Source of the DNA: an uncultured bacterium | Lineage (GTDB): Bacteria > Oederibacteriota > PGYV01 > CAWJRG01 | Assembly: GCA_963845185.1 (NCBI GenBank) | Contig: CAWJRG010000005.1 | Location: 224,001-288,000, forward strand | Length of the DNA stretch: 64,000 nucleotides | Direction of reading: 5' to 3' | Part shown: piece by piece, positions 1 to 64,000 of the stretch | How the letters are laid out: every line of letters starts with the position of its first letter | Numbering within the stretch: the first letter of the stretch is position 1 | Notes under the pieces: generated by a model | What the model saw: the letters and a program-made list of their open reading frames with translations, nothing else | Databases searched by the model: none | What the model was told of the DNA's origin: nothing | Translations under genes and position numbers: made by a program

Positions 1-502
1 TATATCCTGTGGTTTCGTTATATATTTATTTTTTAGTTTGTTAACAACAAGCATAACAATTTTTTTATAAGTACCGCGCCATCCCGCATGCACGGCTGCT
101 ACAACTTTTTTGACAGGGTCCACAAGGATTATTCCTGCGCAATCCGCGACTTTAACTCCCACTGCCAGTTTCCTTTCCTTTGTTATCAACGCGTCTGCTT
201 TTGTTTTTATTATTTTTACTTTGTTTTTTTTTGTTACTTCAACTATTTTTTCTTCCGTGAACCTGCACCGGGGCGTAAAGCTCTTCTATATTCAGGGCTT
301 TTTTAATCCGCTCAAGATTTTTTTTTATATTTTCAGAATTATCGTTTGTGTTGAATCCTGTATTTAAACTGCTGTAATTTCCCCTGCTCACGCCGCCCAA
401 TCTGGTAGTCATCGCCTCCAGAAATATTTCCGTACCGTTGATTCTCTTATTTTGGAAAAAAACTAAATTATTTTTTTTATTTATCTTGTAATCTTTGTTC
501 AT
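1..502 (-). pseudogene. pgeF: Peptidoglycan editing factor / purine nucleoside phosphorylase (DUF152); frameshifted at 246-251, 3' end outside window
   Basis: ORF 239-502 has TTRLGGVS..YSSLN and QVHG. Removing one base from the T6 run at 246-251 continues into KADALIT..VADCAGIILVD..AVHAGWRG, the DUF152 motifs. Follows ftsZ/amidase. Probably an intact gene with a sequencing error. Confidence 0.85.
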
Positions 503-531
503 TTTTCTTCTGCCTGTTTTCCACGTTTTTT

Positions 532-1758
532 CTATTCTTTGCTCTGCATTTCCGCAGTCTTTCCTATATATTCCATGATTCCATTGGCTATTGTCTGGGC
601 AACTGTGTCCCTGTAAACACTGCTTTGCATCTGCTGTGCTTCCCTGTAATTGGATATGAATCCTATTTCCACAAGTACAGATGGCATATTAGTGTTTGCC
701 AGCACGTAAAAAGGAGCCCGCTCTGTGGGCACCCACTTAAGCTTGAATTTCCTGACAAGGTTACGCTGTATATACCCGGCTGCTTCTATGCTTAAATATT
801 CAAATGCGCTTTTACGCAGGTCATTCAACAGGAATTCAAAAAAACTCACATTTTTATTTTCGGCTTTTGCTGCTTCAGCAGCTTCCTGGGATGAGGCGGT
901 CCTGCTATATATATAAGTTCTCAACCCCTGGACTTCCCTGTTATAGGAGGAGTTGCAATGAATGCTGAGAAACAAATCCGCACTTTTCATATTGGCGTAA
1001 ACTGCCCTGTCCTTTAATGATATAAAATTATCGCTGTCCCTCGTTATAAGTACACCTACCGGATACTGCCTTAGATATGCCATCACGCGCGACGCTACAT
1101 CCAGCGTAATGTCTTTTTCGTTAATACCGTTGGCTTGGGCTCCGGGATCCTTGCCGCCGTGTCCCGGGTCAATCACTATTATCTTCCTGTGACCGGTTTT
1201 CACAGGTTGCTCCCTCATTACTTTTATTATTTCCTTTTTTGTCAATACAGGAGCTGCCTGTTTTAATTCATTTATCTGTGCTTGGCCTGCTTGTTCTTCA
1301 TTTGTCTGCTCTTCAACTTTTTTTTCAACTGCAACTACAGAATTTTTCTTTTTGGTTTTAACCCCCTGTTTCTCCTTTACAGTTTCAATTTTCTGTTGTT
1401 CCTTTACGGCTTCAACTTCCGGCTTTTCCTCAGGTTCCTCCATTATATTTGAAATCATTGTAAAAGCATAATCGCTTATAAAAACATCCGAGTTAGAAAC
1501 AAATGGTGCGCTGTCGATTCTTATCAGCCTGTTTTTATATACAATATAAGGATAATTGAAAAAAAGCCTGATATTCTTATTCCCGGCCTTTATTAGCACG
1601 GAATTGTATTCCCACTGAAAGGAAATATCTGCTTTTTTTTCACTTGCAAGGTATTTGACGTTGACAATATCACTGGCAGATACACTGACTGATAGAATAA
1701 AAAAACAAAATACTACTGTCAATAATTTCATAAGGGGGTTAAACCCTGCGGTTTTCAA
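532..1758 (-). CDS. N-acetylmuramoyl-L-alanine amidase (Amidase_3, AmiC-like) with signal peptide
   Basis: IVIDPGHGGKDPG, EKDITL, SIHCNS, SVLVEIGFISN motifs. Confidence 0.93.
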   Translation of the reverse strand: MKTAGFNPLMKLLTVVFCFFILSVSVSASDIVNVKYLASEKKADISFQWEYNSVLIKAGNKNIRLFFNYPYIVYKNRLIRIDSAPFVSNSDVFISDYAFTMISNIMEEPEEKPEVEAVKEQQKIETVKEKQGVKTKKKNSVVAVEKKVEEQTNEEQAGQAQINELKQAAPVLTKKEIIKVMREQPVKTGHRKIIVIDPGHGGKDPGAQANGINEKDITLDVASRVMAYLRQYPVGVLITRDSDNFISLKDRAVYANMKSADLFLSIHCNSSYNREVQGLRTYIYSRTASSQEAAEAAKAENKNVSFFEFLLNDLRKSAFEYLSIEAAGYIQRNLVRKFKLKWVPTERAPFYVLANTNMPSVLVEIGFISNYREAQQMQSSVYRDTVAQTIANGIMEYIGKTAEMQSKE

Positions 1759-1833
1759 GCAAATCGCTCCTTCAAATAGAAATGTCTATTTGTTTAGTCA
1801 CTCATACTTTGTATAGATATTAAAATTTGCCTT

Positions 1834-3024
1834 TTAATTTAACTGAGCCGGCGGCTGCTGGGATTTCATCCTCTTTAACTGCGCAGGTGGCTCTTGTGAA
1901 TTTATTCTCTCCCATGCCGGCATATCAATCATCTCGTTTGAATAATTATCCTCCATTAGCTTATTTATTGTGGTTAAAAGTTTGACTTCTTTTGTTTTTT
2001 TCTCTTCCTTTTCGCGGTAATAGTCTGCTCCTGACCTTATTCCTGCTATCAGTATTGTTACTTCTATTTCGTCACCCATTGATGGGTCATTTGCCCATCC
2101 GAATTTTACCCACGGTTTCTCGCCGTCTTGTCCTACGTCATGCTGCGCCTTGATATTTTCTATTTCCTTTATCTCGTTTAAAGTTATGTTTCCCATGTAA
2201 TTCGCGAGTATTATCTTGGCACCCGTCAGTTTTATATCATCCAGGAAAGGATTTTTTATGGCATTCTCATATGCTCTCTTTGCCCTGTCAACACCGCCTG
2301 CCCTGCCTATGCCTATGAACGCGTTACCGCCTTCTTTCAGCGCTGTTCTCACATCCTCAAAATCAATGTTCTGTTCACCTGTAAGCGTAATCATTTTAAC
2401 AATACCGTTTATGATGTTTATCAGAGCTTTGTTTACTTCGGCATACGCTTCGGGCATTGATTTGTTCTTATCGAAAATTTTAAACAAATTTTCGTTTGAG
2501 ATCGTAATTACCGTGTCTGCCTTTTCCTTCAAACTAGCCATTGATTCTTCCACTATGCTAGCTTTCGTTTCGTTAAGCTCCACGCTAAATGGCGTAATGA
2601 CTACAGCTACAGTGAGTATGCCGGCGCTTCTTGCCAGCTCGGCAATTACCGGCGATGCGCCTGAGCCCGTTCCTCCGCCCAGCCCGGCTACAATAAATAG
2701 CAAGTCAGTGCCTGTGAGTTTGTTATCAATCAGGCTTCTATCCTCTTCTGCAGATTTCCTCCCTATTTCCGGTTTATTCCCGCTTCCCCTGCCCCTGGTA
2801 ATCTGCCTTCCTATCTGGATTTTCTCATGCGCGTTTATCTTGCCCAGTGACTGCAGGTCTGTATTCACGCCAATAAGCTCCGCATCGTTGATGCCTGTGC
2901 CGTACATGGCGTTAATTATGTTGCAGCCGCATCCTCCCACACCTATCACCTTTATAATTGCACCCACATACTGTTCCAATTCCTTTGTTTCTACGATCTC
3001 AAACTGTTTGTCGATAATCGACAT
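1834..3024 (-). CDS. ftsZ: Cell division protein FtsZ (divergent)
   Basis: IKVIGVGGCGCN, GLGGGTGSG tubulin motif, NIDFEDV; follows ftsA. Confidence 0.96.
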   Translation of the reverse strand: MSIIDKQFEIVETKELEQYVGAIIKVIGVGGCGCNIINAMYGTGINDAELIGVNTDLQSLGKINAHEKIQIGRQITRGRGSGNKPEIGRKSAEEDRSLIDNKLTGTDLLFIVAGLGGGTGSGASPVIAELARSAGILTVAVVITPFSVELNETKASIVEESMASLKEKADTVITISNENLFKIFDKNKSMPEAYAEVNKALINIINGIVKMITLTGEQNIDFEDVRTALKEGGNAFIGIGRAGGVDRAKRAYENAIKNPFLDDIKLTGAKIILANYMGNITLNEIKEIENIKAQHDVGQDGEKPWVKFGWANDPSMGDEIEVTILIAGIRSGADYYREKEEKKTKEVKLLTTINKLMEDNYSNEMIDMPAWERINSQEPPAQLKRMKSQQPPAQLN

Positions 3025-3038
3025 AAAACACCTCCTCC

Positions 3039-4289
3039 TTAGAAAAATTCGCTGATCAGTTTTTTAATGAATAAAATTATCCTGTCGATAAGGCTTTTTG
3101 AACCCAGAAAACGGTTGTTCATTCCCTGCTCGTGGATGTAGTAATCAATAAGCCCTATAGCTGTCGCGTACTCGGGTGTGCTTATTATATCGTAAAGCCC
3201 TACTATCTTTTCTTTCATAGGCACGCCGATCCGGCCTCTTACGTTCATTTGTTCTTTTATCAACCTTTCCATGCCATGTAAAAGTGCGCTGCCGCCTGTA
3301 ACCACAACCCCGCTTCCGTACATGGTCTTGTCTATTCCTTCCTTTTTTAGCTCTTCCTTTACGAATTCTATCATTTCCTCTGCTCTTGGCTTGATATACT
3401 GCACCAGTTCCCTCCTGTGGATTGTAGCCTTTTTATCGCTGGTCATATCAGGCACCTCAATTAATTCCGCATCTCCTGCATCTTCGCTGTAAAGCAACCC
3501 GTGTTTCCTCTTGATTTCCTCAGCTGCGCTTTTGGAAGTCTGCAAACCCTGCACTATGTCGTTCGTAAGGTGCGAACCCCCCACTGGTATTACTTTGGTG
3601 AACCTGAAAGCGTCCCTGTTATAAAGCGCCATGTCTATTGTTCCGCCCCCTATGTCGAGCATGAGAACCCCAATATCCTTCTCGTCCTGGTAAAGCACTG
3701 CCTGGGCCGACGCGAGAGGCTGCAGTATAATGTCCTCCAGCCTGTAGCCTGCCCTTTGAACGCATTTTTTCACGTTGTCTATGGCTGTGGTTGCGGCTGT
3801 GATTATATATACATCGACCTCCAACTTCAAACCCGTCATGCCTACAGGATTTTTTATCTCATCCTGAGAGTCAACTATATACTGTACCGGCAGTATATGC
3901 AGTATTTCCCTGTCATGGGAAATAGGCACGCTTGTGGAAAGCTCTATAGCTCTTTCCTTGTCTTCTTCATTTATTTCCTTCTGTTTCGAATGCGACAACG
4001 ATGTGCCTCCGTGACTTTTTATTCCCATTATGTGCCTGCCTGATATCGAAGCTATTACCGACTCTACTTTCAGGTTTGCCATTTCTTCTGCTTTTTCTAT
4101 GGATTTCTTTATCGCGTCCGCCGTTTCGGATATATTAATTATGCTGCCTTTCAGGACTCCGTGGTTTTCCTGCCAGCCAACGCCGATTATATTTATTTCC
4201 TCGCCGTTTACTTCTGCAATCACTGTGCATGCCTTTGTAGTGCCTATGTCGAGGGCCGCTATCACGTTTTCCAGTTTTGAATACGCCAT
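3039..4289 (-). CDS. ftsA: Cell division protein FtsA
   Basis: LDIGTTK, DIGGGT, VVTGGSA actin-fold motifs; start placed at MAYSK (4289). Confidence 0.96.
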   Translation of the reverse strand: MAYSKLENVIAALDIGTTKACTVIAEVNGEEINIIGVGWQENHGVLKGSIINISETADAIKKSIEKAEEMANLKVESVIASISGRHIMGIKSHGGTSLSHSKQKEINEEDKERAIELSTSVPISHDREILHILPVQYIVDSQDEIKNPVGMTGLKLEVDVYIITAATTAIDNVKKCVQRAGYRLEDIILQPLASAQAVLYQDEKDIGVLMLDIGGGTIDMALYNRDAFRFTKVIPVGGSHLTNDIVQGLQTSKSAAEEIKRKHGLLYSEDAGDAELIEVPDMTSDKKATIHRRELVQYIKPRAEEMIEFVKEELKKEGIDKTMYGSGVVVTGGSALLHGMERLIKEQMNVRGRIGVPMKEKIVGLYDIISTPEYATAIGLIDYYIHEQGMNNRFLGSKSLIDRIILFIKKLISEFF

Positions 4290-4306
4290 TTTGCGCTCAC
4301 CACCTT

Positions 4307-4906
4307 TCATTTGATTATTATTTTATCTTTAAAACGTATGTCTACCGTGCTGAATTTCTTATGCAATTTTTTGAATTTCTCCGCAGCCAGAACGTAATTT
4401 TCCAGCATTTCATCCGTTATTCTGTCTCCCGCAATTATCTTTTTGCCGTCAATCGTAATTAGGAATATCTTGTCCGGGTTGTTTATGTTTATTTCCGATA
4501 TGTCCGACAGGTATTTTTTATCGATCTTCAGCGCCTGGCTCATCGCTTTTCTTTTCTGCTCGTTTTTTTCCGTCAGTGCAGCACCGGAAAGCACCGGCAG
4601 GTCGGATTTGTCCACGTTATTGTCGACGAACTTTATCATGCCATTGCTGTAAATAATGTAAAAATTATCCTTGATTATGAAATATTTCGGCACGGCAAAA
4701 AGCGAAGGCACTGAAATATTTATTCTAAATTCTCTGGTCTGAAAAAAATACTTTATGAGAAGGCCAGTGCAGAAAAGCAGTATGATAACGGTCGTTCCCG
4801 TAATAAGTATTCTCCGTATTGTGTACGAAAGATTCCTTAAAGCGACGCTGCCGCCTCCCGTATTCATCCTGCGCACAAAATACCTTCTTTTTTCAATCAA
4901 TTTCAT
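4307..4906 (-). CDS. ftsQ: FtsQ/DivIB-like protein, short (199 aa)
   Basis: Single TM, LPVLSG, ISEIN, C-terminal VDIRFKDKIII; lies between ddl and ftsA. Confidence 0.8.
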   Translation of the reverse strand: MKLIEKRRYFVRRMNTGGGSVALRNLSYTIRRILITGTTVIILLFCTGLLIKYFFQTREFRINISVPSLFAVPKYFIIKDNFYIIYSNGMIKFVDNNVDKSDLPVLSGAALTEKNEQKRKAMSQALKIDKKYLSDISEININNPDKIFLITIDGKKIIAGDRITDEMLENYVLAAEKFKKLHKKFSTVDIRFKDKIIIK

Positions 4907-5820
4907 TGCCTCCTTATGGCGCGTTTCAATAGAATTACTATCATTTCATAAAAACTTATACCTGCCGCTTTTGCGGCTTCCGGTAAAAGACTCACGGGTG
5001 TCATTCCCGGTATTGTGTTGATCTCAAGCACATATATCTTTTTGCCCTGCAAAATCACGTCTGTCCTTGACATGTCTTTACACCCTAGTAGTTTGTGAAC
5101 CTTCATTGCCGTTTCCCCGGATTTTTTTGTGTTCTCCCGGCCTATCCTCGCTGGTATTATATGATTTGATTTTCCCGGGGTATATTTGGCGTCGTAATCG
5201 TAAAATTTATTTGACGGTATTATTTCGATTATCGGCAGGACTCTTTCGCCCAAAACCGGTACTGATATCTCAATTCCTTTAATATACTTCTGTACCATTA
5301 CCACTTTGCTTAATTTCTTTACTTTAGGGAATTTATCCATGGCTTCTTTTAAATTTTTCACTATAAATACTCCAACGGCAGAACCTTCTGCCTCGGGTTT
5401 TAAGACAAGCGGGTATTTTATCTTAATTCTTTTTAGTTCTTCCTTGCTTGTAACAACGGCCCATTCAGGTACCGTAATTCCGTTATAACCGAGTATTTCC
5501 TGTGTTTTCACTTTGTTCATGGCAAGCGCTGAAGATAGAACTCCTGACCCTGTATATGGGATTTGCAAAAACTCCAATATAGCCTGTATTACTCCGTCCT
5601 CGCCATATGTTCCATGTAGCGCTATAAAAGCCGCATCTATTTTCGATTTAATAATTTTATCAATGCTGTGCGAATCAATATCCAAGGCAACGACATTATG
5701 GCCGTTATTTTTAAGTTCATTATAAACTCCTTTGCCTGTCATAAGCGAAACTTCCCTTTCACTTGATATTCCGCCCATCAGCACACCTATCTTCAGTTTC
5801 TTTAAATCCTTGCTTTTCAT
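4903..5820 (-). CDS. ddl: D-alanine--D-alanine ligase
   Basis: GGISSEREVS, LHGTYGEDG, EINTIPGMT. Confidence 0.97.
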   Translation of the reverse strand: MKSKDLKKLKIGVLMGGISSEREVSLMTGKGVYNELKNNGHNVVALDIDSHSIDKIIKSKIDAAFIALHGTYGEDGVIQAILEFLQIPYTGSGVLSSALAMNKVKTQEILGYNGITVPEWAVVTSKEELKRIKIKYPLVLKPEAEGSAVGVFIVKNLKEAMDKFPKVKKLSKVVMVQKYIKGIEISVPVLGERVLPIIEIIPSNKFYDYDAKYTPGKSNHIIPARIGRENTKKSGETAMKVHKLLGCKDMSRTDVILQGKKIYVLEINTIPGMTPVSLLPEAAKAAGISFYEMIVILLKRAIRRQ

Positions 5821-5835
5821 AGTTTTCCTTCCTAG

Positions 5836-5882
5836 TGTTTAAAGTTTAATGTTTTAAAAACTTTAAACCTTAAACATTAAAC
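5836..5882. repeat. Short tandem heptamer repeats in inverted arrangement
   Basis: tgtttaa agtttaa tgttttaa ... tttaaac cttaaac attaaac. Confidence 0.6.
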
Positions 5883-5887
5883 TTATT

Positions 5888-6787
5888 TTATTTCACGTAT
5901 ATTATTTCCTCTTCAAGCTTTATTTTTGACTTCCTTTTTACTTCTTTTTTTACTTTTTTTATAAGCTCGCTCACGTCTTCAAACGTTGCGTTATGCGCGT
6001 TTATTATAAAATTTGCGTGTTTTTCGGAAACTTTTGCGCCGCCAATGCGTAGCCCTTTTAATCCGGCTTTTTCTATAATTTCACCACTGGAATAATTTTT
6101 TCCGTTTTTAAACACTGAGCCGGCGCTCGGGAAATTAAGCGGGTGCTTCTTTTTCCTGTTATCTATTTTTGCCTTTATTTCAGACAACATTTCATATCTG
6201 TCCCGTTTTATTAAGCCTTTAAATTCCGCGCCGAGTATTATGTCTTTCGTTACCTGAAAAATGCTGTACCTGTATGCAAAACGGCATTTTTTATTTTCAA
6301 TTTTCTTTATTTTTCCCATCCTGTCCATTACATATACAAAATCAATTACGTCGGCCATTGACTTTGCCCTTATGCCGGCATTCATATAGATCGCGCCTCC
6401 CAGGCTTCCGGGTATTCCGGCAGTAAATTCAAGGCCTGAAAGCTCAAACCTGGCCAGTTGTTCCAGAAGCTGGTGCATTTTTATTCCTGCTCCAGCGTAA
6501 ACCGTTTCTTCCTTTATATTTACCTTTTCAAAATCCCCTTTCAGCGAGATAAAAATGATATTTATTTTACCGTCGTTGACCAAGAGGTTTGACCACCTGC
6601 CGACTACCATAATTTTCTTCTTATATTTTTTTAGCACACGCACTAGGTAAATCAGCTCTGCCATGTCCCTAGCCACCGCATATCCTTCTGCCTTGCCTCC
6701 TATTTTGAAAGAAGTCAGATGTTTTACGCTGTAATCCTCGTAGCATTCTATGCCTTTTGCCTTTAATTCCTTGATAAAATTTTTCAT
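5888..6787 (-). CDS. murB: UDP-N-acetylenolpyruvoylglucosamine reductase
   Basis: TSFKIGG, GIPGSLGGAIYMNAG, SAGSVFKN, HANFIIN. Confidence 0.96.
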   Translation of the reverse strand: MKNFIKELKAKGIECYEDYSVKHLTSFKIGGKAEGYAVARDMAELIYLVRVLKKYKKKIMVVGRWSNLLVNDGKINIIFISLKGDFEKVNIKEETVYAGAGIKMHQLLEQLARFELSGLEFTAGIPGSLGGAIYMNAGIRAKSMADVIDFVYVMDRMGKIKKIENKKCRFAYRYSIFQVTKDIILGAEFKGLIKRDRYEMLSEIKAKIDNRKKKHPLNFPSAGSVFKNGKNYSSGEIIEKAGLKGLRIGGAKVSEKHANFIINAHNATFEDVSELIKKVKKEVKRKSKIKLEEEIIYVK

Positions 6788-8154
6788 TTTACCTTTAAAC
6801 CTTTTTCTATCTGCTCCCTTATCTGGTTCACCGTACCCGCGCCGAGCAGGAATATGTAATCGCCTTTTTTTGTTATTTTTTTAAGTTTTTCTATTATTTC
6901 AGGCCACGTTTTTTCATAATAAACATTTTTATATCCGTTCGCACGCATTCCGTCCCGGATAAGTGCTGACGTCACGCCAGGTATTGCCGCTTCCCTCGCC
7001 GGATAAATGTTGTCGAGTATCACGTAATCTGCTAGTCTTAAAGCGACGGCAAAATCTTTATACAGCTGCTGTGTCCTCGAGAATAAATGCGGCTGGAATA
7101 CTGCTATGATATTTTTATCCGTCACGTTCCTGCCTGTTTCGAGCACTGCCCTTATCTCTGTTGGGTGATGCGCGTAATCCTCGACTATGGTGTATTTTTT
7201 CTCATCGTAAACATTAAACCGCCTGTTCACGTTCCTGAATTTTTTAAGCGCTGCCTTTATCGCAGCTTTTTTCGCGCCAAGATCATAAGCTATCGCTATA
7301 GCGAGCAGCGCGTTCTGGACATTGTGCTTGCCCGCGATATTCAGCTCGAACTCTCCCATGTGATATCCCTTATAAACCACCTTAAACTTCTGAATGAACT
7401 TTTTTGATTCCGTGATTTCGGCAAACACGTCGTTTTTCCTGTCAAATCCGAATAGTATATGCCTTATATAAATTTTATCGAGTATGTCTCTCGTATTGGG
7501 GTCGTCCCCGTTCAGGTACGCCATGCCATAAAAAGGGGTTTTATTTATAAAACCGACGAACGCTTCCTTAAGCGAGTCCATTGTTTTGTAATAATCAAGG
7601 TGGTCGTCGTCGATATTCGTCACTCCCGTGATTACCGGGTTTAAATGCAAAAACGAGCCGAAAGCCTCGCATGCCTCTACAATAACATATTTGCTTCTCC
7701 CGGCCTTGGCGCTGCCGTGTATCGATTTTACTATCCCCCCTATTATATAGGTCGGGTCAAATTCCGCTTCTTCCAATATTTTTGCCAGCATTGACGTTGT
7801 CGTGGTTTTCCCATGCGATCCGGCAATGGCAATTCCGTATTTCAGCCTCATGACTTCATTAAGCATTACGGCCCGCGGTATGACCGGAATTTTCATTTCC
7901 TTCGCCTTTTGTATTTCCGGATTTGTGTCAGGCACCGCGTTTGAATAAACCAGCACTCCTGCGTTGCCTGCGTTCTCGGCTTTGTGCCCTATAAAAATCC
8001 TGCATCCTAGCTTTTTTAACCTGTCGGTGTTTTCAGAATTTTTCATGTCCGAACCAGTGACTTTATAGCCCATGTTAAAAAATATCTCGGCCAGTCCGTT
8101 CATGCCAGACCCGCCTATGCCGACAAAATGTATCCTTTTGATTTCAGGCAGCAT
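6784..8154 (-). CDS. murC: UDP-N-acetylmuramate--L-alanine ligase
   Basis: HFVGIGGSGM, GSHGKTTTT, DYAHHPTE, FQPH. Confidence 0.97.
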   Translation of the reverse strand: MLPEIKRIHFVGIGGSGMNGLAEIFFNMGYKVTGSDMKNSENTDRLKKLGCRIFIGHKAENAGNAGVLVYSNAVPDTNPEIQKAKEMKIPVIPRAVMLNEVMRLKYGIAIAGSHGKTTTTSMLAKILEEAEFDPTYIIGGIVKSIHGSAKAGRSKYVIVEACEAFGSFLHLNPVITGVTNIDDDHLDYYKTMDSLKEAFVGFINKTPFYGMAYLNGDDPNTRDILDKIYIRHILFGFDRKNDVFAEITESKKFIQKFKVVYKGYHMGEFELNIAGKHNVQNALLAIAIAYDLGAKKAAIKAALKKFRNVNRRFNVYDEKKYTIVEDYAHHPTEIRAVLETGRNVTDKNIIAVFQPHLFSRTQQLYKDFAVALRLADYVILDNIYPAREAAIPGVTSALIRDGMRANGYKNVYYEKTWPEIIEKLKKITKKGDYIFLLGAGTVNQIREQIEKGLKVK

Positions 8155-8168
8155 TTCTTTCTCCTTAT

Positions 8169-8263
8169 GATAGCGTTTATTTTGTCAAGCCAAAGGCAAT
8201 GACAAAATATTACGCTATCTTATACCCGCTCAAGTCCCGAGCTTGCGAGGGACAAGTGGTATA
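8169..8263 (-). repeat. Family A SD-abutting double hairpin (murC leader; overlaps murG 3' end)
   Basis: mRNA sense gatagcg-taa-tattttgtca..tgacaaaata-aa-cgctatc, then AAGGAGA SD; second hairpin gtccc..gggac. Confidence 0.9.
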
Positions 8264-9335
8264 TAATGTCCGTTATTTTTTTTGCTCCGTTTCCTTTATA
8301 CATGCTTTTCAATTTTTTTCTTATTAGGTTGTTTTCCTTTTTATCCAGTATTTTCTTCAGGGCTGTCACCACCGTCTCAGGTGTCAAATCCCTGTCTTTT
8401 ATTATCAGCCCAGCCTGCATTTTTTCAAAAACCGCCGCATTCTTTTCCTGGTGGTTATCGGTAGCATAAGGATACGGCACCAGTATTGCCGGGAATTTAA
8501 GCGCGGCTATTTCCGATAAAGTGCTGGCTCCTGCCCGCATTATTCCCGCGTCCGAAGCCGCATACGCCGAATCTACGTCATGTATAAAATCAAATGCCTT
8601 TATTTGTATTTTTTTATGGCCGGCTGCTGCTTTCTTTACTTCCTTCAAATCCGCCTTGCCGCACATCCATAAAATTTGAATGCCTTTGAGTTCTTTTTCC
8701 ATTGCGCCAATTGCCAAAATAAGCGTTTCGTTTATTTTGTGCGCAGCCCTGCTTCCCGGCATCACCAGTACAGTTTTGTTCGACGGCGACAGTGAAAAGA
8801 CTGCGAGCCCGGCTTTTTTGCTTTTGCCTTTTATGCCAGGTCTCACAGGGTTTCCAACTACAATTGTTTTCTTTCTTGGAAAATATTTAAGCGTTTCTTC
8901 AAAACCTACAGTAATAAAATTCACGAAAACCGAAAGCATTCTGTTTGCTATGCCAGGCACCATGTTCGGCTCGTGTATAAGCGTCCTTTTCTTAAGCAGA
9001 GCCGCCGCAAAAACCACCGGAAAAGACACGAAACCTCCGGTGCCTATCACAAAATCCGGGTTGAATTCCTTCACAATTTTTTTTGCGGCAAATACCGCCT
9101 TTATGTTCAAAAACAGGTTTGTTATATTTTTAAAAAATATTCTCCTGGCAAATGGCCTTGCCGTAACCTCTGCGTATTTGAATCCGTGCTTTAACATGAT
9201 TTCCCTTTCCATGCCATTATCGCTTCCGGCAAAAACAATCTTTGTTTTTTTATTCCTTCTTACCAGTTCTTCTGCTATGGCTATAGCCGGGAATATATGC
9301 CCCCCGGTTCCTCCGCAGGCCAGCATTATTCTCAT
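8220..9335 (-). CDS. murG: MurG glycosyltransferase
   Basis: GGTGGHIFP, HEPN, GNPVR, DNHQEKNA. Confidence 0.97.
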   Translation of the reverse strand: MRIMLACGGTGGHIFPAIAIAEELVRRNKKTKIVFAGSDNGMEREIMLKHGFKYAEVTARPFARRIFFKNITNLFLNIKAVFAAKKIVKEFNPDFVIGTGGFVSFPVVFAAALLKKRTLIHEPNMVPGIANRMLSVFVNFITVGFEETLKYFPRKKTIVVGNPVRPGIKGKSKKAGLAVFSLSPSNKTVLVMPGSRAAHKINETLILAIGAMEKELKGIQILWMCGKADLKEVKKAAAGHKKIQIKAFDFIHDVDSAYAASDAGIMRAGASTLSEIAALKFPAILVPYPYATDNHQEKNAAVFEKMQAGLIIKDRDLTPETVVTALKKILDKKENNLIRKKLKSMYKGNGAKKITDIIYHLSLASSGLERV

Positions 9336-10441
9336 TTTCTCTCTTCGGCGTATAATTTCTTTGAAATGGCCAAAAGAATGCCTATCGCCGTTATTGTGAC
9401 AACCAACGACGATCCTCCGGAACTCAAGAACGGCAGTGTCGTGCCCTTAGGCGGCATGAGACCAATTGCGACTCCCATATTCAAAAACGCCTGAACTATT
9501 ATCATAAACGTAAGGCCAACTGCCGTGAATTTCAGCATCTTGTCCCTTGTATTTCTGGCTATAAGTATGCCCCGCCATAAAATAACAAAGAAAAGCACCA
9601 AAACAAGAGTCGTTCCTAAAAGACCAAGTTCTTCTCCTATTATTGAAAACACATAGTCCGTGTGCGGCGTTGGCAAATAAAGGAATTTTTGCTGGCTTTG
9701 TGTAAGCCCCACCCCGAAAATGCCACCTGACCCTATGGCTATATATGACTGTATGGTTTGGAAACCCATGCCCTGCGGGTCTGACCACGGATTCAATATG
9801 GCCAGTATTCTTTTCATTCTGTAAGGTGATTTAAGTATCAGTATGATAAATGTCAAAACCGCCGCAGGAACCAAAAACAGGAAATAAATAAGCGACATTC
9901 CGGAAATTATATACATAATGAGAAAAAGCATTGTTATAATAAATACCGCTCCAAAATCAGGCTCCAAAATTAGCCCAACCCCTACTATTGCGGTGACGCC
10001 AAGCGCCCTGGTCAATTTTTTCTTATTGTCAATTTTGTCGTTGCTGAACAAGTCGGCGAGGTATAAGACATAAAACAGCTTAATAAGTTCAAACGGCTGG
10101 AAAGGCGGGACAAAAGGCAATTTAAGCCACCTTCTTGCGCCGCCTATTTTCCTTCCCAGTCCGGGTATAAGCGTCATAAAAAGAAGTATCACGGCCACGG
10201 CCATGATCTTCGGTATTGCCTCTTTTAATTTTGCGCTGGACATTCTGTAAAACATCAGTGCAAACAATACTCCGGTTACTGCCCACATGATTTGCCTTTT
10301 CAGAAAAAAAGCGCTGTCTCCTTTGTAATTCTCATATGCAAATACCGAGCTGCTGGAATAAATCATTATAAATCCCAGGAGCAGCATAGCAAATGCATCT
10401 ATGAATAAAACATAGTCAATCTTGTCAAGTTCATTTCTCAT
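9332..10441 (-). CDS. ftsW: SEDS peptidoglycan polymerase FtsW
   Basis: GARRW, FQPFE, LPTPHTDYVFSIIGEELG, LPFLSSGGSS. Confidence 0.96.
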   Translation of the reverse strand: MRNELDKIDYVLFIDAFAMLLLGFIMIYSSSSVFAYENYKGDSAFFLKRQIMWAVTGVLFALMFYRMSSAKLKEAIPKIMAVAVILLFMTLIPGLGRKIGGARRWLKLPFVPPFQPFELIKLFYVLYLADLFSNDKIDNKKKLTRALGVTAIVGVGLILEPDFGAVFIITMLFLIMYIISGMSLIYFLFLVPAAVLTFIILILKSPYRMKRILAILNPWSDPQGMGFQTIQSYIAIGSGGIFGVGLTQSQQKFLYLPTPHTDYVFSIIGEELGLLGTTLVLVLFFVILWRGILIARNTRDKMLKFTAVGLTFMIIVQAFLNMGVAIGLMPPKGTTLPFLSSGGSSLVVTITAIGILLAISKKLYAEERK

Positions 10442-11807
10442 TTTTCATCGCCTTCAGGACATATTTTTTAAACTCATCTCCTCTTTGTGCGTAACTTTTA
10501 TACATGTCAAAGCTCGCGCATCCCGGAGAAAGCAGCACTATCTTTATTCCGGATAACGCCGTTGCCTTTTTAACAACTTCTTCCATAGTGTCTGCGGATA
10601 TAACCTCATATCCTTTTTCAAAAACATCTTTTAATTTTTCCTTATTTTCGCCGAAGACTATTATTTTTTTTACGTATTTCGGCAACACGCTATAAAGCTG
10701 GGTAAAATCCGTATTTTTTTCCCTTCCACCGAGTATAAGGGCAAGATCTTCGTTAAAGGTATCGACGGCTTTTATTACTGCGTCTATGTTCGTGCCTTTT
10801 GAATCGTCATAAAATTTCTTGCCAGCGACTTCTGCCACAAATTCAATCCTGTGGGCTGCTGGCTTGAATCTTTTCACCGTTTCCTCAGTTTTTGCCATGT
10901 CAAGGCCCATTATATCCGCTGTAATTATACACGCCAGGGCGTTTGCGTAATTGTGCCTGCCTATTAAATTCATACCCTCTAATCCGAATAACATTTTTTC
11001 CTTACCGTTTTCTATTTTCATAAAAGCGTTATTTTTTATAAAATATCCCTGTTTTAGTTCTTCATATGCAGAAAAATATATTTTTTCCGGCCCTTTTGCC
11101 ATTGACGTCATTATTCCGGTAAACTTGTCGTCATTGTTAAGTATCAAAAAATCTTTTTCGTCCTGGTATTTGAATATATTCGCCTTTGCCTCGGCATATT
11201 CCTGCATTGAGGCATACCTATCGAGATGGTCGTCTGTTATATTAAGAATTGAGGCTATAAATGGCTTAAAGGATTTTATTGTTTCCAGTTGAAAACTGCT
11301 GACCTCAAGTACGACATACTCGTAGCCCTTGTTATGCCTCACTATTTCGCAGTAAGGTGTGCCAATATTTCCAGCCATTACGACCTTGTCTTTGAGCTGA
11401 TCCTTCAGGATATCATAGGTCAGCATGGTCGCAGTGGTCTTGCCGTTTGTTCCTGTTATTGCTATAACTTTGGATTTGTCATATTGATAAGCGAGTTCTA
11501 TTTCGCCAATCATGTATTTATCATTCCTTTTTGCTGTTTCATACCAGCTGCCGGACAAAGGCACCCCGGGGCTAACTACAATAATGTCGGACTCCACAAC
11601 CGAGCTGTCTTTATGCCCTTCGGTTTCTATGACAACCCCTTTTTTCCCAAGTTCAAGCGCGCTTGCTTCCAGTTTGCTCATCGGTTTCGAGTCGCTTAAG
11701 ACAACCTTTGCAGGATTTTTATCGAGCACAAATTCGCAAGCTGACACGCCGCTCTTGCCTGCGCCCATTATCAAAATATTTTTTTCCTGTATTTCCACGC
11801 GTTCCAA
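10431..11807 (-). CDS. murD: UDP-MurNAc-L-Ala--D-glutamate ligase
   Basis: GTNGKTT, EVSSFQLE, DDSKGTN, LLSPGCASFD. Confidence 0.97.
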   Translation of the reverse strand: MERVEIQEKNILIMGAGKSGVSACEFVLDKNPAKVVLSDSKPMSKLEASALELGKKGVVIETEGHKDSSVVESDIIVVSPGVPLSGSWYETAKRNDKYMIGEIELAYQYDKSKVIAITGTNGKTTATMLTYDILKDQLKDKVVMAGNIGTPYCEIVRHNKGYEYVVLEVSSFQLETIKSFKPFIASILNITDDHLDRYASMQEYAEAKANIFKYQDEKDFLILNNDDKFTGIMTSMAKGPEKIYFSAYEELKQGYFIKNNAFMKIENGKEKMLFGLEGMNLIGRHNYANALACIITADIMGLDMAKTEETVKRFKPAAHRIEFVAEVAGKKFYDDSKGTNIDAVIKAVDTFNEDLALILGGREKNTDFTQLYSVLPKYVKKIIVFGENKEKLKDVFEKGYEVISADTMEEVVKKATALSGIKIVLLSPGCASFDMYKSYAQRGDEFKKYVLKAMKNEK

Positions 11808-11836
11808 ATTTTCACCTCAACAGGTTTTCTTCTCCT

Positions 11837-12922
11837 CTACCTCAATTTTAAAGTACTAAGTGTAAACAACAGTATTATTATGGTAACAATCCAGAACCTT
11901 ATTATTATTTTCGGCTCTGATATGCCTTTTAATTCAAAATGGTGATGCAGCGGAGCCATCATAAAAATTCTTTTCTTGGTAAGTTTAAAAGACGTAACCT
12001 GCAGGATTACCGAAAAAAGCTCTATTACAAAAATACCGCCCACTAAAAGCAAAAGTATTTCCTGCTTTATTAAAACGGATATAGTCCCGATTACACCGCC
12101 AAGCATAAGCGAACCCACATCGCCCATGAAAACTTCAGCCGGGTAAGTGTTAAACCACAAAAATCCTAAAAGAGTGCCTACGAATGCCGAGCATACTACA
12201 GTGATCTCACTGCTTTTTGCCACATATATTAAAAGCAGGTATTCGCTGAGCCTGCTGTTTCCTATTATATAAGCCATAACACCGAATGTTGCGTAAACAA
12301 AAAGAGCTATACCAGCTGCAAGGCCATCCAGGCCGTCTGTTAAATTTACGGCGTTGGACCAACTCGCTATTACAAAAGCAGTAAAAACAACATAAAACCA
12401 CATTGCGAGTGTTATAGGATATTTTATGAATGGTATGCTGATGCAGGTCAGGCATTTAAAACCGCCTTTTTCTAGGAATACATACAGTAAAACAATAATA
12501 AATGCTCCTATAAACTGCAGTATGAGTTTGTTTTGTATTGACAGACCTTTTGTCCCTATTTTTAGTTTTAAATAATCGTCTAAAAATCCTATCAACCCGA
12601 ACCATGCTACCGAAACAAGAATATAATAAGTGTAAGTATCGTCAAATCTGGCCCAGAGCAGCATTGATGTAAAAAAAGCTATGATAATTATGATTCCGCC
12701 CATTGTCGGTGTTCCTTCTTTGGAAAGGTGCTTTTGAGGGCCATCCGGCCTTATGACCTGGCCGACTTTTAACTTTTTTAATTTTTCTATTATATATTTT
12801 CCGGCTATAAGCGTCACCGCAAAAGCCGTTATTGCAGCAAAAGCCGCTCTTACCGATATGTACCTGAAAACATTAAGAAAAGATATGTATACATGCCATT
12901 GATAAACTATATGGTAAAACAT
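11837..12922 (-). CDS. mraY: Phospho-MurNAc-pentapeptide transferase
   Basis: TPTMGG, DDYLK, NLTDGLDGLA, MAPLHHHFE. Confidence 0.97.
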   Translation of the reverse strand: MFYHIVYQWHVYISFLNVFRYISVRAAFAAITAFAVTLIAGKYIIEKLKKLKVGQVIRPDGPQKHLSKEGTPTMGGIIIIIAFFTSMLLWARFDDTYTYYILVSVAWFGLIGFLDDYLKLKIGTKGLSIQNKLILQFIGAFIIVLLYVFLEKGGFKCLTCISIPFIKYPITLAMWFYVVFTAFVIASWSNAVNLTDGLDGLAAGIALFVYATFGVMAYIIGNSRLSEYLLLIYVAKSSEITVVCSAFVGTLLGFLWFNTYPAEVFMGDVGSLMLGGVIGTISVLIKQEILLLLVGGIFVIELFSVILQVTSFKLTKKRIFMMAPLHHHFELKGISEPKIIIRFWIVTIIILLFTLSTLKLR

Positions 12923-12941
12923 CTGGCTGCTGTCTCCTTAT

Positions 12942-12995
12942 AATCCGCTGATTTTGCTTCAATTGTCTTTTGCTGTCGCAAAATCCTGCAGAGTT
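12942..12995 (-). repeat. Degenerate family A hairpin in mraY leader
   Basis: mRNA tctgc-ag-gattttgc..gcaaaatc-a-gcgga immediately before AAGGAGA SD. Confidence 0.6.
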
Positions 12996-13006
12996 TTATC
13001 CGTAAT

Positions 13007-14386
13007 CTATCTGCTTTTTTTTAATCGATCCACGATATATTCGAGTTTATTTGCCCTCGACCCTTTTATAAAAACTGTATCGCCTTTTTTTATTATGTCG
13101 CTTATATCTTTTGCAAGCTTATTTTTATCTTTGTACTTTTTCACCTTGTTGCCGTAAAGCGATCTTTTCTTTGCAAGCATTCCCTGCTCTACGTATTTTG
13201 CATACTTGCCGTAAATCATTGCTTTTTTCACTGGCAGCTCAGCTACGCTTTCGCCTATTTCCCTGTGATACTCCGGCGCGTTTTTTCCGAGTTCAAGCAT
13301 ATCCCCTATTACGACAATAAGAGGTCTGTACTTGTACATCTTGAGCGTGTCGACCGCAGCCCTAAAAGAATCCGGATTGGCGTTATAGCAGTCGTTTATT
13401 ACTAATACACCTTTACTTTTTATGAACTTTTCCTCAAACCTCATAAGGCCGCCCATATTGAATTTCATAAGTGTTTTTTTGATTTCCTGCATACTGACAT
13501 TTAACGTACAGGCAGCTGAAATCGCAGCCGCAATATTGTTTAAGTTATGCATGCCTTTTAATTTTGTCTTTAGACTGTACTTTTTGCCATTATCCGCAAT
13601 TTCAAAAGCAGTTCCGCTTTTTAAAGGTGTCACGCCTGTTATGCGCATATCGGCTTCCGGATTTTGTCCGAATGTTGTAATTTTCCTCGGTTTGAATTTA
13701 TCTTTCAAGCAGCTGAAAAGCATATCGTCCCTGTTTAAAACCATTATGCCGTCTTTTTTTATCCCTGCTTTAATCTCGGCTTTTGCCAACGCTATATCCT
13801 CTAAGCTCTTAAAAAAACCAATATGCGACCTGCCTATATTGGTTATAATTGCCGCGTCTATTTCAAGTATGCTTGCGAGCCTTTTTATTTCGCCTTTGTG
13901 ATTCATACCGAGCTCCAGAACTATTACGCCTGTATCGTCTTTTAATTTAAAAATGGTTGCCGGCATTCCTATATAATTATTGAAGCTCTTCTCGCTTTTG
14001 ACGACTCTGTACTTTGTGGCGAGCAGCGCGGCTGTGATTTCTTTTGTTGTTGTTTTGCCGTTACTGCCGGTTATTGCCACAGTTTTAAGTTTTTTAAATT
14101 TCTTCAAATAATATTCTGCCAGATTTAAAAGCGCACTTTTTGTATTGTTTACGCGCAGTATTCGGCAAGCGGTTTTTATTTCTTTTTCGGCTATTATCAG
14201 GACTGCGCCTTTTGAGGCTGCATCTTTGGCGTATTTGTGCCCGTCTTCCTTATTGCCCTTAATGGCCACAAACACTTCGCCGCTTTTTATTTTCCTGCTG
14301 TCGGTTGAAATGCCGCTTACCTCAAAATCTCTACCGGTGTATTTTCTGCCGAAAAACTTGTATATTTCTTTGATTGTTAGTTTCAT
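13007..14386 (-). CDS. murF: UDP-MurNAc-tripeptide--D-Ala-D-Ala ligase
   Basis: GSNGKTTTKE, ELGMNHKGEI, DCYNANPDS, KGSR. Confidence 0.96.
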   Translation of the reverse strand: MKLTIKEIYKFFGRKYTGRDFEVSGISTDSRKIKSGEVFVAIKGNKEDGHKYAKDAASKGAVLIIAEKEIKTACRILRVNNTKSALLNLAEYYLKKFKKLKTVAITGSNGKTTTKEITAALLATKYRVVKSEKSFNNYIGMPATIFKLKDDTGVIVLELGMNHKGEIKRLASILEIDAAIITNIGRSHIGFFKSLEDIALAKAEIKAGIKKDGIMVLNRDDMLFSCLKDKFKPRKITTFGQNPEADMRITGVTPLKSGTAFEIADNGKKYSLKTKLKGMHNLNNIAAAISAACTLNVSMQEIKKTLMKFNMGGLMRFEEKFIKSKGVLVINDCYNANPDSFRAAVDTLKMYKYRPLIVVIGDMLELGKNAPEYHREIGESVAELPVKKAMIYGKYAKYVEQGMLAKKRSLYGNKVKKYKDKNKLAKDISDIIKKGDTVFIKGSRANKLEYIVDRLKKSR

Positions 14387-15858
14387 TTTTTCCTTTTTAT
14401 TTCCCTCAGCGCTGTTTCCTTGTCCGAAAATGGGATGTTTTTGCCTTTTATAGCCTGGTAAGTCTCATGGCCTTTTCCCGCTAGGAAAATTATATCCCCG
14501 GCCGCAGCCATTTTTATCGCGCGCGCAATTGCTTTCGCCCTGTCTACTTCGACGATCGCGCCTGCTTTATTTTTGATTCCTTTCAGAACGTCTTTTATTA
14601 TGTCTCCCGGATCCTCGAATCGCGGGTTATCCGAAGTAATGATATATTTATCACTTAATCTCTCGACCACCTCGCCCATCATTGGCCTTTTACCTTTATC
14701 CCTGTCGCCGCCCGCGCCGAACACGGTTATTATATGCCTTTGTTTGAGCTTGTTTAAGACTTCCAGGGTTTTTTCCAGGCTGTCTGTTGTGTGGGCATAA
14801 TCCACTATGACTATAAATTTGTTGTTGTAAATTTTCTCAAGCCTGCCTTCCACTTTTTTGAAATTCTCTATGGCTCTCTTTATGTTCTCAAGCCCGGCTT
14901 TTTTAAAAGTGGCTCCTGCCGCAGCCATTATATTGTAAATATTGTGGCTGCCTATCAGGCTTGACTGCATGTTGAGCGGCTTCCCTTTGATATTGAGAAG
15001 GAACTTCATGTGCTTTATATCCATTTTATAACTGTCTACATTTATTTCGGTTTCTTTATTAAATGAATATTTCACGATTCTCAACCTCCTTTTTTTGGCT
15101 TTTTTTATGAACTTGCTCTTGCTCGGGTCGTCAGCATTTACCACAAGCGTGCCTCCCTTCGCAATCAGATCCACTATTTTAAGCTTGGCTTTAAGATAAT
15201 TACTGAAATTTTTATGAAAATCAAAATGGTCCCTTGTTACGTTTGTTACGACTGCCGTATCCAGGTCTATATTTTCCGCTCTGCCCTGGGCAAGGGCATG
15301 CGAGGATATTTCTATGATAAAATATTTTATTCCTTTTCCCACGGCCTCGGCTATGAGTTTATGCAAAACAAGGTTTGACGGCGTCGTGTTGTTTGAATGG
15401 TGCTCTGTTTTGCCTATCCTGTACGCGATTGTCCCGACTACGGCCATATCCTTCTTGAATTTTTCTTTTAGTATCGCAGCTATGAGATAACTTACCGTTG
15501 TTTTTCCTTTTGTTCCCGTAATGCCTATCACTTTTATTTTCCTTTTGATGTCTTTATATATTTCATCGGTCAATTTTAGAAGTGCTTTTTTTGTATCGCG
15601 CACCATTACTACACTGGCATGACCCGGTACACTGACCCTTTTTTGTACTATTACCGCGGACGCGCCTTTTTTCACGGCTTCCGCAATAAAATCGTGTCCG
15701 TCGGAAGAAAATCCTTTGACCGCCACAAACAAGCTTCCTTTTTTCACCTCAAGCGAAGATTCCTCAATGCCTTTAACCGTAATATCGGTTCTGCCGTTTA
15801 AAATCTTGTATTTGCCTAGCAACGCCAGAAGTTTTTCAAGCTTTATTTTTCCTGTCAT
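14383..15858 (-). CDS. murE: UDP-MurNAc-dipeptide--meso-DAP ligase
   Basis: GTKGKTT, EISSH, DYAHT, DNPR (DAP type), AGKGHE. Confidence 0.96.
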   Translation of the reverse strand: MTGKIKLEKLLALLGKYKILNGRTDITVKGIEESSLEVKKGSLFVAVKGFSSDGHDFIAEAVKKGASAVIVQKRVSVPGHASVVMVRDTKKALLKLTDEIYKDIKRKIKVIGITGTKGKTTVSYLIAAILKEKFKKDMAVVGTIAYRIGKTEHHSNNTTPSNLVLHKLIAEAVGKGIKYFIIEISSHALAQGRAENIDLDTAVVTNVTRDHFDFHKNFSNYLKAKLKIVDLIAKGGTLVVNADDPSKSKFIKKAKKRRLRIVKYSFNKETEINVDSYKMDIKHMKFLLNIKGKPLNMQSSLIGSHNIYNIMAAAGATFKKAGLENIKRAIENFKKVEGRLEKIYNNKFIVIVDYAHTTDSLEKTLEVLNKLKQRHIITVFGAGGDRDKGKRPMMGEVVERLSDKYIITSDNPRFEDPGDIIKDVLKGIKNKAGAIVEVDRAKAIARAIKMAAAGDIIFLAGKGHETYQAIKGKNIPFSDKETALREIKRKK

Positions 15859-17968
15859 GTGTTGCTTTTCGTGTCAAAGTCGACCGTACACACTTTGCCT
15901 TTTTCAATTGCAACTCCTGCTTTTGGTTCCTGGTCCACGGCAATACCGCTGCCTACACATCGTATCTTAATCCCCATCTTTGACAGCACTTCACGCGCCA
16001 TTCTCACCGAGCATCCTTTCAAATCAGGCATATAAACCCTTATGTTGTTGTTTTTATCCCTGTCCCCGAGGAAAATATACAGCGTTTCATCCCCGCTTAA
16101 CTTGCTGTTCGCCTGCGGTTCCTGGCCTATCACATAATTTCCGAAACCGTATGCCCTGTAATTTATTTTTTTACTCAATAAAAAATTTCTTATATCCTTA
16201 TACCTTTTCATGGAAAAATCAGGAACCTCGACCAGTTCTTCTTTTTCTTCCGTTTCGATATTTTGCCTTTCATAGGGCGCTATGTGCATGTATGAAATTG
16301 CTGTCTGATTTAAATTCTTGAACACAGGCGCCGCCACGTCCCCGCCGTAATAGAGGAAATGTGGCTCGTCAAGCATTATGAATGTGAGTATCTCCGGCCT
16401 GTCTGCCGGTAAAAAACCCACAAAAGACGCTATGTATTTATTTGGCAAATAACCTTTTTCCCCGGGGTCGTGCTTTTGCGCTGTACCTGTTTTTCCTGCG
16501 ACCTCATAGGAATCTATCGCGGCTTTCTGGCCTGATCCGCCTTTTTCGACAACCATTTTCAACATTTCTATTAATTCCTGCCTTTCGGTCTCGCCTATTA
16601 TTTTCCCGCTTTTCTGCATATTGTGTACATAAACTGCATTGCCGCTTTTTACTATTTTCTCGACTATGTAAGGCTTTATAAGGTAACCGCCGTTCGCGAC
16701 AGCGGAATATGCCCTGGCTATTTGTATGGAAGTTGCCGCGATTTCCTGTCCGTAAGGTATGGAAGTCATGGTCGTGTTGTCCCAGTCTTTATAATTTCTT
16801 AAAATTCCGCCTGTCTCCCCAGGCAGGTCTATGCCGGTAGTTTTTCCGAAGCCGAATTTACAGTATTCTCCGTAAAGTTTTTCCTGGGGTATTTTTAACG
16901 CAAGGTACACCATTCCGATATTCGACGAATATTTTATTATTTCCGGTATGGTCAGCCAGCCGTGTTTTTCGTTGTCATGAACGTACCTGTCAAAAAAAAG
17001 GTATTCGCCATTGCCGCAGAAAACCTTTTCTTTTAAGCTGTCAGGAAAATCTTTTAAAAAAGCCGACATGGTGAAAATTTTGAAAGTGGACCCGGCTCGA
17101 ACATGTCTGTTATCGCAGTGTTTCTTAAGCGGTCGCGGCTGTAACTCCTGAAATTATTCGGGTCATACGAAGGGTAATTTGCCATGGCGTATATCGCCCC
17201 TGTATTCGGGTTCATTACTATTATTGTCCCGCTTTTTGCTTTGTATTTTATGGCGCAATCGTCAATTTCTTTTTGCGCCTCGTATTCTATGTTTGAGTCA
17301 AGGGTCAAATAAATATCTGCGCCTGGTTCCGCGGTCTTGATATTTACCGTATCTATCATAACCGGCCTGCCCTTTGCGTCTTTTTTTATCAACGTGATTC
17401 CTGGTTTTCCGCGTAAATAGCTGTCATAATAAGCCTCTATTCCCTCGAGCCCTGTGTGGTCAAGCCCGACAAAACCAAGCACTTGGGCGCCTGTTTCCTT
17501 GAAAGGATAATACCTTTTCTGCTCAGTATCTATGTAAATCCCGCTTATTTTTTCTTTCATAATTTCCTGTGCCACGTCCACATCCACTTTTCTTTTTATA
17601 TAAACAAACTCTTTTTTATTGTTTATTTTTTTCAGTATTTCCGCCGCTCCCATTCCGAGTTTTTTGCTTAGGTAATTTGCAGTCGCCAGCTTGTTGTACA
17701 TCATTCTCGGGCACGCGCATACCGTACCTGTATTCACGCTAAGCGCCAGCTTAACGCCGGCCCTGTCATATATCGTCCCTCGTGCAACAACATCTTTTAC
17801 AGTGCGCAAATGCATCCTTTGTGCCTTTTCTTTGTAAAAGGAATGTTCTAAGACTTGCAAATAAAAAAGTTTCCCGAATATTACGATTATTCCAAGTACA
17901 AAGACAATGAATAAAAATTCTATTCTTTTGTTTAATGGCTTCGGGTCGTTTTCAAATGCCGTGTTCAT
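15855..17968 (-). pseudogene. ftsI: Penicillin-binding protein FtsI/PBP3 with two PASTA domains, split by a 1-nt deletion at ~17091-17093
   Basis: ORF 17054-17968 is TM + dimerisation domain ending FEPG. ORF 15855-17069 has SSN, KTG and PASTA x2. Adding one base to ccgggtcc restores EPGSTFK. Most likely an assembly error in an essential gene. Confidence 0.9.
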
Positions 17969-18363
17969 GAATTTTTTTCTCCAGCCATGCTTTCAATCAG
18001 TTTATCTATTATTTTCCGCAGCAGGCTTTTGTGTTTTCTTATCACAAATATTTGCTTTTCATCCGGATTTTTAAAGCCGTACCTTGTCTTTGCTATCGCC
18101 GCAATTTTTTCGTTTGAAATAACAGCCTGCAGCTTCATTTCTATTTGTTTGGTTTCTGATTTTAATTTTTCATTTTCTTGCTTTAATTTATTTGACTCAT
18201 AATTCATATTCATGCTCTGTATATACAGCCATGTGTATATAAAAATCGGTATGAAGCCTGCCACAATCAAGGCAATGTTCCTGCCCCTGCCGCCGGTACT
18301 CCGCTGTATGTTTTCGGGTTCCAATATTCTTAAAAACCTTCTTGACAGGCCCGTATAGTTCAA
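17965..18363 (-). CDS. ftsL: Cell division protein FtsL-like
   Basis: Single TM plus coiled coil, IAAIAKTRYGF; between rsmH and ftsI. Confidence 0.78.
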   Translation of the reverse strand: MNYTGLSRRFLRILEPENIQRSTGGRGRNIALIVAGFIPIFIYTWLYIQSMNMNYESNKLKQENEKLKSETKQIEMKLQAVISNEKIAAIAKTRYGFKNPDEKQIFVIRKHKSLLRKIIDKLIESMAGEKNS

Positions 18364-19286
18364 AATCCCACCTCAATTTTTTCTGCGGCCCTTAATTTCG
18401 CGCTCCGCGCCCTTGGGTTTTCTGTTATTTCGCTGCCTGACGCGGTCACAGGCTTTTTCGTCAATACTTTCAGTGTTTTCTTGTGACCACAGTTGCACGG
18501 CCCTTTTTTGTCGGTACAGATGCAGTCTCTTGTTTCCGTGCTAAAAAACCTTTTGGCGATACGATCCTCAAGTGAATGAAAACTTATGACAACCATCCTG
18601 CCGCCTGTTACGATAAAACCATGCACTTTATTTAAGCTTTCAGAAAGGGCGTTTAGCTCGTCGTTTACTTCTATCCTTATCGCCTGAAATGTTTTGGTGG
18701 CCGGATTTATTTTTTCCCTGTAATTCTTGCTTTTGCCTATTATTTCAGCCAGTTCCATTGTGCTTTTAACCGGCCTGCTTTTTATTATGGCATCGGTAAT
18801 ACGTTTATAATTTCTTTCCTCGCCGTATTTTAATATTATCCGCTCAAGGTCTGAACGTTTGTAGTTATTAACAACAAAAAATGCGGTAAGTTCTTTGCTT
18901 TTATCCATCCTCATGTCCAGCGGTGCGTCTTTTGAAAAGCTGAACCCGCGTTCTCCTTTATCAAGATGCAGGCTGGATACTCCAAGATCATACAAAACCC
19001 CGCTTATTTCCTTCACATTAAGCCTTGCCAATACTTCATCTATATGCCTGAAATTGGCTTTTACAGCCTTAAAATTATTATAAGCTTTAAGTCGCTCTTC
19101 AGCGTACCCTATGCTTTCAGCGTCGCAATCAATCCCTATAAGTGCGCTGCCACTGCCTATCTTCTGCAGTATGGCTTCGCTGTGGCCTCCCATGCCCAGC
19201 GTCGCGTCCACCCATAATCCTTGCTCTTTCAGTTTTAAAAATTCCATCGCCTCGCCTATAAGTACAGGGGCGTGGATAAATGTCAT
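18360..19286 (-). CDS. rsmH: 16S rRNA m4C1402 methyltransferase
   Basis: HAPVL, DATLGMGGHS, PLDMRM, ISFHSLEDR, NPRARSAKLR. Confidence 0.97.
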   Translation of the reverse strand: MTFIHAPVLIGEAMEFLKLKEQGLWVDATLGMGGHSEAILQKIGSGSALIGIDCDAESIGYAEERLKAYNNFKAVKANFRHIDEVLARLNVKEISGVLYDLGVSSLHLDKGERGFSFSKDAPLDMRMDKSKELTAFFVVNNYKRSDLERIILKYGEERNYKRITDAIIKSRPVKSTMELAEIIGKSKNYREKINPATKTFQAIRIEVNDELNALSESLNKVHGFIVTGGRMVVISFHSLEDRIAKRFFSTETRDCICTDKKGPCNCGHKKTLKVLTKKPVTASGSEITENPRARSAKLRAAEKIEVGF

Positions 19287-19627
19287 AATGTATTTTCAAA
19301 TGCCTTTATTGCGTCGTCTTCGGAACCGTAAAATTCAAATTCTCCCCAATATCCCGCGTAAATAAAAAGGTTTTTTACATAATCGCTTCCGCCTATTATT
19401 TTTATGTCCCCGCCCAGGTTTCTTACCCTTTCCTTCCTCTCATTTAAATACTCAATCCCGCTGACGTTTATGTGAGTTACATTCGAAAAATCCAGCACAA
19501 AAAACAAATTATCCTTTTCTATGAATGACGTTACTATTTCCTTTAAGGCGAGGACATCTTCAATATCGATGTCGCCTTTTAAAATCAGGATTACAACTTT
19601 CTTTGTTGTAGTTAGTGTTACCATCAT
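19283..19627 (-). CDS. STAS / anti-anti-sigma-like protein
   Basis: LKGDID, VLDFSNVTHINVSGI, GGDIKI STAS pattern. Confidence 0.85.
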   Translation of the reverse strand: MMVTLTTTKKVVILILKGDIDIEDVLALKEIVTSFIEKDNLFFVLDFSNVTHINVSGIEYLNERKERVRNLGGDIKIIGGSDYVKNLFIYAGYWGEFEFYGSEDDAIKAFENTL

Positions 19628-19636
19628 CGCCTCCCT

Positions 19637-19686
19637 GTTTGTTTGTCCTTTCCTGCCTGCGGAAAGGACAAAATATTACGCAAATA
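19637..19686 (-). repeat. Degenerate family A hairpin in STAS-gene leader
   Basis: mRNA cg-taa-tattttgtcctttcc..ggaaaggacaaa followed by GGGAGG SD. Confidence 0.6.
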
Positions 19687-19725
19687 TAACATGCTTTCAA
19701 ACTTTAACGTCCAGGGCCAATCTTC

Positions 19726-20151
19726 TCAGCCCTTCTGGTACTCCTCGTATTCTTTCCTGTCCCATATCTCAAACCTGTCTATAACTCCGGAAAAAACAAC
19801 GCTTTTTATGATACCTGCATGTTTTTTTAAATTCTGCGGTATTATTATTCTGCCGCTTTTATCTATATTGACTTCAGCAGCATTTGCCGCTTTTTTTCTG
19901 GTGTTTTTTCTGTCCTGCTCCGAGCCCTCCCAGTCTTTTCCTTCAATAAATTTCTTTATCATTTCGCCCCATTGCTGAATAGGAATAACCGTGATGCATT
20001 TGTCTTTTTCAATAGTAAGTACCACTTTATTTCTATCTGATTCGTTTGAAGTACCTTCATCTATGGTTTTCTTGAATTTCGCAGGGATGCTGACCCTGCC
20101 TTTTTCATCAAGATTGTGTAAGTAATAGCCTATAAAACCTGTTTCTGCCAC
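19726..20151 (-). CDS. mraZ: Transcriptional regulator MraZ
   Basis: LDEKGRVSIP and IDKSGRIIIP (two DxxGR repeats), FEIWD. Confidence 0.95.
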   Translation of the reverse strand: MAETGFIGYYLHNLDEKGRVSIPAKFKKTIDEGTSNESDRNKVVLTIEKDKCITVIPIQQWGEMIKKFIEGKDWEGSEQDRKNTRKKAANAAEVNIDKSGRIIIPQNLKKHAGIIKSVVFSGVIDRFEIWDRKEYEEYQKG

Positions 20152-20175
20152 TGTTTCTCACCTCACGGGATTATA

Positions 20176-20357
20176 TCCCACTTTCTGCCTTATTATATCC
20201 CTAGCATCCCACCCATGTCAACATAAAAATAAATAAATTTTATGCGTAAACATAGGCAAAATAGGGGCTTTATTAAAGGTTTATGAGGTTTTTGTTAAAA
20301 ATCGGTTAACGGATTTTGCTGCGGATTAAACTTTTCCCGATTCCACTTTATCCCACT
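20176..20357 (-). promoter_or_regulatory. dcw promoter with MraZ-box repeats
   Basis: TTGACA (20221-20216), 18 nt, TATAAT (20197-20192). GTGG(G/A)A repeats at 20176-81, 20207-12, 20341-46 and 20351-56 match MraZ operators. Confidence 0.8.
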
Positions 20358-20372
20358 CTATATTTCATTATA

Positions 20373-21113
20373 CTATCTTAAACTGCATTCATAAAACACT
20401 ATTGCCGCTGAAGCCGCGACGTTTAAGGAATCTATCCTCATTTCAGGATATTCTATCTTAACTTTGTAATCGGCAATAGCTTTTATCGTAGGCGTTACCC
20501 CTTTGCCCTCATTGCCAAAAACAATTATAGCTTTTTCATCAAGGTGTTTCTTGATATTTCTTACATTTTCGCCGTCATCAACGTCTGTTATGATTATTTT
20601 AAATTCCTCTTTTAATCCGTGCAAATCTTTCTGGCTTATATCATTATGATTGATTAAAAAAACCGCCCCTGCAGACGACCTTATTGCTTTCTCGCTAAAA
20701 ATATAAGCGCAGTTTAAAAACATATAATCCTTAAACCCGAATGCCGCGCCGCTTCTTATTATGGCTCCCATGTTTGCCGGGTCCTGGATATTGTCGAGAA
20801 GTATAAGTATCCCTTTATCCTCTATATTTTCAATCTTATGTTCTTTTGCAATTGCTATTGCAAGGAAATTTTGATGAGTTTTTACGGATGCAAATTTATC
20901 AATATAATTTCCTTTTACTTTTTCAGCTTTGCTGCCTATTGTGTCTTTAAATCTTTTTAAAATGTCTGTGCCTTTATCGGAATATAAAAAATGCTTTATT
21001 TCAATATTGTTATTTATTACTTCTTCCAGTATTTTCTCAGTGTCAATAATAATATAATTGCCTTTTTTTATTTCCTTTTTATCGCTTAGCAAATTGTATA
21101 GTTCCTTGCGCAT
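20373..21113 (-). CDS. TrmH/SpoU family RNA methyltransferase
   Basis: LDNIQDPANMGAIIRS, FGNEGKG, SLNVAAS. Confidence 0.92.
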   Translation of the reverse strand: MRKELYNLLSDKKEIKKGNYIIIDTEKILEEVINNNIEIKHFLYSDKGTDILKRFKDTIGSKAEKVKGNYIDKFASVKTHQNFLAIAIAKEHKIENIEDKGILILLDNIQDPANMGAIIRSGAAFGFKDYMFLNCAYIFSEKAIRSSAGAVFLINHNDISQKDLHGLKEEFKIIITDVDDGENVRNIKKHLDEKAIIVFGNEGKGVTPTIKAIADYKVKIEYPEMRIDSLNVAASAAIVFYECSLR

Positions 21114-21174
21114 GTTTTTTGCCTCTTCATTTTGTTTTCTTTTAATTTCCGGCTCTTGTTCCTAGTCGCACTTC

Positions 21175-21238
21175 GTCTCTTAGTTTCTAAGTCTCATGTC
21201 TCTTGGTTTTGAACTTAGAAACCCAGAGACTTAGAGAC
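21175..21238. repeat. Short tandem octamer repeats in inverted arrangement
   Basis: gtctctta gtttctaa gtctcat gtctcttg ... cttagaaa cccagaga cttagaga. Confidence 0.6.
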
Positions 21239-21242
21239 ATAT

Positions 21243-23483
21243 TTATTTCACTTTGAATTTTTCGATGCTTATTGCATAATCAGTTTTTAATTCAGGCAGT
21301 TCAATCCTTAATTTAGATCCATCTCTGTCAATGATGTCTTCCTTTGTTTTTAAATATTTTCCATTGTAAGTATCGTAAAACTTGATTACGTATCTTCCTT
21401 TTCTTAAATCCATTATGTCAATATGTGCGCCTGTTACCGGGTCCGGGTTCAGGCTGCCCCAGTTATACCCGGCATTTTTCACCCAGATATAAGCTGAATT
21501 TCTGCTCTGAAGTCCGGATACAAATACAGGCGCAAGTCCCGAATTAATGTAATTTTCTATTTTTATATATTCAATTTTTATCCAGTCTTTGCCTGTATTT
21601 GATAATTTTATTTCGTTATCGCCTCGTGGCACGTCTATCTCGAATGTTTTGTCTATGCCTATCGCCTGGTATACGTTCCATTGCGGGAAAAATTTAGCCT
21701 GCTGGAAATTAGCCGCGGTCATGCTTACGTGCAAGGCTTCTTGGCCGTTTAAATAAGCTGTAAAATCACCGGAATCTGATACGGCCGATACTTTCACGAC
21801 AAACTTTATCGGCTGGTCATTTTTCAGAAAAAATACCGGGTCATTTTTAAGTTTGGCGTTGGCATCTCCCTGTAAAAAGCATATTAAAAACCTCTTGTTG
21901 TCTATTTTCCCGTCCTTATTGATTACAAATTTGTTTTCCTTGGCACGGCCCCACGAATCCGTCGGGTAAATCATCAGGTCTGTTGATTTTGTCTCGCTCC
22001 CTTTCTTCAGGAAAACATCGGTATTTTTTAGGTCATAAAACCCTGCTTTTATCCTGTTTATTTTTTTCGTGAAATCACAAAGCGGTTTGTAATACCTATA
22101 TAAATCATTCGGAGCTACGTAATTATCCCACCACCATGTCATTGGTGTCCCGAAAGAAAGCGTAAAAGCCCCTGCCCATATGGAGTTGTGGATATTTATT
22201 CCTTCTTTATCGAGCCCTTTTGTTATAAAGTCCGGCGTCGGGTCAATGCCGTATTCGGAGACTATATGGGGCTTTGGAAAGGTTTCAATCTTGTATTTAG
22301 AAATATCGCATATTTCCTCAGCCTCCTGCTTTAAATTGTAAATATGCGTTTGCGTAAAATCTACTCCCTTTAGGTTCCATATTATTTCTTCCTTGTAAGG
22401 GTCGGCAAAAGACGTGGATTTAAGATGCCTGTATATATCATATTTTAAGATACAATCAAACATTTCCCTGTGCCAGCTTGATGTTATTTCGGAATCATAA
22501 TTGTCCGTTAGGTCCACTTCGTTAAAAAGCTCCCATGCAAAAATATGCGTTGAGTATCCCCAGCGCGCTATTATATATCTTAACTTGTTTTTAAAGATAT
22601 TCATGGCGTTATCATCCGTAAAAAAATCCTCGGGTTTGTCAAGTATCCCGCCGTTTTTTGTGCTGTAAGGATTTTTATCCCATTCGCTGTTGTACTGTGT
22701 GGAAAATATTCCGTGCGGCACAAGGCAAAGCTCTATATAAATCCCCTTTCCCTCGCAAAGCCTGATAAGCTGGTCGAGCTGATAAGCCTGCAATTGTCTG
22801 CTTTCATAATTCCTCAGTTTCCCTTCCCATTCGATCTCATAACTCCACGGCGCCATCCAAACTCTGATTAAATTACCGCCGTTTTCGGCGAATCTGTCCA
22901 GCCATTCCGCATAATTAAGGTATCCTTTTTCTTTCGGCCATGCCATATCCATGGCATACGCAAAAAATGGCTCTTTATTGCTGTATTCCATAAAAAGAGG
23001 GTCCTGGGGGCTTACCCGGATAAAACCTTTATTGCCCTTATTTCCAGCGCATGTGAAATAAATCCACTGGCTTTCAAAAACGTCCTCGCTGCTTTTGTAA
23101 ATTTTTACCTGGCATGCCCATTTCCCCTGCTTTGACGGCGTGAACCTGACCTTAAAACTTTCAATACCCGGCGAATATGTATTTGCTGCTTTGTCGTAAT
23201 CAAAATTCTTGCAGTAAAAACCGTCCACAGTATAACTTTTTTTATCCGGGCTTTTGAATGTTGCCTCGACCCTTATTTCGTCAAAGTTATAGAAATTCGA
23301 AGGCTCCAAACCTGCCTTTACATTCAACTCAAAAAGTCCGTAAAGTTCCACCTTTTTTAAATTTTCCTGTATTGTTACGTCTATTGGATAAATTTTTATA
23401 TTTATCATAAATATACCTGCCAGCAGGATAATGATTTTAAGTGCATGTTTCATTTTATTTCCCATTTGTTTTCTTTTTGACAT
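21243..23483 (-). CDS. Secreted clan GH-A (GH5-like) glycoside hydrolase with N-terminal DUF5060 and C-terminal beta domains
   Basis: VRFTPSKQGKW (DUF5060), RYIIARWGYS, WELFNEVD (acid/base), IVSEYG (nucleophile); real start may be MKHALK. Confidence 0.75.
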   Translation of the reverse strand: MSKRKQMGNKMKHALKIIILLAGIFMINIKIYPIDVTIQENLKKVELYGLFELNVKAGLEPSNFYNFDEIRVEATFKSPDKKSYTVDGFYCKNFDYDKAANTYSPGIESFKVRFTPSKQGKWACQVKIYKSSEDVFESQWIYFTCAGNKGNKGFIRVSPQDPLFMEYSNKEPFFAYAMDMAWPKEKGYLNYAEWLDRFAENGGNLIRVWMAPWSYEIEWEGKLRNYESRQLQAYQLDQLIRLCEGKGIYIELCLVPHGIFSTQYNSEWDKNPYSTKNGGILDKPEDFFTDDNAMNIFKNKLRYIIARWGYSTHIFAWELFNEVDLTDNYDSEITSSWHREMFDCILKYDIYRHLKSTSFADPYKEEIIWNLKGVDFTQTHIYNLKQEAEEICDISKYKIETFPKPHIVSEYGIDPTPDFITKGLDKEGINIHNSIWAGAFTLSFGTPMTWWWDNYVAPNDLYRYYKPLCDFTKKINRIKAGFYDLKNTDVFLKKGSETKSTDLMIYPTDSWGRAKENKFVINKDGKIDNKRFLICFLQGDANAKLKNDPVFFLKNDQPIKFVVKVSAVSDSGDFTAYLNGQEALHVSMTAANFQQAKFFPQWNVYQAIGIDKTFEIDVPRGDNEIKLSNTGKDWIKIEYIKIENYINSGLAPVFVSGLQSRNSAYIWVKNAGYNWGSLNPDPVTGAHIDIMDLRKGRYVIKFYDTYNGKYLKTKEDIIDRDGSKLRIELPELKTDYAISIEKFKVK

Positions 23484-23547
23484 TTAGCATCCTTTTTTAT
23501 TAATCTTTCCATCCCTTACCCCTTACCACTCCCCCCTTACCTCTCAC

Positions 23548-24678
23548 TCACCATATCCCTCTGATTGGATAACCGCAATAACCGCATTTTCCATCCTTGA
23601 TGTTGTTCTCAAGTATGGTATATCCATAGCGCTTTATTACTATTTTACCACAATGCGGGCAGTATGTGCTCTCATAAATGTTGCCCGGCAGATTTCCGAT
23701 ATAGACATACTGCAACCCCTCTTCTTTTGCGATGTCGTGTGCCCTTGTCAGTGTTGATTCATCGGTCGCAGGCAGGTTTGACAGCAAATACTGCGGGTAA
23801 AACCTTGTAAAAAACAGGGGCGTGTCTTCACCCATGTTTGCCTTTATCCACCTGCTCATTTGCCTTATCTCATCCATGTTGTCGTTCAGGCCGGGCACAA
23901 CAAGGTTTACCAGTTCGGTTAATTTGTTGTTTGCTTTCAAAATTTTCAGCGTTGAAAGAATATCTGAAAGCCTGCAGCCAACTGTTTTCCTGTAAAAACC
24001 GTCGTCAAACCCCTTTAAATCTATTTTAACCACGTCAAGGTACGGCAGCAGTTTTTCAAGCGGCTCTTTGTTTATATACCCGCCTGATATAAAAACATTA
24101 TATATCCCTTTTTCTTTCGCGAGCTTTGCCGTGTCATAAACATATTCATAAAAAATTACCGGCTCAGAATATGTATATGCTATGGATTCGCACTTATAAT
24201 ATTCCGCATTTTCCACCACTTTATCAGGAAGCATAATGTCATAAGCCGCATCTTCCGGATTACACTGCGATAACTGCCAATTCTGGCAGAAATCGCACCT
24301 TAAGTTGCACCCGTTTGTGGCTATTGAAAAAGCCTGAGAGCCTGGCTTTAAGTGGTAAACAGGTTTTTTTTCAATCGGGTCTATTGCTACTGATTTTGGC
24401 AGGCCGTAAACCATGGTATAAAGTTTGTCGCCGGTATTAATCCTGACCCTGCATTTCCCCCTGTACCCTTCGGGCAGGAAACATTCCTTCGGGCACAGGT
24501 CGCACTGCACACCGTTGCATGTAGTATGGTAAAACATCGCTTCTCTTATTGTCTGGCTTTTATCCAAAAAAACTTTTTTGTTAAAAAAAGCAGGGGCTGT
24601 TGTTATAAAAGTCGCGGCTAAGGTAATATTTAAAGTCAGTATGATAAATGCCTTTATTATTGGGATTTTTTCCTTCAT
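23548..24678 (-). CDS. amrS: AmmeMemoRadiSam system radical SAM enzyme
   Basis: VQCDLCPKEC, DPIEKKP, CNLRCDFCQNW, YTYSEP, TYCPHC; start placed at MKEKIP. Confidence 0.9.
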   Translation of the reverse strand: MKEKIPIIKAFIILTLNITLAATFITTAPAFFNKKVFLDKSQTIREAMFYHTTCNGVQCDLCPKECFLPEGYRGKCRVRINTGDKLYTMVYGLPKSVAIDPIEKKPVYHLKPGSQAFSIATNGCNLRCDFCQNWQLSQCNPEDAAYDIMLPDKVVENAEYYKCESIAYTYSEPVIFYEYVYDTAKLAKEKGIYNVFISGGYINKEPLEKLLPYLDVVKIDLKGFDDGFYRKTVGCRLSDILSTLKILKANNKLTELVNLVVPGLNDNMDEIRQMSRWIKANMGEDTPLFFTRFYPQYLLSNLPATDESTLTRAHDIAKEEGLQYVYIGNLPGNIYESTYCPHCGKIVIKRYGYTILENNIKDGKCGYCGYPIRGIW

Positions 24679-25322
24679 TTTTTTACCCCTAAAGTTTTTG
24701 CAACCGCTGTGCAAAAAGGCGCTAGACCAATAATCATGCCCGCCATAAAAATACCCCAGTAAAAATGCGACGGGTATTTATTATGCACAACGTCGGGCAC
24801 GCATGTTATAAATGAAATAATAACAATAATCCCTCCTGTTATTTCCATTAGCCATAACCACTTCGTTTGGTAAAACTCCCCGTTTTTGTTAATAAAATAG
24901 ATTAACAGAAGTGCCGCTGTGATAAGGGTAAGTGATACTAAAAGCGGTGCAAGCACCGGCCCAACCCATACGACAGGTATAAAAAACAACACATCCATAG
25001 TAAAAAAATTTGGCGGCCAGTTCAATATTGCTTTAAGGCCGATATAATAAACTACATCCCATATGCCGAATATATAAGCGAAATAAGCGAATTTTTCCAA
25101 TTTTGTCTTGCCTGCGATTATAGCTACGCCGAGAATCATTATTATGGTGGCAAACTCCCTTGACACTTCGGTTGCCAGTATCCTTCCAGCAATGGTTTTC
25201 AAAGGAAAATCAAAGCCTTCCGGATACAATAATCCGCGCAAATAAACCACCACGGCTGCCTCAAGATATCCCATGGCTGCCGCGTACAGGAATACCCAGA
25301 ATAGTATTCTTTTATAATTCAT
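24675..25322 (-). CDS. Conserved multi-pass membrane protein
   Basis: AMGYLEAAVVVYLR, FGIWDVVYY, FFIPVVWVGPV; about 6 TM segments. Confidence 0.75.
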   Translation of the reverse strand: MNYKRILFWVFLYAAAMGYLEAAVVVYLRGLLYPEGFDFPLKTIAGRILATEVSREFATIIMILGVAIIAGKTKLEKFAYFAYIFGIWDVVYYIGLKAILNWPPNFFTMDVLFFIPVVWVGPVLAPLLVSLTLITAALLLIYFINKNGEFYQTKWLWLMEITGGIIVIISFITCVPDVVHNKYPSHFYWGIFMAGMIIGLAPFCTAVAKTLGVKK

Positions 25323-25387
25323 ATTTCACCAGTCGTCCCGTGAAAAAATATTATCCTTCGCAGTGATTTATTGAGCATACCTAATGG

Positions 25388-25840
25388 CTATTGAAAATAA
25401 AATCTGGCTCCCAGTCCCCATTGCAGTGTAAACCACATGCCTGGCAGGACATTCAAAGACGGCGCAACTTCAAGAAATATATCAATAGGCGCGTCACTAA
25501 AAAGATAGCTCATGCCGAACGGCACCCTTACCCCTAAATCTCCCGAGCTGCCCGACGCTCCTCCGAAAGCACCGATCCCAAAATAAAGCGGCATTGACCC
25601 TTCCCTGAGTTTTATTATTTTAAAATTATGGATAAGGTAGTCGATATGCATGTCAATGTATGAACCAAGCCACCATCCTACGGCGGCGTCTATTGCCGTA
25701 TTTTTCGACTGCCACAGTTTAAAACTTAACCCTGTAGGGTCACCTACTATAACGCCCAATCCAAAATCCCTGTGCCAGGCTAAAGCAGAAGCCGAAAAAG
25801 TAATTGATAAAACGAGCAAAAGCAAAATAACTTTTTTCAT
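25388..25840 (-). CDS. Small outer-membrane beta-barrel protein (DUF3996-like)
   Basis: Signal peptide, GLGVIVGDPTGLSFK, GVRVPFG, C-terminal GARFYF. Confidence 0.75.
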   Translation of the reverse strand: MKKVILLLLVLSITFSASALAWHRDFGLGVIVGDPTGLSFKLWQSKNTAIDAAVGWWLGSYIDMHIDYLIHNFKIIKLREGSMPLYFGIGAFGGASGSSGDLGVRVPFGMSYLFSDAPIDIFLEVAPSLNVLPGMWFTLQWGLGARFYFQ

Positions 25841-26016
25841 ATTTTCCTCCTCGCAGGTATTTTACGCAAATTTTACTGCCTATTCCAGTTTTGCCTTGAT
25901 ATACATATATTTATACCCGCATTATATTTGTAATTAATGTCAATTATGCTATAATATATATTGTACTGTCAATATAAAAAACCAAAGACAAAAGAAATGC
26001 TCAAGGAGCAAAAGAA

Positions 26017-26916
26017 ATGGAAATATACATAACAGGCGGGACTGGCTTTATAGGCAGCTATGTAGTAAAAGAACTATGCGGCAATAAGAATAATATTACT
26101 GTACTCGCCCGCAATCCCAATAAAGTTCCGGCCCTGGCAAACCTGCCTAATGTCACTGTTAAAAAAGCAAATATGCTCGATTACAAGGCGGTTGAAAAAT
26201 CAATAAACAATATTGACGCGCTTGTGCATATCGCGCTGTCCTGGGGCGATACCGGGCCTGATATGATAAAAAACGAAACTTTATCTTCAGTCAAAATCAT
26301 AGACATTGCCCTTAAAAAAGGCGCAAAAAAAATCATCTTCACGTCCTCCACTGCTGCCCAGGGTTCAATAAAAAAAGACACTGATGAAACCGCAAAAATG
26401 CGTCCCAATGATTTTTACGGGGCGACAAAAGGAGCGGTTGAACTTTTCATGGATGCGTATTCAAGTTATTACCCCAATATTTGCCTGAATGTAATAAGGC
26501 CCGGTTATACTTTCGGCAACCCTGCTGTAGAGGGCGGTTCCATCGAGTCCGACGTCCGTTTTAAAACAATCTGCTCAAACGCGAAGTTTGGAAGGCCGAT
26601 AGAAGTTACAAAAACAGACGGCACGCAATTTATATGGGCAGGAGACCTTGCCGTGATATACAAAAAAGTCCTGAATAGCCGCTTAAAAAACCAGGTCTTT
26701 TACGGCTTGGGAAGTAAATTCATAACATGGGAACAGGTTGCGCAATGGGCTGTTGAAACCGCAAAAGGCAAAAGCAGGATTAAAGTTATCGACAGGGGCT
26801 GGTCAAAAAATCCGCCTTTTTACAGAGTGGATAAAATCAGGAAATATTTTGGTTTGTCTTTTAACCCGGCTGAAAAAATCAAAAAACACATCGAGTATCT
26901 CCTGGATATTTCGTAA
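26017..26916 (+). CDS. NAD-dependent epimerase/dehydratase (extended SDR)
   Basis: TGGTGFIG, YGATK. Confidence 0.9.
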   Translation: MEIYITGGTGFIGSYVVKELCGNKNNITVLARNPNKVPALANLPNVTVKKANMLDYKAVEKSINNIDALVHIALSWGDTGPDMIKNETLSSVKIIDIALKKGAKKIIFTSSTAAQGSIKKDTDETAKMRPNDFYGATKGAVELFMDAYSSYYPNICLNVIRPGYTFGNPAVEGGSIESDVRFKTICSNAKFGRPIEVTKTDGTQFIWAGDLAVIYKKVLNSRLKNQVFYGLGSKFITWEQVAQWAVETAKGKSRIKVIDRGWSKNPPFYRVDKIRKYFGLSFNPAEKIKKHIEYLLDIS

Positions 26917-26935
26917 TTTGGCGTCCTGTGGAACC

Positions 26936-27110
26936 CCGCCGACGGGAGTCGGCGGCTCCTTTAGAAACCACCGGAGGTTATCATAAGTTCCCTCAGGAAA
27001 GGCTATAGTCCCGAGCGAAGTCGAGCGGATATAATTCATCCCCCAACCGGAGTTGGGGGATTTCTTTCTGGATTATTTATCCCCTTTAATAAAGGGGACA
27101 CAGGGGATTT
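26936..27110. repeat. Cluster of palindromic REP-like elements between convergent genes
   Basis: ccgccgac/gtcggcgg; gtcccgagcgaagtcgag; atcccccaac/gttgggggat; tcccctttaataaagggga. Confidence 0.7.
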
Positions 27111-27194
27111 GCCTTTATGGTTTTTGTTTCAAATTTCTAAATCTAGCTCCACATCCCACGCCGCAAATCGCACTTATTTTACCTCACGCTTCTT

Positions 27195-27425
27195 TTACTC
27201 TGACGCTATCACCTTTGTTACTTCCGGAATTTCTTCTTTTAAACGCGCTTCTACCCCGCCGCTCAGTGTCATTATTGCCATCGGGCACCCGTGGCACGCG
27301 CCTGTAAGCTTGACTTTTACTTCTCCTGTTTTTTCGTCAACATCTATAAGCTCCAAATCCCCGCCATCTGCCTGCAGGAACGGCCTTATTTCATTTAAAA
27401 CTTTTTCGACTTTTTCCTTCAACAT
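27195..27425 (-). CDS. NifU/NfuA C-terminal domain Fe-S scaffold protein
   Basis: [18 protein letters not shown]. Confidence 0.93.
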
Positions 27426-27437
27426 ATAAGCCTCCTT

Positions 27438-27534
27438 AGTAAGCGTTATTTTGCCAAACCGGTTACACCGCAGGCAAAATACTACTCTTACTTGTCCCCA
27501 CTCAAGTCCTTTGCCTGCAAAGGACGAGCGGGAC
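27438..27534 (-). repeat. Family A SD-abutting double hairpin (nifU-like leader)
   Basis: agtaagag-tag-tattttgcc..ggcaaaata-a-cgcttact directly followed by AAGGAGG. Confidence 0.88.
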
Positions 27535-27659
27535 TAATTTCAAAAATCTTTCTGATATTATATTTTTATCACATAAGCTGTTTAAAGTCAAAGATTTTAC
27601 GGAAAAATATGATATGTGTGGATTATTTATCCATGCAACCTTGGAAATAAAACAATATT

Positions 27660-30600
27660 TTAATTATAAATCACAAAAATTTTGCCTTCGATAGCGCTGC
27701 TTCCCGGGTTTGTAATAACGAAATAATAAATGCCGGGAGACACTTTTTCACCATACCTGTTTTTACCGTCCCAGTACGCAATGATACTCTGAGCCTCGAT
27801 GGATGAAACCAGTTCGCCGGATATAGTGTAAATCTGTATTGAGCAGCCGGGTACCACATTTTCAAATTTCAGCATGCCTCCGATAGCCCTGTTCGGGTTA
27901 TATGGGTTTGGATAGACAACAGGCTTGCCCTCGGGGTAAAAACTGTTGTTTGAGTAAACGGGCGGGTGCTTGGTGACGTTGTAAAACGGGTCGTTGTAAT
28001 TAATGACCATGATATTGGTGACAGGCAGTTTTGCCGGGTCAAAGGAAGTTAAATCAACAGTAAATTGAACAACTATGGACTGTCCCGGCGCAAGTGTTCC
28101 TGCAGTTCCTGTCAGGTTCCACGCGATGTAATTGCCGGATATGGTAGGAGTCGGGACAAGCGGCAGGCTGATAGATACCAAAGAAAGCTCTCCCGGAAGC
28201 GTGTCCCATATAGAAATGTTGCTGATAGTTGTGTTTGAAGTATTGTCAATGACAAGGGTATAGGTAATTTTGGCGCCGAGCCTCGGGTTGTCGCCGCTAA
28301 CAGATAGCGAAACAGAAGGCGTGACAGGCGTGTTGATATTGGGCGTAGCCGTGATGGTGTATGTGGCTGTTATGGTCGGGGATGAAGTGCGCGTCAATGT
28401 TTCAGTAACCGTGTATGTGTAGGTATATGTAACTGTATGAGTGTAAGTTGAAGTCGGTGACAGCGTGTCTGTATATGTGCGGGTGACCGTAGGCGTGGAT
28501 GTCGAGGTAAATGTCATTGTTATAGTGCGCGTGTCAGTGTCTGTAGGTGTATTTGTGAAAGTGTAAGTGGAAGTCATGGTCGGGCTGTAGGTCGGCGTGG
28601 AAGTGAGAGTATCTATCGGCGAATCCGTATATGTGGGCGTTGCTGTAAACGTGTCAGTGAAAGTATCGGTGATTGTGACTGTATATGTATATGTGAGGGT
28701 AACAGTTCCGGTATAAGTCAATGTGGCTGTTTTTGTGTTGGTATATGTCGGCGTGGCTGTCAGGGTCGGGCTGTCAGTATATGTGGGAGTAAATGTAGCT
28801 GATACTATGACCGTGGTGTATGTCGGTGTTATGGTATATGTGGACGTCAGCGTTATGGTATATGTGTAAGTATATGTTGATGTGGGAGTAAATGTTGGCG
28901 TAGATGTCATGGTGTGTGTATAGGTCGGCGTGTCTGTAGGTGTTATTGTGTAAGTCGGCGTAAATGTCGCTGATAATATTACCTGGGTAAATGTCATTGT
29001 TATTGTGTAAGTCGGCGTTTGTGTATCAGTCAGCGTTGCTGTATATGTATAAGTATATGTGATTGTATGCGTCAATGTCGGCGTTGACGTCATGGTTATT
29101 GTGTCTGTAGGAGTTATCGTGTATGTCGGCGTAAATGTGGCTGATATTATTACCACAGTATAAGTCATTGTTATTGTGTAAGTCGGCGTGCTTGTGCTTG
29201 TCAGAGTGACTGTATCGGTATAAGTGTATGTGGCAGTGTTGGTGTAAGTAGGCGTACTTGTCCGCGTGTATGTCGCTGAAACTGTATTTGTCAGTGTCGG
29301 GCTGAAGGTAGGCGTATCTGTCAGAGTAATTGTATATGTATAAGTATATGTCACTGTGCTGGTTAAAGATGGCGTCGATGTTTTGGTTATCGTGTCTGTC
29401 GGAGTTGCCGTGTATGTTGGGGTTATTGTCGCTGATACTATTACCACGGTATAAGTCATTGTTATGGTATAGGTCGGCGTTGATGTGCTTGTGAATGTAG
29501 GCGTATCAGTTAGTGTGATCGTAGATGTATAAGTATATGTTACTGTGCGCGTGTAAGATGATGTCGGCGATAAAGTGTTTGTGTATGTAGGTGTAGCTGT
29601 TGGCGTGTCTGTCTGTGTGTAGGTAGGCGTATATGTCCTGGTAAATGTCATGGAAGTCGTGATTGTTGATGTTGGAGTCGGAGTCTGTGTATCAGTCAGC
29701 GTGATTGTATATGTGTAAGTATATGTAACTGTGTTGGTTGACGATGGCGTTGATGTTTTAGTTATCGTGTCTGTAGGAGTTATCGTATATGTTGGGGTTA
29801 TGGTTGCTGATATTATTACCACAGTATAAGTCATGGTTATAGTATATGTGGGGGTTATTGTGCTTGTGATTGTCGGCGTATCAGTCAGCGTGATTGTATA
29901 TGTGTAAGTATATGTGGCTGTACGTGTATAAGAAGATGTCGGCGACAGAGTGTTTGTGTAGGTAGGCGTTGCGGTTGGTGTGTCTGACTGTGTGTAGGTA
30001 GGCGTATATGTCCTGGTGAAGGTCATGGAAGTAGTAATTGTTGATGTTGGAGTAGGAGTTGGCGTATCAGTCAGCGTGATTGTATATGTGTAAGTATATG
30101 TTACTGTTTGTGTGTAAGAAGATGTCGGCGACAGAGTGTTTGTATATGTAGGCGTTGCTGTGGGTGTAGGCGTCTGCGTGTATGTCAACGTATTTGTTCT
30201 GGTAAATGTAACAGACACTGTATTTGTTACTGATAATGTGGATGTCGGTGTTGTAGTTATTGTTGCCGTATATGTGTAAGTATAAGTCACCGTTCGTGTG
30301 TATGTGCAAGTGGGCGATAGCGTGTTTGTACATGTAGCAGTGGCGCTTGGCGTTGGAGAAGGAGTGTTTGTCAATGTTACTGTTTCTGTGTTTGTCCGCG
30401 TGCCTGTGGAAGTAGCCGTGTACGAAAATGTATACGTCGCTGTCACAGTGTATGTGTAGGTCGGCGACATTGTAATTGTAGCTGTTGGCGTGTTTGTCCT
30501 TGTAGCTGTATATGAAGGTGTTGAAGGTATTGTGCTGGTAAAAGTAGCACTTGAAGTTGGTGTTATTGTAGTCGTATTTGTCCTAGTAGCTGTAACTGTG

Positions 30601-32609
30601 GCAGTATATGTACATGTATACGTTGCAGTCACTGTGTAAGAGTATGTCGGCGTATAAGTTCTTGTATATGTAGGCGATGGAGTATTTGTTGGCGAAGCCG
30701 TCCTGGTGTATGTAAAGGTAGGGGTATAAGTCATGGTCGTTATTGGTGTATTTGTGTATGTAGGAGTTGATATAGGAGTTACAGTCGGACTACGTGTGGG
30801 GGTTGGATTGCAAAATACCCCGGTATATACCGAGTTTGAAAAAGTTGAAGAAGAAGAAGAGTCCGAAGCAATCCCGGCTGTATTAGTTATATTCGATCCG
30901 CACAACGCTGTAACCTGTCCCCACCACGTAACCGCCTGTGCCCCGCCGCATGTACTGCCGATTGTCCAGTTTACCAGGTTTCCGGTTTTTGAGCATGCCG
31001 TGCCTCCGCCGCAGCTTATATAACTTACGCCTGTAGGCACAGTGTCAAATATCCTCGGGTTTGTCGCTGCTGTAAGGCTGAACACTTTTAAGTTATCATA
31101 TTCCTGTGGACCTTCATTCGCTTGAAACCCAACCGCGCCAGCTCCTGTAATACTCGAATTCGTAGTTGTTAAGTCCCATCCTGAATATTCGGTGGTACCT
31201 TTTGGCCAGACTTTCATATAAATATTGCTTCCACATACCATCACTTTTATCGTGTACCATGTGTCAAGGTTTATGCTCATTCCATGCGGGCGCGCGGCAG
31301 TAGTCACGACATTCATAGTTGATGTCCCGGCTATGCATGTGTCCAGGCGCAGCATCTGATCGCTCGCGTTTATCCTTGCCATATAGAAATTACTGGAATC
31401 AACCTGACAAAAATGCAGCACAGCGTCCTCATGTGCCGTATTGGTAGATGGTATAAGTGCATCGAATTCATAAATGCCGTCATGAAGCGAAACATTGTTG
31501 TCTATATAGCCGGTATATCCCGAACCTGTTGCAGTTTGTTCCAGATAACCCGGCGTTGCGTCCCATGTGCCGCCAGCAGGATTATTTGTCCATCCCGATG
31601 GAATTGCGCCATCGTCAAAATTCGCAACATCCACCAGTGTCGTGCCTTCGTTATTGTACACCATTGTATATGTGATGGTATCGCCGGTGTTGAGGTTTGT
31701 AGCTGATTCGCTTTTTGATATAGTCAGTCCTGCGGCACCTATTGTAACATTGGCAGTATTTGAATTCGAGCTTGTTATTTCAGTCGCGCTACCAACAGCG
31801 ACATTCGGTATGACAGTACCTGCAGTTCCTGCATTTACCTGGGCAAGGAAAGAAACAGTTCCTTTTACAGGCGAAGTTATATACCCGCTGTTTACAGTCC
31901 ATGAAATATTTTGCCCGGCAGCTGTCCCGCCGTTATAAACCGTCAGTATTGTAAACCTGCTGTCAACAGCGTCTGTTATTTTAAAATTATGCACATTACC
32001 TGCGTCGTAATAAATAGTGAATAACACTTTTGTTCCCACATTTGCAGTTGTACCTTCCGCTACCTTGTATAGATTTATATAAGGTGAAGTTAGCGGTACT
32101 GTAAAAGATACACATCCCTGCTGATCCGCTGTTATGCCGGTAGCTTGTAAATAAACATTGTAGCTGCCCATCGCAACAACAGCGTAATAAGTATCGCCGG
32201 GAATCAAGGTAGTAGGCATTACAAAAGATTTAGAATAGGAATATGTTCCTGCTACTGTAGGTGTCGGCATATCATTACAACCCGATGAAGTTACACATGA
32301 TAAACAGCCATTAGAATAGCTTGGAGTTGGTACAGCACATGCGTCTCCTACCACAACATTCATCTGTGTGCTGCCACCATAACCGGAAGTAATCGGACAT
32401 TGGTTATAGATTGCGATGAAATACATCTCAGGCTCCGGGCCATAACTGCAGGTATAACTCCAATTTAATGTGGTAGTTTGCCCGGGATTTGGATTTGATG
32501 GACCTAAAGATACATTAGTAATTGCTGTAACAGTGGAAAAAACAGGAGTTTTAAACAAAACAATAATAATGAAAGTTATAAAAATAAGTATACTGACTTT
32601 TTTCATCAT
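27660..32609 (-). CDS. Large secreted surface protein: Cys-rich N-domain, DUF11 domains, lectin-like insert, ~830-aa Thr-rich stalk, C-terminal YPNP/FlgD-Ig sorting domain
   Basis: Signal peptide; GDTITYT..DTVPTG; T-x repeats; C-terminal [27 protein letters not shown]. Confidence 0.85.
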
Positions 32610-33000
32610 ATTGTTTAACTATCCTCCGAAAACGTTTTCATTACTAAGTATAACACAATTTTTCAATTTTTCAAGTTGATTATTTTAAATGCTTTTTGAG
32701 ACAATTACAGTATTGGAAAGTTGCGAGTGTTTAATTTTATTAAATCAATTTTGCATTTATATCATTATTAGTATTCCACATACATATTAAAGGTTTTTGG
32801 CAAAATCTATAAAATAAAAAGAGATGGTAAAGAGTAATTAATTTCTGGTGAGGGAGCTAAACTCTTTATCCATCTCTTGATTATTAGACATCTAATAATC
32901 AAAAAAGTTCCGATTATTTTCATTTTTTTTTAATAAACCAACCTCCTGATTATTTGGTTATTACATCCCCCAATATTGTTTTTCTTCACTGCTCCATGTT

Positions 33001-33873
33001 TTACATGGCTTTTAGCCGTTCAATCCTTTTATCTATCGGAGGGTGGGTGCTGAATAAGACTTCCTCATTTTCGAGCGCCAAAGGCGATGCAAAATACATG
33101 TGATAAAGCGCCCTGTTGTGCTCTTCCGGTATATAGTTTTCGCCTTTAATCTTTCCAAGAGCGCCTATGAGTCCAGCCGGATATCTGGTCAATAAAACGC
33201 TTTGCGCGTCGGCCATATATTCCCTTTCGCGTGATACGGCATAACTTATTATCATCGCTGCAAACGGCGCCAGTATTGCGACAATAAAAGCGAATAAAAT
33301 AAATCCCGCGCCTCTTTTCCGCGCAACATCAAACGAGCGCCTGAATGATCCTCTCCTTATCCAGTCGGCAATCATCACTATCATGCCCACCAGTACTGCC
33401 GAAACCGATGACACAAGTATGTCATATTCTTTTATATGGCTCATTTCATGCCCGATTACGCCTTCAAGCTCCAGCTTTTCGAGCTGTTGCAAGGCGCCTT
33501 CAGTGACGGCTATTGTGCTGTGTTTGGGATTTCTTCCGGTGGCAAAAGCATTGATTGACTGGTCATGCAGCACAAATATCTGCGGCGTCGGCACTCCCGC
33601 GGCAAGCGCCAGGCCTTCGACAGAATAAAAAAGCTGCGGATGGATTTTGCGGTCCGCTGCTTCCGCTCCTGAAATGGTGAGTATTATAGAGTCACTGTAA
33701 TAATAAGATGTGAACATTGCTATTATGGAAATAATAAAAGCTATGCCTATCCCATAGTAAACCTGGCCGTATATTTCTCCAAGGACATAGCCGAGCCCCA
33801 CAAGCACAAGAAAATACCCGAAAAAAAGTACAAATGTGTTGAATTTATTTTTGCCTATTTCTTCATAGACCAT
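33001..33873 (-). CDS. htpX: HtpX-family M48 zinc metalloprotease
   Basis: NAFATG, HEMSH, SREREYMAD, FSTHPP. Confidence 0.92.
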   Translation of the reverse strand: MVYEEIGKNKFNTFVLFFGYFLVLVGLGYVLGEIYGQVYYGIGIAFIISIIAMFTSYYYSDSIILTISGAEAADRKIHPQLFYSVEGLALAAGVPTPQIFVLHDQSINAFATGRNPKHSTIAVTEGALQQLEKLELEGVIGHEMSHIKEYDILVSSVSAVLVGMIVMIADWIRRGSFRRSFDVARKRGAGFILFAFIVAILAPFAAMIISYAVSREREYMADAQSVLLTRYPAGLIGALGKIKGENYIPEEHNRALYHMYFASPLALENEEVLFSTHPPIDKRIERLKAM

Positions 33874-33896
33874 AGGTTTGCCTTTGATTAATAGTT

Positions 33897-34451
33897 TTAA
33901 AACTTCACTTCCGGCTTTTTCCTGTCTTCCTCGGTTATCTCAAAATAAGCATTTTGCTTATGGCCAAACATTGTTGCAAACATGGCAGCCGGGAATTCCT
34001 GCTGGTACTGGTTGTAATACCTCACACACTCGTTGTAAAACTGCCTTGCATAAGCTATTTTACCTTCTATGCCCGACAATTCCTGCTGCAGATTCATGAA
34101 ATTCTGGTCGGCTTTCAGCTGCGGGTAGTTTTCGACTACGGCAAAAAGGGATTTTAATGCGCCTGCTAGCGCGTTGTTTGCGTCTATGGTTTTTGATATA
34201 TCGCCGCCCGCGCCCTGCATCATTGCCCGCGCTTTTGTAACATCTTCGAGCACCGTGCGTTCATGAGCGGCATAACCTTTTACCGTCTCGACAAGGTTCG
34301 GTATTAAATCCGACCTTAGTTTCAGCTGGACATCAATCTGCGCCCATGCCTCGTTTGACCTGTTCCTCAAAATAACCAGTTTGTTAAAAATAAATGTTAC
34401 ATAAAAAATTAAAAAAAGTACAACTGCTCCGACTGCGATTAATATTGTCAT
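33897..34451 (-). CDS. lemA: LemA family protein
   Basis: AWAQIDVQL..LIPNLVETVKGYAAHE, ENYPQLKA; start at MTILI with GGAGG SD. Confidence 0.94.
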   Translation of the reverse strand: MTILIAVGAVVLFLIFYVTFIFNKLVILRNRSNEAWAQIDVQLKLRSDLIPNLVETVKGYAAHERTVLEDVTKARAMMQGAGGDISKTIDANNALAGALKSLFAVVENYPQLKADQNFMNLQQELSGIEGKIAYARQFYNECVRYYNQYQQEFPAAMFATMFGHKQNAYFEITEEDRKKPEVKF

Positions 34452-34462
34452 ACTGTACCTCC

Positions 34463-34561
34463 CAAGCAAGAGTTTATTTTGCAAACCCGTAGGGTGCAGC
34501 AAAATATTACTCTTGCTTGCACCCGTTCCAGTCCAAGGCGATAGCCGAGGACAAGCGGTGC
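34463..34561 (-). repeat. Family A SD-abutting double hairpin (lemA leader)
   Basis: caagcaagag-taa-tattttgc..gcaaaata-aa-ctcttgcttg running into GGGAGG; second hairpin gtcc..ggac. Confidence 0.92.
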
Positions 34562-34681
34562 TATTTTAATAATTATTAGTTTACATTGTTTCTTTTCACA
34601 TCTAAAACCCAAAATCTAAATTCTAAAATTATACTGCTTACCCCTTACCCCATACCACTTTTCACTCTTATTTTTAAGCGC

Positions 34682-35659
34682 CTACTGCGCCCACCATACA
34701 TCGTTCTTATAATTGCTACTCCCTTCAGAACCTGCTATTACCCACATTTTATTGCTGAATGCCACGCTTGTATGGTTTCCCCTTATACTGAAACCCGCGG
34801 CTGCAGTTGCCTGATGCCAGTTTATGCCGTCAGCCGAATACCATACGTCGTTTTCATAACCGGCATTGCTGTCTGACCCGGCTATGACCCACATTGCGTT
34901 GTTGTATACTATGCTGGTATGGTAGTCCCTTGCCGGAAATGCCGCGTTGCCTGTAGCTTCTGCCCAGTTTGCGCCGTCAGACGAATACCAGACATCATTT
35001 TTATAACTGTTGTCATAACCTGCTATGACCCACATTTTATTGTTAAATACTACGCTTGTATGCCCTGCTCTTGCGCTGAATGCTGCTGATGCTGTCGCAG
35101 TTAACCAGTTTGCGCCATCTTCCGAATACCATACATCCTTCGTATATCCGCCAAATACGCCGCCTATTACCCACATTGCATTGTTATATACAACACTTGT
35201 ATGCGAATATCTGTTGCCAAAAGCTGCATTTTGTGTGGTAGCCATCCAGTCAACGCCGTCTGTTGAATACCATGCGTCGCTTATGCCGCCGCTGACGCCA
35301 TACCCGCCTATCACCCACATTGCGTTGTTAAATGCTATGCTTGTATGCATTATTCTTGCATTGAAAGCAGTCCCTGAAACAGACTGCTGCCAGTATGTTC
35401 CATCCATTGAATACCATACGTCATTGAAAAGGCTGGTGCTGTTTCCCCCTGCTATCACCCACATTGCGCCGTCATAAACCACGCTGCTATGGTAATTCCG
35501 TGCGCTGAAATCAGCTGCCCTGGATGCCTCTGTCCATGCAGTACCTGATACAGCCGTAGCTGCCGGCGCAGGAAAAGCCGGGTTGACAGTTTTTTTGCAT
35601 CCTAGCGTCAGGATAAGCGTAACAGCTATTATGAAAGCCCCCGATAGTACCTTTTTCAA
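34682..35659 (-). CDS. Kelch-like six-bladed beta-propeller lipoprotein
   Basis: Lipobox LTLGC; six repeats of F.AR..HTS(V/I)..N.MWVI(A/G)G..NDVWYS.DG..W. Confidence 0.85.
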   Translation of the reverse strand: MKKVLSGAFIIAVTLILTLGCKKTVNPAFPAPAATAVSGTAWTEASRAADFSARNYHSSVVYDGAMWVIAGGNSTSLFNDVWYSMDGTYWQQSVSGTAFNARIMHTSIAFNNAMWVIGGYGVSGGISDAWYSTDGVDWMATTQNAAFGNRYSHTSVVYNNAMWVIGGVFGGYTKDVWYSEDGANWLTATASAAFSARAGHTSVVFNNKMWVIAGYDNSYKNDVWYSSDGANWAEATGNAAFPARDYHTSIVYNNAMWVIAGSDSNAGYENDVWYSADGINWHQATAAAGFSIRGNHTSVAFSNKMWVIAGSEGSSNYKNDVWWAQ

Positions 35660-35660
35660 C

Positions 35661-36167
35661 TTAAAATTCCTTTGCTATTTGTATTATTGTTTCGTTTTTC
35701 GCGTTGTTATATCCGGCCTTTATCTGAACAGGAAAAGCATTGTGCAGCCAAAAGTAATCTACCAGAGTGTATAGTACACAGGCGCTGCCGGCTGCCAGTG
35801 GAATCACAACATTTGAAACCCTTGAGTCCACTTTATCTTTTTCATACATAAGCCGCCAGTAATTTGCCTCGGTCGTGTTGTCAATCTGAGCCTTTAATGT
35901 ATTATATGCATCCGCTTGCGAGTTATAGTCCTCTATTGCCCATACCGTAAGCCCTGCTAAAGCCACATCCGATACTAAAATCGCCCAGCCGTATCCCGTA
36001 ATTGACTGGATTGTTTCCGGGCCATTGACTTTAGCTGATGCAGTCAGCGGTATTGCATTCGCTGTCTCCGTCAAGGATACAGCAACCGTGTTGGTATTGC
36101 CGCTTTCACCGAAAATAAACGCGGAAAATAATAATAAAACTATTAAGAAAATTGCTGTTTTTTTCAT
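35661..36167 (-). CDS. Hypothetical exported/membrane protein
   Basis: Signal peptide, two hydrophobic segments, C-terminal Phe; GGAGG SD. Confidence 0.65.
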   Translation of the reverse strand: MKKTAIFLIVLLLFSAFIFGESGNTNTVAVSLTETANAIPLTASAKVNGPETIQSITGYGWAILVSDVALAGLTVWAIEDYNSQADAYNTLKAQIDNTTEANYWRLMYEKDKVDSRVSNVVIPLAAGSACVLYTLVDYFWLHNAFPVQIKAGYNNAKNETIIQIAKEF

Positions 36168-36266
36168 TGTTTACAACACCTCCATTTTGAATTTTTACCG
36201 CTGAAAAAATTATATCAAACCCCTATCGCCGAGGTCAAGCTAAATAAAAATACATTTAGTAGTGGT

Positions 36267-37049
36267 TCACTCCGAAAGTTTTATTATCATGCCGTTTTTT
36301 CTTGCCCTTCTATGCGCTATATTCAATAGATAAAAAAGCAGTATGATATAGAATGCCGTTATGCCAAACCCTATGGATAACGGGTGCGGAAAAACAGGCT
36401 TAAAGCCGTAGCCTGTCCTGAAATACTCGAGAAAATACGTGACCGGTATTAATGCCGAGATATATTGCACGGCTTTCGGAAGCATGTTGACAGGGTAATA
36501 AATCCCGCATATCAGCATTATAATCGTCGTTACCATCCATACTATTTCCACTATCCTCTGGCCGAAAAAAAGTATTATAAAAATCACGCTCATGCCTATT
36601 ATAAGTGCGCTTAAAAAAATCCCTATTATGGATAAAACTACTATTTGAGGCGCCGGCAGGTAAAAATGAAATGCCCACATGGAAAAACCGCCAAGTGCCA
36701 CGTAAACAATAATTCCCCTTACAAGCCCGAAAAGCCATGACCCCAATATATAATCATAATGTGAAATTGGCGTCACAAAGGTCTGCTTTAAGCTCTTCGA
36801 CCACACGTCAAAAAGCAGGCCGTACGCTACATCCACCTGCGTGACCTGCAAAGCGCCCGACACTATTGCTCCGGTCAGTAGAAAAGCCCTCATATCCGCC
36901 GACAGGGAAAGGAAATTTCCCATCATTCCTATTGATATGACACCTATCGCAGGCCAGAATAGTATCTCAACAAAGGCGTAAAAGTTCCTTTTTGCGAAAA
37001 TATAGCTCCTGTAAGTGAAAGCAAGTATTTTATTGATTTGCGAGAGCAA
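36267..37049 (-). CDS. ABC-2 type exporter permease
   Basis: Six TM segments, CGIYYPVNMLP; adjacent to ATPase. Confidence 0.88.
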   Translation of the reverse strand: MLSQINKILAFTYRSYIFAKRNFYAFVEILFWPAIGVISIGMMGNFLSLSADMRAFLLTGAIVSGALQVTQVDVAYGLLFDVWSKSLKQTFVTPISHYDYILGSWLFGLVRGIIVYVALGGFSMWAFHFYLPAPQIVVLSIIGIFLSALIIGMSVIFIILFFGQRIVEIVWMVTTIIMLICGIYYPVNMLPKAVQYISALIPVTYFLEYFRTGYGFKPVFPHPLSIGFGITAFYIILLFYLLNIAHRRARKNGMIIKLSE

Positions 37050-37788
37050 TGAACATTCCCTCCAGGTCTTTTGTTTTGGTGGATTTTTTCAGCTCCGATT
37101 TTGTTCCGAGCGCTATTATTTTCCCGTTTCTTATGAAAGCTATCCTGCCGCACAATTCCTCTGCTTCAGGCATGTAATGTGTGGTCAGTATTGTGGTTAT
37201 GTCCCTTTCCCTGTGTATTTTATTTATTAGCTTGCGTGTCTTATGCGCTATGTCCGGGTCAAGACCTGTAGTCGGCTCGTCAAGAAGCAGTATCTCGGGG
37301 TCGTTGAGCATGGCTTTTGCCATGGCAAGCTTCTGCTTGTTGCCGGTTGAAAGTTCGTCATAAAGCACCCTGCGGTTTTCTTCAAGGTCAAAAATTTCAA
37401 TATTATGTTCTATCCTGTGTTTGAGGTCCCTGCCCGAAAAGCCGTAAAGCATGCCGTAAAACCTCAGGGCTTCTTCCACGTTTAACGACCACGGAAAATT
37501 CGGGTTCCCCGAGCACATATTCATGCGCGACTTTATATTATTGCTGAAATTTTTTGTCACGTCGTGCCCCATAACCCCTACGCTGCCTTCGTCCGTTTCA
37601 AGCTGTCCTATCAGGATATTCAAAAAGGTTGTCTTTCCTGCGCCGTTTGGACCAAGCACTCCGAATATCTCGCCTTTTTTGATATCAAGGTCTATTCCAC
37701 GCAGCGCTTGCGTCTTTCTCCTTCCAAACATGCCGCTTTTGTAGGTTTTATGAATGCCTCTTACTTCTATTATATTTTCGTTTTTCAT
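37030..37788 (-). CDS. ABC transporter ATP-binding protein
   Basis: GPNGAGKT, LSTGN, LLLDEPT, TTHYM. Confidence 0.94.
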   Translation of the reverse strand: MKNENIIEVRGIHKTYKSGMFGRRKTQALRGIDLDIKKGEIFGVLGPNGAGKTTFLNILIGQLETDEGSVGVMGHDVTKNFSNNIKSRMNMCSGNPNFPWSLNVEEALRFYGMLYGFSGRDLKHRIEHNIEIFDLEENRRVLYDELSTGNKQKLAMAKAMLNDPEILLLDEPTTGLDPDIAHKTRKLINKIHRERDITTILTTHYMPEAEELCGRIAFIRNGKIIALGTKSELKKSTKTKDLEGMFIALANQ

Positions 37789-37821
37789 ATTATCCTTTTT
37801 TTTAAATACCTGTCATTGCGA

Positions 37822-37890
37822 GAGTTAAGAAGTCCAGTGGACTTCTTAACGGGTAGTCACATCATTTTTTTATAATATAAAAACTACCCT
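37822..37890 (+). mobile_element. Element B (~69 bp double hairpin) inserted in a GTCATTGCGAG-type repeat
   Basis: gttaagaagtcc-agt-ggacttcttaac gggtagt..actaccc; flanks gtcattgcga | aaagtaacgaagca. Confidence 0.7.
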
Positions 37891-37928
37891 AAAGTAACGA
37901 AGCATTGACATACTTAAAGTGGCATAGT

Positions 37929-38840
37929 TTATTTTGTCTTTATTATATATTTCTCCACCATGTGATGCGGATAATAAGACATTTTGGCCTTTCTTAACCC
38001 CTCATTGCCTAAATCCTGTTCCCTGTTTATGAATTTGAATTTACCAAGGAATTTCTCGCAGAACATCTGGTTTATTGCCTGATAAATGCCCTTGAACTCA
38101 TGGTTCGCCTTTTCAATATGCACAACCGCGGTTTCAGGGTTTAATTCGCCTGCTACTGTAAACCCGTGCATTATGCTGTCTATTTTCAATGCTGCGCCTA
38201 TCACCGGAAGCTTTTCATAATTTTCCAGTATTTCCATGACTGCAATATTCTCGTTTAAAAGCGAAATGTCGTCCTTGCACGGTTTCATATCACACCATTT
38301 TTTTTGAAAATCTATGCATTCCTTTGTTACTTTGCCTTCTATAGCCACAAACTCGTGATTTGGGTACATGTTTTTAAATTTTTTTATCTGATTCCTTTTC
38401 CCGTCATACTTCCTGCCTTTTAATCCCACGAGGTCTTCTCTCAGGTAAACATAATCCCATTCCTTCCTGTCTTCTTCCACGGCAAACTCATCCTTAAGGC
38501 TCGGGAACCTATCGATAATCTCTTTTGTCGCTGCGAAAATCTGCGCGCATTTCCCGGCCCGGTCGCAGTTGCTCAACAGCGCCTGTATAGTTTTTAAAAT
38601 ATCGTTTTCGCCTATTGGCGGGAAAAAATAATGAGTGCCTTCCCTTTCTATCTCAACGCATATATTGCCGTTAAAACGCGATATTTTTCTTTCCTTTATA
38701 ACGCGCCAGGCAAACAATTCGGTAAACATAAGCTCCGAGACTTGCGGCAGGTATTTTTTTAGCGCAGCTTCGACAATCTCTCTGTGTTCCATGCCAAAAG
38801 AAACGCTTTCAGGGTATTCTGGTAAATGATTTATATTCAT
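37929..38840 (-). CDS. DUF2156 (aminoacyl-PG synthase C-terminal-like, GNAT) protein
   Basis: DYVY..LKGRKY..KRN, HIEKA, INREQDLG..GLRKAK.SY.P. Confidence 0.88.
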   Translation of the reverse strand: MNINHLPEYPESVSFGMEHREIVEAALKKYLPQVSELMFTELFAWRVIKERKISRFNGNICVEIEREGTHYFFPPIGENDILKTIQALLSNCDRAGKCAQIFAATKEIIDRFPSLKDEFAVEEDRKEWDYVYLREDLVGLKGRKYDGKRNQIKKFKNMYPNHEFVAIEGKVTKECIDFQKKWCDMKPCKDDISLLNENIAVMEILENYEKLPVIGAALKIDSIMHGFTVAGELNPETAVVHIEKANHEFKGIYQAINQMFCEKFLGKFKFINREQDLGNEGLRKAKMSYYPHHMVEKYIIKTK

Positions 38841-38886
38841 ATGTTTTTCACGGGTAAAAATTTCTCCTTTGGTAAGATCTCGAGGT

Positions 38887-39915
38887 TTATAAGATTATCA
38901 CCTTGCCGTTACCTTTTGTAATTTCCCCTATATTATAAACTTTTTCTTTTCTTTCAATTAAAAATTTTTTTATTGCAGATTCTTTTTTCCTGTCCACTAT
39001 AAGCACCATGCCTATACCCATGTTATAAACACGGTGCATTTCAATATCATTTACTTTTCCAAGCTTTTGGATTAGTTTGAATATCGGCAAAATTTTCCAG
39101 CTGAATTTATTAATGACACAGTTTGTGTTTTTCGGCATGACTCTCGGTATATTGTCGTAAAATCCTCCTCCTGTCAGGTGAGCTATTCCGTGAACATGTT
39201 TAAAATATTTTTGTATCAGCGGGTAAACGGATTTTAAATAAGATTTATGAGGTTTCAAAAGCGCTGCGCCAAGCGTCGTGCCCAGCTCCTTAATATGCCT
39301 TGTATATGGAATGTTTTTGCCTTCAAATATCTTCCGCGCAAGCGAATACCCGTTTGTATGCAGCCCCACTGACGCAAGGCCCAGCACAACATCGCCTTTT
39401 TTGACTTTTTCCCCTGTTATTATCCTGCCTTTATCTATTTGGCCGATAATGGTGCCTACGAGGTCATAATCCCCCTGTTTGTACATGCCCGGCATTTCTG
39501 CTGTTTCCCCGCCGATTAACACACACTTATTTTCTCTGCAGGCTTTTGACAGGCCTTTTATTACGTCAACAAGCACATTGCCCCGGAGCTTACCTGTGCC
39601 GAAATAATCGAGAAAAAACAGGGGTTTTGCGCCCATTACAAGTATGTCGTTTACACAATGGTTCACTATGTCGCAACCCACAGTATCATGGATATTCAGT
39701 TGCTGGGCTATTTTTAATTTTGTACCTACCCCGTCCGTGCTTGCCACGAGCAGCCTGTTATCTGCTCCTTCAAGCCTGTACACGCCGCCAAATGAGCCGA
39801 TATCCGTGGCTGTATTTTTGTTAAAAGTTGACTTGATAAAAGCTTTTGCCCTGTTCAGCGCTTTTGCTGCAGCATCTATGTCAACTCCGGATTTTTTATA
39901 CAAATTTGACTTCAT
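38887..39915 (-). CDS. purM: Phosphoribosylformylglycinamidine cyclo-ligase
   Basis: YKKSGVDI, STDGVGTK, GGETAEMPG, HLTGGG. Confidence 0.96.
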   Translation of the reverse strand: MKSNLYKKSGVDIDAAAKALNRAKAFIKSTFNKNTATDIGSFGGVYRLEGADNRLLVASTDGVGTKLKIAQQLNIHDTVGCDIVNHCVNDILVMGAKPLFFLDYFGTGKLRGNVLVDVIKGLSKACRENKCVLIGGETAEMPGMYKQGDYDLVGTIIGQIDKGRIITGEKVKKGDVVLGLASVGLHTNGYSLARKIFEGKNIPYTRHIKELGTTLGAALLKPHKSYLKSVYPLIQKYFKHVHGIAHLTGGGFYDNIPRVMPKNTNCVINKFSWKILPIFKLIQKLGKVNDIEMHRVYNMGIGMVLIVDRKKESAIKKFLIERKEKVYNIGEITKGNGKVIIL

Positions 39916-39953
39916 TTGATTTTCCTTTTTTCAATTTGAATTTACTGCGAATT

Positions 39954-41021
39954 TCAGAACTTCGGATACGACCCGAGTATTTTCACAAACCCGCACTCCC
40001 TTGCTACTTCGGCCAGTGCTTTTTTAACCTTAAAATCGTCCTTATACCCGGTAAAATCCACAAAAAAATAATAATCCCATGCCTTTTTTCCCGAAGGCCT
40101 TGATTCAATGCTTGTCAGGTTTATGCCGTATTTTGAAAGCGGCTTCAAAAGATTGTAAAGGGCTCCGACTTTGTCTTTTATCGAAACCATTATGGAAGTT
40201 TTGTCATTCCCTGTTTTTCTGCTTTCTTCTTTGCCGAGGATAAAAAATCTTGTGGTATTGTCCGTCATATCCTCAATTGATGAAGCAATTATATTCAATT
40301 TATACATTGACGCAGCAAGTTTGTCGCCTATGCCGGCTGATTTTTTATCTTTTGCGGCCAGCATTGCTGATTTTGAATTGCTGGAAACTTCCTTGAGCTC
40401 GGCATGGGGCAAATTTGCCTCAAGCCAGTTCCTGCACTGTGCCCTAGTCTGGGGGTGAACGTAAACAACTTTTATGTCTTTTAAGTGTTTTGCTTTCGAT
40501 AGAAGATTGTGCTTAATATCCAGCATTACTTCGGAGCATATTTTCAGGTCAAAATCCGCAAACATGTCAAATGTGTAATTGACCGCGCCTTCGGTTGAGT
40601 TCTCTACAGGCACTACGCCATAATCAACATTGCCTTTTTCAACTTCCATAAACACATCTTTTATGCTTTCCGCCGGTATGTATTCCGTTGCACTGCCGAA
40701 CCTCTTCATAGCCGCGAGGTGCGTATAGGACGCCGGCGCTCCGAAATAAGCTACCCTGACTTTCCTCTGCAAATCCCTGCTGGCGGAAAAAATCTCGTTA
40801 TATACCGCCTCAATGGCCCGATGCGGGAACTTCCCTTTTGAGGCTTTTTTAATATTGTTCAGTACATTCGCTTCTCTTGCCGGGTCGTACACTCCGCTTT
40901 CGTTTTTAATTTTTAAACCGGCTATATTTTTTACAGCTGTGGCCCTCTCGTCAAGAAGACTGACTATTTTTTTATCTATAATGTCAATCTGCTTCCTTAT
41001 GCCTTTTATATCTTTTGCCAT
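39954..41021 (-). CDS. pheA: Chorismate mutase / prephenate dehydratase
   Basis: N-terminal CM domain, PVENSTEG, NTTRF, IESRP, LGSYP. Confidence 0.96.
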   Translation of the reverse strand: MAKDIKGIRKQIDIIDKKIVSLLDERATAVKNIAGLKIKNESGVYDPAREANVLNNIKKASKGKFPHRAIEAVYNEIFSASRDLQRKVRVAYFGAPASYTHLAAMKRFGSATEYIPAESIKDVFMEVEKGNVDYGVVPVENSTEGAVNYTFDMFADFDLKICSEVMLDIKHNLLSKAKHLKDIKVVYVHPQTRAQCRNWLEANLPHAELKEVSSNSKSAMLAAKDKKSAGIGDKLAASMYKLNIIASSIEDMTDNTTRFFILGKEESRKTGNDKTSIMVSIKDKVGALYNLLKPLSKYGINLTSIESRPSGKKAWDYYFFVDFTGYKDDFKVKKALAEVARECGFVKILGSYPKF

Positions 41022-41022
41022 A

Positions 41023-41766
41023 TCATCCTCCAGATTGGGAATTGTGCATTGTGGGTTTGCCGATTACCTGTTTGTCAAAAAAGGCAATCTCCCGTTTTGT
41101 CAGGAAGCGCCATTGCCCCGGCTCAAGGCCGTCTATATTTACCGTGCCTACGCTTGTGCGTTTGAGCCAGACTGGCGGTATTCCTGCGGCAGCCATCATT
41201 AATTTTACCTGATGGTTAATTCCTTCGGTAATCGTGATATAAATCACGTCATTTTTATTGTTGCGCTGGTAAATTCCAACGTCTTTTGCCTTCAAAAATC
41301 TCCCGCCTATTTTAATGCCTTTCTTTAATTTATTCAAGGCATAATCATTCAGCCTGCCCTTTATTTTGGCAACATATACTTTCCTTACCTCTGAACTCGG
41401 ATGCGTAATTTTATTTGCCCAGTCGCCGTCGTTTGTCAGAAGCAGGCAACCGGTGGTATTGTAATCAAGCCTTCCTGCAGGAAAAATACGCATATTCAGC
41501 CCTACAATGTCCGTAACCGTCTTTCTTCCCCTGTCGTCAGACACCGTGGTGACGCACCCCTGCGGCTTGTTAAGGACTATATAAACCATTCTTTCGGGCT
41601 TTATAAGTTTGCCTTCAAATTTTACCGCGTCTTTTCCAGGGTTCACTTCAAATCCCGGAGTTGTTATTGTATTGCCGTTTACCTTAATTTGCCCCTGAGA
41701 TATGAGTTCTTCAGCTTTTCTCCTTGAAGTTATGCCGCAGCGGGCAATATATTGTTGTAATTTCAT
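41023..41766 (-). CDS. rluB: S4-domain pseudouridine synthase (RluB/RsuA family)
   Basis: SRRKAE, LNKP, GRLD, LLTNDG; follows scpB. Confidence 0.85.
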   Translation of the reverse strand: MKLQQYIARCGITSRRKAEELISQGQIKVNGNTITTPGFEVNPGKDAVKFEGKLIKPERMVYIVLNKPQGCVTTVSDDRGRKTVTDIVGLNMRIFPAGRLDYNTTGCLLLTNDGDWANKITHPSSEVRKVYVAKIKGRLNDYALNKLKKGIKIGGRFLKAKDVGIYQRNNKNDVIYITITEGINHQVKLMMAAAGIPPVWLKRTSVGTVNIDGLEPGQWRFLTKREIAFFDKQVIGKPTMHNSQSGG

Positions 41767-42473
41767 TCTGTTCCTGTATCCCCTTCCGGCCCCGGCCTGC
41801 TTTCTGTTGCCTTACCGCCGTCCTGCCCAGGCTCAGCTTCCGGCTGCGGCTTTCCGACAGAACCAGCGCTTTCTTCTTCAAAATTAAATACGGTCTGGTT
41901 TTTGACGTTCGCAACCCTTTCTTCCCACTTTTCTATGTTTTCCTCTTTTTCGAGTATGTTCTTTATCTCGTCTATTTTAGGCAAATCCTCAAGCGAGTTT
42001 ATGCCCAGGTATTGCAGAAATTCCTTTGTTGTGCTAAATAGAAGCGGCCTGCCCGGCGAGTCTTTCCTGCCTGATATTTTTATAAGGTTTCTTTCAAGGA
42101 GGGTATGGTATACGCCGTCAGAATTTACGCCTCTTATAAGCTCCACTTCCTGTTTTGTAAGCGGCTGCTTGTAAGCTATTATCGAAAGCACCTCAAGTGA
42201 AGGTTTCGACAGCCTCGCGAGCATCTTGTTTTTATATAATTTCTTTATAAAAGGCGCGTATTCCGCGTTTGTAAGAAGCTCATAGCCGCCTCCTATCTCC
42301 CTTATGCTTATTGGCGACCCTGCCTCCTTAAACTGGATATTGAGCCTGTCAATGGCCTCTTCTGCTTCCTTTGGCTGGACCTCCAGCACCTCGGCTATAG
42401 TCGAAATCGGCAAAGGTTTGTCGCTTGTAAAAAGCAGAGCCTCTATTATTTTTTCAATCGGTTTATCCGGCAT
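41763..42473 (-). CDS. scpB: SMC-Scp complex subunit ScpB
   Basis: IEALLF, LSIIAYKQP, IRGV, PGRP..TT..FL; start placed at MPDKP. Confidence 0.93.
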   Translation of the reverse strand: MPDKPIEKIIEALLFTSDKPLPISTIAEVLEVQPKEAEEAIDRLNIQFKEAGSPISIREIGGGYELLTNAEYAPFIKKLYKNKMLARLSKPSLEVLSIIAYKQPLTKQEVELIRGVNSDGVYHTLLERNLIKISGRKDSPGRPLLFSTTKEFLQYLGINSLEDLPKIDEIKNILEKEENIEKWEERVANVKNQTVFNFEEESAGSVGKPQPEAEPGQDGGKATESRPGPEGDTGTE

Positions 42474-42550
42474 TTTTGTCCTTTTTTGTTGCAACGGTTT
42501 ATTGTTGTAGAAACGCCCCACCGGGTCGTCTCGACTTTATTAATAAAGAA

Positions 42551-43312
42551 TTATTCCTGGATGTTATTTAAAATCCCCATATCGATGTCTTTTTGTACGA
42601 GGATAATTTTTATGTCGTCAAAAATTTTTTCCTGATAAACGTTTATGACCCTTAAGCGCATGAGCTCCAGTATCGCGAGAAAAAGCGACACTACGTACAG
42701 CCTGCTTTTATTTTCACTTACAAGGCTGAAAAAACTTACGGATTCCGAATTTTTTAAAAGACCGATAAGCTCGTACATCCTGTCTTTCACCTTCATTGTC
42801 TCGCCCGGTATGAGGATAAGCCGCCTTTCCTTTATCCGGCCGAGCACTTCATCCATGGCTTTCACAAGCGCGTACATGTCGAGTGTAAGTTCCTTGTCCT
42901 GCGCGCTGATATTTATCGGGTAAAGTCTTTCAAACAAATCGCGTTTTCTCGCCTCAAACAGCTTCATTTTTTCCGATATTTCCTTGAAGGTGTTGTATTC
43001 TATGAGGTGCTGAACAAGGTCGAGCCTCGGGTCCTCTTCCTGATCCTCGACAAACTCGTCCTTGGGCAGAAGCATTTTTGACTTTATATAAATAAGCGTC
43101 GCCGCTATCACAATGAACTCGCTCGCAATGTCGAGATTGAGTTTTTTCATCATTTCAATATACGCGAGGTATTCCTCGGTAATCTTGGCTATTGGAATAT
43201 CGTAAATATCTATCTGGTTTTTCTTTATAAGGTATAAAAGCAGGTCAAAAGGGCCCTCAAATACCGCGAGCTTTAGCTGGTAATTTTCCTGTGCTGCCTG
43301 TGCCGCGCTCAT
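42551..43312 (-). CDS. scpA: Segregation/condensation protein ScpA
   Basis: FEGPFDLLLYLI, IKSKMLLP, EDPR, FLAILEL. Confidence 0.95.
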   Translation of the reverse strand: MSAAQAAQENYQLKLAVFEGPFDLLLYLIKKNQIDIYDIPIAKITEEYLAYIEMMKKLNLDIASEFIVIAATLIYIKSKMLLPKDEFVEDQEEDPRLDLVQHLIEYNTFKEISEKMKLFEARKRDLFERLYPINISAQDKELTLDMYALVKAMDEVLGRIKERRLILIPGETMKVKDRMYELIGLLKNSESVSFFSLVSENKSRLYVVSLFLAILELMRLRVINVYQEKIFDDIKIILVQKDIDMGILNNIQE

Positions 43313-44286
43313 ACTTCACTCAGGTGCATAAGTTTTCTCACATGCGTCATGGTTTCCTCTGCAGTTTTCCGCGCCTGTTTATTGCCTTCGGCCATTATTG
43401 ACGCAATATCGGCCTTTTCCACTTCTTTCCTTTTTTCCCTTATAGGCACAAGTCTCGCGTTTATTTTCGCCGCCAGGCTGTTTTTGCAGTCTACGCAGCC
43501 GAGCTTTCCTGCCTTGCAGTCAGCCACAAGCGCGTCGTATTCTTTTGAGTTATAAATCCTGTGAAACGCGTTGCCCGCGCATGTTTCTGGATGCCCCTGG
43601 TCGTTTTTTCTGATCTTCTGCGGGTCAGTGAACATCAGCCTCACTTTTTCATTCACGGTTTTATCATCGTCAGTTAAGAATATCGCGTTATCGTAACTCT
43701 TGCTCATTTTCCTGCCGTCAATGCCGGGCAGCTTCGGGAATTCGGTAAGAATTTCTTTTGGTTCGTTAAAATATTTGCCGTATAAATTATTGAACCTCCG
43801 CGCGATTTCGCGCGTGATTTCAAGATGCGGCCTCTGGTCCTCGCCTATTGGGACTTTGTCCGCATTATACACAAGTATATCCGCGGCCTGCAGTACCGGA
43901 TATCCCAGGAATCCGTAGGTTGAAAGGTCCCTGTCCTTTAGTTCCTGCCTCTGTTCTTTATAAGTCGGGTTTCTTTCAAGCCACGGCACAGGCACAAGCA
44001 TGCCGAGTAAAAGGTAAAGTTCAGCGTGTTCTTTTACAGACGACTGGACAAAAAGAACGGCCTGCGCCGGGTCAAGCCCGACACTGAGCCAGTCCTTGAA
44101 CATATCCAGCGTATTTTCACGCACATTTTCCGGTTTTTCATAAGTTGTCGTAAGCGCGTGCCAGTCTGCCACCATATAAAAGGCCCGGTATTTATCCTGC
44201 ATGTCTACATAGCTTTTTAACACACCTTCAAGATGGCCCAGGTGCAATTTACCTGTCGGCCTCATTCCGCTTAGTACGCTTTGCAT
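43309..44286 (-). CDS. trpS: Tryptophan--tRNA ligase
   Basis: SGMRPTGKLHLGH, YPVLQAADI, VPIGEDQ, KMSKS. Confidence 0.96.
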   Translation of the reverse strand: MQSVLSGMRPTGKLHLGHLEGVLKSYVDMQDKYRAFYMVADWHALTTTYEKPENVRENTLDMFKDWLSVGLDPAQAVLFVQSSVKEHAELYLLLGMLVPVPWLERNPTYKEQRQELKDRDLSTYGFLGYPVLQAADILVYNADKVPIGEDQRPHLEITREIARRFNNLYGKYFNEPKEILTEFPKLPGIDGRKMSKSYDNAIFLTDDDKTVNEKVRLMFTDPQKIRKNDQGHPETCAGNAFHRIYNSKEYDALVADCKAGKLGCVDCKNSLAAKINARLVPIREKRKEVEKADIASIMAEGNKQARKTAEETMTHVRKLMHLSEV

Positions 44287-44354
44287 ATTTTCTCCAATCA
44301 ACATTTTTGCATCAGCCCCAGGTATTCACAATCAGAGGCTTGGATACCCGAATT

Positions 44355-44984
44355 TTACATAAAAAATTTCATTAAAAGCATAATAAATTCAAATATGGGC
44401 CTGAATATAACGTTAAGCAGCCCTGTGACAAGAAGAATTATTACTATTATCATTCCCATCGGCTCAAGCCTGGCATATTTATATGCCAGATTTTCAGGCA
44501 GAAGCCCCATAATAATTTTTGACCCGTCAAGCGGCGGTACAGGTATCAGGTTAAAAGCAGCCAGCACAACATTTATGATCAGGTTTGCTTCCACAAAAGC
44601 CTGGAGCCCTGGCGACTGCAGCGCCGGCATAAATCCGGCTAATTTCCATATTAACAAGCCTACGATTGCGAGCAGTATGTTTGAACCCGGCCCTGCCAGA
44701 CTTACAAGCATCATGTCCCGCCTTGGATTTTTAAAATATCTCCAGTCCACAGGCACTGGTTTTGCCCCGCCAAGCACAAAAGGGGAATGAGTCAATATAA
44801 GGCCGACCGGCAGTATTATTGACCAGAATGGGTCTATATGGGGAAGCGGATTTAAAGTAAGCCTGCCCATGGTCTTTGCCGTGGGGTCTCCGAGTTTATA
44901 AGCTACGTAACCGTGTGATACTTCATGCACAATGACCGCAAGTATTAATACTATTATTTGTATTGCTATGCCCATTTTTTTCAC
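44355..44984 (-). CDS. Site-2 protease (M50)
   Basis: HEVSH, AGPGSN, NLIPVPPLDG. Confidence 0.93.
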   Translation of the reverse strand: MKKMGIAIQIIVLILAVIVHEVSHGYVAYKLGDPTAKTMGRLTLNPLPHIDPFWSIILPVGLILTHSPFVLGGAKPVPVDWRYFKNPRRDMMLVSLAGPGSNILLAIVGLLIWKLAGFMPALQSPGLQAFVEANLIINVVLAAFNLIPVPPLDGSKIIMGLLPENLAYKYARLEPMGMIIVIILLVTGLLNVIFRPIFEFIMLLMKFFM

Positions 44985-45107
44985 CTGATAAATTTTAAGT
45001 TGAATAATTATATCATATTTTAAAAATTAAGAAACCGTATTTTAACTGCCGCATTGCGTATATGAAACGATTAATATCTAGTAGATTACTGAAAAATTAT
45101 TTTAACG

Positions 45108-45203
45108 TGTCATTGCGAGAAGCGAAGCGACGAAGCAATCTCTCATTTAAAGAGAAAAACGAGATTGCTACGCCCATAAAAATAAAACGGGCTCGCAATG
45201 ACA
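45108..45203. repeat. GTCATTGCGAG-type palindromic repeat (RPE/REP-like), uninterrupted copy
   Basis: Terminal IR tgtcattgcgag/ctcgcaatgaca; inner IR agcaatctc/gagattgct. Confidence 0.85.
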
Positions 45204-45231
45204 AATTTCAGCGTTATTTTAGCAACTTCCC

Positions 45232-45268
45232 AAATAAAAAAGGCGGCTTAATGCCGCCTTTTTTATTT
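45232..45268. terminator. Bidirectional-type intrinsic terminator
   Basis: aaataaaaaaggcggc-ttaat-gccgccttttttattt. Confidence 0.85.
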
Positions 45269-45297
45269 GTATTAAAATGTTTCACAGTCACTATTTA

Positions 45298-45945
45298 CTA
45301 CTCACCCTCAGTTGCCGCTGCTGTAGCTGTAACTTTTACGGGCATTTCTTTGCTTATTTCTGATTTTGCTTTATTTTTCTTTTGTTTAACTTCTTGTTTT
45401 GCTTCCTGTGTATTCCCTTCAGCAGCTGTTTCTTCTCCGGTTGTGCCTTCTTTTGCTTCTGCCGAACCTGAGTTTTCCGATACAAATTTGGTAACCCATG
45501 CTATAAAATCCGTATTGCTTTGCAATTTCTGCGCTGATTCCTGTGGTTTTAAATCCGTTGCTTCGTCCAGCAGTTTTTTTGACTCATCTAAAAGCCCCAT
45601 TTGAGGGGTAAAAGCGTCTGCCATTTCCTTCTGAAAAGCTATTTTTTCTTCACTTGGCTCCATACCTGATAGTTTCTGGAGTTTTTCATCATAGCCTACG
45701 GCTGCCTTAAAAGTCTGAATAAGCAAATGTCCCGCGTTGTTAAGCTGCCAAGCCTGAATTTCCGTTTTCTTGAATTCCGCCGCTGAGTCAGCTGCTTTTT
45801 TGTAATTTGCCACGGCATTGTAAGTGTCGCCGGCCGCCTCTGCGTCTTTCGCCTTTTGTTTCGCGTCTTTGTAATCCTGCCATGTACCTGCATAGGCCAG
45901 TCCTGATAAAGCAAAAACAGAAATTAAAACGATAAGTTTTCTCAT
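45298..45945 (-). CDS. Secreted alpha-helical (TPR-like) hypothetical protein
   Basis: Signal peptide, AVANYKKA / AWQLNNAG helices; GGAGG SD; TTGACA-17-TACAAT upstream. Confidence 0.7.
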   Translation of the reverse strand: MRKLIVLISVFALSGLAYAGTWQDYKDAKQKAKDAEAAGDTYNAVANYKKAADSAAEFKKTEIQAWQLNNAGHLLIQTFKAAVGYDEKLQKLSGMEPSEEKIAFQKEMADAFTPQMGLLDESKKLLDEATDLKPQESAQKLQSNTDFIAWVTKFVSENSGSAEAKEGTTGEETAAEGNTQEAKQEVKQKKNKAKSEISKEMPVKVTATAAATEGE

Positions 45946-46030
45946 GTTTCCCTCCTTTTTAAAAATTTTAAATACTTATTGTATATTATTGTATAACAGA
46001 GGTAAAAAAATGTCAAAATGTTTTATTCTA

Positions 46031-47209
46031 TTATCCGGAAATTTTGCTTAAAACTTCGCTGATGCTTACTGAATCGCAGTCTCCGTCTTTTTTTTGGAGT
46101 ATTGTTATTTTATTTGGGCCTATCGGCGACCAGCGTTTCGCTGTGCTTGGCCCGAATATCGCGATGACATCCGTAACCAGGGACACTGCATGCATTATAC
46201 CGCTGTCATTGCATACAAACTTGTTAAACCTCTGCGCTGCTGCCATGATTCTTAATATGTCGTTATGCGGAAATATAAAGACGTCCTTGATTCCAGCTAT
46301 AAGCTGTCTGAAAGCTTGTATTTCATCCTGCTCCCCAATGCCGTAAACAACAACTATTTTAGCTTTGAACTTCCTCTGTACTGCTATAATTAAATCCCTG
46401 TAATTTTCCTTTTTCCACCTGTTGTCCTTTTTCTTCAATGTCGGATGCATGCCTATCACAAAGTCCCTGCCTGTTATGCCGCAGTTTTTATAAAAATCCC
46501 TGGCGTGCCCTTTGGATTCTACCGGCAAATCAAACTTCGGCATTGTATTTTTCCCTTTTGCCGTTATTTTTAAGGGTTTTAATAGCAGCATATCTTTAAT
46601 GCTTTCATGTAGGCTATCGTTGTTTAAAGCAATTCCTTTATTGAATATTTTATGGCCCAGCGGGTTTTTTGCGCCTGTTTTTTTATAACCTATCCTTACC
46701 CTGCACTTTGACGCCAGCGTCATGATGGCAGATGTAATTGAAAAAGGGTATGAATGGAAATTGATTGCCACATCGTATTTGCCGGCCATAAGGCGAACCG
46801 CGACTTTCAGAAAGGAAAAAAAGTTTTTGTTGTAGACTATTATTTCGTTGTTTGTGGAGCCACCTTTAAAAAAATTTCTATTATGCTCCCTCCCCGGAGT
46901 GCTATCCATCCCCGCCTCTATCAGCGGGGATTTTCGTGGAGCGGGATTAAAAAATAGCCGCGCAATATCCTCGCCCCTTTTACCTGCTACTATCGTGAGT
47001 TTCGCTTCTTTGCCAAGTTTGTCCTTTAGCATATTTATAGCCGGCACGGCAAGTATAAAATCGCCCAGCCTGTCCGGCCTGAGCACAAGCGCGGAATTTA
47101 TATTTTTTATGTCCGGTACAGGCGCGTTCCCGCCGTCCGGAATAAACATCCCAAGAAGGTTTATAAAACTATTTTTTATGATTTTTTCAATTGCTTTTAC
47201 TGGCTGCAA
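46031..47209 (-). CDS. Glycosyltransferase family 9 (heptosyltransferase-like) with ~30-aa insertion
   Basis: LRPDRLGDFIL, CNDSGIMH, IFGPS..RWSP. Confidence 0.88.
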   Translation of the reverse strand: MQPVKAIEKIIKNSFINLLGMFIPDGGNAPVPDIKNINSALVLRPDRLGDFILAVPAINMLKDKLGKEAKLTIVAGKRGEDIARLFFNPAPRKSPLIEAGMDSTPGREHNRNFFKGGSTNNEIIVYNKNFFSFLKVAVRLMAGKYDVAINFHSYPFSITSAIMTLASKCRVRIGYKKTGAKNPLGHKIFNKGIALNNDSLHESIKDMLLLKPLKITAKGKNTMPKFDLPVESKGHARDFYKNCGITGRDFVIGMHPTLKKKDNRWKKENYRDLIIAVQRKFKAKIVVVYGIGEQDEIQAFRQLIAGIKDVFIFPHNDILRIMAAAQRFNKFVCNDSGIMHAVSLVTDVIAIFGPSTAKRWSPIGPNKITILQKKDGDCDSVSISEVLSKISG

Positions 47210-47258
47210 TTTCTGCTCCCTCTGAATTATCTCCGATTATGTCGGAGGGTTCAAAAAC

Positions 47259-47520
47259 TTCCCTTCCCCCTCGACGGGAGTTCAATACCCCTGTGGGGTG
47301 TTGAACGGGTAGAAGTCATCTTAATACTCTCAAATATGTCCTTTCTACACACAGCCGGGATGGGGGTGAGGTAGCGGCTGATTCTGTATCACTTCACGCC
47401 AACATCAGATCCCAAAACTTCTTTTTCTTATTTTGCATTATATCTTTTAGCTTAATTCACTTAGTTGTTGCTGCTGCTTCACCCTCACTTTTTTCTCCTC
47501 TCCCGTCAAGGGAGAGGAGA
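47259..47520. repeat. Inverted pair of CCCTC..GAGGG-type REP-like repeats, left copy interrupted by element B
   Basis: cccttccccctcgacgggag..ccgggatgggggtga versus tcaccctcac..ctcctctcccgtcaagggagaggag. Confidence 0.7.
47278..47351 (+). mobile_element. Element B, divergent copy
   Basis: gttcaatacccc-tgt-ggggtgttgaac gggtagaag..ctttctac. Confidence 0.6.
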
Positions 47521-47552
47521 CCGCCCACTTTAGTCGGTGGATTAATTAGAAT

Positions 47553-48473
47553 TTAAAAAAATACCGCAAGCGAAAGCTTATGGTCAAATTCGTCCTGAGC
47601 AAGGATGGTTTCTTTTAAAAATGCGTAATCAAGCTGTACTAAAAAATTTGCTATCTGGTATTTTATCCCGCCGCCAAGGGTGTAGTTGGATTCATAACTT
47701 TTTATGTCGTAATACCCGCCTGCCCTGATAAAAAATATTTTTATGAAGGATGCTTCGACGCCGGACCTTAGTGTCACGCCTTCAAACTCGTTTTCCTCAG
47801 CATCGATTGACACCGAAAGCAACTCCGGCAAAGCATCGATTTTAGCGCCTATCTTCATGTCAAGGGGAATCTGCTCCGTTGTTCCCGTTGACCAGTTCAA
47901 AAAGTTTGCCAAATCCTGAAGCATTACTCCAAACTGTACTAAAGGGATCGGCCTTATCATGACTCCTACGTCGCAGCTGATGCCGAAAGCAGGCACGCCC
48001 GAGTTGTTTATTGACAATATTTTTAAATTACCTCCGACAGAAAACCCCTTTGTTAATTCCCGCGCATAAGTAACGAAAAAAGCATTTTCCGTATCCGACA
48101 AAGGCGTAAAAGCCTCGGTATCGGTCTGTCTGCCTTCAATGCCGCTTATTGAAAAATTAATCCAGTTCAGGGCAAAGCTGCCAATCTGCGAAGGATAAAT
48201 TAAATTAAAAAAATTGTACGATCTGTCCTCGGTCATCCATGAAACCATTGTATTAAGTGCCATCTGGTTTATATAAACAGTTGCTGCCGGGTTCCAGTAC
48301 GGCACCGAAGGGTCGTCAGAGTATGCGGTAAAAGCGCTGCCCAGTGCCAGTCCTCTTGCTCCCACACCGGCGCGTAAAAACGGAGCTGCCCCGCCGGCAG
48401 CTCCGGTGATGCCGAAAATACCGTCAGCCAGTAATAATGACACTACAATAGCAGTAAAAATTGTTTTCTTCAA
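47553..48473 (-). CDS. PorV/PorQ-family (FadL-like) outer-membrane barrel
   Basis: PFLRAGVGARGLALGSAFTA..D....YWNPA hatch motif; C-terminal aromatic strand. Confidence 0.82.
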   Translation of the reverse strand: MKKTIFTAIVVSLLLADGIFGITGAAGGAAPFLRAGVGARGLALGSAFTAYSDDPSVPYWNPAATVYINQMALNTMVSWMTEDRSYNFFNLIYPSQIGSFALNWINFSISGIEGRQTDTEAFTPLSDTENAFFVTYARELTKGFSVGGNLKILSINNSGVPAFGISCDVGVMIRPIPLVQFGVMLQDLANFLNWSTGTTEQIPLDMKIGAKIDALPELLSVSIDAEENEFEGVTLRSGVEASFIKIFFIRAGGYYDIKSYESNYTLGGGIKYQIANFLVQLDYAFLKETILAQDEFDHKLSLAVFF

Positions 48474-48526
48474 ATTCGAAACTCCCTTGCTTTCCGTTCA
48501 GAACCGGTTTACGCGTGCATAAAATG

Positions 48527-48557
48527 ATACAGGGCGGGCTTACCGCCCGCCCTGTAT
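48527..48557 (-). terminator. Hairpin (terminator or stabiliser) between FG-GAP cargo gene and PorV-like gene
   Basis: atacagggcgggc-ttacc-gcccgccctgtat. Confidence 0.6.
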
Positions 48558-48587
48558 ATTTGCCGCGTTCTGCCTGCGGCATGGATT

Positions 48588-50258
48588 TTATTTTACAACC
48601 GAGATTTTCTTTGTTACGGTCTTTGTCTTTGAAGCTACCCTTAAAATATACACCCCATTGGCCACGTTCGCACCGCTGTCATTTACGCAGTTCCACTGTA
48701 TTGCATTGACGCCGGCAATTACGTCTGCCGCGCTTAAATCTTTGTGCCATACTGTCCTGGCGTTTATATCAGTTATAATTATCTTGATATCCTGCGCGGT
48801 TACAAGCGGGAACCTTATTGTGGTTGTCCCCTTGCAGGGATTGGGATAGTTGTATACGTTTTTCTCCGACATCTCTTCGGTAATGTTTATCTTATAAACT
48901 GACTGTTTGCCCACATTGCCGGCAGAGTCCTTTACAGCCGCGGTAAATACCCACGGGCCGGTTTCAAGTCCGGATAATTTTATATCCGGTGAAGCGCTGA
49001 ATACAGCCTTGTCCGCTGAAAAAGCACCGGAATTTTTAGAAACACAGTACATGTATCCTGCTATGCCGTTTAAGTCGTCCTGCGCCTGCATATGTATTAC
49101 AGGAGAGTTGTCAGCGTACCACATGCTCTGTTCCGGATGGGACGAGGAACTGACCACCGGCGCAGCAGGCGGTTCCTGGTATATTACCCTAACTGTATTG
49201 GTCCTCATATGCGTGAACACTATATCATTCAGGCCGTCGCCGTTGACATCGCCCGCAGTAACTTCCACCGGGCCGAAAGTCTGGTCTTTATCGTCTGTTA
49301 CTTTATAGCTTTTTACCACCTGGAATACATTATCTTTCTGCATAATTATATCGATGCTGTCGCTGTCCCTGTCTGCCGTGATGATTTCATTCTTGCCCCC
49401 TCCTGTAACGTCAGCCACGCACATCCCGTTTGGCCTGAGGCCCGCCAGCTTTACAGTCGTTGTCAGCGTTAAGTTCGGCCCTTCAAGTATGGAAACCGTG
49501 TTATCGTAAAAATTCGCCGTTATAATATCGTTGCTGTCGTTGTTCATTACATTTGCTATTGCCACTTTGCAAGGCCCGCTTCCCGTTGCTATGTCCTTTT
49601 CCTTAACAAGCCCCGTGGCCGCGAGTTTTATGACGCTCACGTTTGCCGAGTTGTAGTTCGCGCTCACAACAACGTTTTCATTGCCTATTTTTCCCATGGC
49701 CACATCCGTGGGGTTCCCCGGCACCGGTATTTCCAGTTTCTGCGTATTTTTTGTCAGTTCATTCATTATAACGACAACTTTGCTGTCGTTATAAACCGCG
49801 CACGCTATGTCCGGCTGGCCGTTATTGTCCAGGTCGCCTATCGCCACTCCTACCGGATGTTTTCCGACTGCAATCGTGTCTTTTAATACTGGTGTGCCGT
49901 TTTCGTTCGTATATACCATTAAAGTGCCGTCATCGTAATTTGATATGACTAACATGCCGTTCCATATTGCCACGCCCCTCGGTGATTTCCCGGTCTGCAC
50001 CGGTATTGATAAAGCGTTGGTATTTGAAAAAATGGAAACAGACGAATTCGGCGTGTTTGAAGTATCCTGGCCTATCAGCGTGCCTGCCCCGAAATTTGCG
50101 ACAATTACCTGGTTTTTCCCGTTTGCAATTAAATCCCCTATGGCAATTCCCCTGGGACATACACCCGTTGACACTGTAGTAATATTTGACAGGTTATTCG
50201 CGTTAACTGTCCCAAAAACCAAAAGAACTACTGCTAAAACAACCATTGTTTTTTTCAT
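48588..50258 (-). CDS. Secreted FG-GAP/VCBS beta-propeller protein with C-terminal YPNP/FlgD-Ig sorting domain
   Basis: GDLDNNGQPD and GDVNGDGLND repeats; C-terminal VYNYPNP..W..VNDSG..VANGVY. Confidence 0.85.
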   Translation of the reverse strand: MKKTMVVLAVVLLVFGTVNANNLSNITTVSTGVCPRGIAIGDLIANGKNQVIVANFGAGTLIGQDTSNTPNSSVSIFSNTNALSIPVQTGKSPRGVAIWNGMLVISNYDDGTLMVYTNENGTPVLKDTIAVGKHPVGVAIGDLDNNGQPDIACAVYNDSKVVVIMNELTKNTQKLEIPVPGNPTDVAMGKIGNENVVVSANYNSANVSVIKLAATGLVKEKDIATGSGPCKVAIANVMNNDSNDIITANFYDNTVSILEGPNLTLTTTVKLAGLRPNGMCVADVTGGGKNEIITADRDSDSIDIIMQKDNVFQVVKSYKVTDDKDQTFGPVEVTAGDVNGDGLNDIVFTHMRTNTVRVIYQEPPAAPVVSSSSHPEQSMWYADNSPVIHMQAQDDLNGIAGYMYCVSKNSGAFSADKAVFSASPDIKLSGLETGPWVFTAAVKDSAGNVGKQSVYKINITEEMSEKNVYNYPNPCKGTTTIRFPLVTAQDIKIIITDINARTVWHKDLSAADVIAGVNAIQWNCVNDSGANVANGVYILRVASKTKTVTKKISVVK

Positions 50259-50271
50259 GTTTTTCCTCCTT

Positions 50272-50433
50272 AGAGTCCGTTGATTTTGCTGAGCGTCAAC
50301 AGCGCAAGCAAAATCTTACGGAGTCTTATACCCGCTCCAGTCCCGAACTTGCCAAGAGTCAAATAGTCCAATGGACTATTTGACGGGTAGTTTCCAAAAT
50401 TTATTATCATCTAAAAACTACCCTGAAGCGGTG
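50272..50433 (-). repeat. Family A double hairpin carrying element B (FG-GAP gene leader)
   Basis: tccg-taa-gattttgct..agcaaaatc-aa-cgga next to AAGGAGG SD. Confidence 0.88.
50356..50424 (+). mobile_element. Element B inserted in family A repeat
   Basis: gtcaaatagtcc-aat-ggactatttgac gggtagttt..aaactaccc. Confidence 0.72.
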
Positions 50434-50453
50434 TTCCTACTTTTACTTATATA

Positions 50454-50482
50454 ATTATATATCCTATTATCCTGATTGTCAA
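50454..50482 (-). promoter_or_regulatory. Consensus sigma70 promoter
   Basis: TTGACA (50482-50477), 17 nt, TATAAT (50459-50454). Confidence 0.75.
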
Positions 50483-50542
50483 GACTGTCTAAAAATTTGT
50501 ATTACGTTCCTAAAAGTGATATAAAAATATGTCTATAATAAC

Positions 50543-50576
50543 AAAACCCCGGTTGCTGAAAAACAACCGGGGTTTT
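50543..50576 (-). terminator. Intrinsic terminator
   Basis: aaaaccccggttg..caaccggggtttt downstream of the OMP gene. Confidence 0.85.
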
Positions 50577-50607
50577 ATATTGCGAAAGCTTTAAAAAATA
50601 TGCTTAT

Positions 50608-52068
50608 TTAAAACGCGTACTTTGCCGAAATCTGGGAAGCTATTGAGCCCGGCATTTTCAAGTTCAGGCTGCCGATATTGGCTACAGGAAGCCAGTCCGC
50701 ATTGATTCCGCCTGTAATCGTCGCGTCAATTGTGGCTGCTCCCACTTTGATTGAAACGCCGCCTGACATATTTACGGAATTGTTAAATCCAAAGTCCATT
50801 GTCATTTTTGGCGCCGGATTATGTGTTACCCCGCCGGTGACTGTCTGTGTTTGTTGCAGGCTGACGCTGTTTATCAAGTTCTTGCTCAAGCCGCCTCTTA
50901 CAACCAGCGCGTCATTGAGTTTTCCTTCTGCTGCAACATAAAGCGGTATGCTTACAACCGACATGTCAATTTCCTCATTGTCCACAACTGTGCCAGGATT
51001 TACCAGCGTATACTTGTATGTTTCTTTTGCTGATGCATAATCAATGGCTAATCCCGGAATTAGTGTCACTTTATCATTTAAGGCAAGATTTGACCCAGCG
51101 CCGAAGTTTATTCCGATCAAACTGCGTGTATCGACTTCTTTATCATTGGTATCGAGCGCGCTTGTAAAATTTCCATCGTAAGGAAAATCACCATCAAGCT
51201 GCTGAGTATCTGTTGTCTGCATATTATCAAACGTAAAACCAAGGCCGACAATAATAGGAGCAACAATAGACGCAAGGTTTGCCCTTGCGTTTAATCCAAA
51301 ATCTATACCGGAATTTGATTGTAAGGTTTCCGACTGAAAAAGATCTTTGTTTGCGTAATTAGTATCTGTCCCTTTATTGTTGATCATTGGCAATGAAATT
51401 GAAATGCCTAAATCAACCATATGCACGCTTAAACCCAATCCCAGATTAATTGCCGTTGACCCGTTTGAAAAATTTTCAAGGGTTCCGTTATTGCCCGCCG
51501 GGTTTGTTAAACTGTTTTTTTCGCTCTGGGAACTGTCCGCAAGGCCCAGCATAATGCCTGCCGACATTACTCCCAGCCCAATATCCGGGATCTTCATCCC
51601 ATAAAGCAGCCCATAGGACCTGTCAGGCGTAAGTATTGTGTGCGGGTCCTCCCCAAGATTACTGGTAATAAACCCGGCTCCAAGGCTCATCATATTCGGC
51701 GGCATTAAGAGCGAACCCTTGTAAGGCAGCGCAAATACGCCAATCACGCTTTTCTCAAGACTGAGCGTGATATATCCGCTGTCCGGAGTTGTTACCTGCT
51801 GAATAATTGAAGCGTTAATACCGCCCCCTGTCATTTCGGTATACAGCAAATTAATCGTGCCCATTGTGTCCAGGCTTACCGAAGAATTTGAGTTTACTGC
51901 AATCAGGTCTTTGTAGTTCACTGCCTGGCCAGGAAATGTAGCGATTAAAGAATCATCAGAGCTTACCATCCACGCAGGCACGCCAAGCCCGGCTATTCTT
52001 GAATTCGTCGCAAAAACCATTCCGCAAAAAGCCAAAACAACCGCAATAACCAATAAAGTTTTTTTCAT
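50608..52068 (-). CDS. Putative outer-membrane beta-barrel protein
   Basis: Signal peptide, amphipathic strands, C-terminal SAKYAF; strong SD and own terminator. Confidence 0.72.
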   Translation of the reverse strand: MKKTLLVIAVVLAFCGMVFATNSRIAGLGVPAWMVSSDDSLIATFPGQAVNYKDLIAVNSNSSVSLDTMGTINLLYTEMTGGGINASIIQQVTTPDSGYITLSLEKSVIGVFALPYKGSLLMPPNMMSLGAGFITSNLGEDPHTILTPDRSYGLLYGMKIPDIGLGVMSAGIMLGLADSSQSEKNSLTNPAGNNGTLENFSNGSTAINLGLGLSVHMVDLGISISLPMINNKGTDTNYANKDLFQSETLQSNSGIDFGLNARANLASIVAPIIVGLGFTFDNMQTTDTQQLDGDFPYDGNFTSALDTNDKEVDTRSLIGINFGAGSNLALNDKVTLIPGLAIDYASAKETYKYTLVNPGTVVDNEEIDMSVVSIPLYVAAEGKLNDALVVRGGLSKNLINSVSLQQTQTVTGGVTHNPAPKMTMDFGFNNSVNMSGGVSIKVGAATIDATITGGINADWLPVANIGSLNLKMPGSIASQISAKYAF

Positions 52069-52199
52069 TGTTTCCTCCTTTTGTTTTGAGATAAATTACT
52101 TCAGGTCATTTTCTTTGATTCACACCTCCCTTCATAGCTTTAAATTCCTCTATTCCTTTTGGAATAAAAATATTACTGGCTAAGCCCCAGGGACTTTTA

Positions 52200-53159
52200 T
52201 TACAGCTGCAACTCAAGCGAAAGTATGTGTGTGTTGTCGAAAACACCCACGCCGTTCCAAAAAACCGGCCTGTATGTGTAATTAACTGAAACAATGCCGA
52301 ATTCAAACTGCGTAATGGACAGCCCTACGCCCAGTGATATAAAAGACGGTGATTTTAAATCCAGGTTCAAAGTGTATCCTGCCCTGAGAAAAAATATTTT
52401 TGCTACGCCGTCTTCAAGTCCGAACGCAACCTGGCCGGTGTCGTAAAAATCCTGGATATAATCAACATCCACAAGCAATAAATTATTTTTCTGCAAATCT
52501 ATCTTATAAGCCGCGCCGAGGCGCAGTGTCAGCGGCAGCGGTTCGCTGTCCTTTATCAGCGTTACCGGCATGCCTAAATTCTGGAGCACAGCTCCGAATT
52601 TAAGGTTTGAACCCGGCGGCGTAAGCTGGGCCCCCAGATCAAGAGCGTAAGCCGTAAGAGGATATATGCCGATATTCTCGTAAATTATTTTCAGGTTCAT
52701 TCCCACGTCAATGTTTTTATTGAAATCCCCGGGAAGAAAATAATCAAGCTTCGACGCATAGGTTCCCGCAAGCACAAAATCATAATAATTTACCGGCGCA
52801 TCGGTGGCATTTTCGTTTGATATTGTCGGCATATACCTGTAAACCCCTGAAATGCCCACTTTGCCTTCTACAAAAAAGTTTTCAAGGCTTTGCGCGTACG
52901 ATATATTGTGCACGCCAATATCGGCGAAAGAAAACCAGTACATGTACTGCATTTGTATTTTTGTTATATCGGCAATGCCTGCCGGATTGTAATTTATGGA
53001 TTCGACATCGTTGCCAGCGGCAGTATACGCGCTTCCCATGCCTGTTGCCCTGCCGCCGACCGCGACATTTAAAACGTCCCCTATTGTGGTGCCTGCGGCG
53101 TATATGTTGACGGATATGAGGATGATGGCCATGCCTGCGACTAATGTTTTAACTTTCAT
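52200..53159 (-). CDS. PorV/PorQ-family (FadL-like) outer-membrane barrel
   Basis: LNVAVGGRATGMGSAYTA..D....NYNPAG, LDLG, LPLTLRLG, LRAGY. Confidence 0.83.
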   Translation of the reverse strand: MKVKTLVAGMAIILISVNIYAAGTTIGDVLNVAVGGRATGMGSAYTAAGNDVESINYNPAGIADITKIQMQYMYWFSFADIGVHNISYAQSLENFFVEGKVGISGVYRYMPTISNENATDAPVNYYDFVLAGTYASKLDYFLPGDFNKNIDVGMNLKIIYENIGIYPLTAYALDLGAQLTPPGSNLKFGAVLQNLGMPVTLIKDSEPLPLTLRLGAAYKIDLQKNNLLLVDVDYIQDFYDTGQVAFGLEDGVAKIFFLRAGYTLNLDLKSPSFISLGVGLSITQFEFGIVSVNYTYRPVFWNGVGVFDNTHILSLELQL

Positions 53160-53228
53160 TTAAACTCCTTATCTTTAACTACCCGGTCTTAAGTATTTCA
53201 ATTAAAAATCTAAATTCTAGAATCAAAA

Positions 53229-53918
53229 TTATTTCAGTTTTCTGTAAAGCTTGAATAATTCCTTAAATGCCCTTAATATGACTTTTATCTTCGCGCCGGT
53301 CTGTGCTCCTGCCGTCCGCGGATAATGGTGAACTCCCACTTCCTTTATTTTATAACCCATCTTATTTGCCTTTGCCAGCAGTTCGGTTGAAATCATGGCG
53401 CCCTCAGCCTCAGGCTTTGCCCTGTCTATTATTTCTTTTTTAAAAAGCTTGAAAGCGCAGTCAACATCCCGCACCTTGAAACGGAAAAGCAGCTTAACCA
53501 TGGTGCCCCACGCGAAAGCGTTCAGCTTCCTCATAAAAGAATCTGCCCTTTTTATCCGGTATCCGGCTATGAAATCCGCTTCATTCGTGTATTTAGCGAG
53601 CTCTTTGATTTCATTGACGTCAAACTGCCCGTCGCCGTCGGTAAAAAATACCCATTCCAGCCTTGCGCCGTATAAACCCGATTTAACCGCTGCGCCGTAA
53701 CCCTTGTTTGTTTCGTGGTTTATGACCCTTATTTTGGGGTTTTCCTTTGCGAGCGCTTCGGCTATCTCGCGTGTCCTGTCCTTTGAGCCGTCATTTACAA
53801 CAATAACCTCATAGTCACTGCATATTTCAGAAAGGACTTTCGCTGTTTTTCTTGTGAGTGCCTCTATGTTTGCTTCTTCGTTATGCGCCGGAAAAAACGC
53901 TGAAATCTGCAAGCCCAT
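53229..53918 (-). CDS. GT2 glycosyltransferase (polyprenol-phosphate sugar synthase-like)
   Basis: PAHNEE, VNDGSKD, TDGDGQF, DVDCAFK. Confidence 0.9.
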   Translation of the reverse strand: MGLQISAFFPAHNEEANIEALTRKTAKVLSEICSDYEVIVVNDGSKDRTREIAEALAKENPKIRVINHETNKGYGAAVKSGLYGARLEWVFFTDGDGQFDVNEIKELAKYTNEADFIAGYRIKRADSFMRKLNAFAWGTMVKLLFRFKVRDVDCAFKLFKKEIIDRAKPEAEGAMISTELLAKANKMGYKIKEVGVHHYPRTAGAQTGAKIKVILRAFKELFKLYRKLK

Positions 53919-53952
53919 TATATTTCCACCTTAATTGAAAATTGATAATTAT

Positions 53953-55254
53953 TCACTTTTCTTTCAATATTATACCGCTTACTTCATTCGCAACCCTTAT
54001 GCTGTAGCTCATTCCCCTGTCCTCGGGATACACCTGGCTCATATTCGCTATGTACAGGTTTTTTACCGGCGTCCTGTAATCAAGCTTTATTTTCGAATAT
54101 TCCTTTTCAATCACAGGCTGGCTGAACGGCTCCCTGAACACCCTCCACTCTATAACGTCATTCGGGTCAAACTTGGGATTTATCTGCTTGAGGTACGCAA
54201 AGAAAATTTCCTTAACTTCCTCGTTTGGGGCCTTGTAAAGCGCGTCATCCGTTGACAGGTATTTTCCTAGGTAAATAATCACATTGTTGTTGTAGTGTTC
54301 CTTCGGCATGAAATTTGTATGCTCCACCGCCGCCACAAAAGGCGACTGCCTGTCGCCTATGTTCAGCCAGTATATCTTGCTCAATGATTTTTTTACGGCC
54401 ATGACAAGGTTCAGCGCGCCGTAATACTGGATTTTGCCCAGCCGCTCCATGTAGGCTGTGTCCGGGAATTCCACCATGTGTTTAATAAGAGCCGGCGCGC
54501 AGGTAAGGATGATTTTATCAAACTTGTATTCCCTGCCCCTTGCCTCCAGTCCGACGGCAGTTCCGTTTTCGATGAAAACCCTGTTGCCGGAAACTCCTTT
54601 TAAAATCGATACCCCCTGCTTTATATTGACGGATTCCAGCTCGTCTATGAGCGTTTGGAATCCGTCAAGAATATAGCCCAGGACTTCTTTTGTGCCTCCC
54701 TTTTCGCGCGAAGCAAAGCGCGCATGAATCCTGCCGTAAAGCCAGGCCATTGCGATATCTTTTGCCTTGTCGCCGAACTTCTGCTCAAGCAGAGCCCCCC
54801 ACACGACCTTATATACTTTTTTGCCTATATATTTTTCTATCCATTCTTTTACTGTTATCTTCTCGTATTTTTTCCAGTTTTTTACCCTGGCGAGGTATAC
54901 CGTCATTAACCCGAGCTTTATCCTGCTGATTATAGACAAAGGGGAAAACAGCATCAAGTCCATAGGCGTGGTAAAATTATGAATTTTCCCCTTATAGTAA
55001 AATCCGACTTTTGACTCTATCCACCAGAGTTTGTCGGTAAGTCCTAATTCGTCCACCAGTTTTATGATATCAGTATCGCTTTTAAAAATATGCCGGTAAA
55101 ATTTGTCGAGCCTTGATCCGGCGAGCGTGAAACCCTGCGCAAGTCCGCCAAGCTCAATGTTGGACTCAAAAATAGTTACTTTATGCCCGGCGCCCGAAAG
55201 CCGGTATGCCGCCGTAAGGCCAGCTATGCCTCCTCCGACAATAGCAATATTCAT
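53953..55254 (-). CDS. NAD(P)/FAD-dependent oxidoreductase (amine oxidase / protoporphyrinogen oxidase-like)
   Basis: IVGGGIAGL, LGGLA, C-terminal YPEDRGM. Confidence 0.88.
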   Translation of the reverse strand: MNIAIVGGGIAGLTAAYRLSGAGHKVTIFESNIELGGLAQGFTLAGSRLDKFYRHIFKSDTDIIKLVDELGLTDKLWWIESKVGFYYKGKIHNFTTPMDLMLFSPLSIISRIKLGLMTVYLARVKNWKKYEKITVKEWIEKYIGKKVYKVVWGALLEQKFGDKAKDIAMAWLYGRIHARFASREKGGTKEVLGYILDGFQTLIDELESVNIKQGVSILKGVSGNRVFIENGTAVGLEARGREYKFDKIILTCAPALIKHMVEFPDTAYMERLGKIQYYGALNLVMAVKKSLSKIYWLNIGDRQSPFVAAVEHTNFMPKEHYNNNVIIYLGKYLSTDDALYKAPNEEVKEIFFAYLKQINPKFDPNDVIEWRVFREPFSQPVIEKEYSKIKLDYRTPVKNLYIANMSQVYPEDRGMSYSIRVANEVSGIILKEK

Positions 55255-55388
55255 TATAAATTATGCTCCTCTTTGTTTTGAAATTTGTTGGCTTAGAGAA
55301 GTATATCACAGGAGTTTAGATAGTCAATTGCAAAGATATATTATAAGATTTTCTTTTGGACTTTTATTTTTTTGAACATTTAATTATA

Positions 55389-56069
55389 TTATTTGAGTTT
55401 TAAAGCAGGCTTTTTCCCCAGGATGTAAACCTTTACTTTTTTTCTTCCCCATCTCAACGCCTCAGGCGTGCTGTTATAGCAAAGGTCTATCCTTTTGCCT
55501 TTTATATCTCCCCCTGTATCGCCTGCCCACGCGAAGCCGTACCCGTCCACGTATATCAGCGACCGCAGGGGTATTACCCTGGGGTCCACGGCCGCAATGC
55601 CGTATCTCGCCCTCCAGCCAAGGAATGTAGTGCCTGCCCAGTCAAGCTGTCCCGAATCCGGGTAAGGGTCATAACCTGTGGCTTCCATGGTAAAGACGTC
55701 ATGCATGTAAGTGACCTGCGGCGCGTTTATCGGGCATTTTTTGTCTGATGCGCCCCTTATCAGATAAGCTTCTTCCGGCTTTTTTAATATGCCTGTTTCG
55801 AATTTCTCGGCGCTTTTTAAGATTTTCCCGGCAAAAGAAAATTTCTCCTTTACCGCGTTTTTATATCCTTTCACGCCTTCTTTAATCCATATCAGCCAGC
55901 CCTTCTGCGCGTAATTGCTTTTTCTTTCGTTTACCTTGAATTGTATATATTCCTTTTCCACAGAGGAATATTTATTTATCCCGAAAGAAAAAATTACCCC
56001 CAGGAACCACGCGCAAAAAAGAACCACAGCTGTTATTTTCATTGTTTCAAGGTATTTCCCCGTTGTCAT
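55389..56069 (-). CDS. Membrane-anchored 3D-domain (MltA-like) protein
   Basis: MEATGY, AVDPRVIPL, DTGGDIKGKRIDL, WGRK. Confidence 0.88.
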   Translation of the reverse strand: MTTGKYLETMKITAVVLFCAWFLGVIFSFGINKYSSVEKEYIQFKVNERKSNYAQKGWLIWIKEGVKGYKNAVKEKFSFAGKILKSAEKFETGILKKPEEAYLIRGASDKKCPINAPQVTYMHDVFTMEATGYDPYPDSGQLDWAGTTFLGWRARYGIAAVDPRVIPLRSLIYVDGYGFAWAGDTGGDIKGKRIDLCYNSTPEALRWGRKKVKVYILGKKPALKLK

Positions 56070-56080
56070 TTATATCTCCC

Positions 56081-56243
56081 TGCAAGAGTTTATTTTGCAA
56101 GCCTTCAGGGCGCAGCAAAATATTACTCTTGCATGCACCCGCTCAAGTCCGAGGCCTTCAGGCCGAGAGTCAAATAGTCCAGTGGACTATTTGACGGGTA
56201 GTTTCCGTAAATTATTATCATATAAAACTACCCTAAAGCGGTG
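56081..56243 (-). repeat. Family A double hairpin carrying element B (3D-gene leader)
   Basis: tgcaagag-taa-tattttgc..gcaaaata-aa-ctcttgca directly followed by GGGAGA SD. Confidence 0.92.
56167..56234 (+). mobile_element. Element B inserted in family A repeat
   Basis: gtcaaatagtcc-agt-ggactatttgac gggtagttt..aaactaccc. Confidence 0.72.
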
Positions 56244-56269
56244 ATATTATATTCCCGTCTTAAAACTCT

Positions 56270-59200
56270 TTATTGCCTTATCAGAAATATTTTCCCGAGA
56301 TAATTGCTTTTATTGTTGTCCCATGATATCACAAAATAATAAATTCCTGCTGAAACATCGATATTGTAAGCGTTCTTACCGTCCCAGTCAACATGCGAAT
56401 TGATTTCCTTGAAAGACTTCACTTCCTCCCCCGATACCGTGTAAATCAGCACCTGCGAACCCGCCGGAAGATTGTCGAATTTGAGCCTGTGATTATAGGC
56501 TGTGTTCGGGTTAAACGGGTTCGGGTATATGACTATGTCCCCTACGCTGATAGTCAGCGAACCGCATATAAAATTCCTGTCCTGGTTAAAAGCGACATCA
56601 TGATACGATCCTGTCAGGCCGCCTATTGTTATGGTGTCGCCTGTCACCAGGTTATTGCTCGTCTGCAGGGTAAAATATATTGTTGTGCTTCCGCCTGCGG
56701 CCAAATTGCCCACGTCATAACTGAAGACATTGCCGTTAAGTGTCCAGCCGGCATTTCCCGGGTCAGTTGTCGAAAAGCTTGTATTCGCCGGCAGGGTGTC
56801 CCAGATTATCACGTTTGATGCCTGTGAACCCGGATTTGTTATAACAACCATAAGCTGCACGGGCCCGCCGGGCATTGTTGAGTAATTCACTGCCTGCAGT
56901 ACCATGGTAGGCATGGCAGGCACCGGCGATGGTGTTGCGGTAACCGTAGCGGTATCTGTAACCGTATAGGTCGCGGTGGAAGTCGGGGTTATTGTTGCAG
57001 TCGCTGTAATAGTAGGGGTATTTGTAGCTGTATAGGTTGCGGTGGAAGTAGGGGTTATTGTATATGTTGGAGTTATTGTCGGCGTATCCGTGGGCGACAA
57101 TATCGGCGTATTGGTGCTGGTCTGCGTAATTGTAAGAGTTGGCGTATCCGTAACTGTATTTGTGTATGTTGCCGTCTGTGTAGAAGTGTCTGTACCAGAA
57201 GGCACAGGTGACGGAACTATGCACGACACATTGAATATTGTCTGGTTTGAGAATATAGGCGCGCCAGTACCGGATAACCCGCCCACATTCGTGAAACTCT
57301 GGCTGCATGCATTCGTAGTTGCCCACCATGTGTATGAGCCGCTCTGGTCTCCCACAGTTCCCAGGTTCCAGCTGACCATTGGACTTGTAGTTCCTGCGGC
57401 CGGATTTGAACCTGAGTATGTCAATCCTGTTGGTAAGGTATCGTACAATACCGCGTTTGCCGATAAACTCGTTGGCGATGACAGGGAAAAATTATTATAT
57501 GAGTCCTGCGTTGTGCCGTCATTGTTATTGCCCTGCTCGCCCAAGCCAGGCCTCCAGTCTGAACTGTTCCCGCCGTGGTCAGGGCATTCCCAGTTTGGGT
57601 CTGTGTTTGATGTGGTATCGGTCCAATCTAACTGGTATGCAGTGGGCTCTGCCGTATTCACCGGCCATATTTTTGCCTGGAAACGAAATCCGTTATTGCT
57701 AACCAGTATTTTTATCCTGTACCATGTATTGCCCGTTATTACAAGACTTCCCGGATTCACATTAGCCGGCCAACTACAGCCTCCGCCGCCGCATTTTTGT
57801 ATGCCAACATATCCGCCAGCTGGAAAAGTGTCTATTGATAAAAGTAATGAATACGCGTACCCGGCAGCGCCGGACTTCCCGTTACTGCGGATTGTTATGA
57901 GGGCGTCTGAACCAACAAAATTACCCGGGTTTATCATTACATCTGATTCTATTATCCCTGAATCGCAAAGCTGTACGTTGTCCGTGTTTCCTGAAGCGTC
58001 ATCCAATAGCAAAGAAGGGTATTTTGATGCGCTTGATACGCTGCCTGTTATTATTTTATCTCCTGTATTGCAAGCGTCGCTTATTGTCCATGTTCCATAC
58101 TGCCCGCTGCCGTTGCCGTCCGGAATCATTTTCCATCCAGGCGGCGGCGCTGCAGGGTTCGTGTAAGCGCCCAAATTATTGTCGTCAAACGTCCTCACTG
58201 CCTTCAATGAATCGCCGCTTATATTGTAGTTTAAATAATAAGTTATTGTTACCACGTCGGTCGGCGCTTTTACAAAAGTGCTTACGCTCTGCAATTTCGT
58301 CAGCGACATAGCCACATTTCCCACTGTGATTGAAGTTGATGCGTTGCTGTTGTTTGACCCGCTTGTGCCGGTGGCAGAGTTTGTCACGACTATACCCGGA
58401 GCTATTGCCGTGGACATGCTCAGCAGCATCCACACGCTGCCTGTAGCTGTGTATACCGAGCTTGGGAATGTCCATACGATGTTGCCTGATGTCGAGCCTA
58501 CAGGCGGCGCGGTTACAGTGCCTGTGCCGGGCATGGGGTTCGGGCCGTAATCTACCAGCGCCAGGCTGCCCCCGCCAGGTATGGCGTCGGTTATTTGCAA
58601 CGGGCCGTTTCCGTATGTATAATTAATTGAAAAAAATACCAGGTCTCCCACGTTCTGGAGCGTGCCCTCCACGCTCTTGGAAATGCTTACCGTATCCAGC
58701 GGCGGGATTGGAAGCGGCATAGTCAGTGTATATTGGCTCGAGCTGCATAAGCCTGTCCAGTCGCTGCCCTGCATCTCGTAATTTTTGCATCCTACATGCA
58801 GGTATAAACTGGTCGCGCTGCATCCTGCCTGGCCCAGTTCGCTCGGCTCCGGCATTGTAAGGTTGAATTGCTGCGTAAGAATTGCGCCGTCATCTGAACC
58901 AGAACCGCATGTCATGCATGTAAGCGTGACGCCATACCCCGGTCCGGTACCTGCAGATATTGCTATGCCTAACGAGCCTGATGTCGGATTCGTGGTATGC
59001 GCGTCAATGCCGCTGTTGCTGACAAGGAATACCTGGCCGCCTGTGTTGGGCGGAATAAAAGACGAGTTGGTCCCTATGGCAATTGCCATGACTGCCGGAT
59101 TGACATATTGTCCCACGCAATACTGGATTGTGATGTTGAACTGCTGTCCCCATCCGGGATTTGTAGGATTTATGCTGACCGAAACAATTGAAGGGTCTCC

Positions 59201-59296
59201 CGCGTATGCTGCGTCCGCGTAAAAAAATATTGATATCATTAACATAAAAAATAATAATATTTTATATTTCATCATTCCTCCCGGACTTGCTTTCAT
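56270..59296 (-). CDS. Secreted DUF11/lectin-like, Thr-rich surface protein with YPNP/FlgD-Ig sorting domain
   Basis: Same architecture as 27660-32609; C-terminal IYPNPFNP..WDGKN..GIYYF. Confidence 0.85.
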   Translation of the reverse strand: MKASPGGMMKYKILLFFMLMISIFFYADAAYAGDPSIVSVSINPTNPGWGQQFNITIQYCVGQYVNPAVMAIAIGTNSSFIPPNTGGQVFLVSNSGIDAHTTNPTSGSLGIAISAGTGPGYGVTLTCMTCGSGSDDGAILTQQFNLTMPEPSELGQAGCSATSLYLHVGCKNYEMQGSDWTGLCSSSQYTLTMPLPIPPLDTVSISKSVEGTLQNVGDLVFFSINYTYGNGPLQITDAIPGGGSLALVDYGPNPMPGTGTVTAPPVGSTSGNIVWTFPSSVYTATGSVWMLLSMSTAIAPGIVVTNSATGTSGSNNSNASTSITVGNVAMSLTKLQSVSTFVKAPTDVVTITYYLNYNISGDSLKAVRTFDDNNLGAYTNPAAPPPGWKMIPDGNGSGQYGTWTISDACNTGDKIITGSVSSASKYPSLLLDDASGNTDNVQLCDSGIIESDVMINPGNFVGSDALITIRSNGKSGAAGYAYSLLLSIDTFPAGGYVGIQKCGGGGCSWPANVNPGSLVITGNTWYRIKILVSNNGFRFQAKIWPVNTAEPTAYQLDWTDTTSNTDPNWECPDHGGNSSDWRPGLGEQGNNNDGTTQDSYNNFSLSSPTSLSANAVLYDTLPTGLTYSGSNPAAGTTSPMVSWNLGTVGDQSGSYTWWATTNACSQSFTNVGGLSGTGAPIFSNQTIFNVSCIVPSPVPSGTDTSTQTATYTNTVTDTPTLTITQTSTNTPILSPTDTPTITPTYTITPTSTATYTATNTPTITATATITPTSTATYTVTDTATVTATPSPVPAMPTMVLQAVNYSTMPGGPVQLMVVITNPGSQASNVIIWDTLPANTSFSTTDPGNAGWTLNGNVFSYDVGNLAAGGSTTIYFTLQTSNNLVTGDTITIGGLTGSYHDVAFNQDRNFICGSLTISVGDIVIYPNPFNPNTAYNHRLKFDNLPAGSQVLIYTVSGEEVKSFKEINSHVDWDGKNAYNIDVSAGIYYFVISWDNNKSNYLGKIFLIRQ

Positions 59297-59323
59297 CCTG
59301 ACACCGCCAAAAAATGACTAAAC

Positions 59324-61783
59324 TTACTTCATTACTGCTATTTTTCCATTCGCTTTCGCCTTGTTGCCGCCTGCCACTGCTTCCATCAAGTATATGTATA
59401 TTCCGCTCGAGACATCATTGTTATACTGGTTTTTTAAATTCCAGAATAATGTCTTATTATTGCCCGGAGGCGTATTTTGCTGTTCCACTTCGCCGATATA
59501 TTCCCCGCTGATTGTGTAAAATTTGGCAGTAACATCAGCGGTGCATCCGAGGTTGTAAACAATATAAACTCCTGTTGTGGACGGGTTTGGATATTCTGTT
59601 ATTTTATGGAAAGAAAAAGGCGGCTGTGTCGGCGTATACGTCGGAGTGATTGTGTAAGTCGGAGTGATTGTCATGGTCAAGGTAACTGTCAATGTCGATG
59701 TGAGTGTCAATGTCACAGTAGTCGTAGGTGATATATACGGCGTAAGCGTAGGCGTAATTGTTGGCGTCCCGCACGGTATGTCGAATTCCACCGGTGGATT
59801 TGAAAACATAGGTATTGGGTTGCTGCACCACGCCACTCCGCCGAGCCCTGCCGTATTGATAAATGTCCCGCAACTTGACGCAGTCGCCCACCACGTGTAC
59901 GAATCGCTGATATTCGATATTGCCCCCAGGCTCCAGGTCACCATCTGCGGCGTTCCTCCGGTTCCTCCTGCGACTGTCCCTGCTGATCCTACATAAGTCA
60001 GCCCTGCCGGTATAGTATCGTATAATACCGCGTCTGCTATTTCCCTTGCTGCTAATGCCTCAAAATTATTATACGAGTCCTGCGTGCTTCCGTCCTGATC
60101 ATTTCCCTGCTCTCCTATTCCCGGTCTCCAGTCAGAATAAGTGCCGTCGCACGACCAGTTTGGGTCCGTTTGTGCCCCGGAAATGTCGGTCCATGTTAAG
60201 GTATATGTTGCTGGCTCTGCTGAACCAAGAGGCCAAACTTTTGCATTGAATGTAAATCCATTATTACTTACAATTATTTTCACCCTGTACCATGTGCTGC
60301 CCTGTATTGTAATCGCATTGCTAAAAGTAGGCCAGGAAGCATTTCCACCCTGTACTTTTTGTATAGCAACATACCCGCCTGCCGGATTTTGGTCTATTGA
60401 CAAAAGCAGGGAATATGCGTACTGGTTACCGCCTGTCTGGCCGTTGCAGCGTATTACCACAAGCCCGTCTGCCCCGGGGTATGATCCCGGGTTAATATAA
60501 ACATCTGATTCAATTATGCCGTCGCAAAACTGTACATTATCCGTATTTCCATTAGGGTCGTCCAGCAGCAAAGAAGGATAATCCGATACTCCCGGTACGC
60601 TTCCTGTTATTATGTAGTCGCCTGTATTATTCAGATTGTTTACGGTCCACACCCCGTTTGTTCCGTTTTCCGGCATGAATTTCCATCCTGGCGGAGGCGA
60701 GCTGTTGTAGACCGTGCCTGAAGTTAAATCGTCAAACGTCCTAATTGCCTTCAGCGCATAGTCGCCTTCATTTACCGAGTAATTTAATGTATATGTTACT
60801 GTCATCCCCGGACCCATTGTTTGGGTACCATTTACGCTTGCTGTTTTATTAAGCGACATTGACACGCTTTCAACCGTTGCGGAAGCTGTGGATGTACTGG
60901 TGTTTGGCCCGCTTGCGCCCGTGGCTGAATTTATCACTTGAGTACCGGCCGTTATTGGGCTGACCATCTGCAACAGCATCCATACAGTGCCTGTTGTAGT
61001 GTATGTTAATATCGGAAATGTCCATGTAACTGTGCCTGACGTGTCGCCTGCCGCAGGCGTTGATACGCTGCCGCCCGTGGGGTTTGGACCTGCTGAAACA
61101 AATGCAAGGCCTCCTGCAGGAATATTATCGGTTATTGTAAACGGCGTTGTATTGTTACCGTATGAATAATCTATAGAATAAAGTATAAGGTCTCCCGGCA
61201 GCGCCAAAGTGCCGTCAACCCTCTTGTTTATGCCTACAGAGTCTGCCGGCGGCGGCGGAACATATACAGTGAACGGCACACAAGCCTGGTTGTCTATTGC
61301 AAGGCCTGGATTTGCATATATGTTGCAGTCCCTCACTGCTACTATGGCGTAGTATGTGCCTGTTGTCCAGTTTGCTGGCACAGTCATGTATATATTGGAG
61401 TCCAGGTCCGTAGATTGATGCCATGTGCCATCCCCGTTTGGCCCGTTCTGTCTGCCGCCGTTTACCTGCGCGTTGCAGCAGGCAACATCTATTCCGCTTT
61501 CATTTACAAGTATTGCCTGACCTGATGTGCCGGCTTTTTGCAATGCGCACTGGTTTGATAAAGCCGCGAAATAAGCAGTTTTACATCCTGTATTCGTGCC
61601 CATAAATTGAAATGTTATTGTTACTTGTTGTCCGGGCGATACATTGGTATTTGGTAAAACTGCCAGGTTCTGGATGGATGAAGTGGCAAAAATCGATGTG
61701 CTGAACATCAAACATAATGCTGTTATAAAAATCCGGAAATTTAAATATCTAAAAATAGAATTATTTTTTTTGTTCTTATTCAT
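59324..61783 (-). CDS. Secreted DUF11/lectin-like surface protein with YPNP/FlgD-Ig sorting domain (tandem paralogue)
   Basis: Shares YPSLLLDD..NTDNVQ.C, AYSLLLSID, DWRPG.GEQG with neighbour; C-terminal YPNP..WNLKN..SSGIY. Confidence 0.85.
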   Translation of the reverse strand: MNKNKKNNSIFRYLNFRIFITALCLMFSTSIFATSSIQNLAVLPNTNVSPGQQVTITFQFMGTNTGCKTAYFAALSNQCALQKAGTSGQAILVNESGIDVACCNAQVNGGRQNGPNGDGTWHQSTDLDSNIYMTVPANWTTGTYYAIVAVRDCNIYANPGLAIDNQACVPFTVYVPPPPADSVGINKRVDGTLALPGDLILYSIDYSYGNNTTPFTITDNIPAGGLAFVSAGPNPTGGSVSTPAAGDTSGTVTWTFPILTYTTTGTVWMLLQMVSPITAGTQVINSATGASGPNTSTSTASATVESVSMSLNKTASVNGTQTMGPGMTVTYTLNYSVNEGDYALKAIRTFDDLTSGTVYNSSPPPGWKFMPENGTNGVWTVNNLNNTGDYIITGSVPGVSDYPSLLLDDPNGNTDNVQFCDGIIESDVYINPGSYPGADGLVVIRCNGQTGGNQYAYSLLLSIDQNPAGGYVAIQKVQGGNASWPTFSNAITIQGSTWYRVKIIVSNNGFTFNAKVWPLGSAEPATYTLTWTDISGAQTDPNWSCDGTYSDWRPGIGEQGNDQDGSTQDSYNNFEALAAREIADAVLYDTIPAGLTYVGSAGTVAGGTGGTPQMVTWSLGAISNISDSYTWWATASSCGTFINTAGLGGVAWCSNPIPMFSNPPVEFDIPCGTPTITPTLTPYISPTTTVTLTLTSTLTVTLTMTITPTYTITPTYTPTQPPFSFHKITEYPNPSTTGVYIVYNLGCTADVTAKFYTISGEYIGEVEQQNTPPGNNKTLFWNLKNQYNNDVSSGIYIYLMEAVAGGNKAKANGKIAVMK

Positions 61784-62017
61784 TTCCTTTTCTTACCTCC
61801 AAAAAATTTATTCTTTCGAAACCGCAAAAATAACTCTAAAATAATTGCAAAAAAATCTTTATCAACTTAAACGAATTATACACCAGAAAATTGACTTTGT
61901 CATTATTTTTTTAATATCTTTTTTTCGCCATGCGGCACAAATGCAATTGTTTTAATTTGACTTTCATATTATAATATAATAATATGAAATCAAAATTCTA
62001 AACAGGTCGTGTAAAGA

Positions 62018-62950
62018 ATGGTAAAAATTGAAGACATAATGGTCAGAGATGTGCTCACAGGCAAGAAAGACGACGGCATTATTTCCCTTGTCGAAAAAAT
62101 GCAAAAACACCACATCGGCGACGTGGTCATAGTCGACATTGATAATGTCCCCATAGGCATTATCACCGAAAGGGATATTATAAGAGGGCTGTTTAATTTC
62201 AAGGAAGAACTTCTGCATAAAACCGCGCAGGACTTAATGAGCGCGCCTGTGGCTTCCCTGGAACCCCAGGAAGATATTGAGACAGCCGTTATTTTTATGT
62301 CGTTAAACAGGATAAAAAGGGTCCCTGTCACCCATGACAACAAACTGGTCGGTATCATAAGCTACATGGACATAACCCAGGCCTTAAGGAAAGGCTATTA
62401 CCTTCTCGAGGAAAAGGCTGAAATCCTGGAAGACAGGGTAAACAAGGATTCGCTCACAGGCCTTTATAACAAGGGCTACATGATAAAGGCGCTGAGAAAG
62501 CACATAAAGCTCGCCAAAAGGAACAATACCATGCTCGCGATAATGATGATAGACCTGGATTTTTTTAAGAAGGTAAACGACACTTACGGTCATTTGTGCG
62601 GCGACGAGGTGTTAAAAACCCTGTCAAACCTTTTGCGCGAAAAGTCGCGCGCCGTGAACATCATCTGCAGGTACGGCGGCGACGAATTCATAATCATCGC
62701 GCCCATGGCAAACTTCAAATCCGCGAATTATTTCGCGGAAAGGCTGAGGGCCGCTGCTGAAAATTACGAGTTTTCCTGTGCTGAAAACAAGATCCGCCTT
62801 ACCCTGAGCATAGGGATTGCCCTGTGGAACCCGAAAATCAAAAACGGTCGCGAACTCGTGAAACAAGCCGACCAGGCGCTTTATGCGGCAAAAAGGAACG
62901 GCAGGAACCAGGTCCAGACCGCAGGCCTGGAAGTAAAATACGTGGAATAA
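62018..62950 (+). CDS. CBS-pair + GGDEF diguanylate cyclase
   Basis: Two CBS repeats; DSLTGLYN, DLDFFKKVNDTYGHLCGD, RYGGDEF. Confidence 0.93.
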   Translation: MVKIEDIMVRDVLTGKKDDGIISLVEKMQKHHIGDVVIVDIDNVPIGIITERDIIRGLFNFKEELLHKTAQDLMSAPVASLEPQEDIETAVIFMSLNRIKRVPVTHDNKLVGIISYMDITQALRKGYYLLEEKAEILEDRVNKDSLTGLYNKGYMIKALRKHIKLAKRNNTMLAIMMIDLDFFKKVNDTYGHLCGDEVLKTLSNLLREKSRAVNIICRYGGDEFIIIAPMANFKSANYFAERLRAAAENYEFSCAENKIRLTLSIGIALWNPKIKNGRELVKQADQALYAAKRNGRNQVQTAGLEVKYVE

Positions 62951-63054
62951 ATTTCAGCAGGTTGCTGGCAAAAAATAAAAAAAATTTGCGTAATTTTATG
63001 TATTTTTTTTATCCCAAAAACCTTTCCCCTAACATCAATCAAATATAACGGTCT

Positions 63055-64000
63055 TTATTGCATATTTTTAATCAATGCCGATAATTTAACTATCTTCCTC
63101 GTTTTGTTGCCTGTGGTATCCGCGCCTTCAACCACGCATATATATGTCCCGCTTGATACTGTCTGCCCGCCTACGCTTTTTAAATCCCAGTTTATGCTGG
63201 CAGCGCCCAGGTCTCCTACAAGCGTCCTGACAAGCTCCCCTGCTATGTTATATATCTTTATCTTTATCACGCCGTTTGCGCTTGGCTGCCATGTGAATAC
63301 CAATGGTGTTGACGTATCGCCTGTGTACGGGTTCGGCAGCGTTTTAACTGTGCCGAGAACATCTGAGCTCCCTTCGTCCAGTATAGTAATTGACTTGCTC
63401 GCAACCACGCTGAAACCCGATTTTGTCTTTAACACAAGTTGTACCTCATATACACCGCTCTGTAGATAATCTCCCTGGGAGTTCTTGCCGTCCCATGTTA
63501 AAGGCGGATTTGACGAAGTGTAACCGATTGTTATCAGCGGCGAGCCCTTGCCAACCGGCAATACATAATTGCTGATGCCATTGGTATTGCTTATGCTCAG
63601 CGAAACCTGGTCGCTGCCGTTATATGGAGTTATTATTGTCTGCACAAGCTCTCCTGCGCTGTTGAATATATTTACCTGCACGTACTGGCTTTCGTTAATC
63701 ACTGATACCGGCTTCGTTATTATGTCCGTATGCCCGTACGGGTCTGTTGTCGTTTCCTTTATGTAATACTCGCCGTTTGCCACATTCTGGCCCGCGCTGT
63801 TTGTCCCGTCCCATGTAAAGCTCGCGTACCCGTTTTTCTGCTGGTCAGGCGTCTCCAGGCCCGGCACCTTTATTGTCAGCGCTGTACCCGAGCCGGGCGC
63901 CACCACTGCTGTCTGGCTGCCGTTTATCAGCAGCTGCACCTGCTGCGCTTCCTGCGATGTCGTAGTGCTTGCTATTGTTTTTACCAGCTCTCCTGCCTCG
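63055..64000 (-). CDS. 3' part of a secreted protein with tandem FlgD-Ig-like domains (5' end outside window)
   Basis: Frame stays open to the window edge (..EAGELVKTI..); three WD(G/L)..G...G.Y domains, the last starting LPNPY. Confidence 0.82.
   Translation of the reverse strand, partial: EAGELVKTIASTTTSQEAQQVQLLINGSQTAVVAPGSGTALTIKVPGLETPDQQKNGYASFTWDGTNSAGQNVANGEYYIKETTTDPYGHTDIITKPVSVINESQYVQVNIFNSAGELVQTIITPYNGSDQVSLSISNTNGISNYVLPVGKGSPLITIGYTSSNPPLTWDGKNSQGDYLQSGVYEVQLVLKTKSGFSVVASKSITILDEGSSDVLGTVKTLPNPYTGDTSTPLVFTWQPSANGVIKIKIYNIAGELVRTLVGDLGAASINWDLKSVGGQTVSSGTYICVVEGADTTGNKTRKIVKLSALIKNMQ

Follow-up and report, generated by a model that had tools for sequence, protein, structure and literature searches.

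The window, a 64,000-nt stretch of the genome of an uncultured bacterium (GCA_963845185.1), raises the question of why the same pair of hairpins recurs directly before the Shine-Dalgarno (SD) sequences of several genes, for which a first-pass annotation had offered either a protein-bound leader controlling translation or mRNA stability, or a repeat that inserts beside SDs. The sequence, termed element A here, is ~98 nt long and gene-less and consists of two hairpins that abut with 0-2 unpaired bases between them, with the asymmetric internal loop (3x2) that had been described; a one-base ambiguity is left at either of its boundaries. The five copies reported as clear were all recovered on the minus strand by a covariance model at 66-100 bits, each with a gap of 0-2 nt between the 3' end of A and the SD (Table 1). 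Two of these, before the FG-GAP and 3D-domain genes, owe their extra length to a separate nested element, termed B, which had been overlooked. The two copies reported as degenerate are less secure, the one before mraY being a weak match and the one before the STAS gene being missed by the model; both fit a second-hairpin-only pattern, which was composed with these two sites already known and has 0 matches in the reversed genome. The perfect sigma70-type promoter reported upstream of the FG-GAP gene was confirmed, and both hexamers are also present upstream of the orthologous copy L154.

Table 1. Copies of elements A and B and adjoining features in the 64,000-nt window
Feature	Position	Strand	Remark
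murC, downstream of A copy 8167..8262	6784..8154	-	
Full A copy before murC SD	8167..8262	-	Covariance-model match; encodes final 13 codons and stop of murG
murG, frame enters A copy	8220..9335	-	Ends at 8220
Degenerate remnant, second hairpin only, before mraY SD	12937..13009	-	19 bits, E 0.01; pattern match
Doubtful second-hairpin remnant before STAS gene SD	19637..19686	-	No model match; post-hoc pattern only
Full A copy before SD of 76-aa NifU-domain gene	27437..27534	-	Covariance model
Full A copy before lemA SD	34464..34561	-	Covariance model
B within unrelated palindromic repeat, without surrounding A	37824..37889	-	
A copy with B inside hairpin 1, before FG-GAP gene SD	50271..50434	-	Covariance model
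Nested B, two abutting hairpins, in FG-GAP-gene A copy	50358..50423	-	
Sigma70-type promoter match, the gene's own, outside A	50454..50482	-	12/12
A copy with B inside hairpin 1, before 3D-domain gene SD	56081..56244	-	Covariance model
Nested B in 3D-gene A copy	56169..56233	-	

Across the genome, A is present at 159 loci, and the covariance model gives 187 matches at E<1e-3 compared with 0 in the reversed genome. Placement is polar: an SD and an open reading frame (ORF) lie behind 96 of the 154 model matches that reach the 3' end, compared with 1/163 on the other side of A and 117/3000 random intergenic positions. The claim that A always abuts an SD fails, however, as this holds for 102 of the 159 loci by rule and ~116 by eye, and about one quarter of the loci have no SD and gene behind them. 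A GGAG-type motif lies 0-2 nt beyond the 3' end in 69/107 parsed copies. Counted by motif, A occupies RGGAG at 101/1111 SDs, 13/843 other non-coding sites and 4/6762 coding sites; true SDs are 6-fold more occupied than other non-coding RGGAG (p 6e-14), and the sequence alone is therefore insufficient for targeting. SD-ATG spacers behind A vary in length, and MK[KR] N-termini are not preferred there (17/99 versus 168/980). The genes behind A, among them metK, atpB, rplC, degP, phoU and toxin-antitoxin pairs, have no common theme and are unrelated in function, contrary to the suggestion that most are envelope-related. Copies also occur in tandem as head-to-tail arrays with as many as 7 units, as 5'-truncated forms and as a hairpin-1-only and hairpin-2-only pair, 1.3 kb apart, that encloses a membrane-protein gene, the product of which presumably resembles a desaturase and not a transposase. 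A recent burst was not seen: 4/101 copies have a neighbour that is at least 95% identical, and these four look duplicated together with their flanks.

Filled and empty sites, both within the genome and among near relatives, make it likely that A behaves as an insertion. Within the genome, 5 of the 31 copies of a repeat, termed R, hold A at the identical base before GGAG, the A copies belonging to two subtypes and the GGAG having no gene behind it. Of 18 orthologous sites that are filled in near relatives, A occupies 8 in the genome studied here, a further 1-2 retain a remnant and another 8 are empty, and some of these apparently empty sites (L163, L164) may be losses; a 5'-truncated copy at L163 has a full-length counterpart in a relative, and so decayed in place. 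Junctions are precise, with 0-1 base duplicated and without terminal inverted repeats. The C-terminus of the murG product consists of 13 residues coded by A, and the murG-murC junction is tight and A-free in 5/5 relatives; A has replaced the end of murG. The insertion into the last murG codons and the filled and empty sites support the earlier proposal of a repeat inserting beside SDs. Identity as a MITE was rejected for want of terminal inverted repeats and a target-site duplication.

The stems of A had been reported to change in sequence yet still pair, and strong covariation was measured: 92.7% of alignment cells are paired and 21/31 pairs have changed on both sides, whereas 0/500 shuffles score as high and slid controls reach 30-46% paired. 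Such covariation could stem in part from hairpin-templated repair or from descent from few subtypes. Orthologous A copies are 88-97% identical in 5/6 comparisons (64/70 to 70/72 matching bases; ranked 1-2 among 150 in 5/6 cases), compared with 35-77% at adjacent four-fold sites (77/184, 88/134, 63/98, 24/31, 48/73, 28/80 and 49/65). The covariation and the slow change of orthologous resident copies together support the view that structure is selected, and suggest that folded resident copies are probably kept by selection after insertion. The evidence on which strand folds points both ways: the antisense strand is predicted to fold more stably in 71/98 copies, a U-G pair on the mRNA strand is nearly invariant (39/42), and there is a weak leading-strand bias (87/895 versus 5/129, p 0.03). 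In mRNA, A would form a stem-loop in a 5' or intercistronic position, pairing the 20 nt that precede the SD but not the SD itself, with a predicted SD openness of 0.54 versus 0.50 in controls (p 0.17) and of 0.28 with A versus 0.51 in controls for the 20 nt before the SD. As a by-product, A may thereby affect how stable the mRNA is or how well it is translated.

A host cis-regulatory RNA leader, acting in protein-bound translational control or as an mRNA stabiliser and spread for that function, would be consistent with the covariation and the near-invariant U-G pair, the conservation of resident copies, the preference for true SDs over other RGGAG, and the one copy that lies entirely between a perfect promoter match and an SD. 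However, the downstream genes are unrelated, some copies have no gene behind them, the antisense strand folds equally well or better, and many of the 37 A loci that bear B have one of their two hairpins disrupted by the B insertion. In four genomes of another family of the order, f10, 0 of 22 A loci are immediately followed by an SD and start codon, and 20 point towards a convergent gene (counted by eye). A leader spread for its function is thus unlikely, and its earlier form, a protein-bound leader of envelope genes, is unsupported given the unrelated genes, the gene-less GGAG sites, the antisense position in relatives and an mRNA strand that is not the better-folding one; A is likely not a switch for one gene group. 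As had been noted, A is not recognisable as a known riboswitch: an Rfam scan of the window gave 0 matches at the gathering threshold, and E-value scans gave sub-threshold matches only.

The A family does not extend beyond a single order of uncultured bacteria. In viral sequences, the hairpin-1 pattern had 0 matches and the hairpin-2 pattern 2, non-significant by the model, and A was not found in plasmid sequences. Within the order, genome G014 holds 19 copies, and both full copies in genome G001 (2/2) lie 5' of genes, unlike those of f10. In f10, where A lies behind terminators, its copies run antisense to the genes on either side and are preceded by an AT-rich stretch and followed by a terminator, and an orthologous radC-TPR site holds A in 4 genomes with compensated stems. 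These features could reflect a stand-alone small RNA gene as the origin of A, copied by ordinary recombination and kept where harmless, but loose recombination with filtering fails to explain the base-precise landing before GGAG, even in a gene-less repeat, and the sequence upstream of A in its own genome shows no -10 at a fixed position, making such an origin very unlikely. A promoter carried by A was likewise rejected, given the lack of a fixed -10 spacing. Element B is narrower still, being present in 1/99 genomes of the phylum, the genome studied here, and the copy L154, orthologous to the FG-GAP-gene copy, is A without B.

Searches of the genome and its relatives found neither a parent element nor an enzyme for A. 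No IS200/IS605 element with A-like ends was found, with 0 TnpB in the genome and 0/30 Y1 loci of relatives holding A in a model scan of the loci fetched. A Pfam Y1_Tnp search of the genome also returned 0, a false negative, as a tblastn search with proteins from the relatives turned up two intact RAYT-like ORFs plus a third match; the A copies closest to the two ORFs are 8 and 18 kb away, and one of the ORFs has unrelated palindromes at its flanks. An IS91 transposase search of the genome gave 0, with the control equally silent, and a GIY-YIG search gave 2 matches (L143, L144), of which L143 has no model match to A. There were 0 model matches to A at 12 IS110 loci and one reverse transcriptase (RT) locus. 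Multi-copy IS1182-, IS1380-, IS3- and IS110-like elements were rejected as parents, their ends being unlike A (the first three family names are those that we presume from their proteins). No guide sequence accounting for the RGGAG target was found by eye.

The genome does contain another mobile element that, like A, lands at translation starts: a 1.9-kb group II intron, a ribozyme with an RT, present at SD-ATG sites as six RT-bearing copies and one ORF-less copy. A could spread via RNA, with an RT such as that of this start-codon-homing intron copying the folded RNA into translation-start sites; 2/7 intron copies lie behind an A copy, A prefers true SDs, and 5'-truncated copies exist. However, the insertion point of the intron is downstream of the start codon (after ATGA) and not before the SD, the 0.1-kb A has no Rfam match and no likeness to intron domains, at least one truncated copy (L163) decayed in place, and the intron RT is above cut-off in 1/24 genomes and missing from G014, so that an RNA route is improbable. 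A likeness of A to group II domain 5 was dropped, since the would-be triad base varies (by eye).

The bulged hairpins, together with one 20-kb island in which A copies lie between small genes and toxin-antitoxin pairs, could also suggest a gene-cassette system in which the copies serve as attC-like recombination sites. Three tyrosine-recombinase domains, found as catalytic-domain fragments only, score 84-126 bits against an integron integrase model with a cut-off of 265, however, two of the three scoring best as XerC/XerD, and copies also lie inside murG-murC and rpsJ-rplC. The attC core motifs, as we take them to be, are not at the ends of A, and an integron integrase search at E 1e-60 found none in 24 genomes, the control genomes being silent too. 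The attC reading is largely refuted and highly improbable.

Among known repeats, the way A would work is closest to that of a PATE/REP-type element and its position resembles that of Neisseria REP2, a likeness that assigns it to neither. PATEs, as described (PMC3119063), have neither terminal inverted repeats nor target duplications; their short target lies outside the element, and their palindromes are hit by smaller repeats (SMR-A). A resembles them in being gene-less, in lacking terminal inverted repeats and target duplication, in its palindromes near both ends, its short conserved outside target and its heterogeneous copies, and in the smaller repeat within its palindromes (B in A), but its hairpins reach the very ends and its target is the SD motif. 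By published description, Neisseria REP2 and Borrelia IR-A and IR-B are multi-copy sequences of 120-180 bp with two stem-loops directly upstream of genes, REP2 having its own promoter, RBS and ATG and marking co-regulated genes with 23-26 copies (PMC3184786). Compared by description, A shares with REP2 the multiple copies, two stem-loops, lack of terminal inverted repeats and gene-upstream position, whereas A has no promoter or ATG, ends at the host SD and precedes unrelated genes at ~160 loci. REP/BIME sequences, as described (PMC8266576), share with A bulged stems, variable loops, an arrangement in tandem arrays and modular reshuffling; their short palindrome has a GTAG tag on its 5' side, and A mostly has GTAA on the 5' side of the hairpin-2 inner stem (GTAG in 3/102). 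The base after B is T in 41/44 full B copies, which is close to the CT cut site of REP/BIME with RAYT. A differs from REP/BIME in its greater length, in having two unlike hairpins, in its polar position on the 5' side of genes and in the lack of an A-flanked RAYT.

On balance, A is probably a non-autonomous mobile element that inserts 5' of RGGAG as a folded strand, is moved by an enzyme acting in trans, and leaves copies that are then kept by selection. Insertion would read the RGGAG sequence of ribosome-binding sites, and selection would purge most copies landing in genes. A probably moves as a folded single strand, the abutting hairpins bringing its two ends together, and with the ends so juxtaposed a single-strand cut-and-rejoin reaction, of the HUH/Y1 type known from IS200/IS605-derived PATEs and REPs, could account for both its excision and its insertion. 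An HUH/Y1-type enzyme as the mobiliser is a tentative choice of class, possible but short of probable. A wider proposal is rather unlikely, in which A is a self-spreading, rod-like element that inserts at ribosome-binding sites and excises from them precisely via its juxtaposed ends, has reached ~9% of the RGGAG-type translation starts of the genome, serves as a selected, genome-wide plug-in control of translation or mRNA processing, and has switched its landing rule between lineages; if true, that switch (SDs here; terminator tails in one family; tRNA and gene 3' ends in others) would imply an undescribed mobilising enzyme.

No description of a small mobile repeat landing directly 5' of SDs was found in the open-access literature. 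An enzyme able to insert DNA exactly in front of RGGAG, with no duplication, would be of practical use as a tool, and the filled and empty orthologous sites, together with the lineage-specific change in landing, make targeting and domestication testable. A would be a natural case of structured 5' leaders arising in bulk, by a route in which a repeat targets the translation starts of essential operons, is tolerated there and is then conserved.

Element A is a repeat of about 98 nt composed of two hairpins. Searching the 3.5-Mb genome with a profile made from its copies in the window gave 187 matches at E<1e-3, against none in the reversed genome, and the matches group into 159 loci (163 under tighter merging). 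The five clear copies reported in the first-pass annotation, which precede murC, a NifU-domain gene, lemA, an FG-GAP gene and a 3D-domain gene, are all present in the window in the orientation of their genes and score 66-100 bits with a covariance model whose training set included three of them. Copies 4 and 5 are long because a second element, B, is nested in them. Two degenerate copies had also been proposed: the one before mraY survives as a weak match (19 bits, E 0.01), and the one before the STAS gene gave no match to the covariance model. A hairpin-2-only pattern fits both sites and one further site outside the known copies, with no matches in the reversed genome, but it was written with prior knowledge of the two sites. 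The sigma70 promoter noted beside one copy matches 12/12, and the window holds no match to a known Rfam family at gathering score, E-value scans giving only sub-threshold hits.

Positions of element A, element B and associated features (bare coordinates, window; G000, the genome under study, with C for its contigs; L, examined loci)
Feature	Position	Strand or description	Method
Element A copy 1	8167-8262	minus, same as its gene	covariance model
Element A copy 2	27437-27534	minus, same as its gene	covariance model
Element A copy 3	34464-34561	minus, same as its gene	covariance model
Element A copy 4	50271-50434	minus, same as its gene	covariance model
Element A copy 5	56081-56244	minus, same as its gene	covariance model
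Element B in window	37824-37889, 50358-50423, 56169-56233	two abutting hairpins	
Variant composite	G000 C9:17948, C9:137908, C9:934960, C5:740381, C5:749326, C10:122653, C10:695752		
Hairpin-2-like units	L101:81-181, L105:1501-1642, L109:1501-1587, L007:2008-2146, L008:2254-2352, L107:1501-1588		
RAYT-like HUH ORFs	G000 C1:234059-234532, C5:416791-417399	two, intact	
Group II intron copies	G000 C9:699945, C9:813058, C9:846898, C10:831397, C10:385202, C11:63428, C1:269878		

In an alignment of 52 copies (42 from this genome and 10 from relatives), 92.7% of the cells of a 31-pair structure are paired and both sides have changed in 21 pairs, counts that are non-independent events since the copies form subtypes. 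None of 500 shuffled controls pairs as well, which bears out the claim of a covarying two-hairpin fold; slid controls are 30-46% paired, and RNAalifold recovered 26 pairs with double changes in 19. Hairpin 1 rises from a 5-bp base through two bulges to a variable apex. In hairpin 2, which also ends in a variable apex, an outer stem of 8-9 bp and an inner stem of 8 bp are separated by a TAA/AA loop. The hairpins abut, with 0-2 bases unpaired between them (only 24/52 copies form the innermost junction pair), which brings the ends of the element together. The mRNA strand is favoured by a U-G pair in 39 of the 42 own copies, and the opposite strand by two basal pairs that deviate 14 times as A-C versus twice as G-T, interior stems being balanced. 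The antisense strand is the more stable in 71/98 copies with RNA parameters and in 59/98 with DNA parameters. Openness of the Shine-Dalgarno sequence (SD) is predicted to be unchanged (0.54 with element A versus 0.50 in controls, p 0.17), and the 20 nt upstream are predicted to become paired (unpaired 0.28 versus 0.51).

Element A was said always to abut an SD, which is wrong: by rule, 102/159 loci have an SD and ORF directly behind, 16 show an SD-like motif but no ORF, 33 have neither and 8 have an unparsed 3' arm. On visual inspection, about 14 of the 57 non-rule loci are parser misses, giving about 116 loci with SD and gene; genes were called by a crude ORF rule, which adds noise to these counts. 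Of the matches, 154 extend to the 3' end of the element; directly behind 96 of these come an SD and an ORF of 60 aa or more, and behind 13 lies another copy. A GGAG-type motif begins 0-2 nt past the element in 69/107 parsed copies. The bias towards SD sites is very strong. Element A occupies RGGAG at 101/1111 SDs and at 13/843 other non-coding sites (p 6e-14), and at 4/6762 coding sites. About six copies are located in a TTTTCAATT low-complexity repeat instead, no fixed -10 spacing was found upstream of parsed copies, and leading-strand bias is weak (87/895 versus 5/129, p 0.03). The genes behind the element are unrelated to one another rather than mostly envelope-related, as had been suggested: 15 of 37 scanned gave a family at E<=1e-40, including metK, atpB, phoU, degP, rplC, an RND adaptor and a sulfhydrylase, and toxin-antitoxin genes are also found there, as are lipoprotein paralogues. 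An island at G000 C9:669000-688999 (L018) is rich in copies separating toxin-antitoxin pairs (Fic/Doc, ParE, AbiE) and lipoprotein paralogues; it is cassette-like, yet no integron integrase was found in the genome.

The first-pass annotation had offered, as its second option, a repeat that inserts beside SDs, and insertion is supported by filled and empty copies of a repeat R, by murG reading into the element, and by sites that are filled in near relatives and empty in this genome. Repeat R, which is likewise structured and bulged and has an arm containing GGAG, has one copy at about 46830-46950 (minus). Five of its 31 genome-wide copies hold element A at the identical base, immediately 5' of GGAG; a duplication of 0-1 base accompanies it, and no gene lies downstream. 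The inserted copies of A belong to two subtypes, indicating at least two insertion events. The murG frame extends 13 residues into element A to a stop at 8220, and in 5/5 relatives murG and murC overlap or lie within about 30 nt of each other and lack the element. In 4/107 parsed copies a long reading frame from upstream terminates inside the element. Twenty metagenome loci of near relatives gave 18 mappable sites, at which this genome has element A at eight, a 3'-arm remnant at one (L163), a possible two-end remnant at one (L164) and nothing at eight, at some of which the upstream DNA is non-syntenic and gain is indistinguishable from loss. Element A also forms head-to-tail arrays of up to seven units, and has no terminal inverted repeats.

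Element B, about 65 nt of two abutting hairpins, gave 59 matches, some of them the palindrome counted on both strands, at about 50 sites genome-wide, and was found in 1/99 genomes of the phylum. Thirty-eight near-full copies lie within or next to element A, inserted at many positions in both hairpins; B also occurs in two other palindromic repeats, and a T directly follows 41/44 full copies. A is free of B at two metagenome loci (L154 and L162) whose counterparts in this genome carry both, so B arrived later. Further hairpin modules are linked in chains, and in one variant composite hairpin 2 is mirrored, a short additional hairpin is present and more A modules are chained on. A CRISPR-like array at G000 C8:about 31400-32800 adjoins the gene of a tyrosine recombinase; an A+B copy lies about 0.5 kb away.

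The family was detected by covariance model in 12/24 genomes of the order, with at least 149 matches in this genome, 19 in G014 and 1-8 in the others among the 150 candidates scored per genome; BLAST over 17 genomes of the phylum's other orders found it in none. The hairpin-1 pattern matched 11 stretches in a one-genome-per-species collection without this genome, with labels including candidate division FCPU426. Both full copies in the relative G001 stand before an SD and ATG. In another family of the order (f10; 22 loci, four genomes), judged by eye, 0/22 have an SD and start directly behind, 20/22 face a convergent gene and most adjoin the A-tract of its terminator. One of these sites, between radC and a TPR gene, keeps the element in four genomes with differing but compensated outer stems. 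Hairpin-2-like units in G008, G003, G021 and at one G001 locus adjoin 3' ends of tRNA-Leu or of other genes, one of them encoding a ribonucleotide reductase, and at several the neighbouring 3' end is repeated on the far side.

The copies are old: median identity of a copy to its nearest non-tandem copy is 88%, reaching at least 95% in only 4/101. For 5/6 orthologous pairs the orthologue ranked first or second against 150 own copies, with 66/71, 64/70, 69/73, 67/76 and 70/72 identical bases, although the few loci were chosen by a conserved-core pattern that biases identity upwards; adjacent-gene four-fold sites are identical at only 77/184, 88/134, 63/98, 24/31, 48/73, 28/80 and 49/65. The sixth pair ranked 83rd, its locus (L165) being filled in both genomes by different subtypes. 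These sequence comparisons suggest that purifying selection acts on resident copies.

Element A is probably non-autonomous: it would insert 5' of RGGAG, after which selection filters and conserves the copies. The nearest working model, tentative for this step, is that a putative HUH enzyme would act in trans by single-strand cut-and-rejoin, given the absence of inverted repeats and duplications, juxtaposed ends, external target motif, PATE/SMR-A-like nesting and REP-type bulged stems. Against this model, TnpB was not found in the genome, the copies nearest to the two RAYT-like genes are 8 and 18 kb distant, element A occurs at 0/30 Y1 loci of relatives, and no guide sequence for the RGGAG target was seen by eye. 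Neither RAYT-like ORF was detected by a Pfam Y1_Tnp genome search; the one on C1 lies between GTAG palindromes, one of which is split by a 1.65-kb IS. A 475-aa transposase element sits in the centre of palindromic repeats (G000 C1:191795-193457 and 14 further copies), and an IS110 lies inside another (G000 C5:335571-336901 and four further copies). A group II intron (six RT-bearing copies and one ORF-less) homes, like element A, to translation starts, its six full copies each closing with an SD and ATG of their own that continue in frame into the host gene. Unlike element A, it inserts behind the ATGA of start codons, and its distribution across genomes does not follow A.

In how it works, element A is closest to a PATE or REP-type repeat, and its placement is like that of Neisseria REP2 (PMC3184786). 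SMR-A repeats insert into the palindromes of PATEs (PMC3119063), as B does into A, and REP-type repeats likewise have bulged stems (PMC8266576). A defining feature of each was looked for and not found: matching IS200/IS605 ends for PATE, a cognate RAYT for REP, and a promoter, RBS and ATG of its own for Neisseria REP2. Searches of the open-access literature, judged mainly by listings and the openings of abstracts, showed no small repeat targeting SDs. Element A is real, probably a small gene-less mobile repeat with a putative mobilising enzyme and a putative function, and what is unusual about it among such repeats is its landing site at SDs.

Follow-up and report, generated by a model that had tools for sequence, protein, structure and literature searches.

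Element B, a small two-hairpin repeat nested within other palindromic repeats in the genome of an uncultured member of the Oederibacteriota

The window analyzed here, a stretch of 64,000 nucleotides from an uncultured member of the Oederibacteriota (contig CAWJRG010000005.1, positions 224,001 to 288,000), carries four copies of a short repeat that we call element B. Element B is a gene-less, discrete module of 64 to 72 nt (∼67 nt is typical) that folds into two hairpins. It begins with A, followed by a 12-bp hairpin (G-T-Y-A-A-A-T-A-R-T-C-C, loop NGT) and a second stem, GGGTAG(TTT)...(AAA)CTACCC, of 6 to 9 bp around an AT-rich loop of ∼25 to 31 nt; helix 1 is a perfect stem without bulges. Core coordinates run from the A before the hairpin through the end of CTACCC. 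All four copies lie on the + strand with the common geometry that an earlier note on this DNA had described, the copy at 47279 having CTACAC. The three compensatory stem pairs that separate the copy at 37823 from those at 50357 and 56168, and the single G.T pair of the 47279 copy, are also present as claimed there.

Copy 1 (37823..37889, + strand, 77.8 bits with a covariance model [CM]) has its hairpin at 37824-37850 (stem GTTAAGAAGTCC/GGACTTCTTAAC, loop AGT) and its second stem at 37851-37856 (GGGTAG) and 37884-37889 (CTACCC). It directly follows GTCATTGCGAG (37812-37822), which is the left terminal repeat of a degenerate copy of a MITE-like element with inverted ends, the G-host, whose empty reference form lies at 45108..45202 on the + strand (GTCATTGCGAGAAGCGAAGCGACGAAGCAATC ... 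CTCGCAATG), so that the pairing of an empty GTCATTGCGAG element at 45108 with a filled one at 37812 holds. Copy 2 (47279..47350, + strand, CM score of 43 bits) belongs to a subfamily with the spacer AAGTCATC...TTTCTAC; its stem, GTTCAATACCCC/GGGGTGTTGAAC, contains the G.T pair, and the 3' half of its second stem is degenerate (CTACAC). Its host is a C-rich/G-rich palindrome, read as ccttccccctcgacgg, B, and acagccgggatgggggtgagg. The proposed CCCTC/GAGGG pair, filled at 47259 and empty at 47479-47520, holds in a loose sense: the unfilled palindrome (47479..47520, + strand, ctcctctcccgtcaagggagaggag) shares a loose C-rich/G-rich class with the host of copy 2, but the two do not form one tight family.

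Copies 3 (50357..50423, + strand, 82.4 bits) and 4 (56168..56233, + strand, 83.4 bits) both occupy site 2 of a Family A copy. In the former, Family A profile positions 1 to 90 (50268-50356) precede B and GAAGCGGTG follows it; in the latter, positions 5 to 90 (56081-56167) precede B and AAAGCGGTG follows. The empty reference at 34461..34559 (+ strand) matches the full profile, positions 1 to 100, and forms with these two the empty/filled pair that had been proposed for Family A. It abuts the reverse-complemented Shine-Dalgarno sequence (cctcc) of a minus-strand gene starting at ∼34452.

The nested location of B, which had been suggested from the window, holds genome-wide. A profile search (nhmmer) of the 3.50-Mb genome gave 59 copies at an E value of <1e-4, and the CM gave 72 matches at an E value of ≤0.01, ∼65 of which are real after removal of reverse-strand echoes of the palindromic hairpin, so that the repeat is no chance occurrence. 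All classed flanks belong to other repeats of at least three unrelated host families, and none of the 59 copies was seen in unique sequence. Family A, a leader repeat of ∼100 nt, hosts 42 of the 59 at four positions (A1, 21 copies; A2, 11; A2', 6; A0, 4); the G-host accounts for 3 and C-type or hybrid contexts for 14, the C-type calls having been made by eye. The orientation of B relative to its host is constant. About 15 junction types were counted by eye, covering the four Family A positions (several with variants), three kinds of C/G-rich palindrome, the G-host, and B' variants. The last are six sequences with the B architecture and a second stem of GTTGAG/CTCAAC, GGCGA/TCGCC, or GGGAGA/TCTCCC, and all six sit in palindromes.

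Excision of B restores its hosts. When B was removed in silico, a full-length Family A profile match was recovered across the junction in 16 of the 21 A1 (site 1) copies. Filled flanks are 1 to 4 nt short of the empty host form, and paralogous empty and filled sites agree within 1 to 4 nt for the G-host and for the C(i) element of an IS110 flank compared with C9:888651. The A1-filled copies span nine stem-1a subtypes (among them TAGCGT, 3/22; TTTCGT, 3/16; and GTCCGT, 3/14), and on a tree of 92 empty and 16 filled Family A copies the filling of A1 needs 10 state changes, a count inflated, like that on the B tree, by the poor resolution of alignments of 66 to 100 nt. Sharp ends, intact excised hosts, and nine Family A subtypes lend partial support to the proposal of a non-autonomous insert in hairpin repeats of three families.

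As had been noted, target-site duplication is not evident: none is consistent across B copies. The last base of the left flank, ahead of AG, is C, G, or T, and the bases upstream of it vary by context. A duplication of AG was considered and rejected, AG following CTACCC in just 15 of the 59 copies and a CAG...CAG arrangement fitting only part of A1. Nor does a rule that B always lies 3' of a short GC hairpin hold, since perfect stems of ≥4 bp are found at 5 of 59 copies compared with 10.8% of controls. G/C hairpins with stems of ≥3 bp are enriched: one ends no more than 1 nt from the junction in 16 of 59 copies and at 1.9% of control positions, but the A2, A0, and G-host copies have none. It is a tendency rather than a rule, and it weakly favors the suggestion that B recognizes structure.

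Both hairpins of B form in folding predictions, and the 12-bp stem covaries. When the window copies are folded as single strands, each strand yields both hairpins; z scores are −7 to −8.6 for three copies and −3.3 to −3.5 for the 47279 copy. Among 51 trimmed copies, 97.4% of cells pair and 8 of the 12 helix 1 pairs vary on both sides, a level of covariation reached by none of 500 shuffles. One strand is favored. The mismatches in the hairpin of 57 well-aligned copies comprise 17 G.T and 2 A.C, although the copies are kin and these are not 19 independent events; the copies in relatives, read by eye, add three G.T and no A.C. Both neighboring ORFs lie on the strand opposite B in 51 of 59 copies, and the G.T-tolerant, favored folding strand is antisense to the neighboring genes. 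The same test on Family A gave 59 G.U and 27 A.C on a rough alignment, in the same direction as B but weak.

In relatives, B is present in 14 metagenome loci (L029 to L042, from the records Ga0181527, Ga0335078, Ga0074045, and Ga0074046) at 77 to 92% identity and in the same site classes. Comparison of filled and empty orthologous sites, which the earlier note had proposed as a check, turned up no pair differing by B only across seven comparisons. In four intergenic comparisons (L032, L030, L041, and L037) the insertion or deletion comprises the entire A+B composite, and in three further comparisons the repeats are differently arranged or absent from the genome studied. At one relative locus (L040) the start of the same gene has B at another Family A site. 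The 1.1 kb of extra DNA at another (L038) was considered as an autonomous element and proved to consist of an unremarkable gene and a B-containing G-host element. Elsewhere, 12 single pattern matches in unrelated phyla are attributed to chance (the one inspected, L004, lacks the B architecture), and none of 5 pattern matches in viral contigs is a CM hit.

Within the genome, B sequences track their context, with 17 changes on the B tree compared with 28 to 36 after shuffling and a minimum of 5. Two Family A loop variants, CCGTCATTATGG (4/4) and CCGTCGAAGG (5/5), always adjoin B, whereas the common variant CCGTCAACAGGC is next to B in 0 of 23 cases, and these B-linked flank haplotypes occur on different outer-stem backgrounds. 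Part of the spread can accordingly be put down to gene conversion or common descent; taken with the tracking of context, the linkage of flank haplotypes to B suggests that much of it is hitch-hiking and exchange between host copies, not free transposition.

We give about even credence to the reading that B is a nested, non-autonomous insert module that now spreads mostly with its hosts. On this view, B got into other repeat families by insertion, its orientation to the host being constant and no duplication being made. At present it would multiply mostly as a passenger of host repeats, since A+B composites are gained and lost whole among relatives, and it would also spread by short-patch exchange among host copies, in keeping with its linkage to flank haplotypes. 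We infer that the original insertions were made by an activity recognizing one single strand in its folded form, the strand antisense to the neighboring genes; the enzyme responsible may be absent from the genome studied.

A less likely alternative is that B is itself immobile. It would then be an optional part of composite repeats, having arisen on a few occasions through illegitimate recombination, and would now be spread and lost only with its hosts and by homologous exchange (gene conversion) among the ∼150 to 190 Family A copies and among the palindromes. The variation of composites rather than of B alone between relatives, the tracking of context by B lineages, and the linked flank haplotypes on different outer-stem backgrounds all agree with it, as do three hybrid copies (C9:930795, C9:855573, and C5:444965) that combine a site 1 left junction with a site 2 or 2' right junction, as expected from recombination between B copies, and the lack of an enzyme candidate with matching ends. 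Nevertheless, this alternative still requires that B entered three or more unrelated families without homology, at several positions and with the same sharp ends each time, and the hosts are intact after in silico excision. The hairpin sequence of B is, moreover, kept in relatives whose intergenic DNA is no longer alignable, although the search pattern selected for this hairpin, which biases the observation.

It is rather doubtful that B is instead a selected structured motif of leaders or spacers, e.g., a protein-binding hairpin in RNA or DNA, with its location in repeats being secondary. Such a motif would account for the compensatory changes and for the unchanging bases of stem, loop (NGT), and GGGTAG; conservation in relatives and the strongly biased orientation with respect to genes would also suit it. 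However, the favored folding strand is antisense to genes, so the motif would be poorer in mRNA; most hosts lack B (92 full-length empty Family A copies compared with 42 filled ones); and B lies at at least five different positions relative to the start codon. Rfam gave no match at gathering score within the window and, at an E value of ≤1 in four B-bearing loci, only a chance rimP match elsewhere. Neither a small ORF nor a promoter is conserved, as TTTAAC stem variants lack the TTGAC and ATG features: an mRNA-sense ORF (ATG from a conserved CAT) ends after 5 to 12 codons and changes with the stem variant, and the promoter reading (TTGAC plus an AT-rich −10) fails in the TTTAAC variants, which lack TTGAC. 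Finally, B gave no match by blastn in 40 other genomes or by CM in 23 other genomes of the order, a comparison set in which the genome studied is the sole member of its family and genus.

Among possible movers, the earlier note had named HUH enzymes (IS200/IS605 and RAYT), with TnpB, and IS110 enzymes. The first group found no support: the 99.4%-complete genome has no Y1_Tnp gene (PF01797; Y1/HUH and RAYT), for which the control matched in 6 of 14 genomes, and no TnpB match (Cas12f1-like_TNB, PF07282). Y2_Tnp also gave no match in the genome, but the control for Y2 matched nowhere either. The search for longer B copies enclosing an ORF or with separated ends likewise returned none genome-wide (nhmmer and CM). 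The genome also encodes a small DUF559 protein (C10:215445-215765). For IS110 the picture is mixed, in that IS110-family elements of this genome land in B's kind of palindrome but their ends (GGGAGAGGTAAT...CAGAGAAGGGG; GGGAGAGGTAATATG... / ...TTTTCAGAGAAGGGG) are, by eye, unlike the B ends, AGTYAAAT...CTACCC. Descent of B from the resident IS110-family element or the group II intron, as a remnant or derivative that their proteins mobilize, seems very unlikely: four identical copies of the 1,289-bp IS110-family element do lie in the loops of palindromes of B's host class, one of them adjoining a B' variant, and the intron has six near-identical copies with an active reverse transcriptase, yet no B lies near the other IS110-family (DEDD) genes of the genome and the B and Family A profiles match nothing in the intron (nhmmer, E ≤ 10; blastn-short gave only words of 7 to 8 nt).

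An active reverse transcriptase is nonetheless present, as the six near-identical intron copies show, and B, perhaps together with Family A, might conceivably be a SINE-like retroelement that uses it, although we consider this very unlikely. Leaders with B would be transcribed and then copied by the intron reverse transcriptase; the cDNA strand would be the strand with the G.T-tolerant fold, antisense to genes, and, once folded, might be integrated at hairpin-rich repeats.

Two other identities were rejected. B is not a classical MITE, as AGTYAAAT... and ...CTACCC are not inverted repeats and there is no consistent target-site duplication. Integron attC sites have the order RYYYAAC ... GTTRRRY, with extrahelical bases, and lie in a cassette array; in B the order is reversed (GTTAAAT ... 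ATTTAAC), half of the copies have GTC rather than GTT, there are no bulges, and the copies are dispersed.

B belongs to the nested small dispersed repeats (SDRs) as a functional class, not as a sequence family. SDR4 to SDR6 of Nostoc punctiforme are reportedly tiny, gene-less repeats of 21 to 27 nt found mainly within other repeats or hairpins, and we know of no enzyme for them. They resemble B in being very small, gene-less, and nested, with sharp unit boundaries and no known enzyme. B differs in its length of 64 to 72 nt, its two hairpins of its own, its covarying 12-bp stem, and its strand-specific wobble bias, and it comes from a different phylum and has no sequence relation to them. SDRs are also mentioned in PMC3116915.

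The G+C clusters of yeast mitochondria (GC42 etc.) are, according to Wu and Hao (2015, PMC4478555), mobile and hairpin-forming, tens of bases long, and able to merge and shuffle mutually; they have a border AG dinucleotide and co-converted flanks. Their AG target duplication is putative, and the helper proposed for them is a reverse transcriptase encoded by an intron of the same genome. They share with B the size class, hairpins, shuffling, AG at the borders, co-converted flanks, and the lack of a known enzyme. Unlike B, they are GC-rich and organellar with a putative AG duplication, whereas B has AG after CTACCC in 15 of 59 copies, an AT-rich loop, and specific repeat families as hosts.

REPINs consist of two inverted REP hairpins, with a conserved GTAG 5' of each palindrome. 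REP/REPIN-RAYT systems and PATEs (derived from IS200/IS605) are like B in size range, in a hairpin beside a conserved GTAG motif, in the absence of target duplication, in strand-specific structure, and in intergenic dispersal. Unlike REP/REPIN-RAYT systems, B has its GTAG 3' of the hairpin, in a genome without a Y1/HUH gene, and it comprises one 12-bp hairpin and an unrelated second stem rather than two inverted REPs. It also differs from PATEs, having no full-length parent with B ends, no Y1 TnpA or TnpB in the genome, and no evident fixed tetranucleotide at its left flank. E. coli BIME mosaics and S. pneumoniae BOX elements are modular composite repeats. Both are listed in PMC3184786. Like them, B-containing repeats are assembled from modules in varied combinations, but B is one module common to unrelated hosts at fixed internal positions and forms no regular mosaic. 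Insertion into extragenic palindromic repeats is described for ISPa11, ISPpu9/10, and others by Tobes and Pareja (2006, PMC1525189). These elements share palindromic repeats as landing sites with B and with the IS110-family element of the genome studied; unlike B, which is gene-less and has ends dissimilar to the resident IS, they carry a transposase gene.

B is a clean case of its kind, with ∼65 copies, sharp ends, a covarying hairpin, a preferred strand, and every copy seen in another repeat, in a genome that lacks the HUH enzymes by which hairpins are usually read. Bacteria commonly carry small gene-less repeats, and the movement of the smallest is mostly not understood; REP/REPIN elements with RAYT are, to our knowledge, the only well-understood case. 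If an insertion activity exists, folded repeats would be targeted by it in a manner not described before; if not, B would show how far hitch-hiking and gene conversion can carry an insert through a repeat family. The retroelement reading, if true, would imply a small structured element that homes into repeats via single-stranded cDNA with no transposase of its own. For the annotation of this lineage, filled and empty Family A leaders differ by ∼67 nt of strong secondary structure near ribosome-binding sites.

All four copies of B, a gene-less module of ~67 nt, that the earlier note had described on the + strand of the window were confirmed by inspection of the sequence. With the core counted from the A that precedes the hairpin through the last base of CTACCC, they occupy 37823-37889, 47279-47350 (a degenerate copy), 50357-50423, and 56168-56233. 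In each, a 12-bp stem capped by a 3-nt loop has GGGTAG immediately 3' of it, then an AT-rich segment and CTACCC, and structure prediction folds the window copies into two adjoining hairpins, stem 2 of the main type reaching 9 bp (GGGTAGTTT/AAACTACCC). Folding z-scores on either strand were -7 to -8.6 for three window copies and ~-3.4 for the degenerate copy at 47279. Rfam contained no match for B in the window or in B-bearing loci.

The source genome (3.50 Mb, 11 contigs, 99.4% complete, with T9SS genes), in which the window is C5:224001-288000, carries 59 copies of B at an E value of <1e-4, as found with a profile seeded with 44 regular-expression matches. A covariance model (R1) made from 51 trimmed copies gave 72 matches at E values of <=0.01, ~65 of them genuine and the others either a lone hairpin or the palindromic hairpin matched again on its reverse strand. 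Six genuine matches constitute a sister type, B', which shares the architecture but has a different stem 2 (GTTGAG/CTCAAC, GGCGA/TCGCC, or GGGAGA/TCTCCC), so that stem 2, invariant inside the main type, also varies on both sides between types. Helix 1 has changed on both sides in 8 of its 12 pairs, with 97.4% of cells paired across 51 copies. The observed covariation was reached by none of 500 shuffles, and pairing fell to 26 to 45% when partners were slid. At C9:45199-45256, in intergenic DNA that is otherwise unique, a B-like hairpin (GTTGAATAATCC GAG GGATTATTCAAC) stands alone and lacks the second stem.

Nesting of B in other repeats, claimed from the window, holds throughout the source genome: covariance and profile searches with classification of flanks placed none of the 59 copies in unique sequence. 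Contexts were assigned from junction strings and the coordinates of the flanks on the profile of Family A, a leader repeat. Within Family A, 21 of 59 copies are at site 1, which belongs to the long hairpin's inner loop (profile position ~38/39; three of the 21 a few nucleotides farther 3'), 11 at site 2, 6 at site 2', and 4 at site 0, where B separates the element from the reverse-complemented Shine-Dalgarno site. Three more are in a MITE-like element, G-host (GTCATTGCGAG...CTCGCAATGAC), and 14, assigned by eye, are in hybrids or in C-rich/G-rich (C-type) palindromes, of which there are at least three kinds; all six B' copies are within such palindromes. The orientation of B relative to its host is constant in all 59 copies. 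At C9:145674-145790, a lone 5' half of a B-like hairpin (GAGTTAAATATTCCGGT) precedes agca and a full B, which is either a partial duplication or a B that landed in B. Family A itself (~100 nt) combines a covarying long hairpin with a second hairpin containing tandem G.A and abuts the Shine-Dalgarno sequence of an opposite-strand gene. It has 188 nhmmer profile matches in the genome, with window copies at 8166-8260, 27434-27531, 34461-34559, 50268-50356, and 56081-56167, and forms a tandem array of period 100 at C9:916520-917174.

Removal of the core in silico and rejoining of the flanks restored, for 16 of 21 site-1 copies, a Family A profile match that runs across the junction, starting at positions 1-5 and ending at 96-100. 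The empty G-host, GTCATTGCGAG-[G/A]AG-CGAAGCGACG, corresponds to the filled form GTCATTGCGAG-AG[TTAAA...CTRCCC]-CGAAGCGACG, and B plus a single G set the filled palindrome at C9:888651 apart from a near-identical empty C-type paralog that forms the left flank of an IS110 copy. Filled flanks are short of 1 to 4 host bases relative to the empty form, and 15 of the 59 copies have AG directly after CTACCC. No consistent duplication spans the junctions, in agreement with the earlier note, to which no target-site duplication was evident.

We favor, with about even confidence, the reading that B came into several repeat families as a nested, non-autonomous insert and that its present spread is chiefly along with these families and through exchange among them; that it is a purely passive module seems unlikely. 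Nine stem-1a subtypes of Family A harbor B at site 1 (TAGCGT, 3/22; TTTCGT, 3/16; AAGAGT, 1/15; GTCCGT, 3/14; TATCGT, 1/13; and four minor ones), 10 of 108 Family A copies being unparsable in this count. On a FastTree phylogeny of 92 empty and 16 excised-filled Family A copies, based on ~100 nt, the filled state changes 10 times versus 12 to 16 times in 200 shuffles, and filled copies cluster somewhat, yet far from a single clade. The spread over subtypes and the change count are evidence for many gains of B. A tree built from 57 B cores requires 17 changes of context class versus 28 to 36 when shuffled (minimum, 5); the loop half requires 14 and the hairpin half 21. In Family A, two inner-loop variants, CCGTCATTATGG and CCGTCGAAGG, are confined to copies with B next to them (4/4 and 5/5 Family A-context matches), and the common variant CCGTCAACAGGC is beside B in 0 of 23. 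B thus moves with ~10 nt of flank onto differing outer-stem backgrounds, as expected from short-patch conversion of one host copy by another or from co-conversion at insertion. Hybrid copies, with a left junction of site-1 type and a right junction of site-2 or 2' type, point to recombination between B copies. The tracking of context on the tree, the B-linked flanks, and the hybrids are evidence for descent or exchange.

B was found in 0 of 40 other genomes by blastn and in 0 of 23 genomes of the order with the covariance model, the source genome being the sole member of its family and genus in the set searched. A single scan of metagenomes for a strictly defined hairpin recovered 14 loci, 77 to 92% identical in nucleotides to the source genome in coding parts and bearing 17 B copies at sites 0, 1, 2, and 2' and in G-host; hairpin conservation in these relatives is biased, as the pattern selected for the hairpin. 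In the intergenic comparisons at L032, L030, L041, and L037, with conserved genes on both sides, an A+B composite lies at the relative's ribosome-binding site, and the source genome carries neither A nor B there. B is at the same gene start in L040 and at C11:157281, in differing Family A contexts, and the arrangement at L035 and L029 differs from that in the source genome. Comparisons with these relatives yielded no single host copy both with and without B. Family A as a whole element is present or absent among relatives exactly at the Shine-Dalgarno sequence (L032 versus C10:860790).

A selected structural motif would accommodate the covariation of helix 1, and we consider it improbable. Transition-type mismatches in helix 1, read in the + orientation of B, comprise 17 G.T versus 2 A.C in 57 well-aligned copies (raw totals of 19 and 9, the excess being due to two misaligned or truncated copies, left out); relatives add, by eye, three G.T and no A.C. 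Both neighboring ORFs are opposite in strand to B in 51 of 59 copies, on crude calls of >=120 aa, and the better-folding strand is therefore antisense to local transcripts. This bias is suggestive, the copies being related and giving no statistical proof, and it favors single-stranded DNA, cDNA, or an antisense form over a simple motif of the mRNA.

Nested small dispersed repeats are known from Nostoc and are among the nearest known counterparts of B. Similarly near are the GC clusters of yeast mitochondrial DNA, which are mobile hairpins (PMC4478555), and REP-targeting insertion sequences (PMC1525189). REP/REPIN-RAYT systems are near as well, but their defining enzyme and geometry are absent from B and the source genome. 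The parts consulted of the literature on small dispersed repeats, nested MITE/REP elements, and GC clusters contained no description of B.

The HUH/TnpB route considered earlier for B is not supported by the source genome (99.4% complete), which has no Y1_Tnp or TnpB-type match; Y2_Tnp also gave no match there, its control being silent everywhere. Profile, pattern, and covariance searches of the genome likewise revealed no longer copy of B enclosing an ORF, as had been envisaged. PF01548 (IS110 family) has seven matches, and a 1289-bp element of this family with a 355-amino-acid DEDD transposase occurs in four identical copies (C1:~322.9 kb, C5:~335.6 kb, C9:~330.3 kb, and C10:~445.8 kb; L024 to L027), each within the loop of a C-type palindrome (left flank ...ctctccc-NNNNN, then GGGAGAGG...). 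The C9 copy directly adjoins a B' variant. Derivation of B from this element or from a group II intron is very improbable: the element's ends, compared by eye, are unlike those of B, and the intron resembles neither B nor Family A.

The six RVT_1 matches are identical and all belong to this intron, which has a copy at C9:699931-701857 (L107), five more near-identical copies at C9:~811164-813089, C9:~845005-846928, C10:~383308-385233, C10:~831383-833306, and C11:~61535-63458, and a degraded copy at C1:~269104-269908, all seven outside the window. It matches RF02005 and RF00029 above the gathering score and contains a reverse transcriptase ORF of ~470 amino acids. Insertion is right after GGAGG-N5-6-ATGA, i.e., the ribosome-binding site and the start codon plus one base, of unrelated genes. 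The 3' end supplies its own AAGGAGG and ATG TCT ACT CAC in frame with downstream signal-peptide codons (MSTHKK...), so that the host gene could be translated even from unspliced RNA. DUF559 and GIY-YIG have two matches each in the source genome, none beside B. At C10:215250-216000, a small gene for a DUF559 protein (Vsr-like endonuclease) of ~130 amino acids is flanked on both sides by the same C-type palindromic element (aaccctcacc..ggccctc.cccgc...agggagaggg), a possible link of this repeat family with a nuclease.
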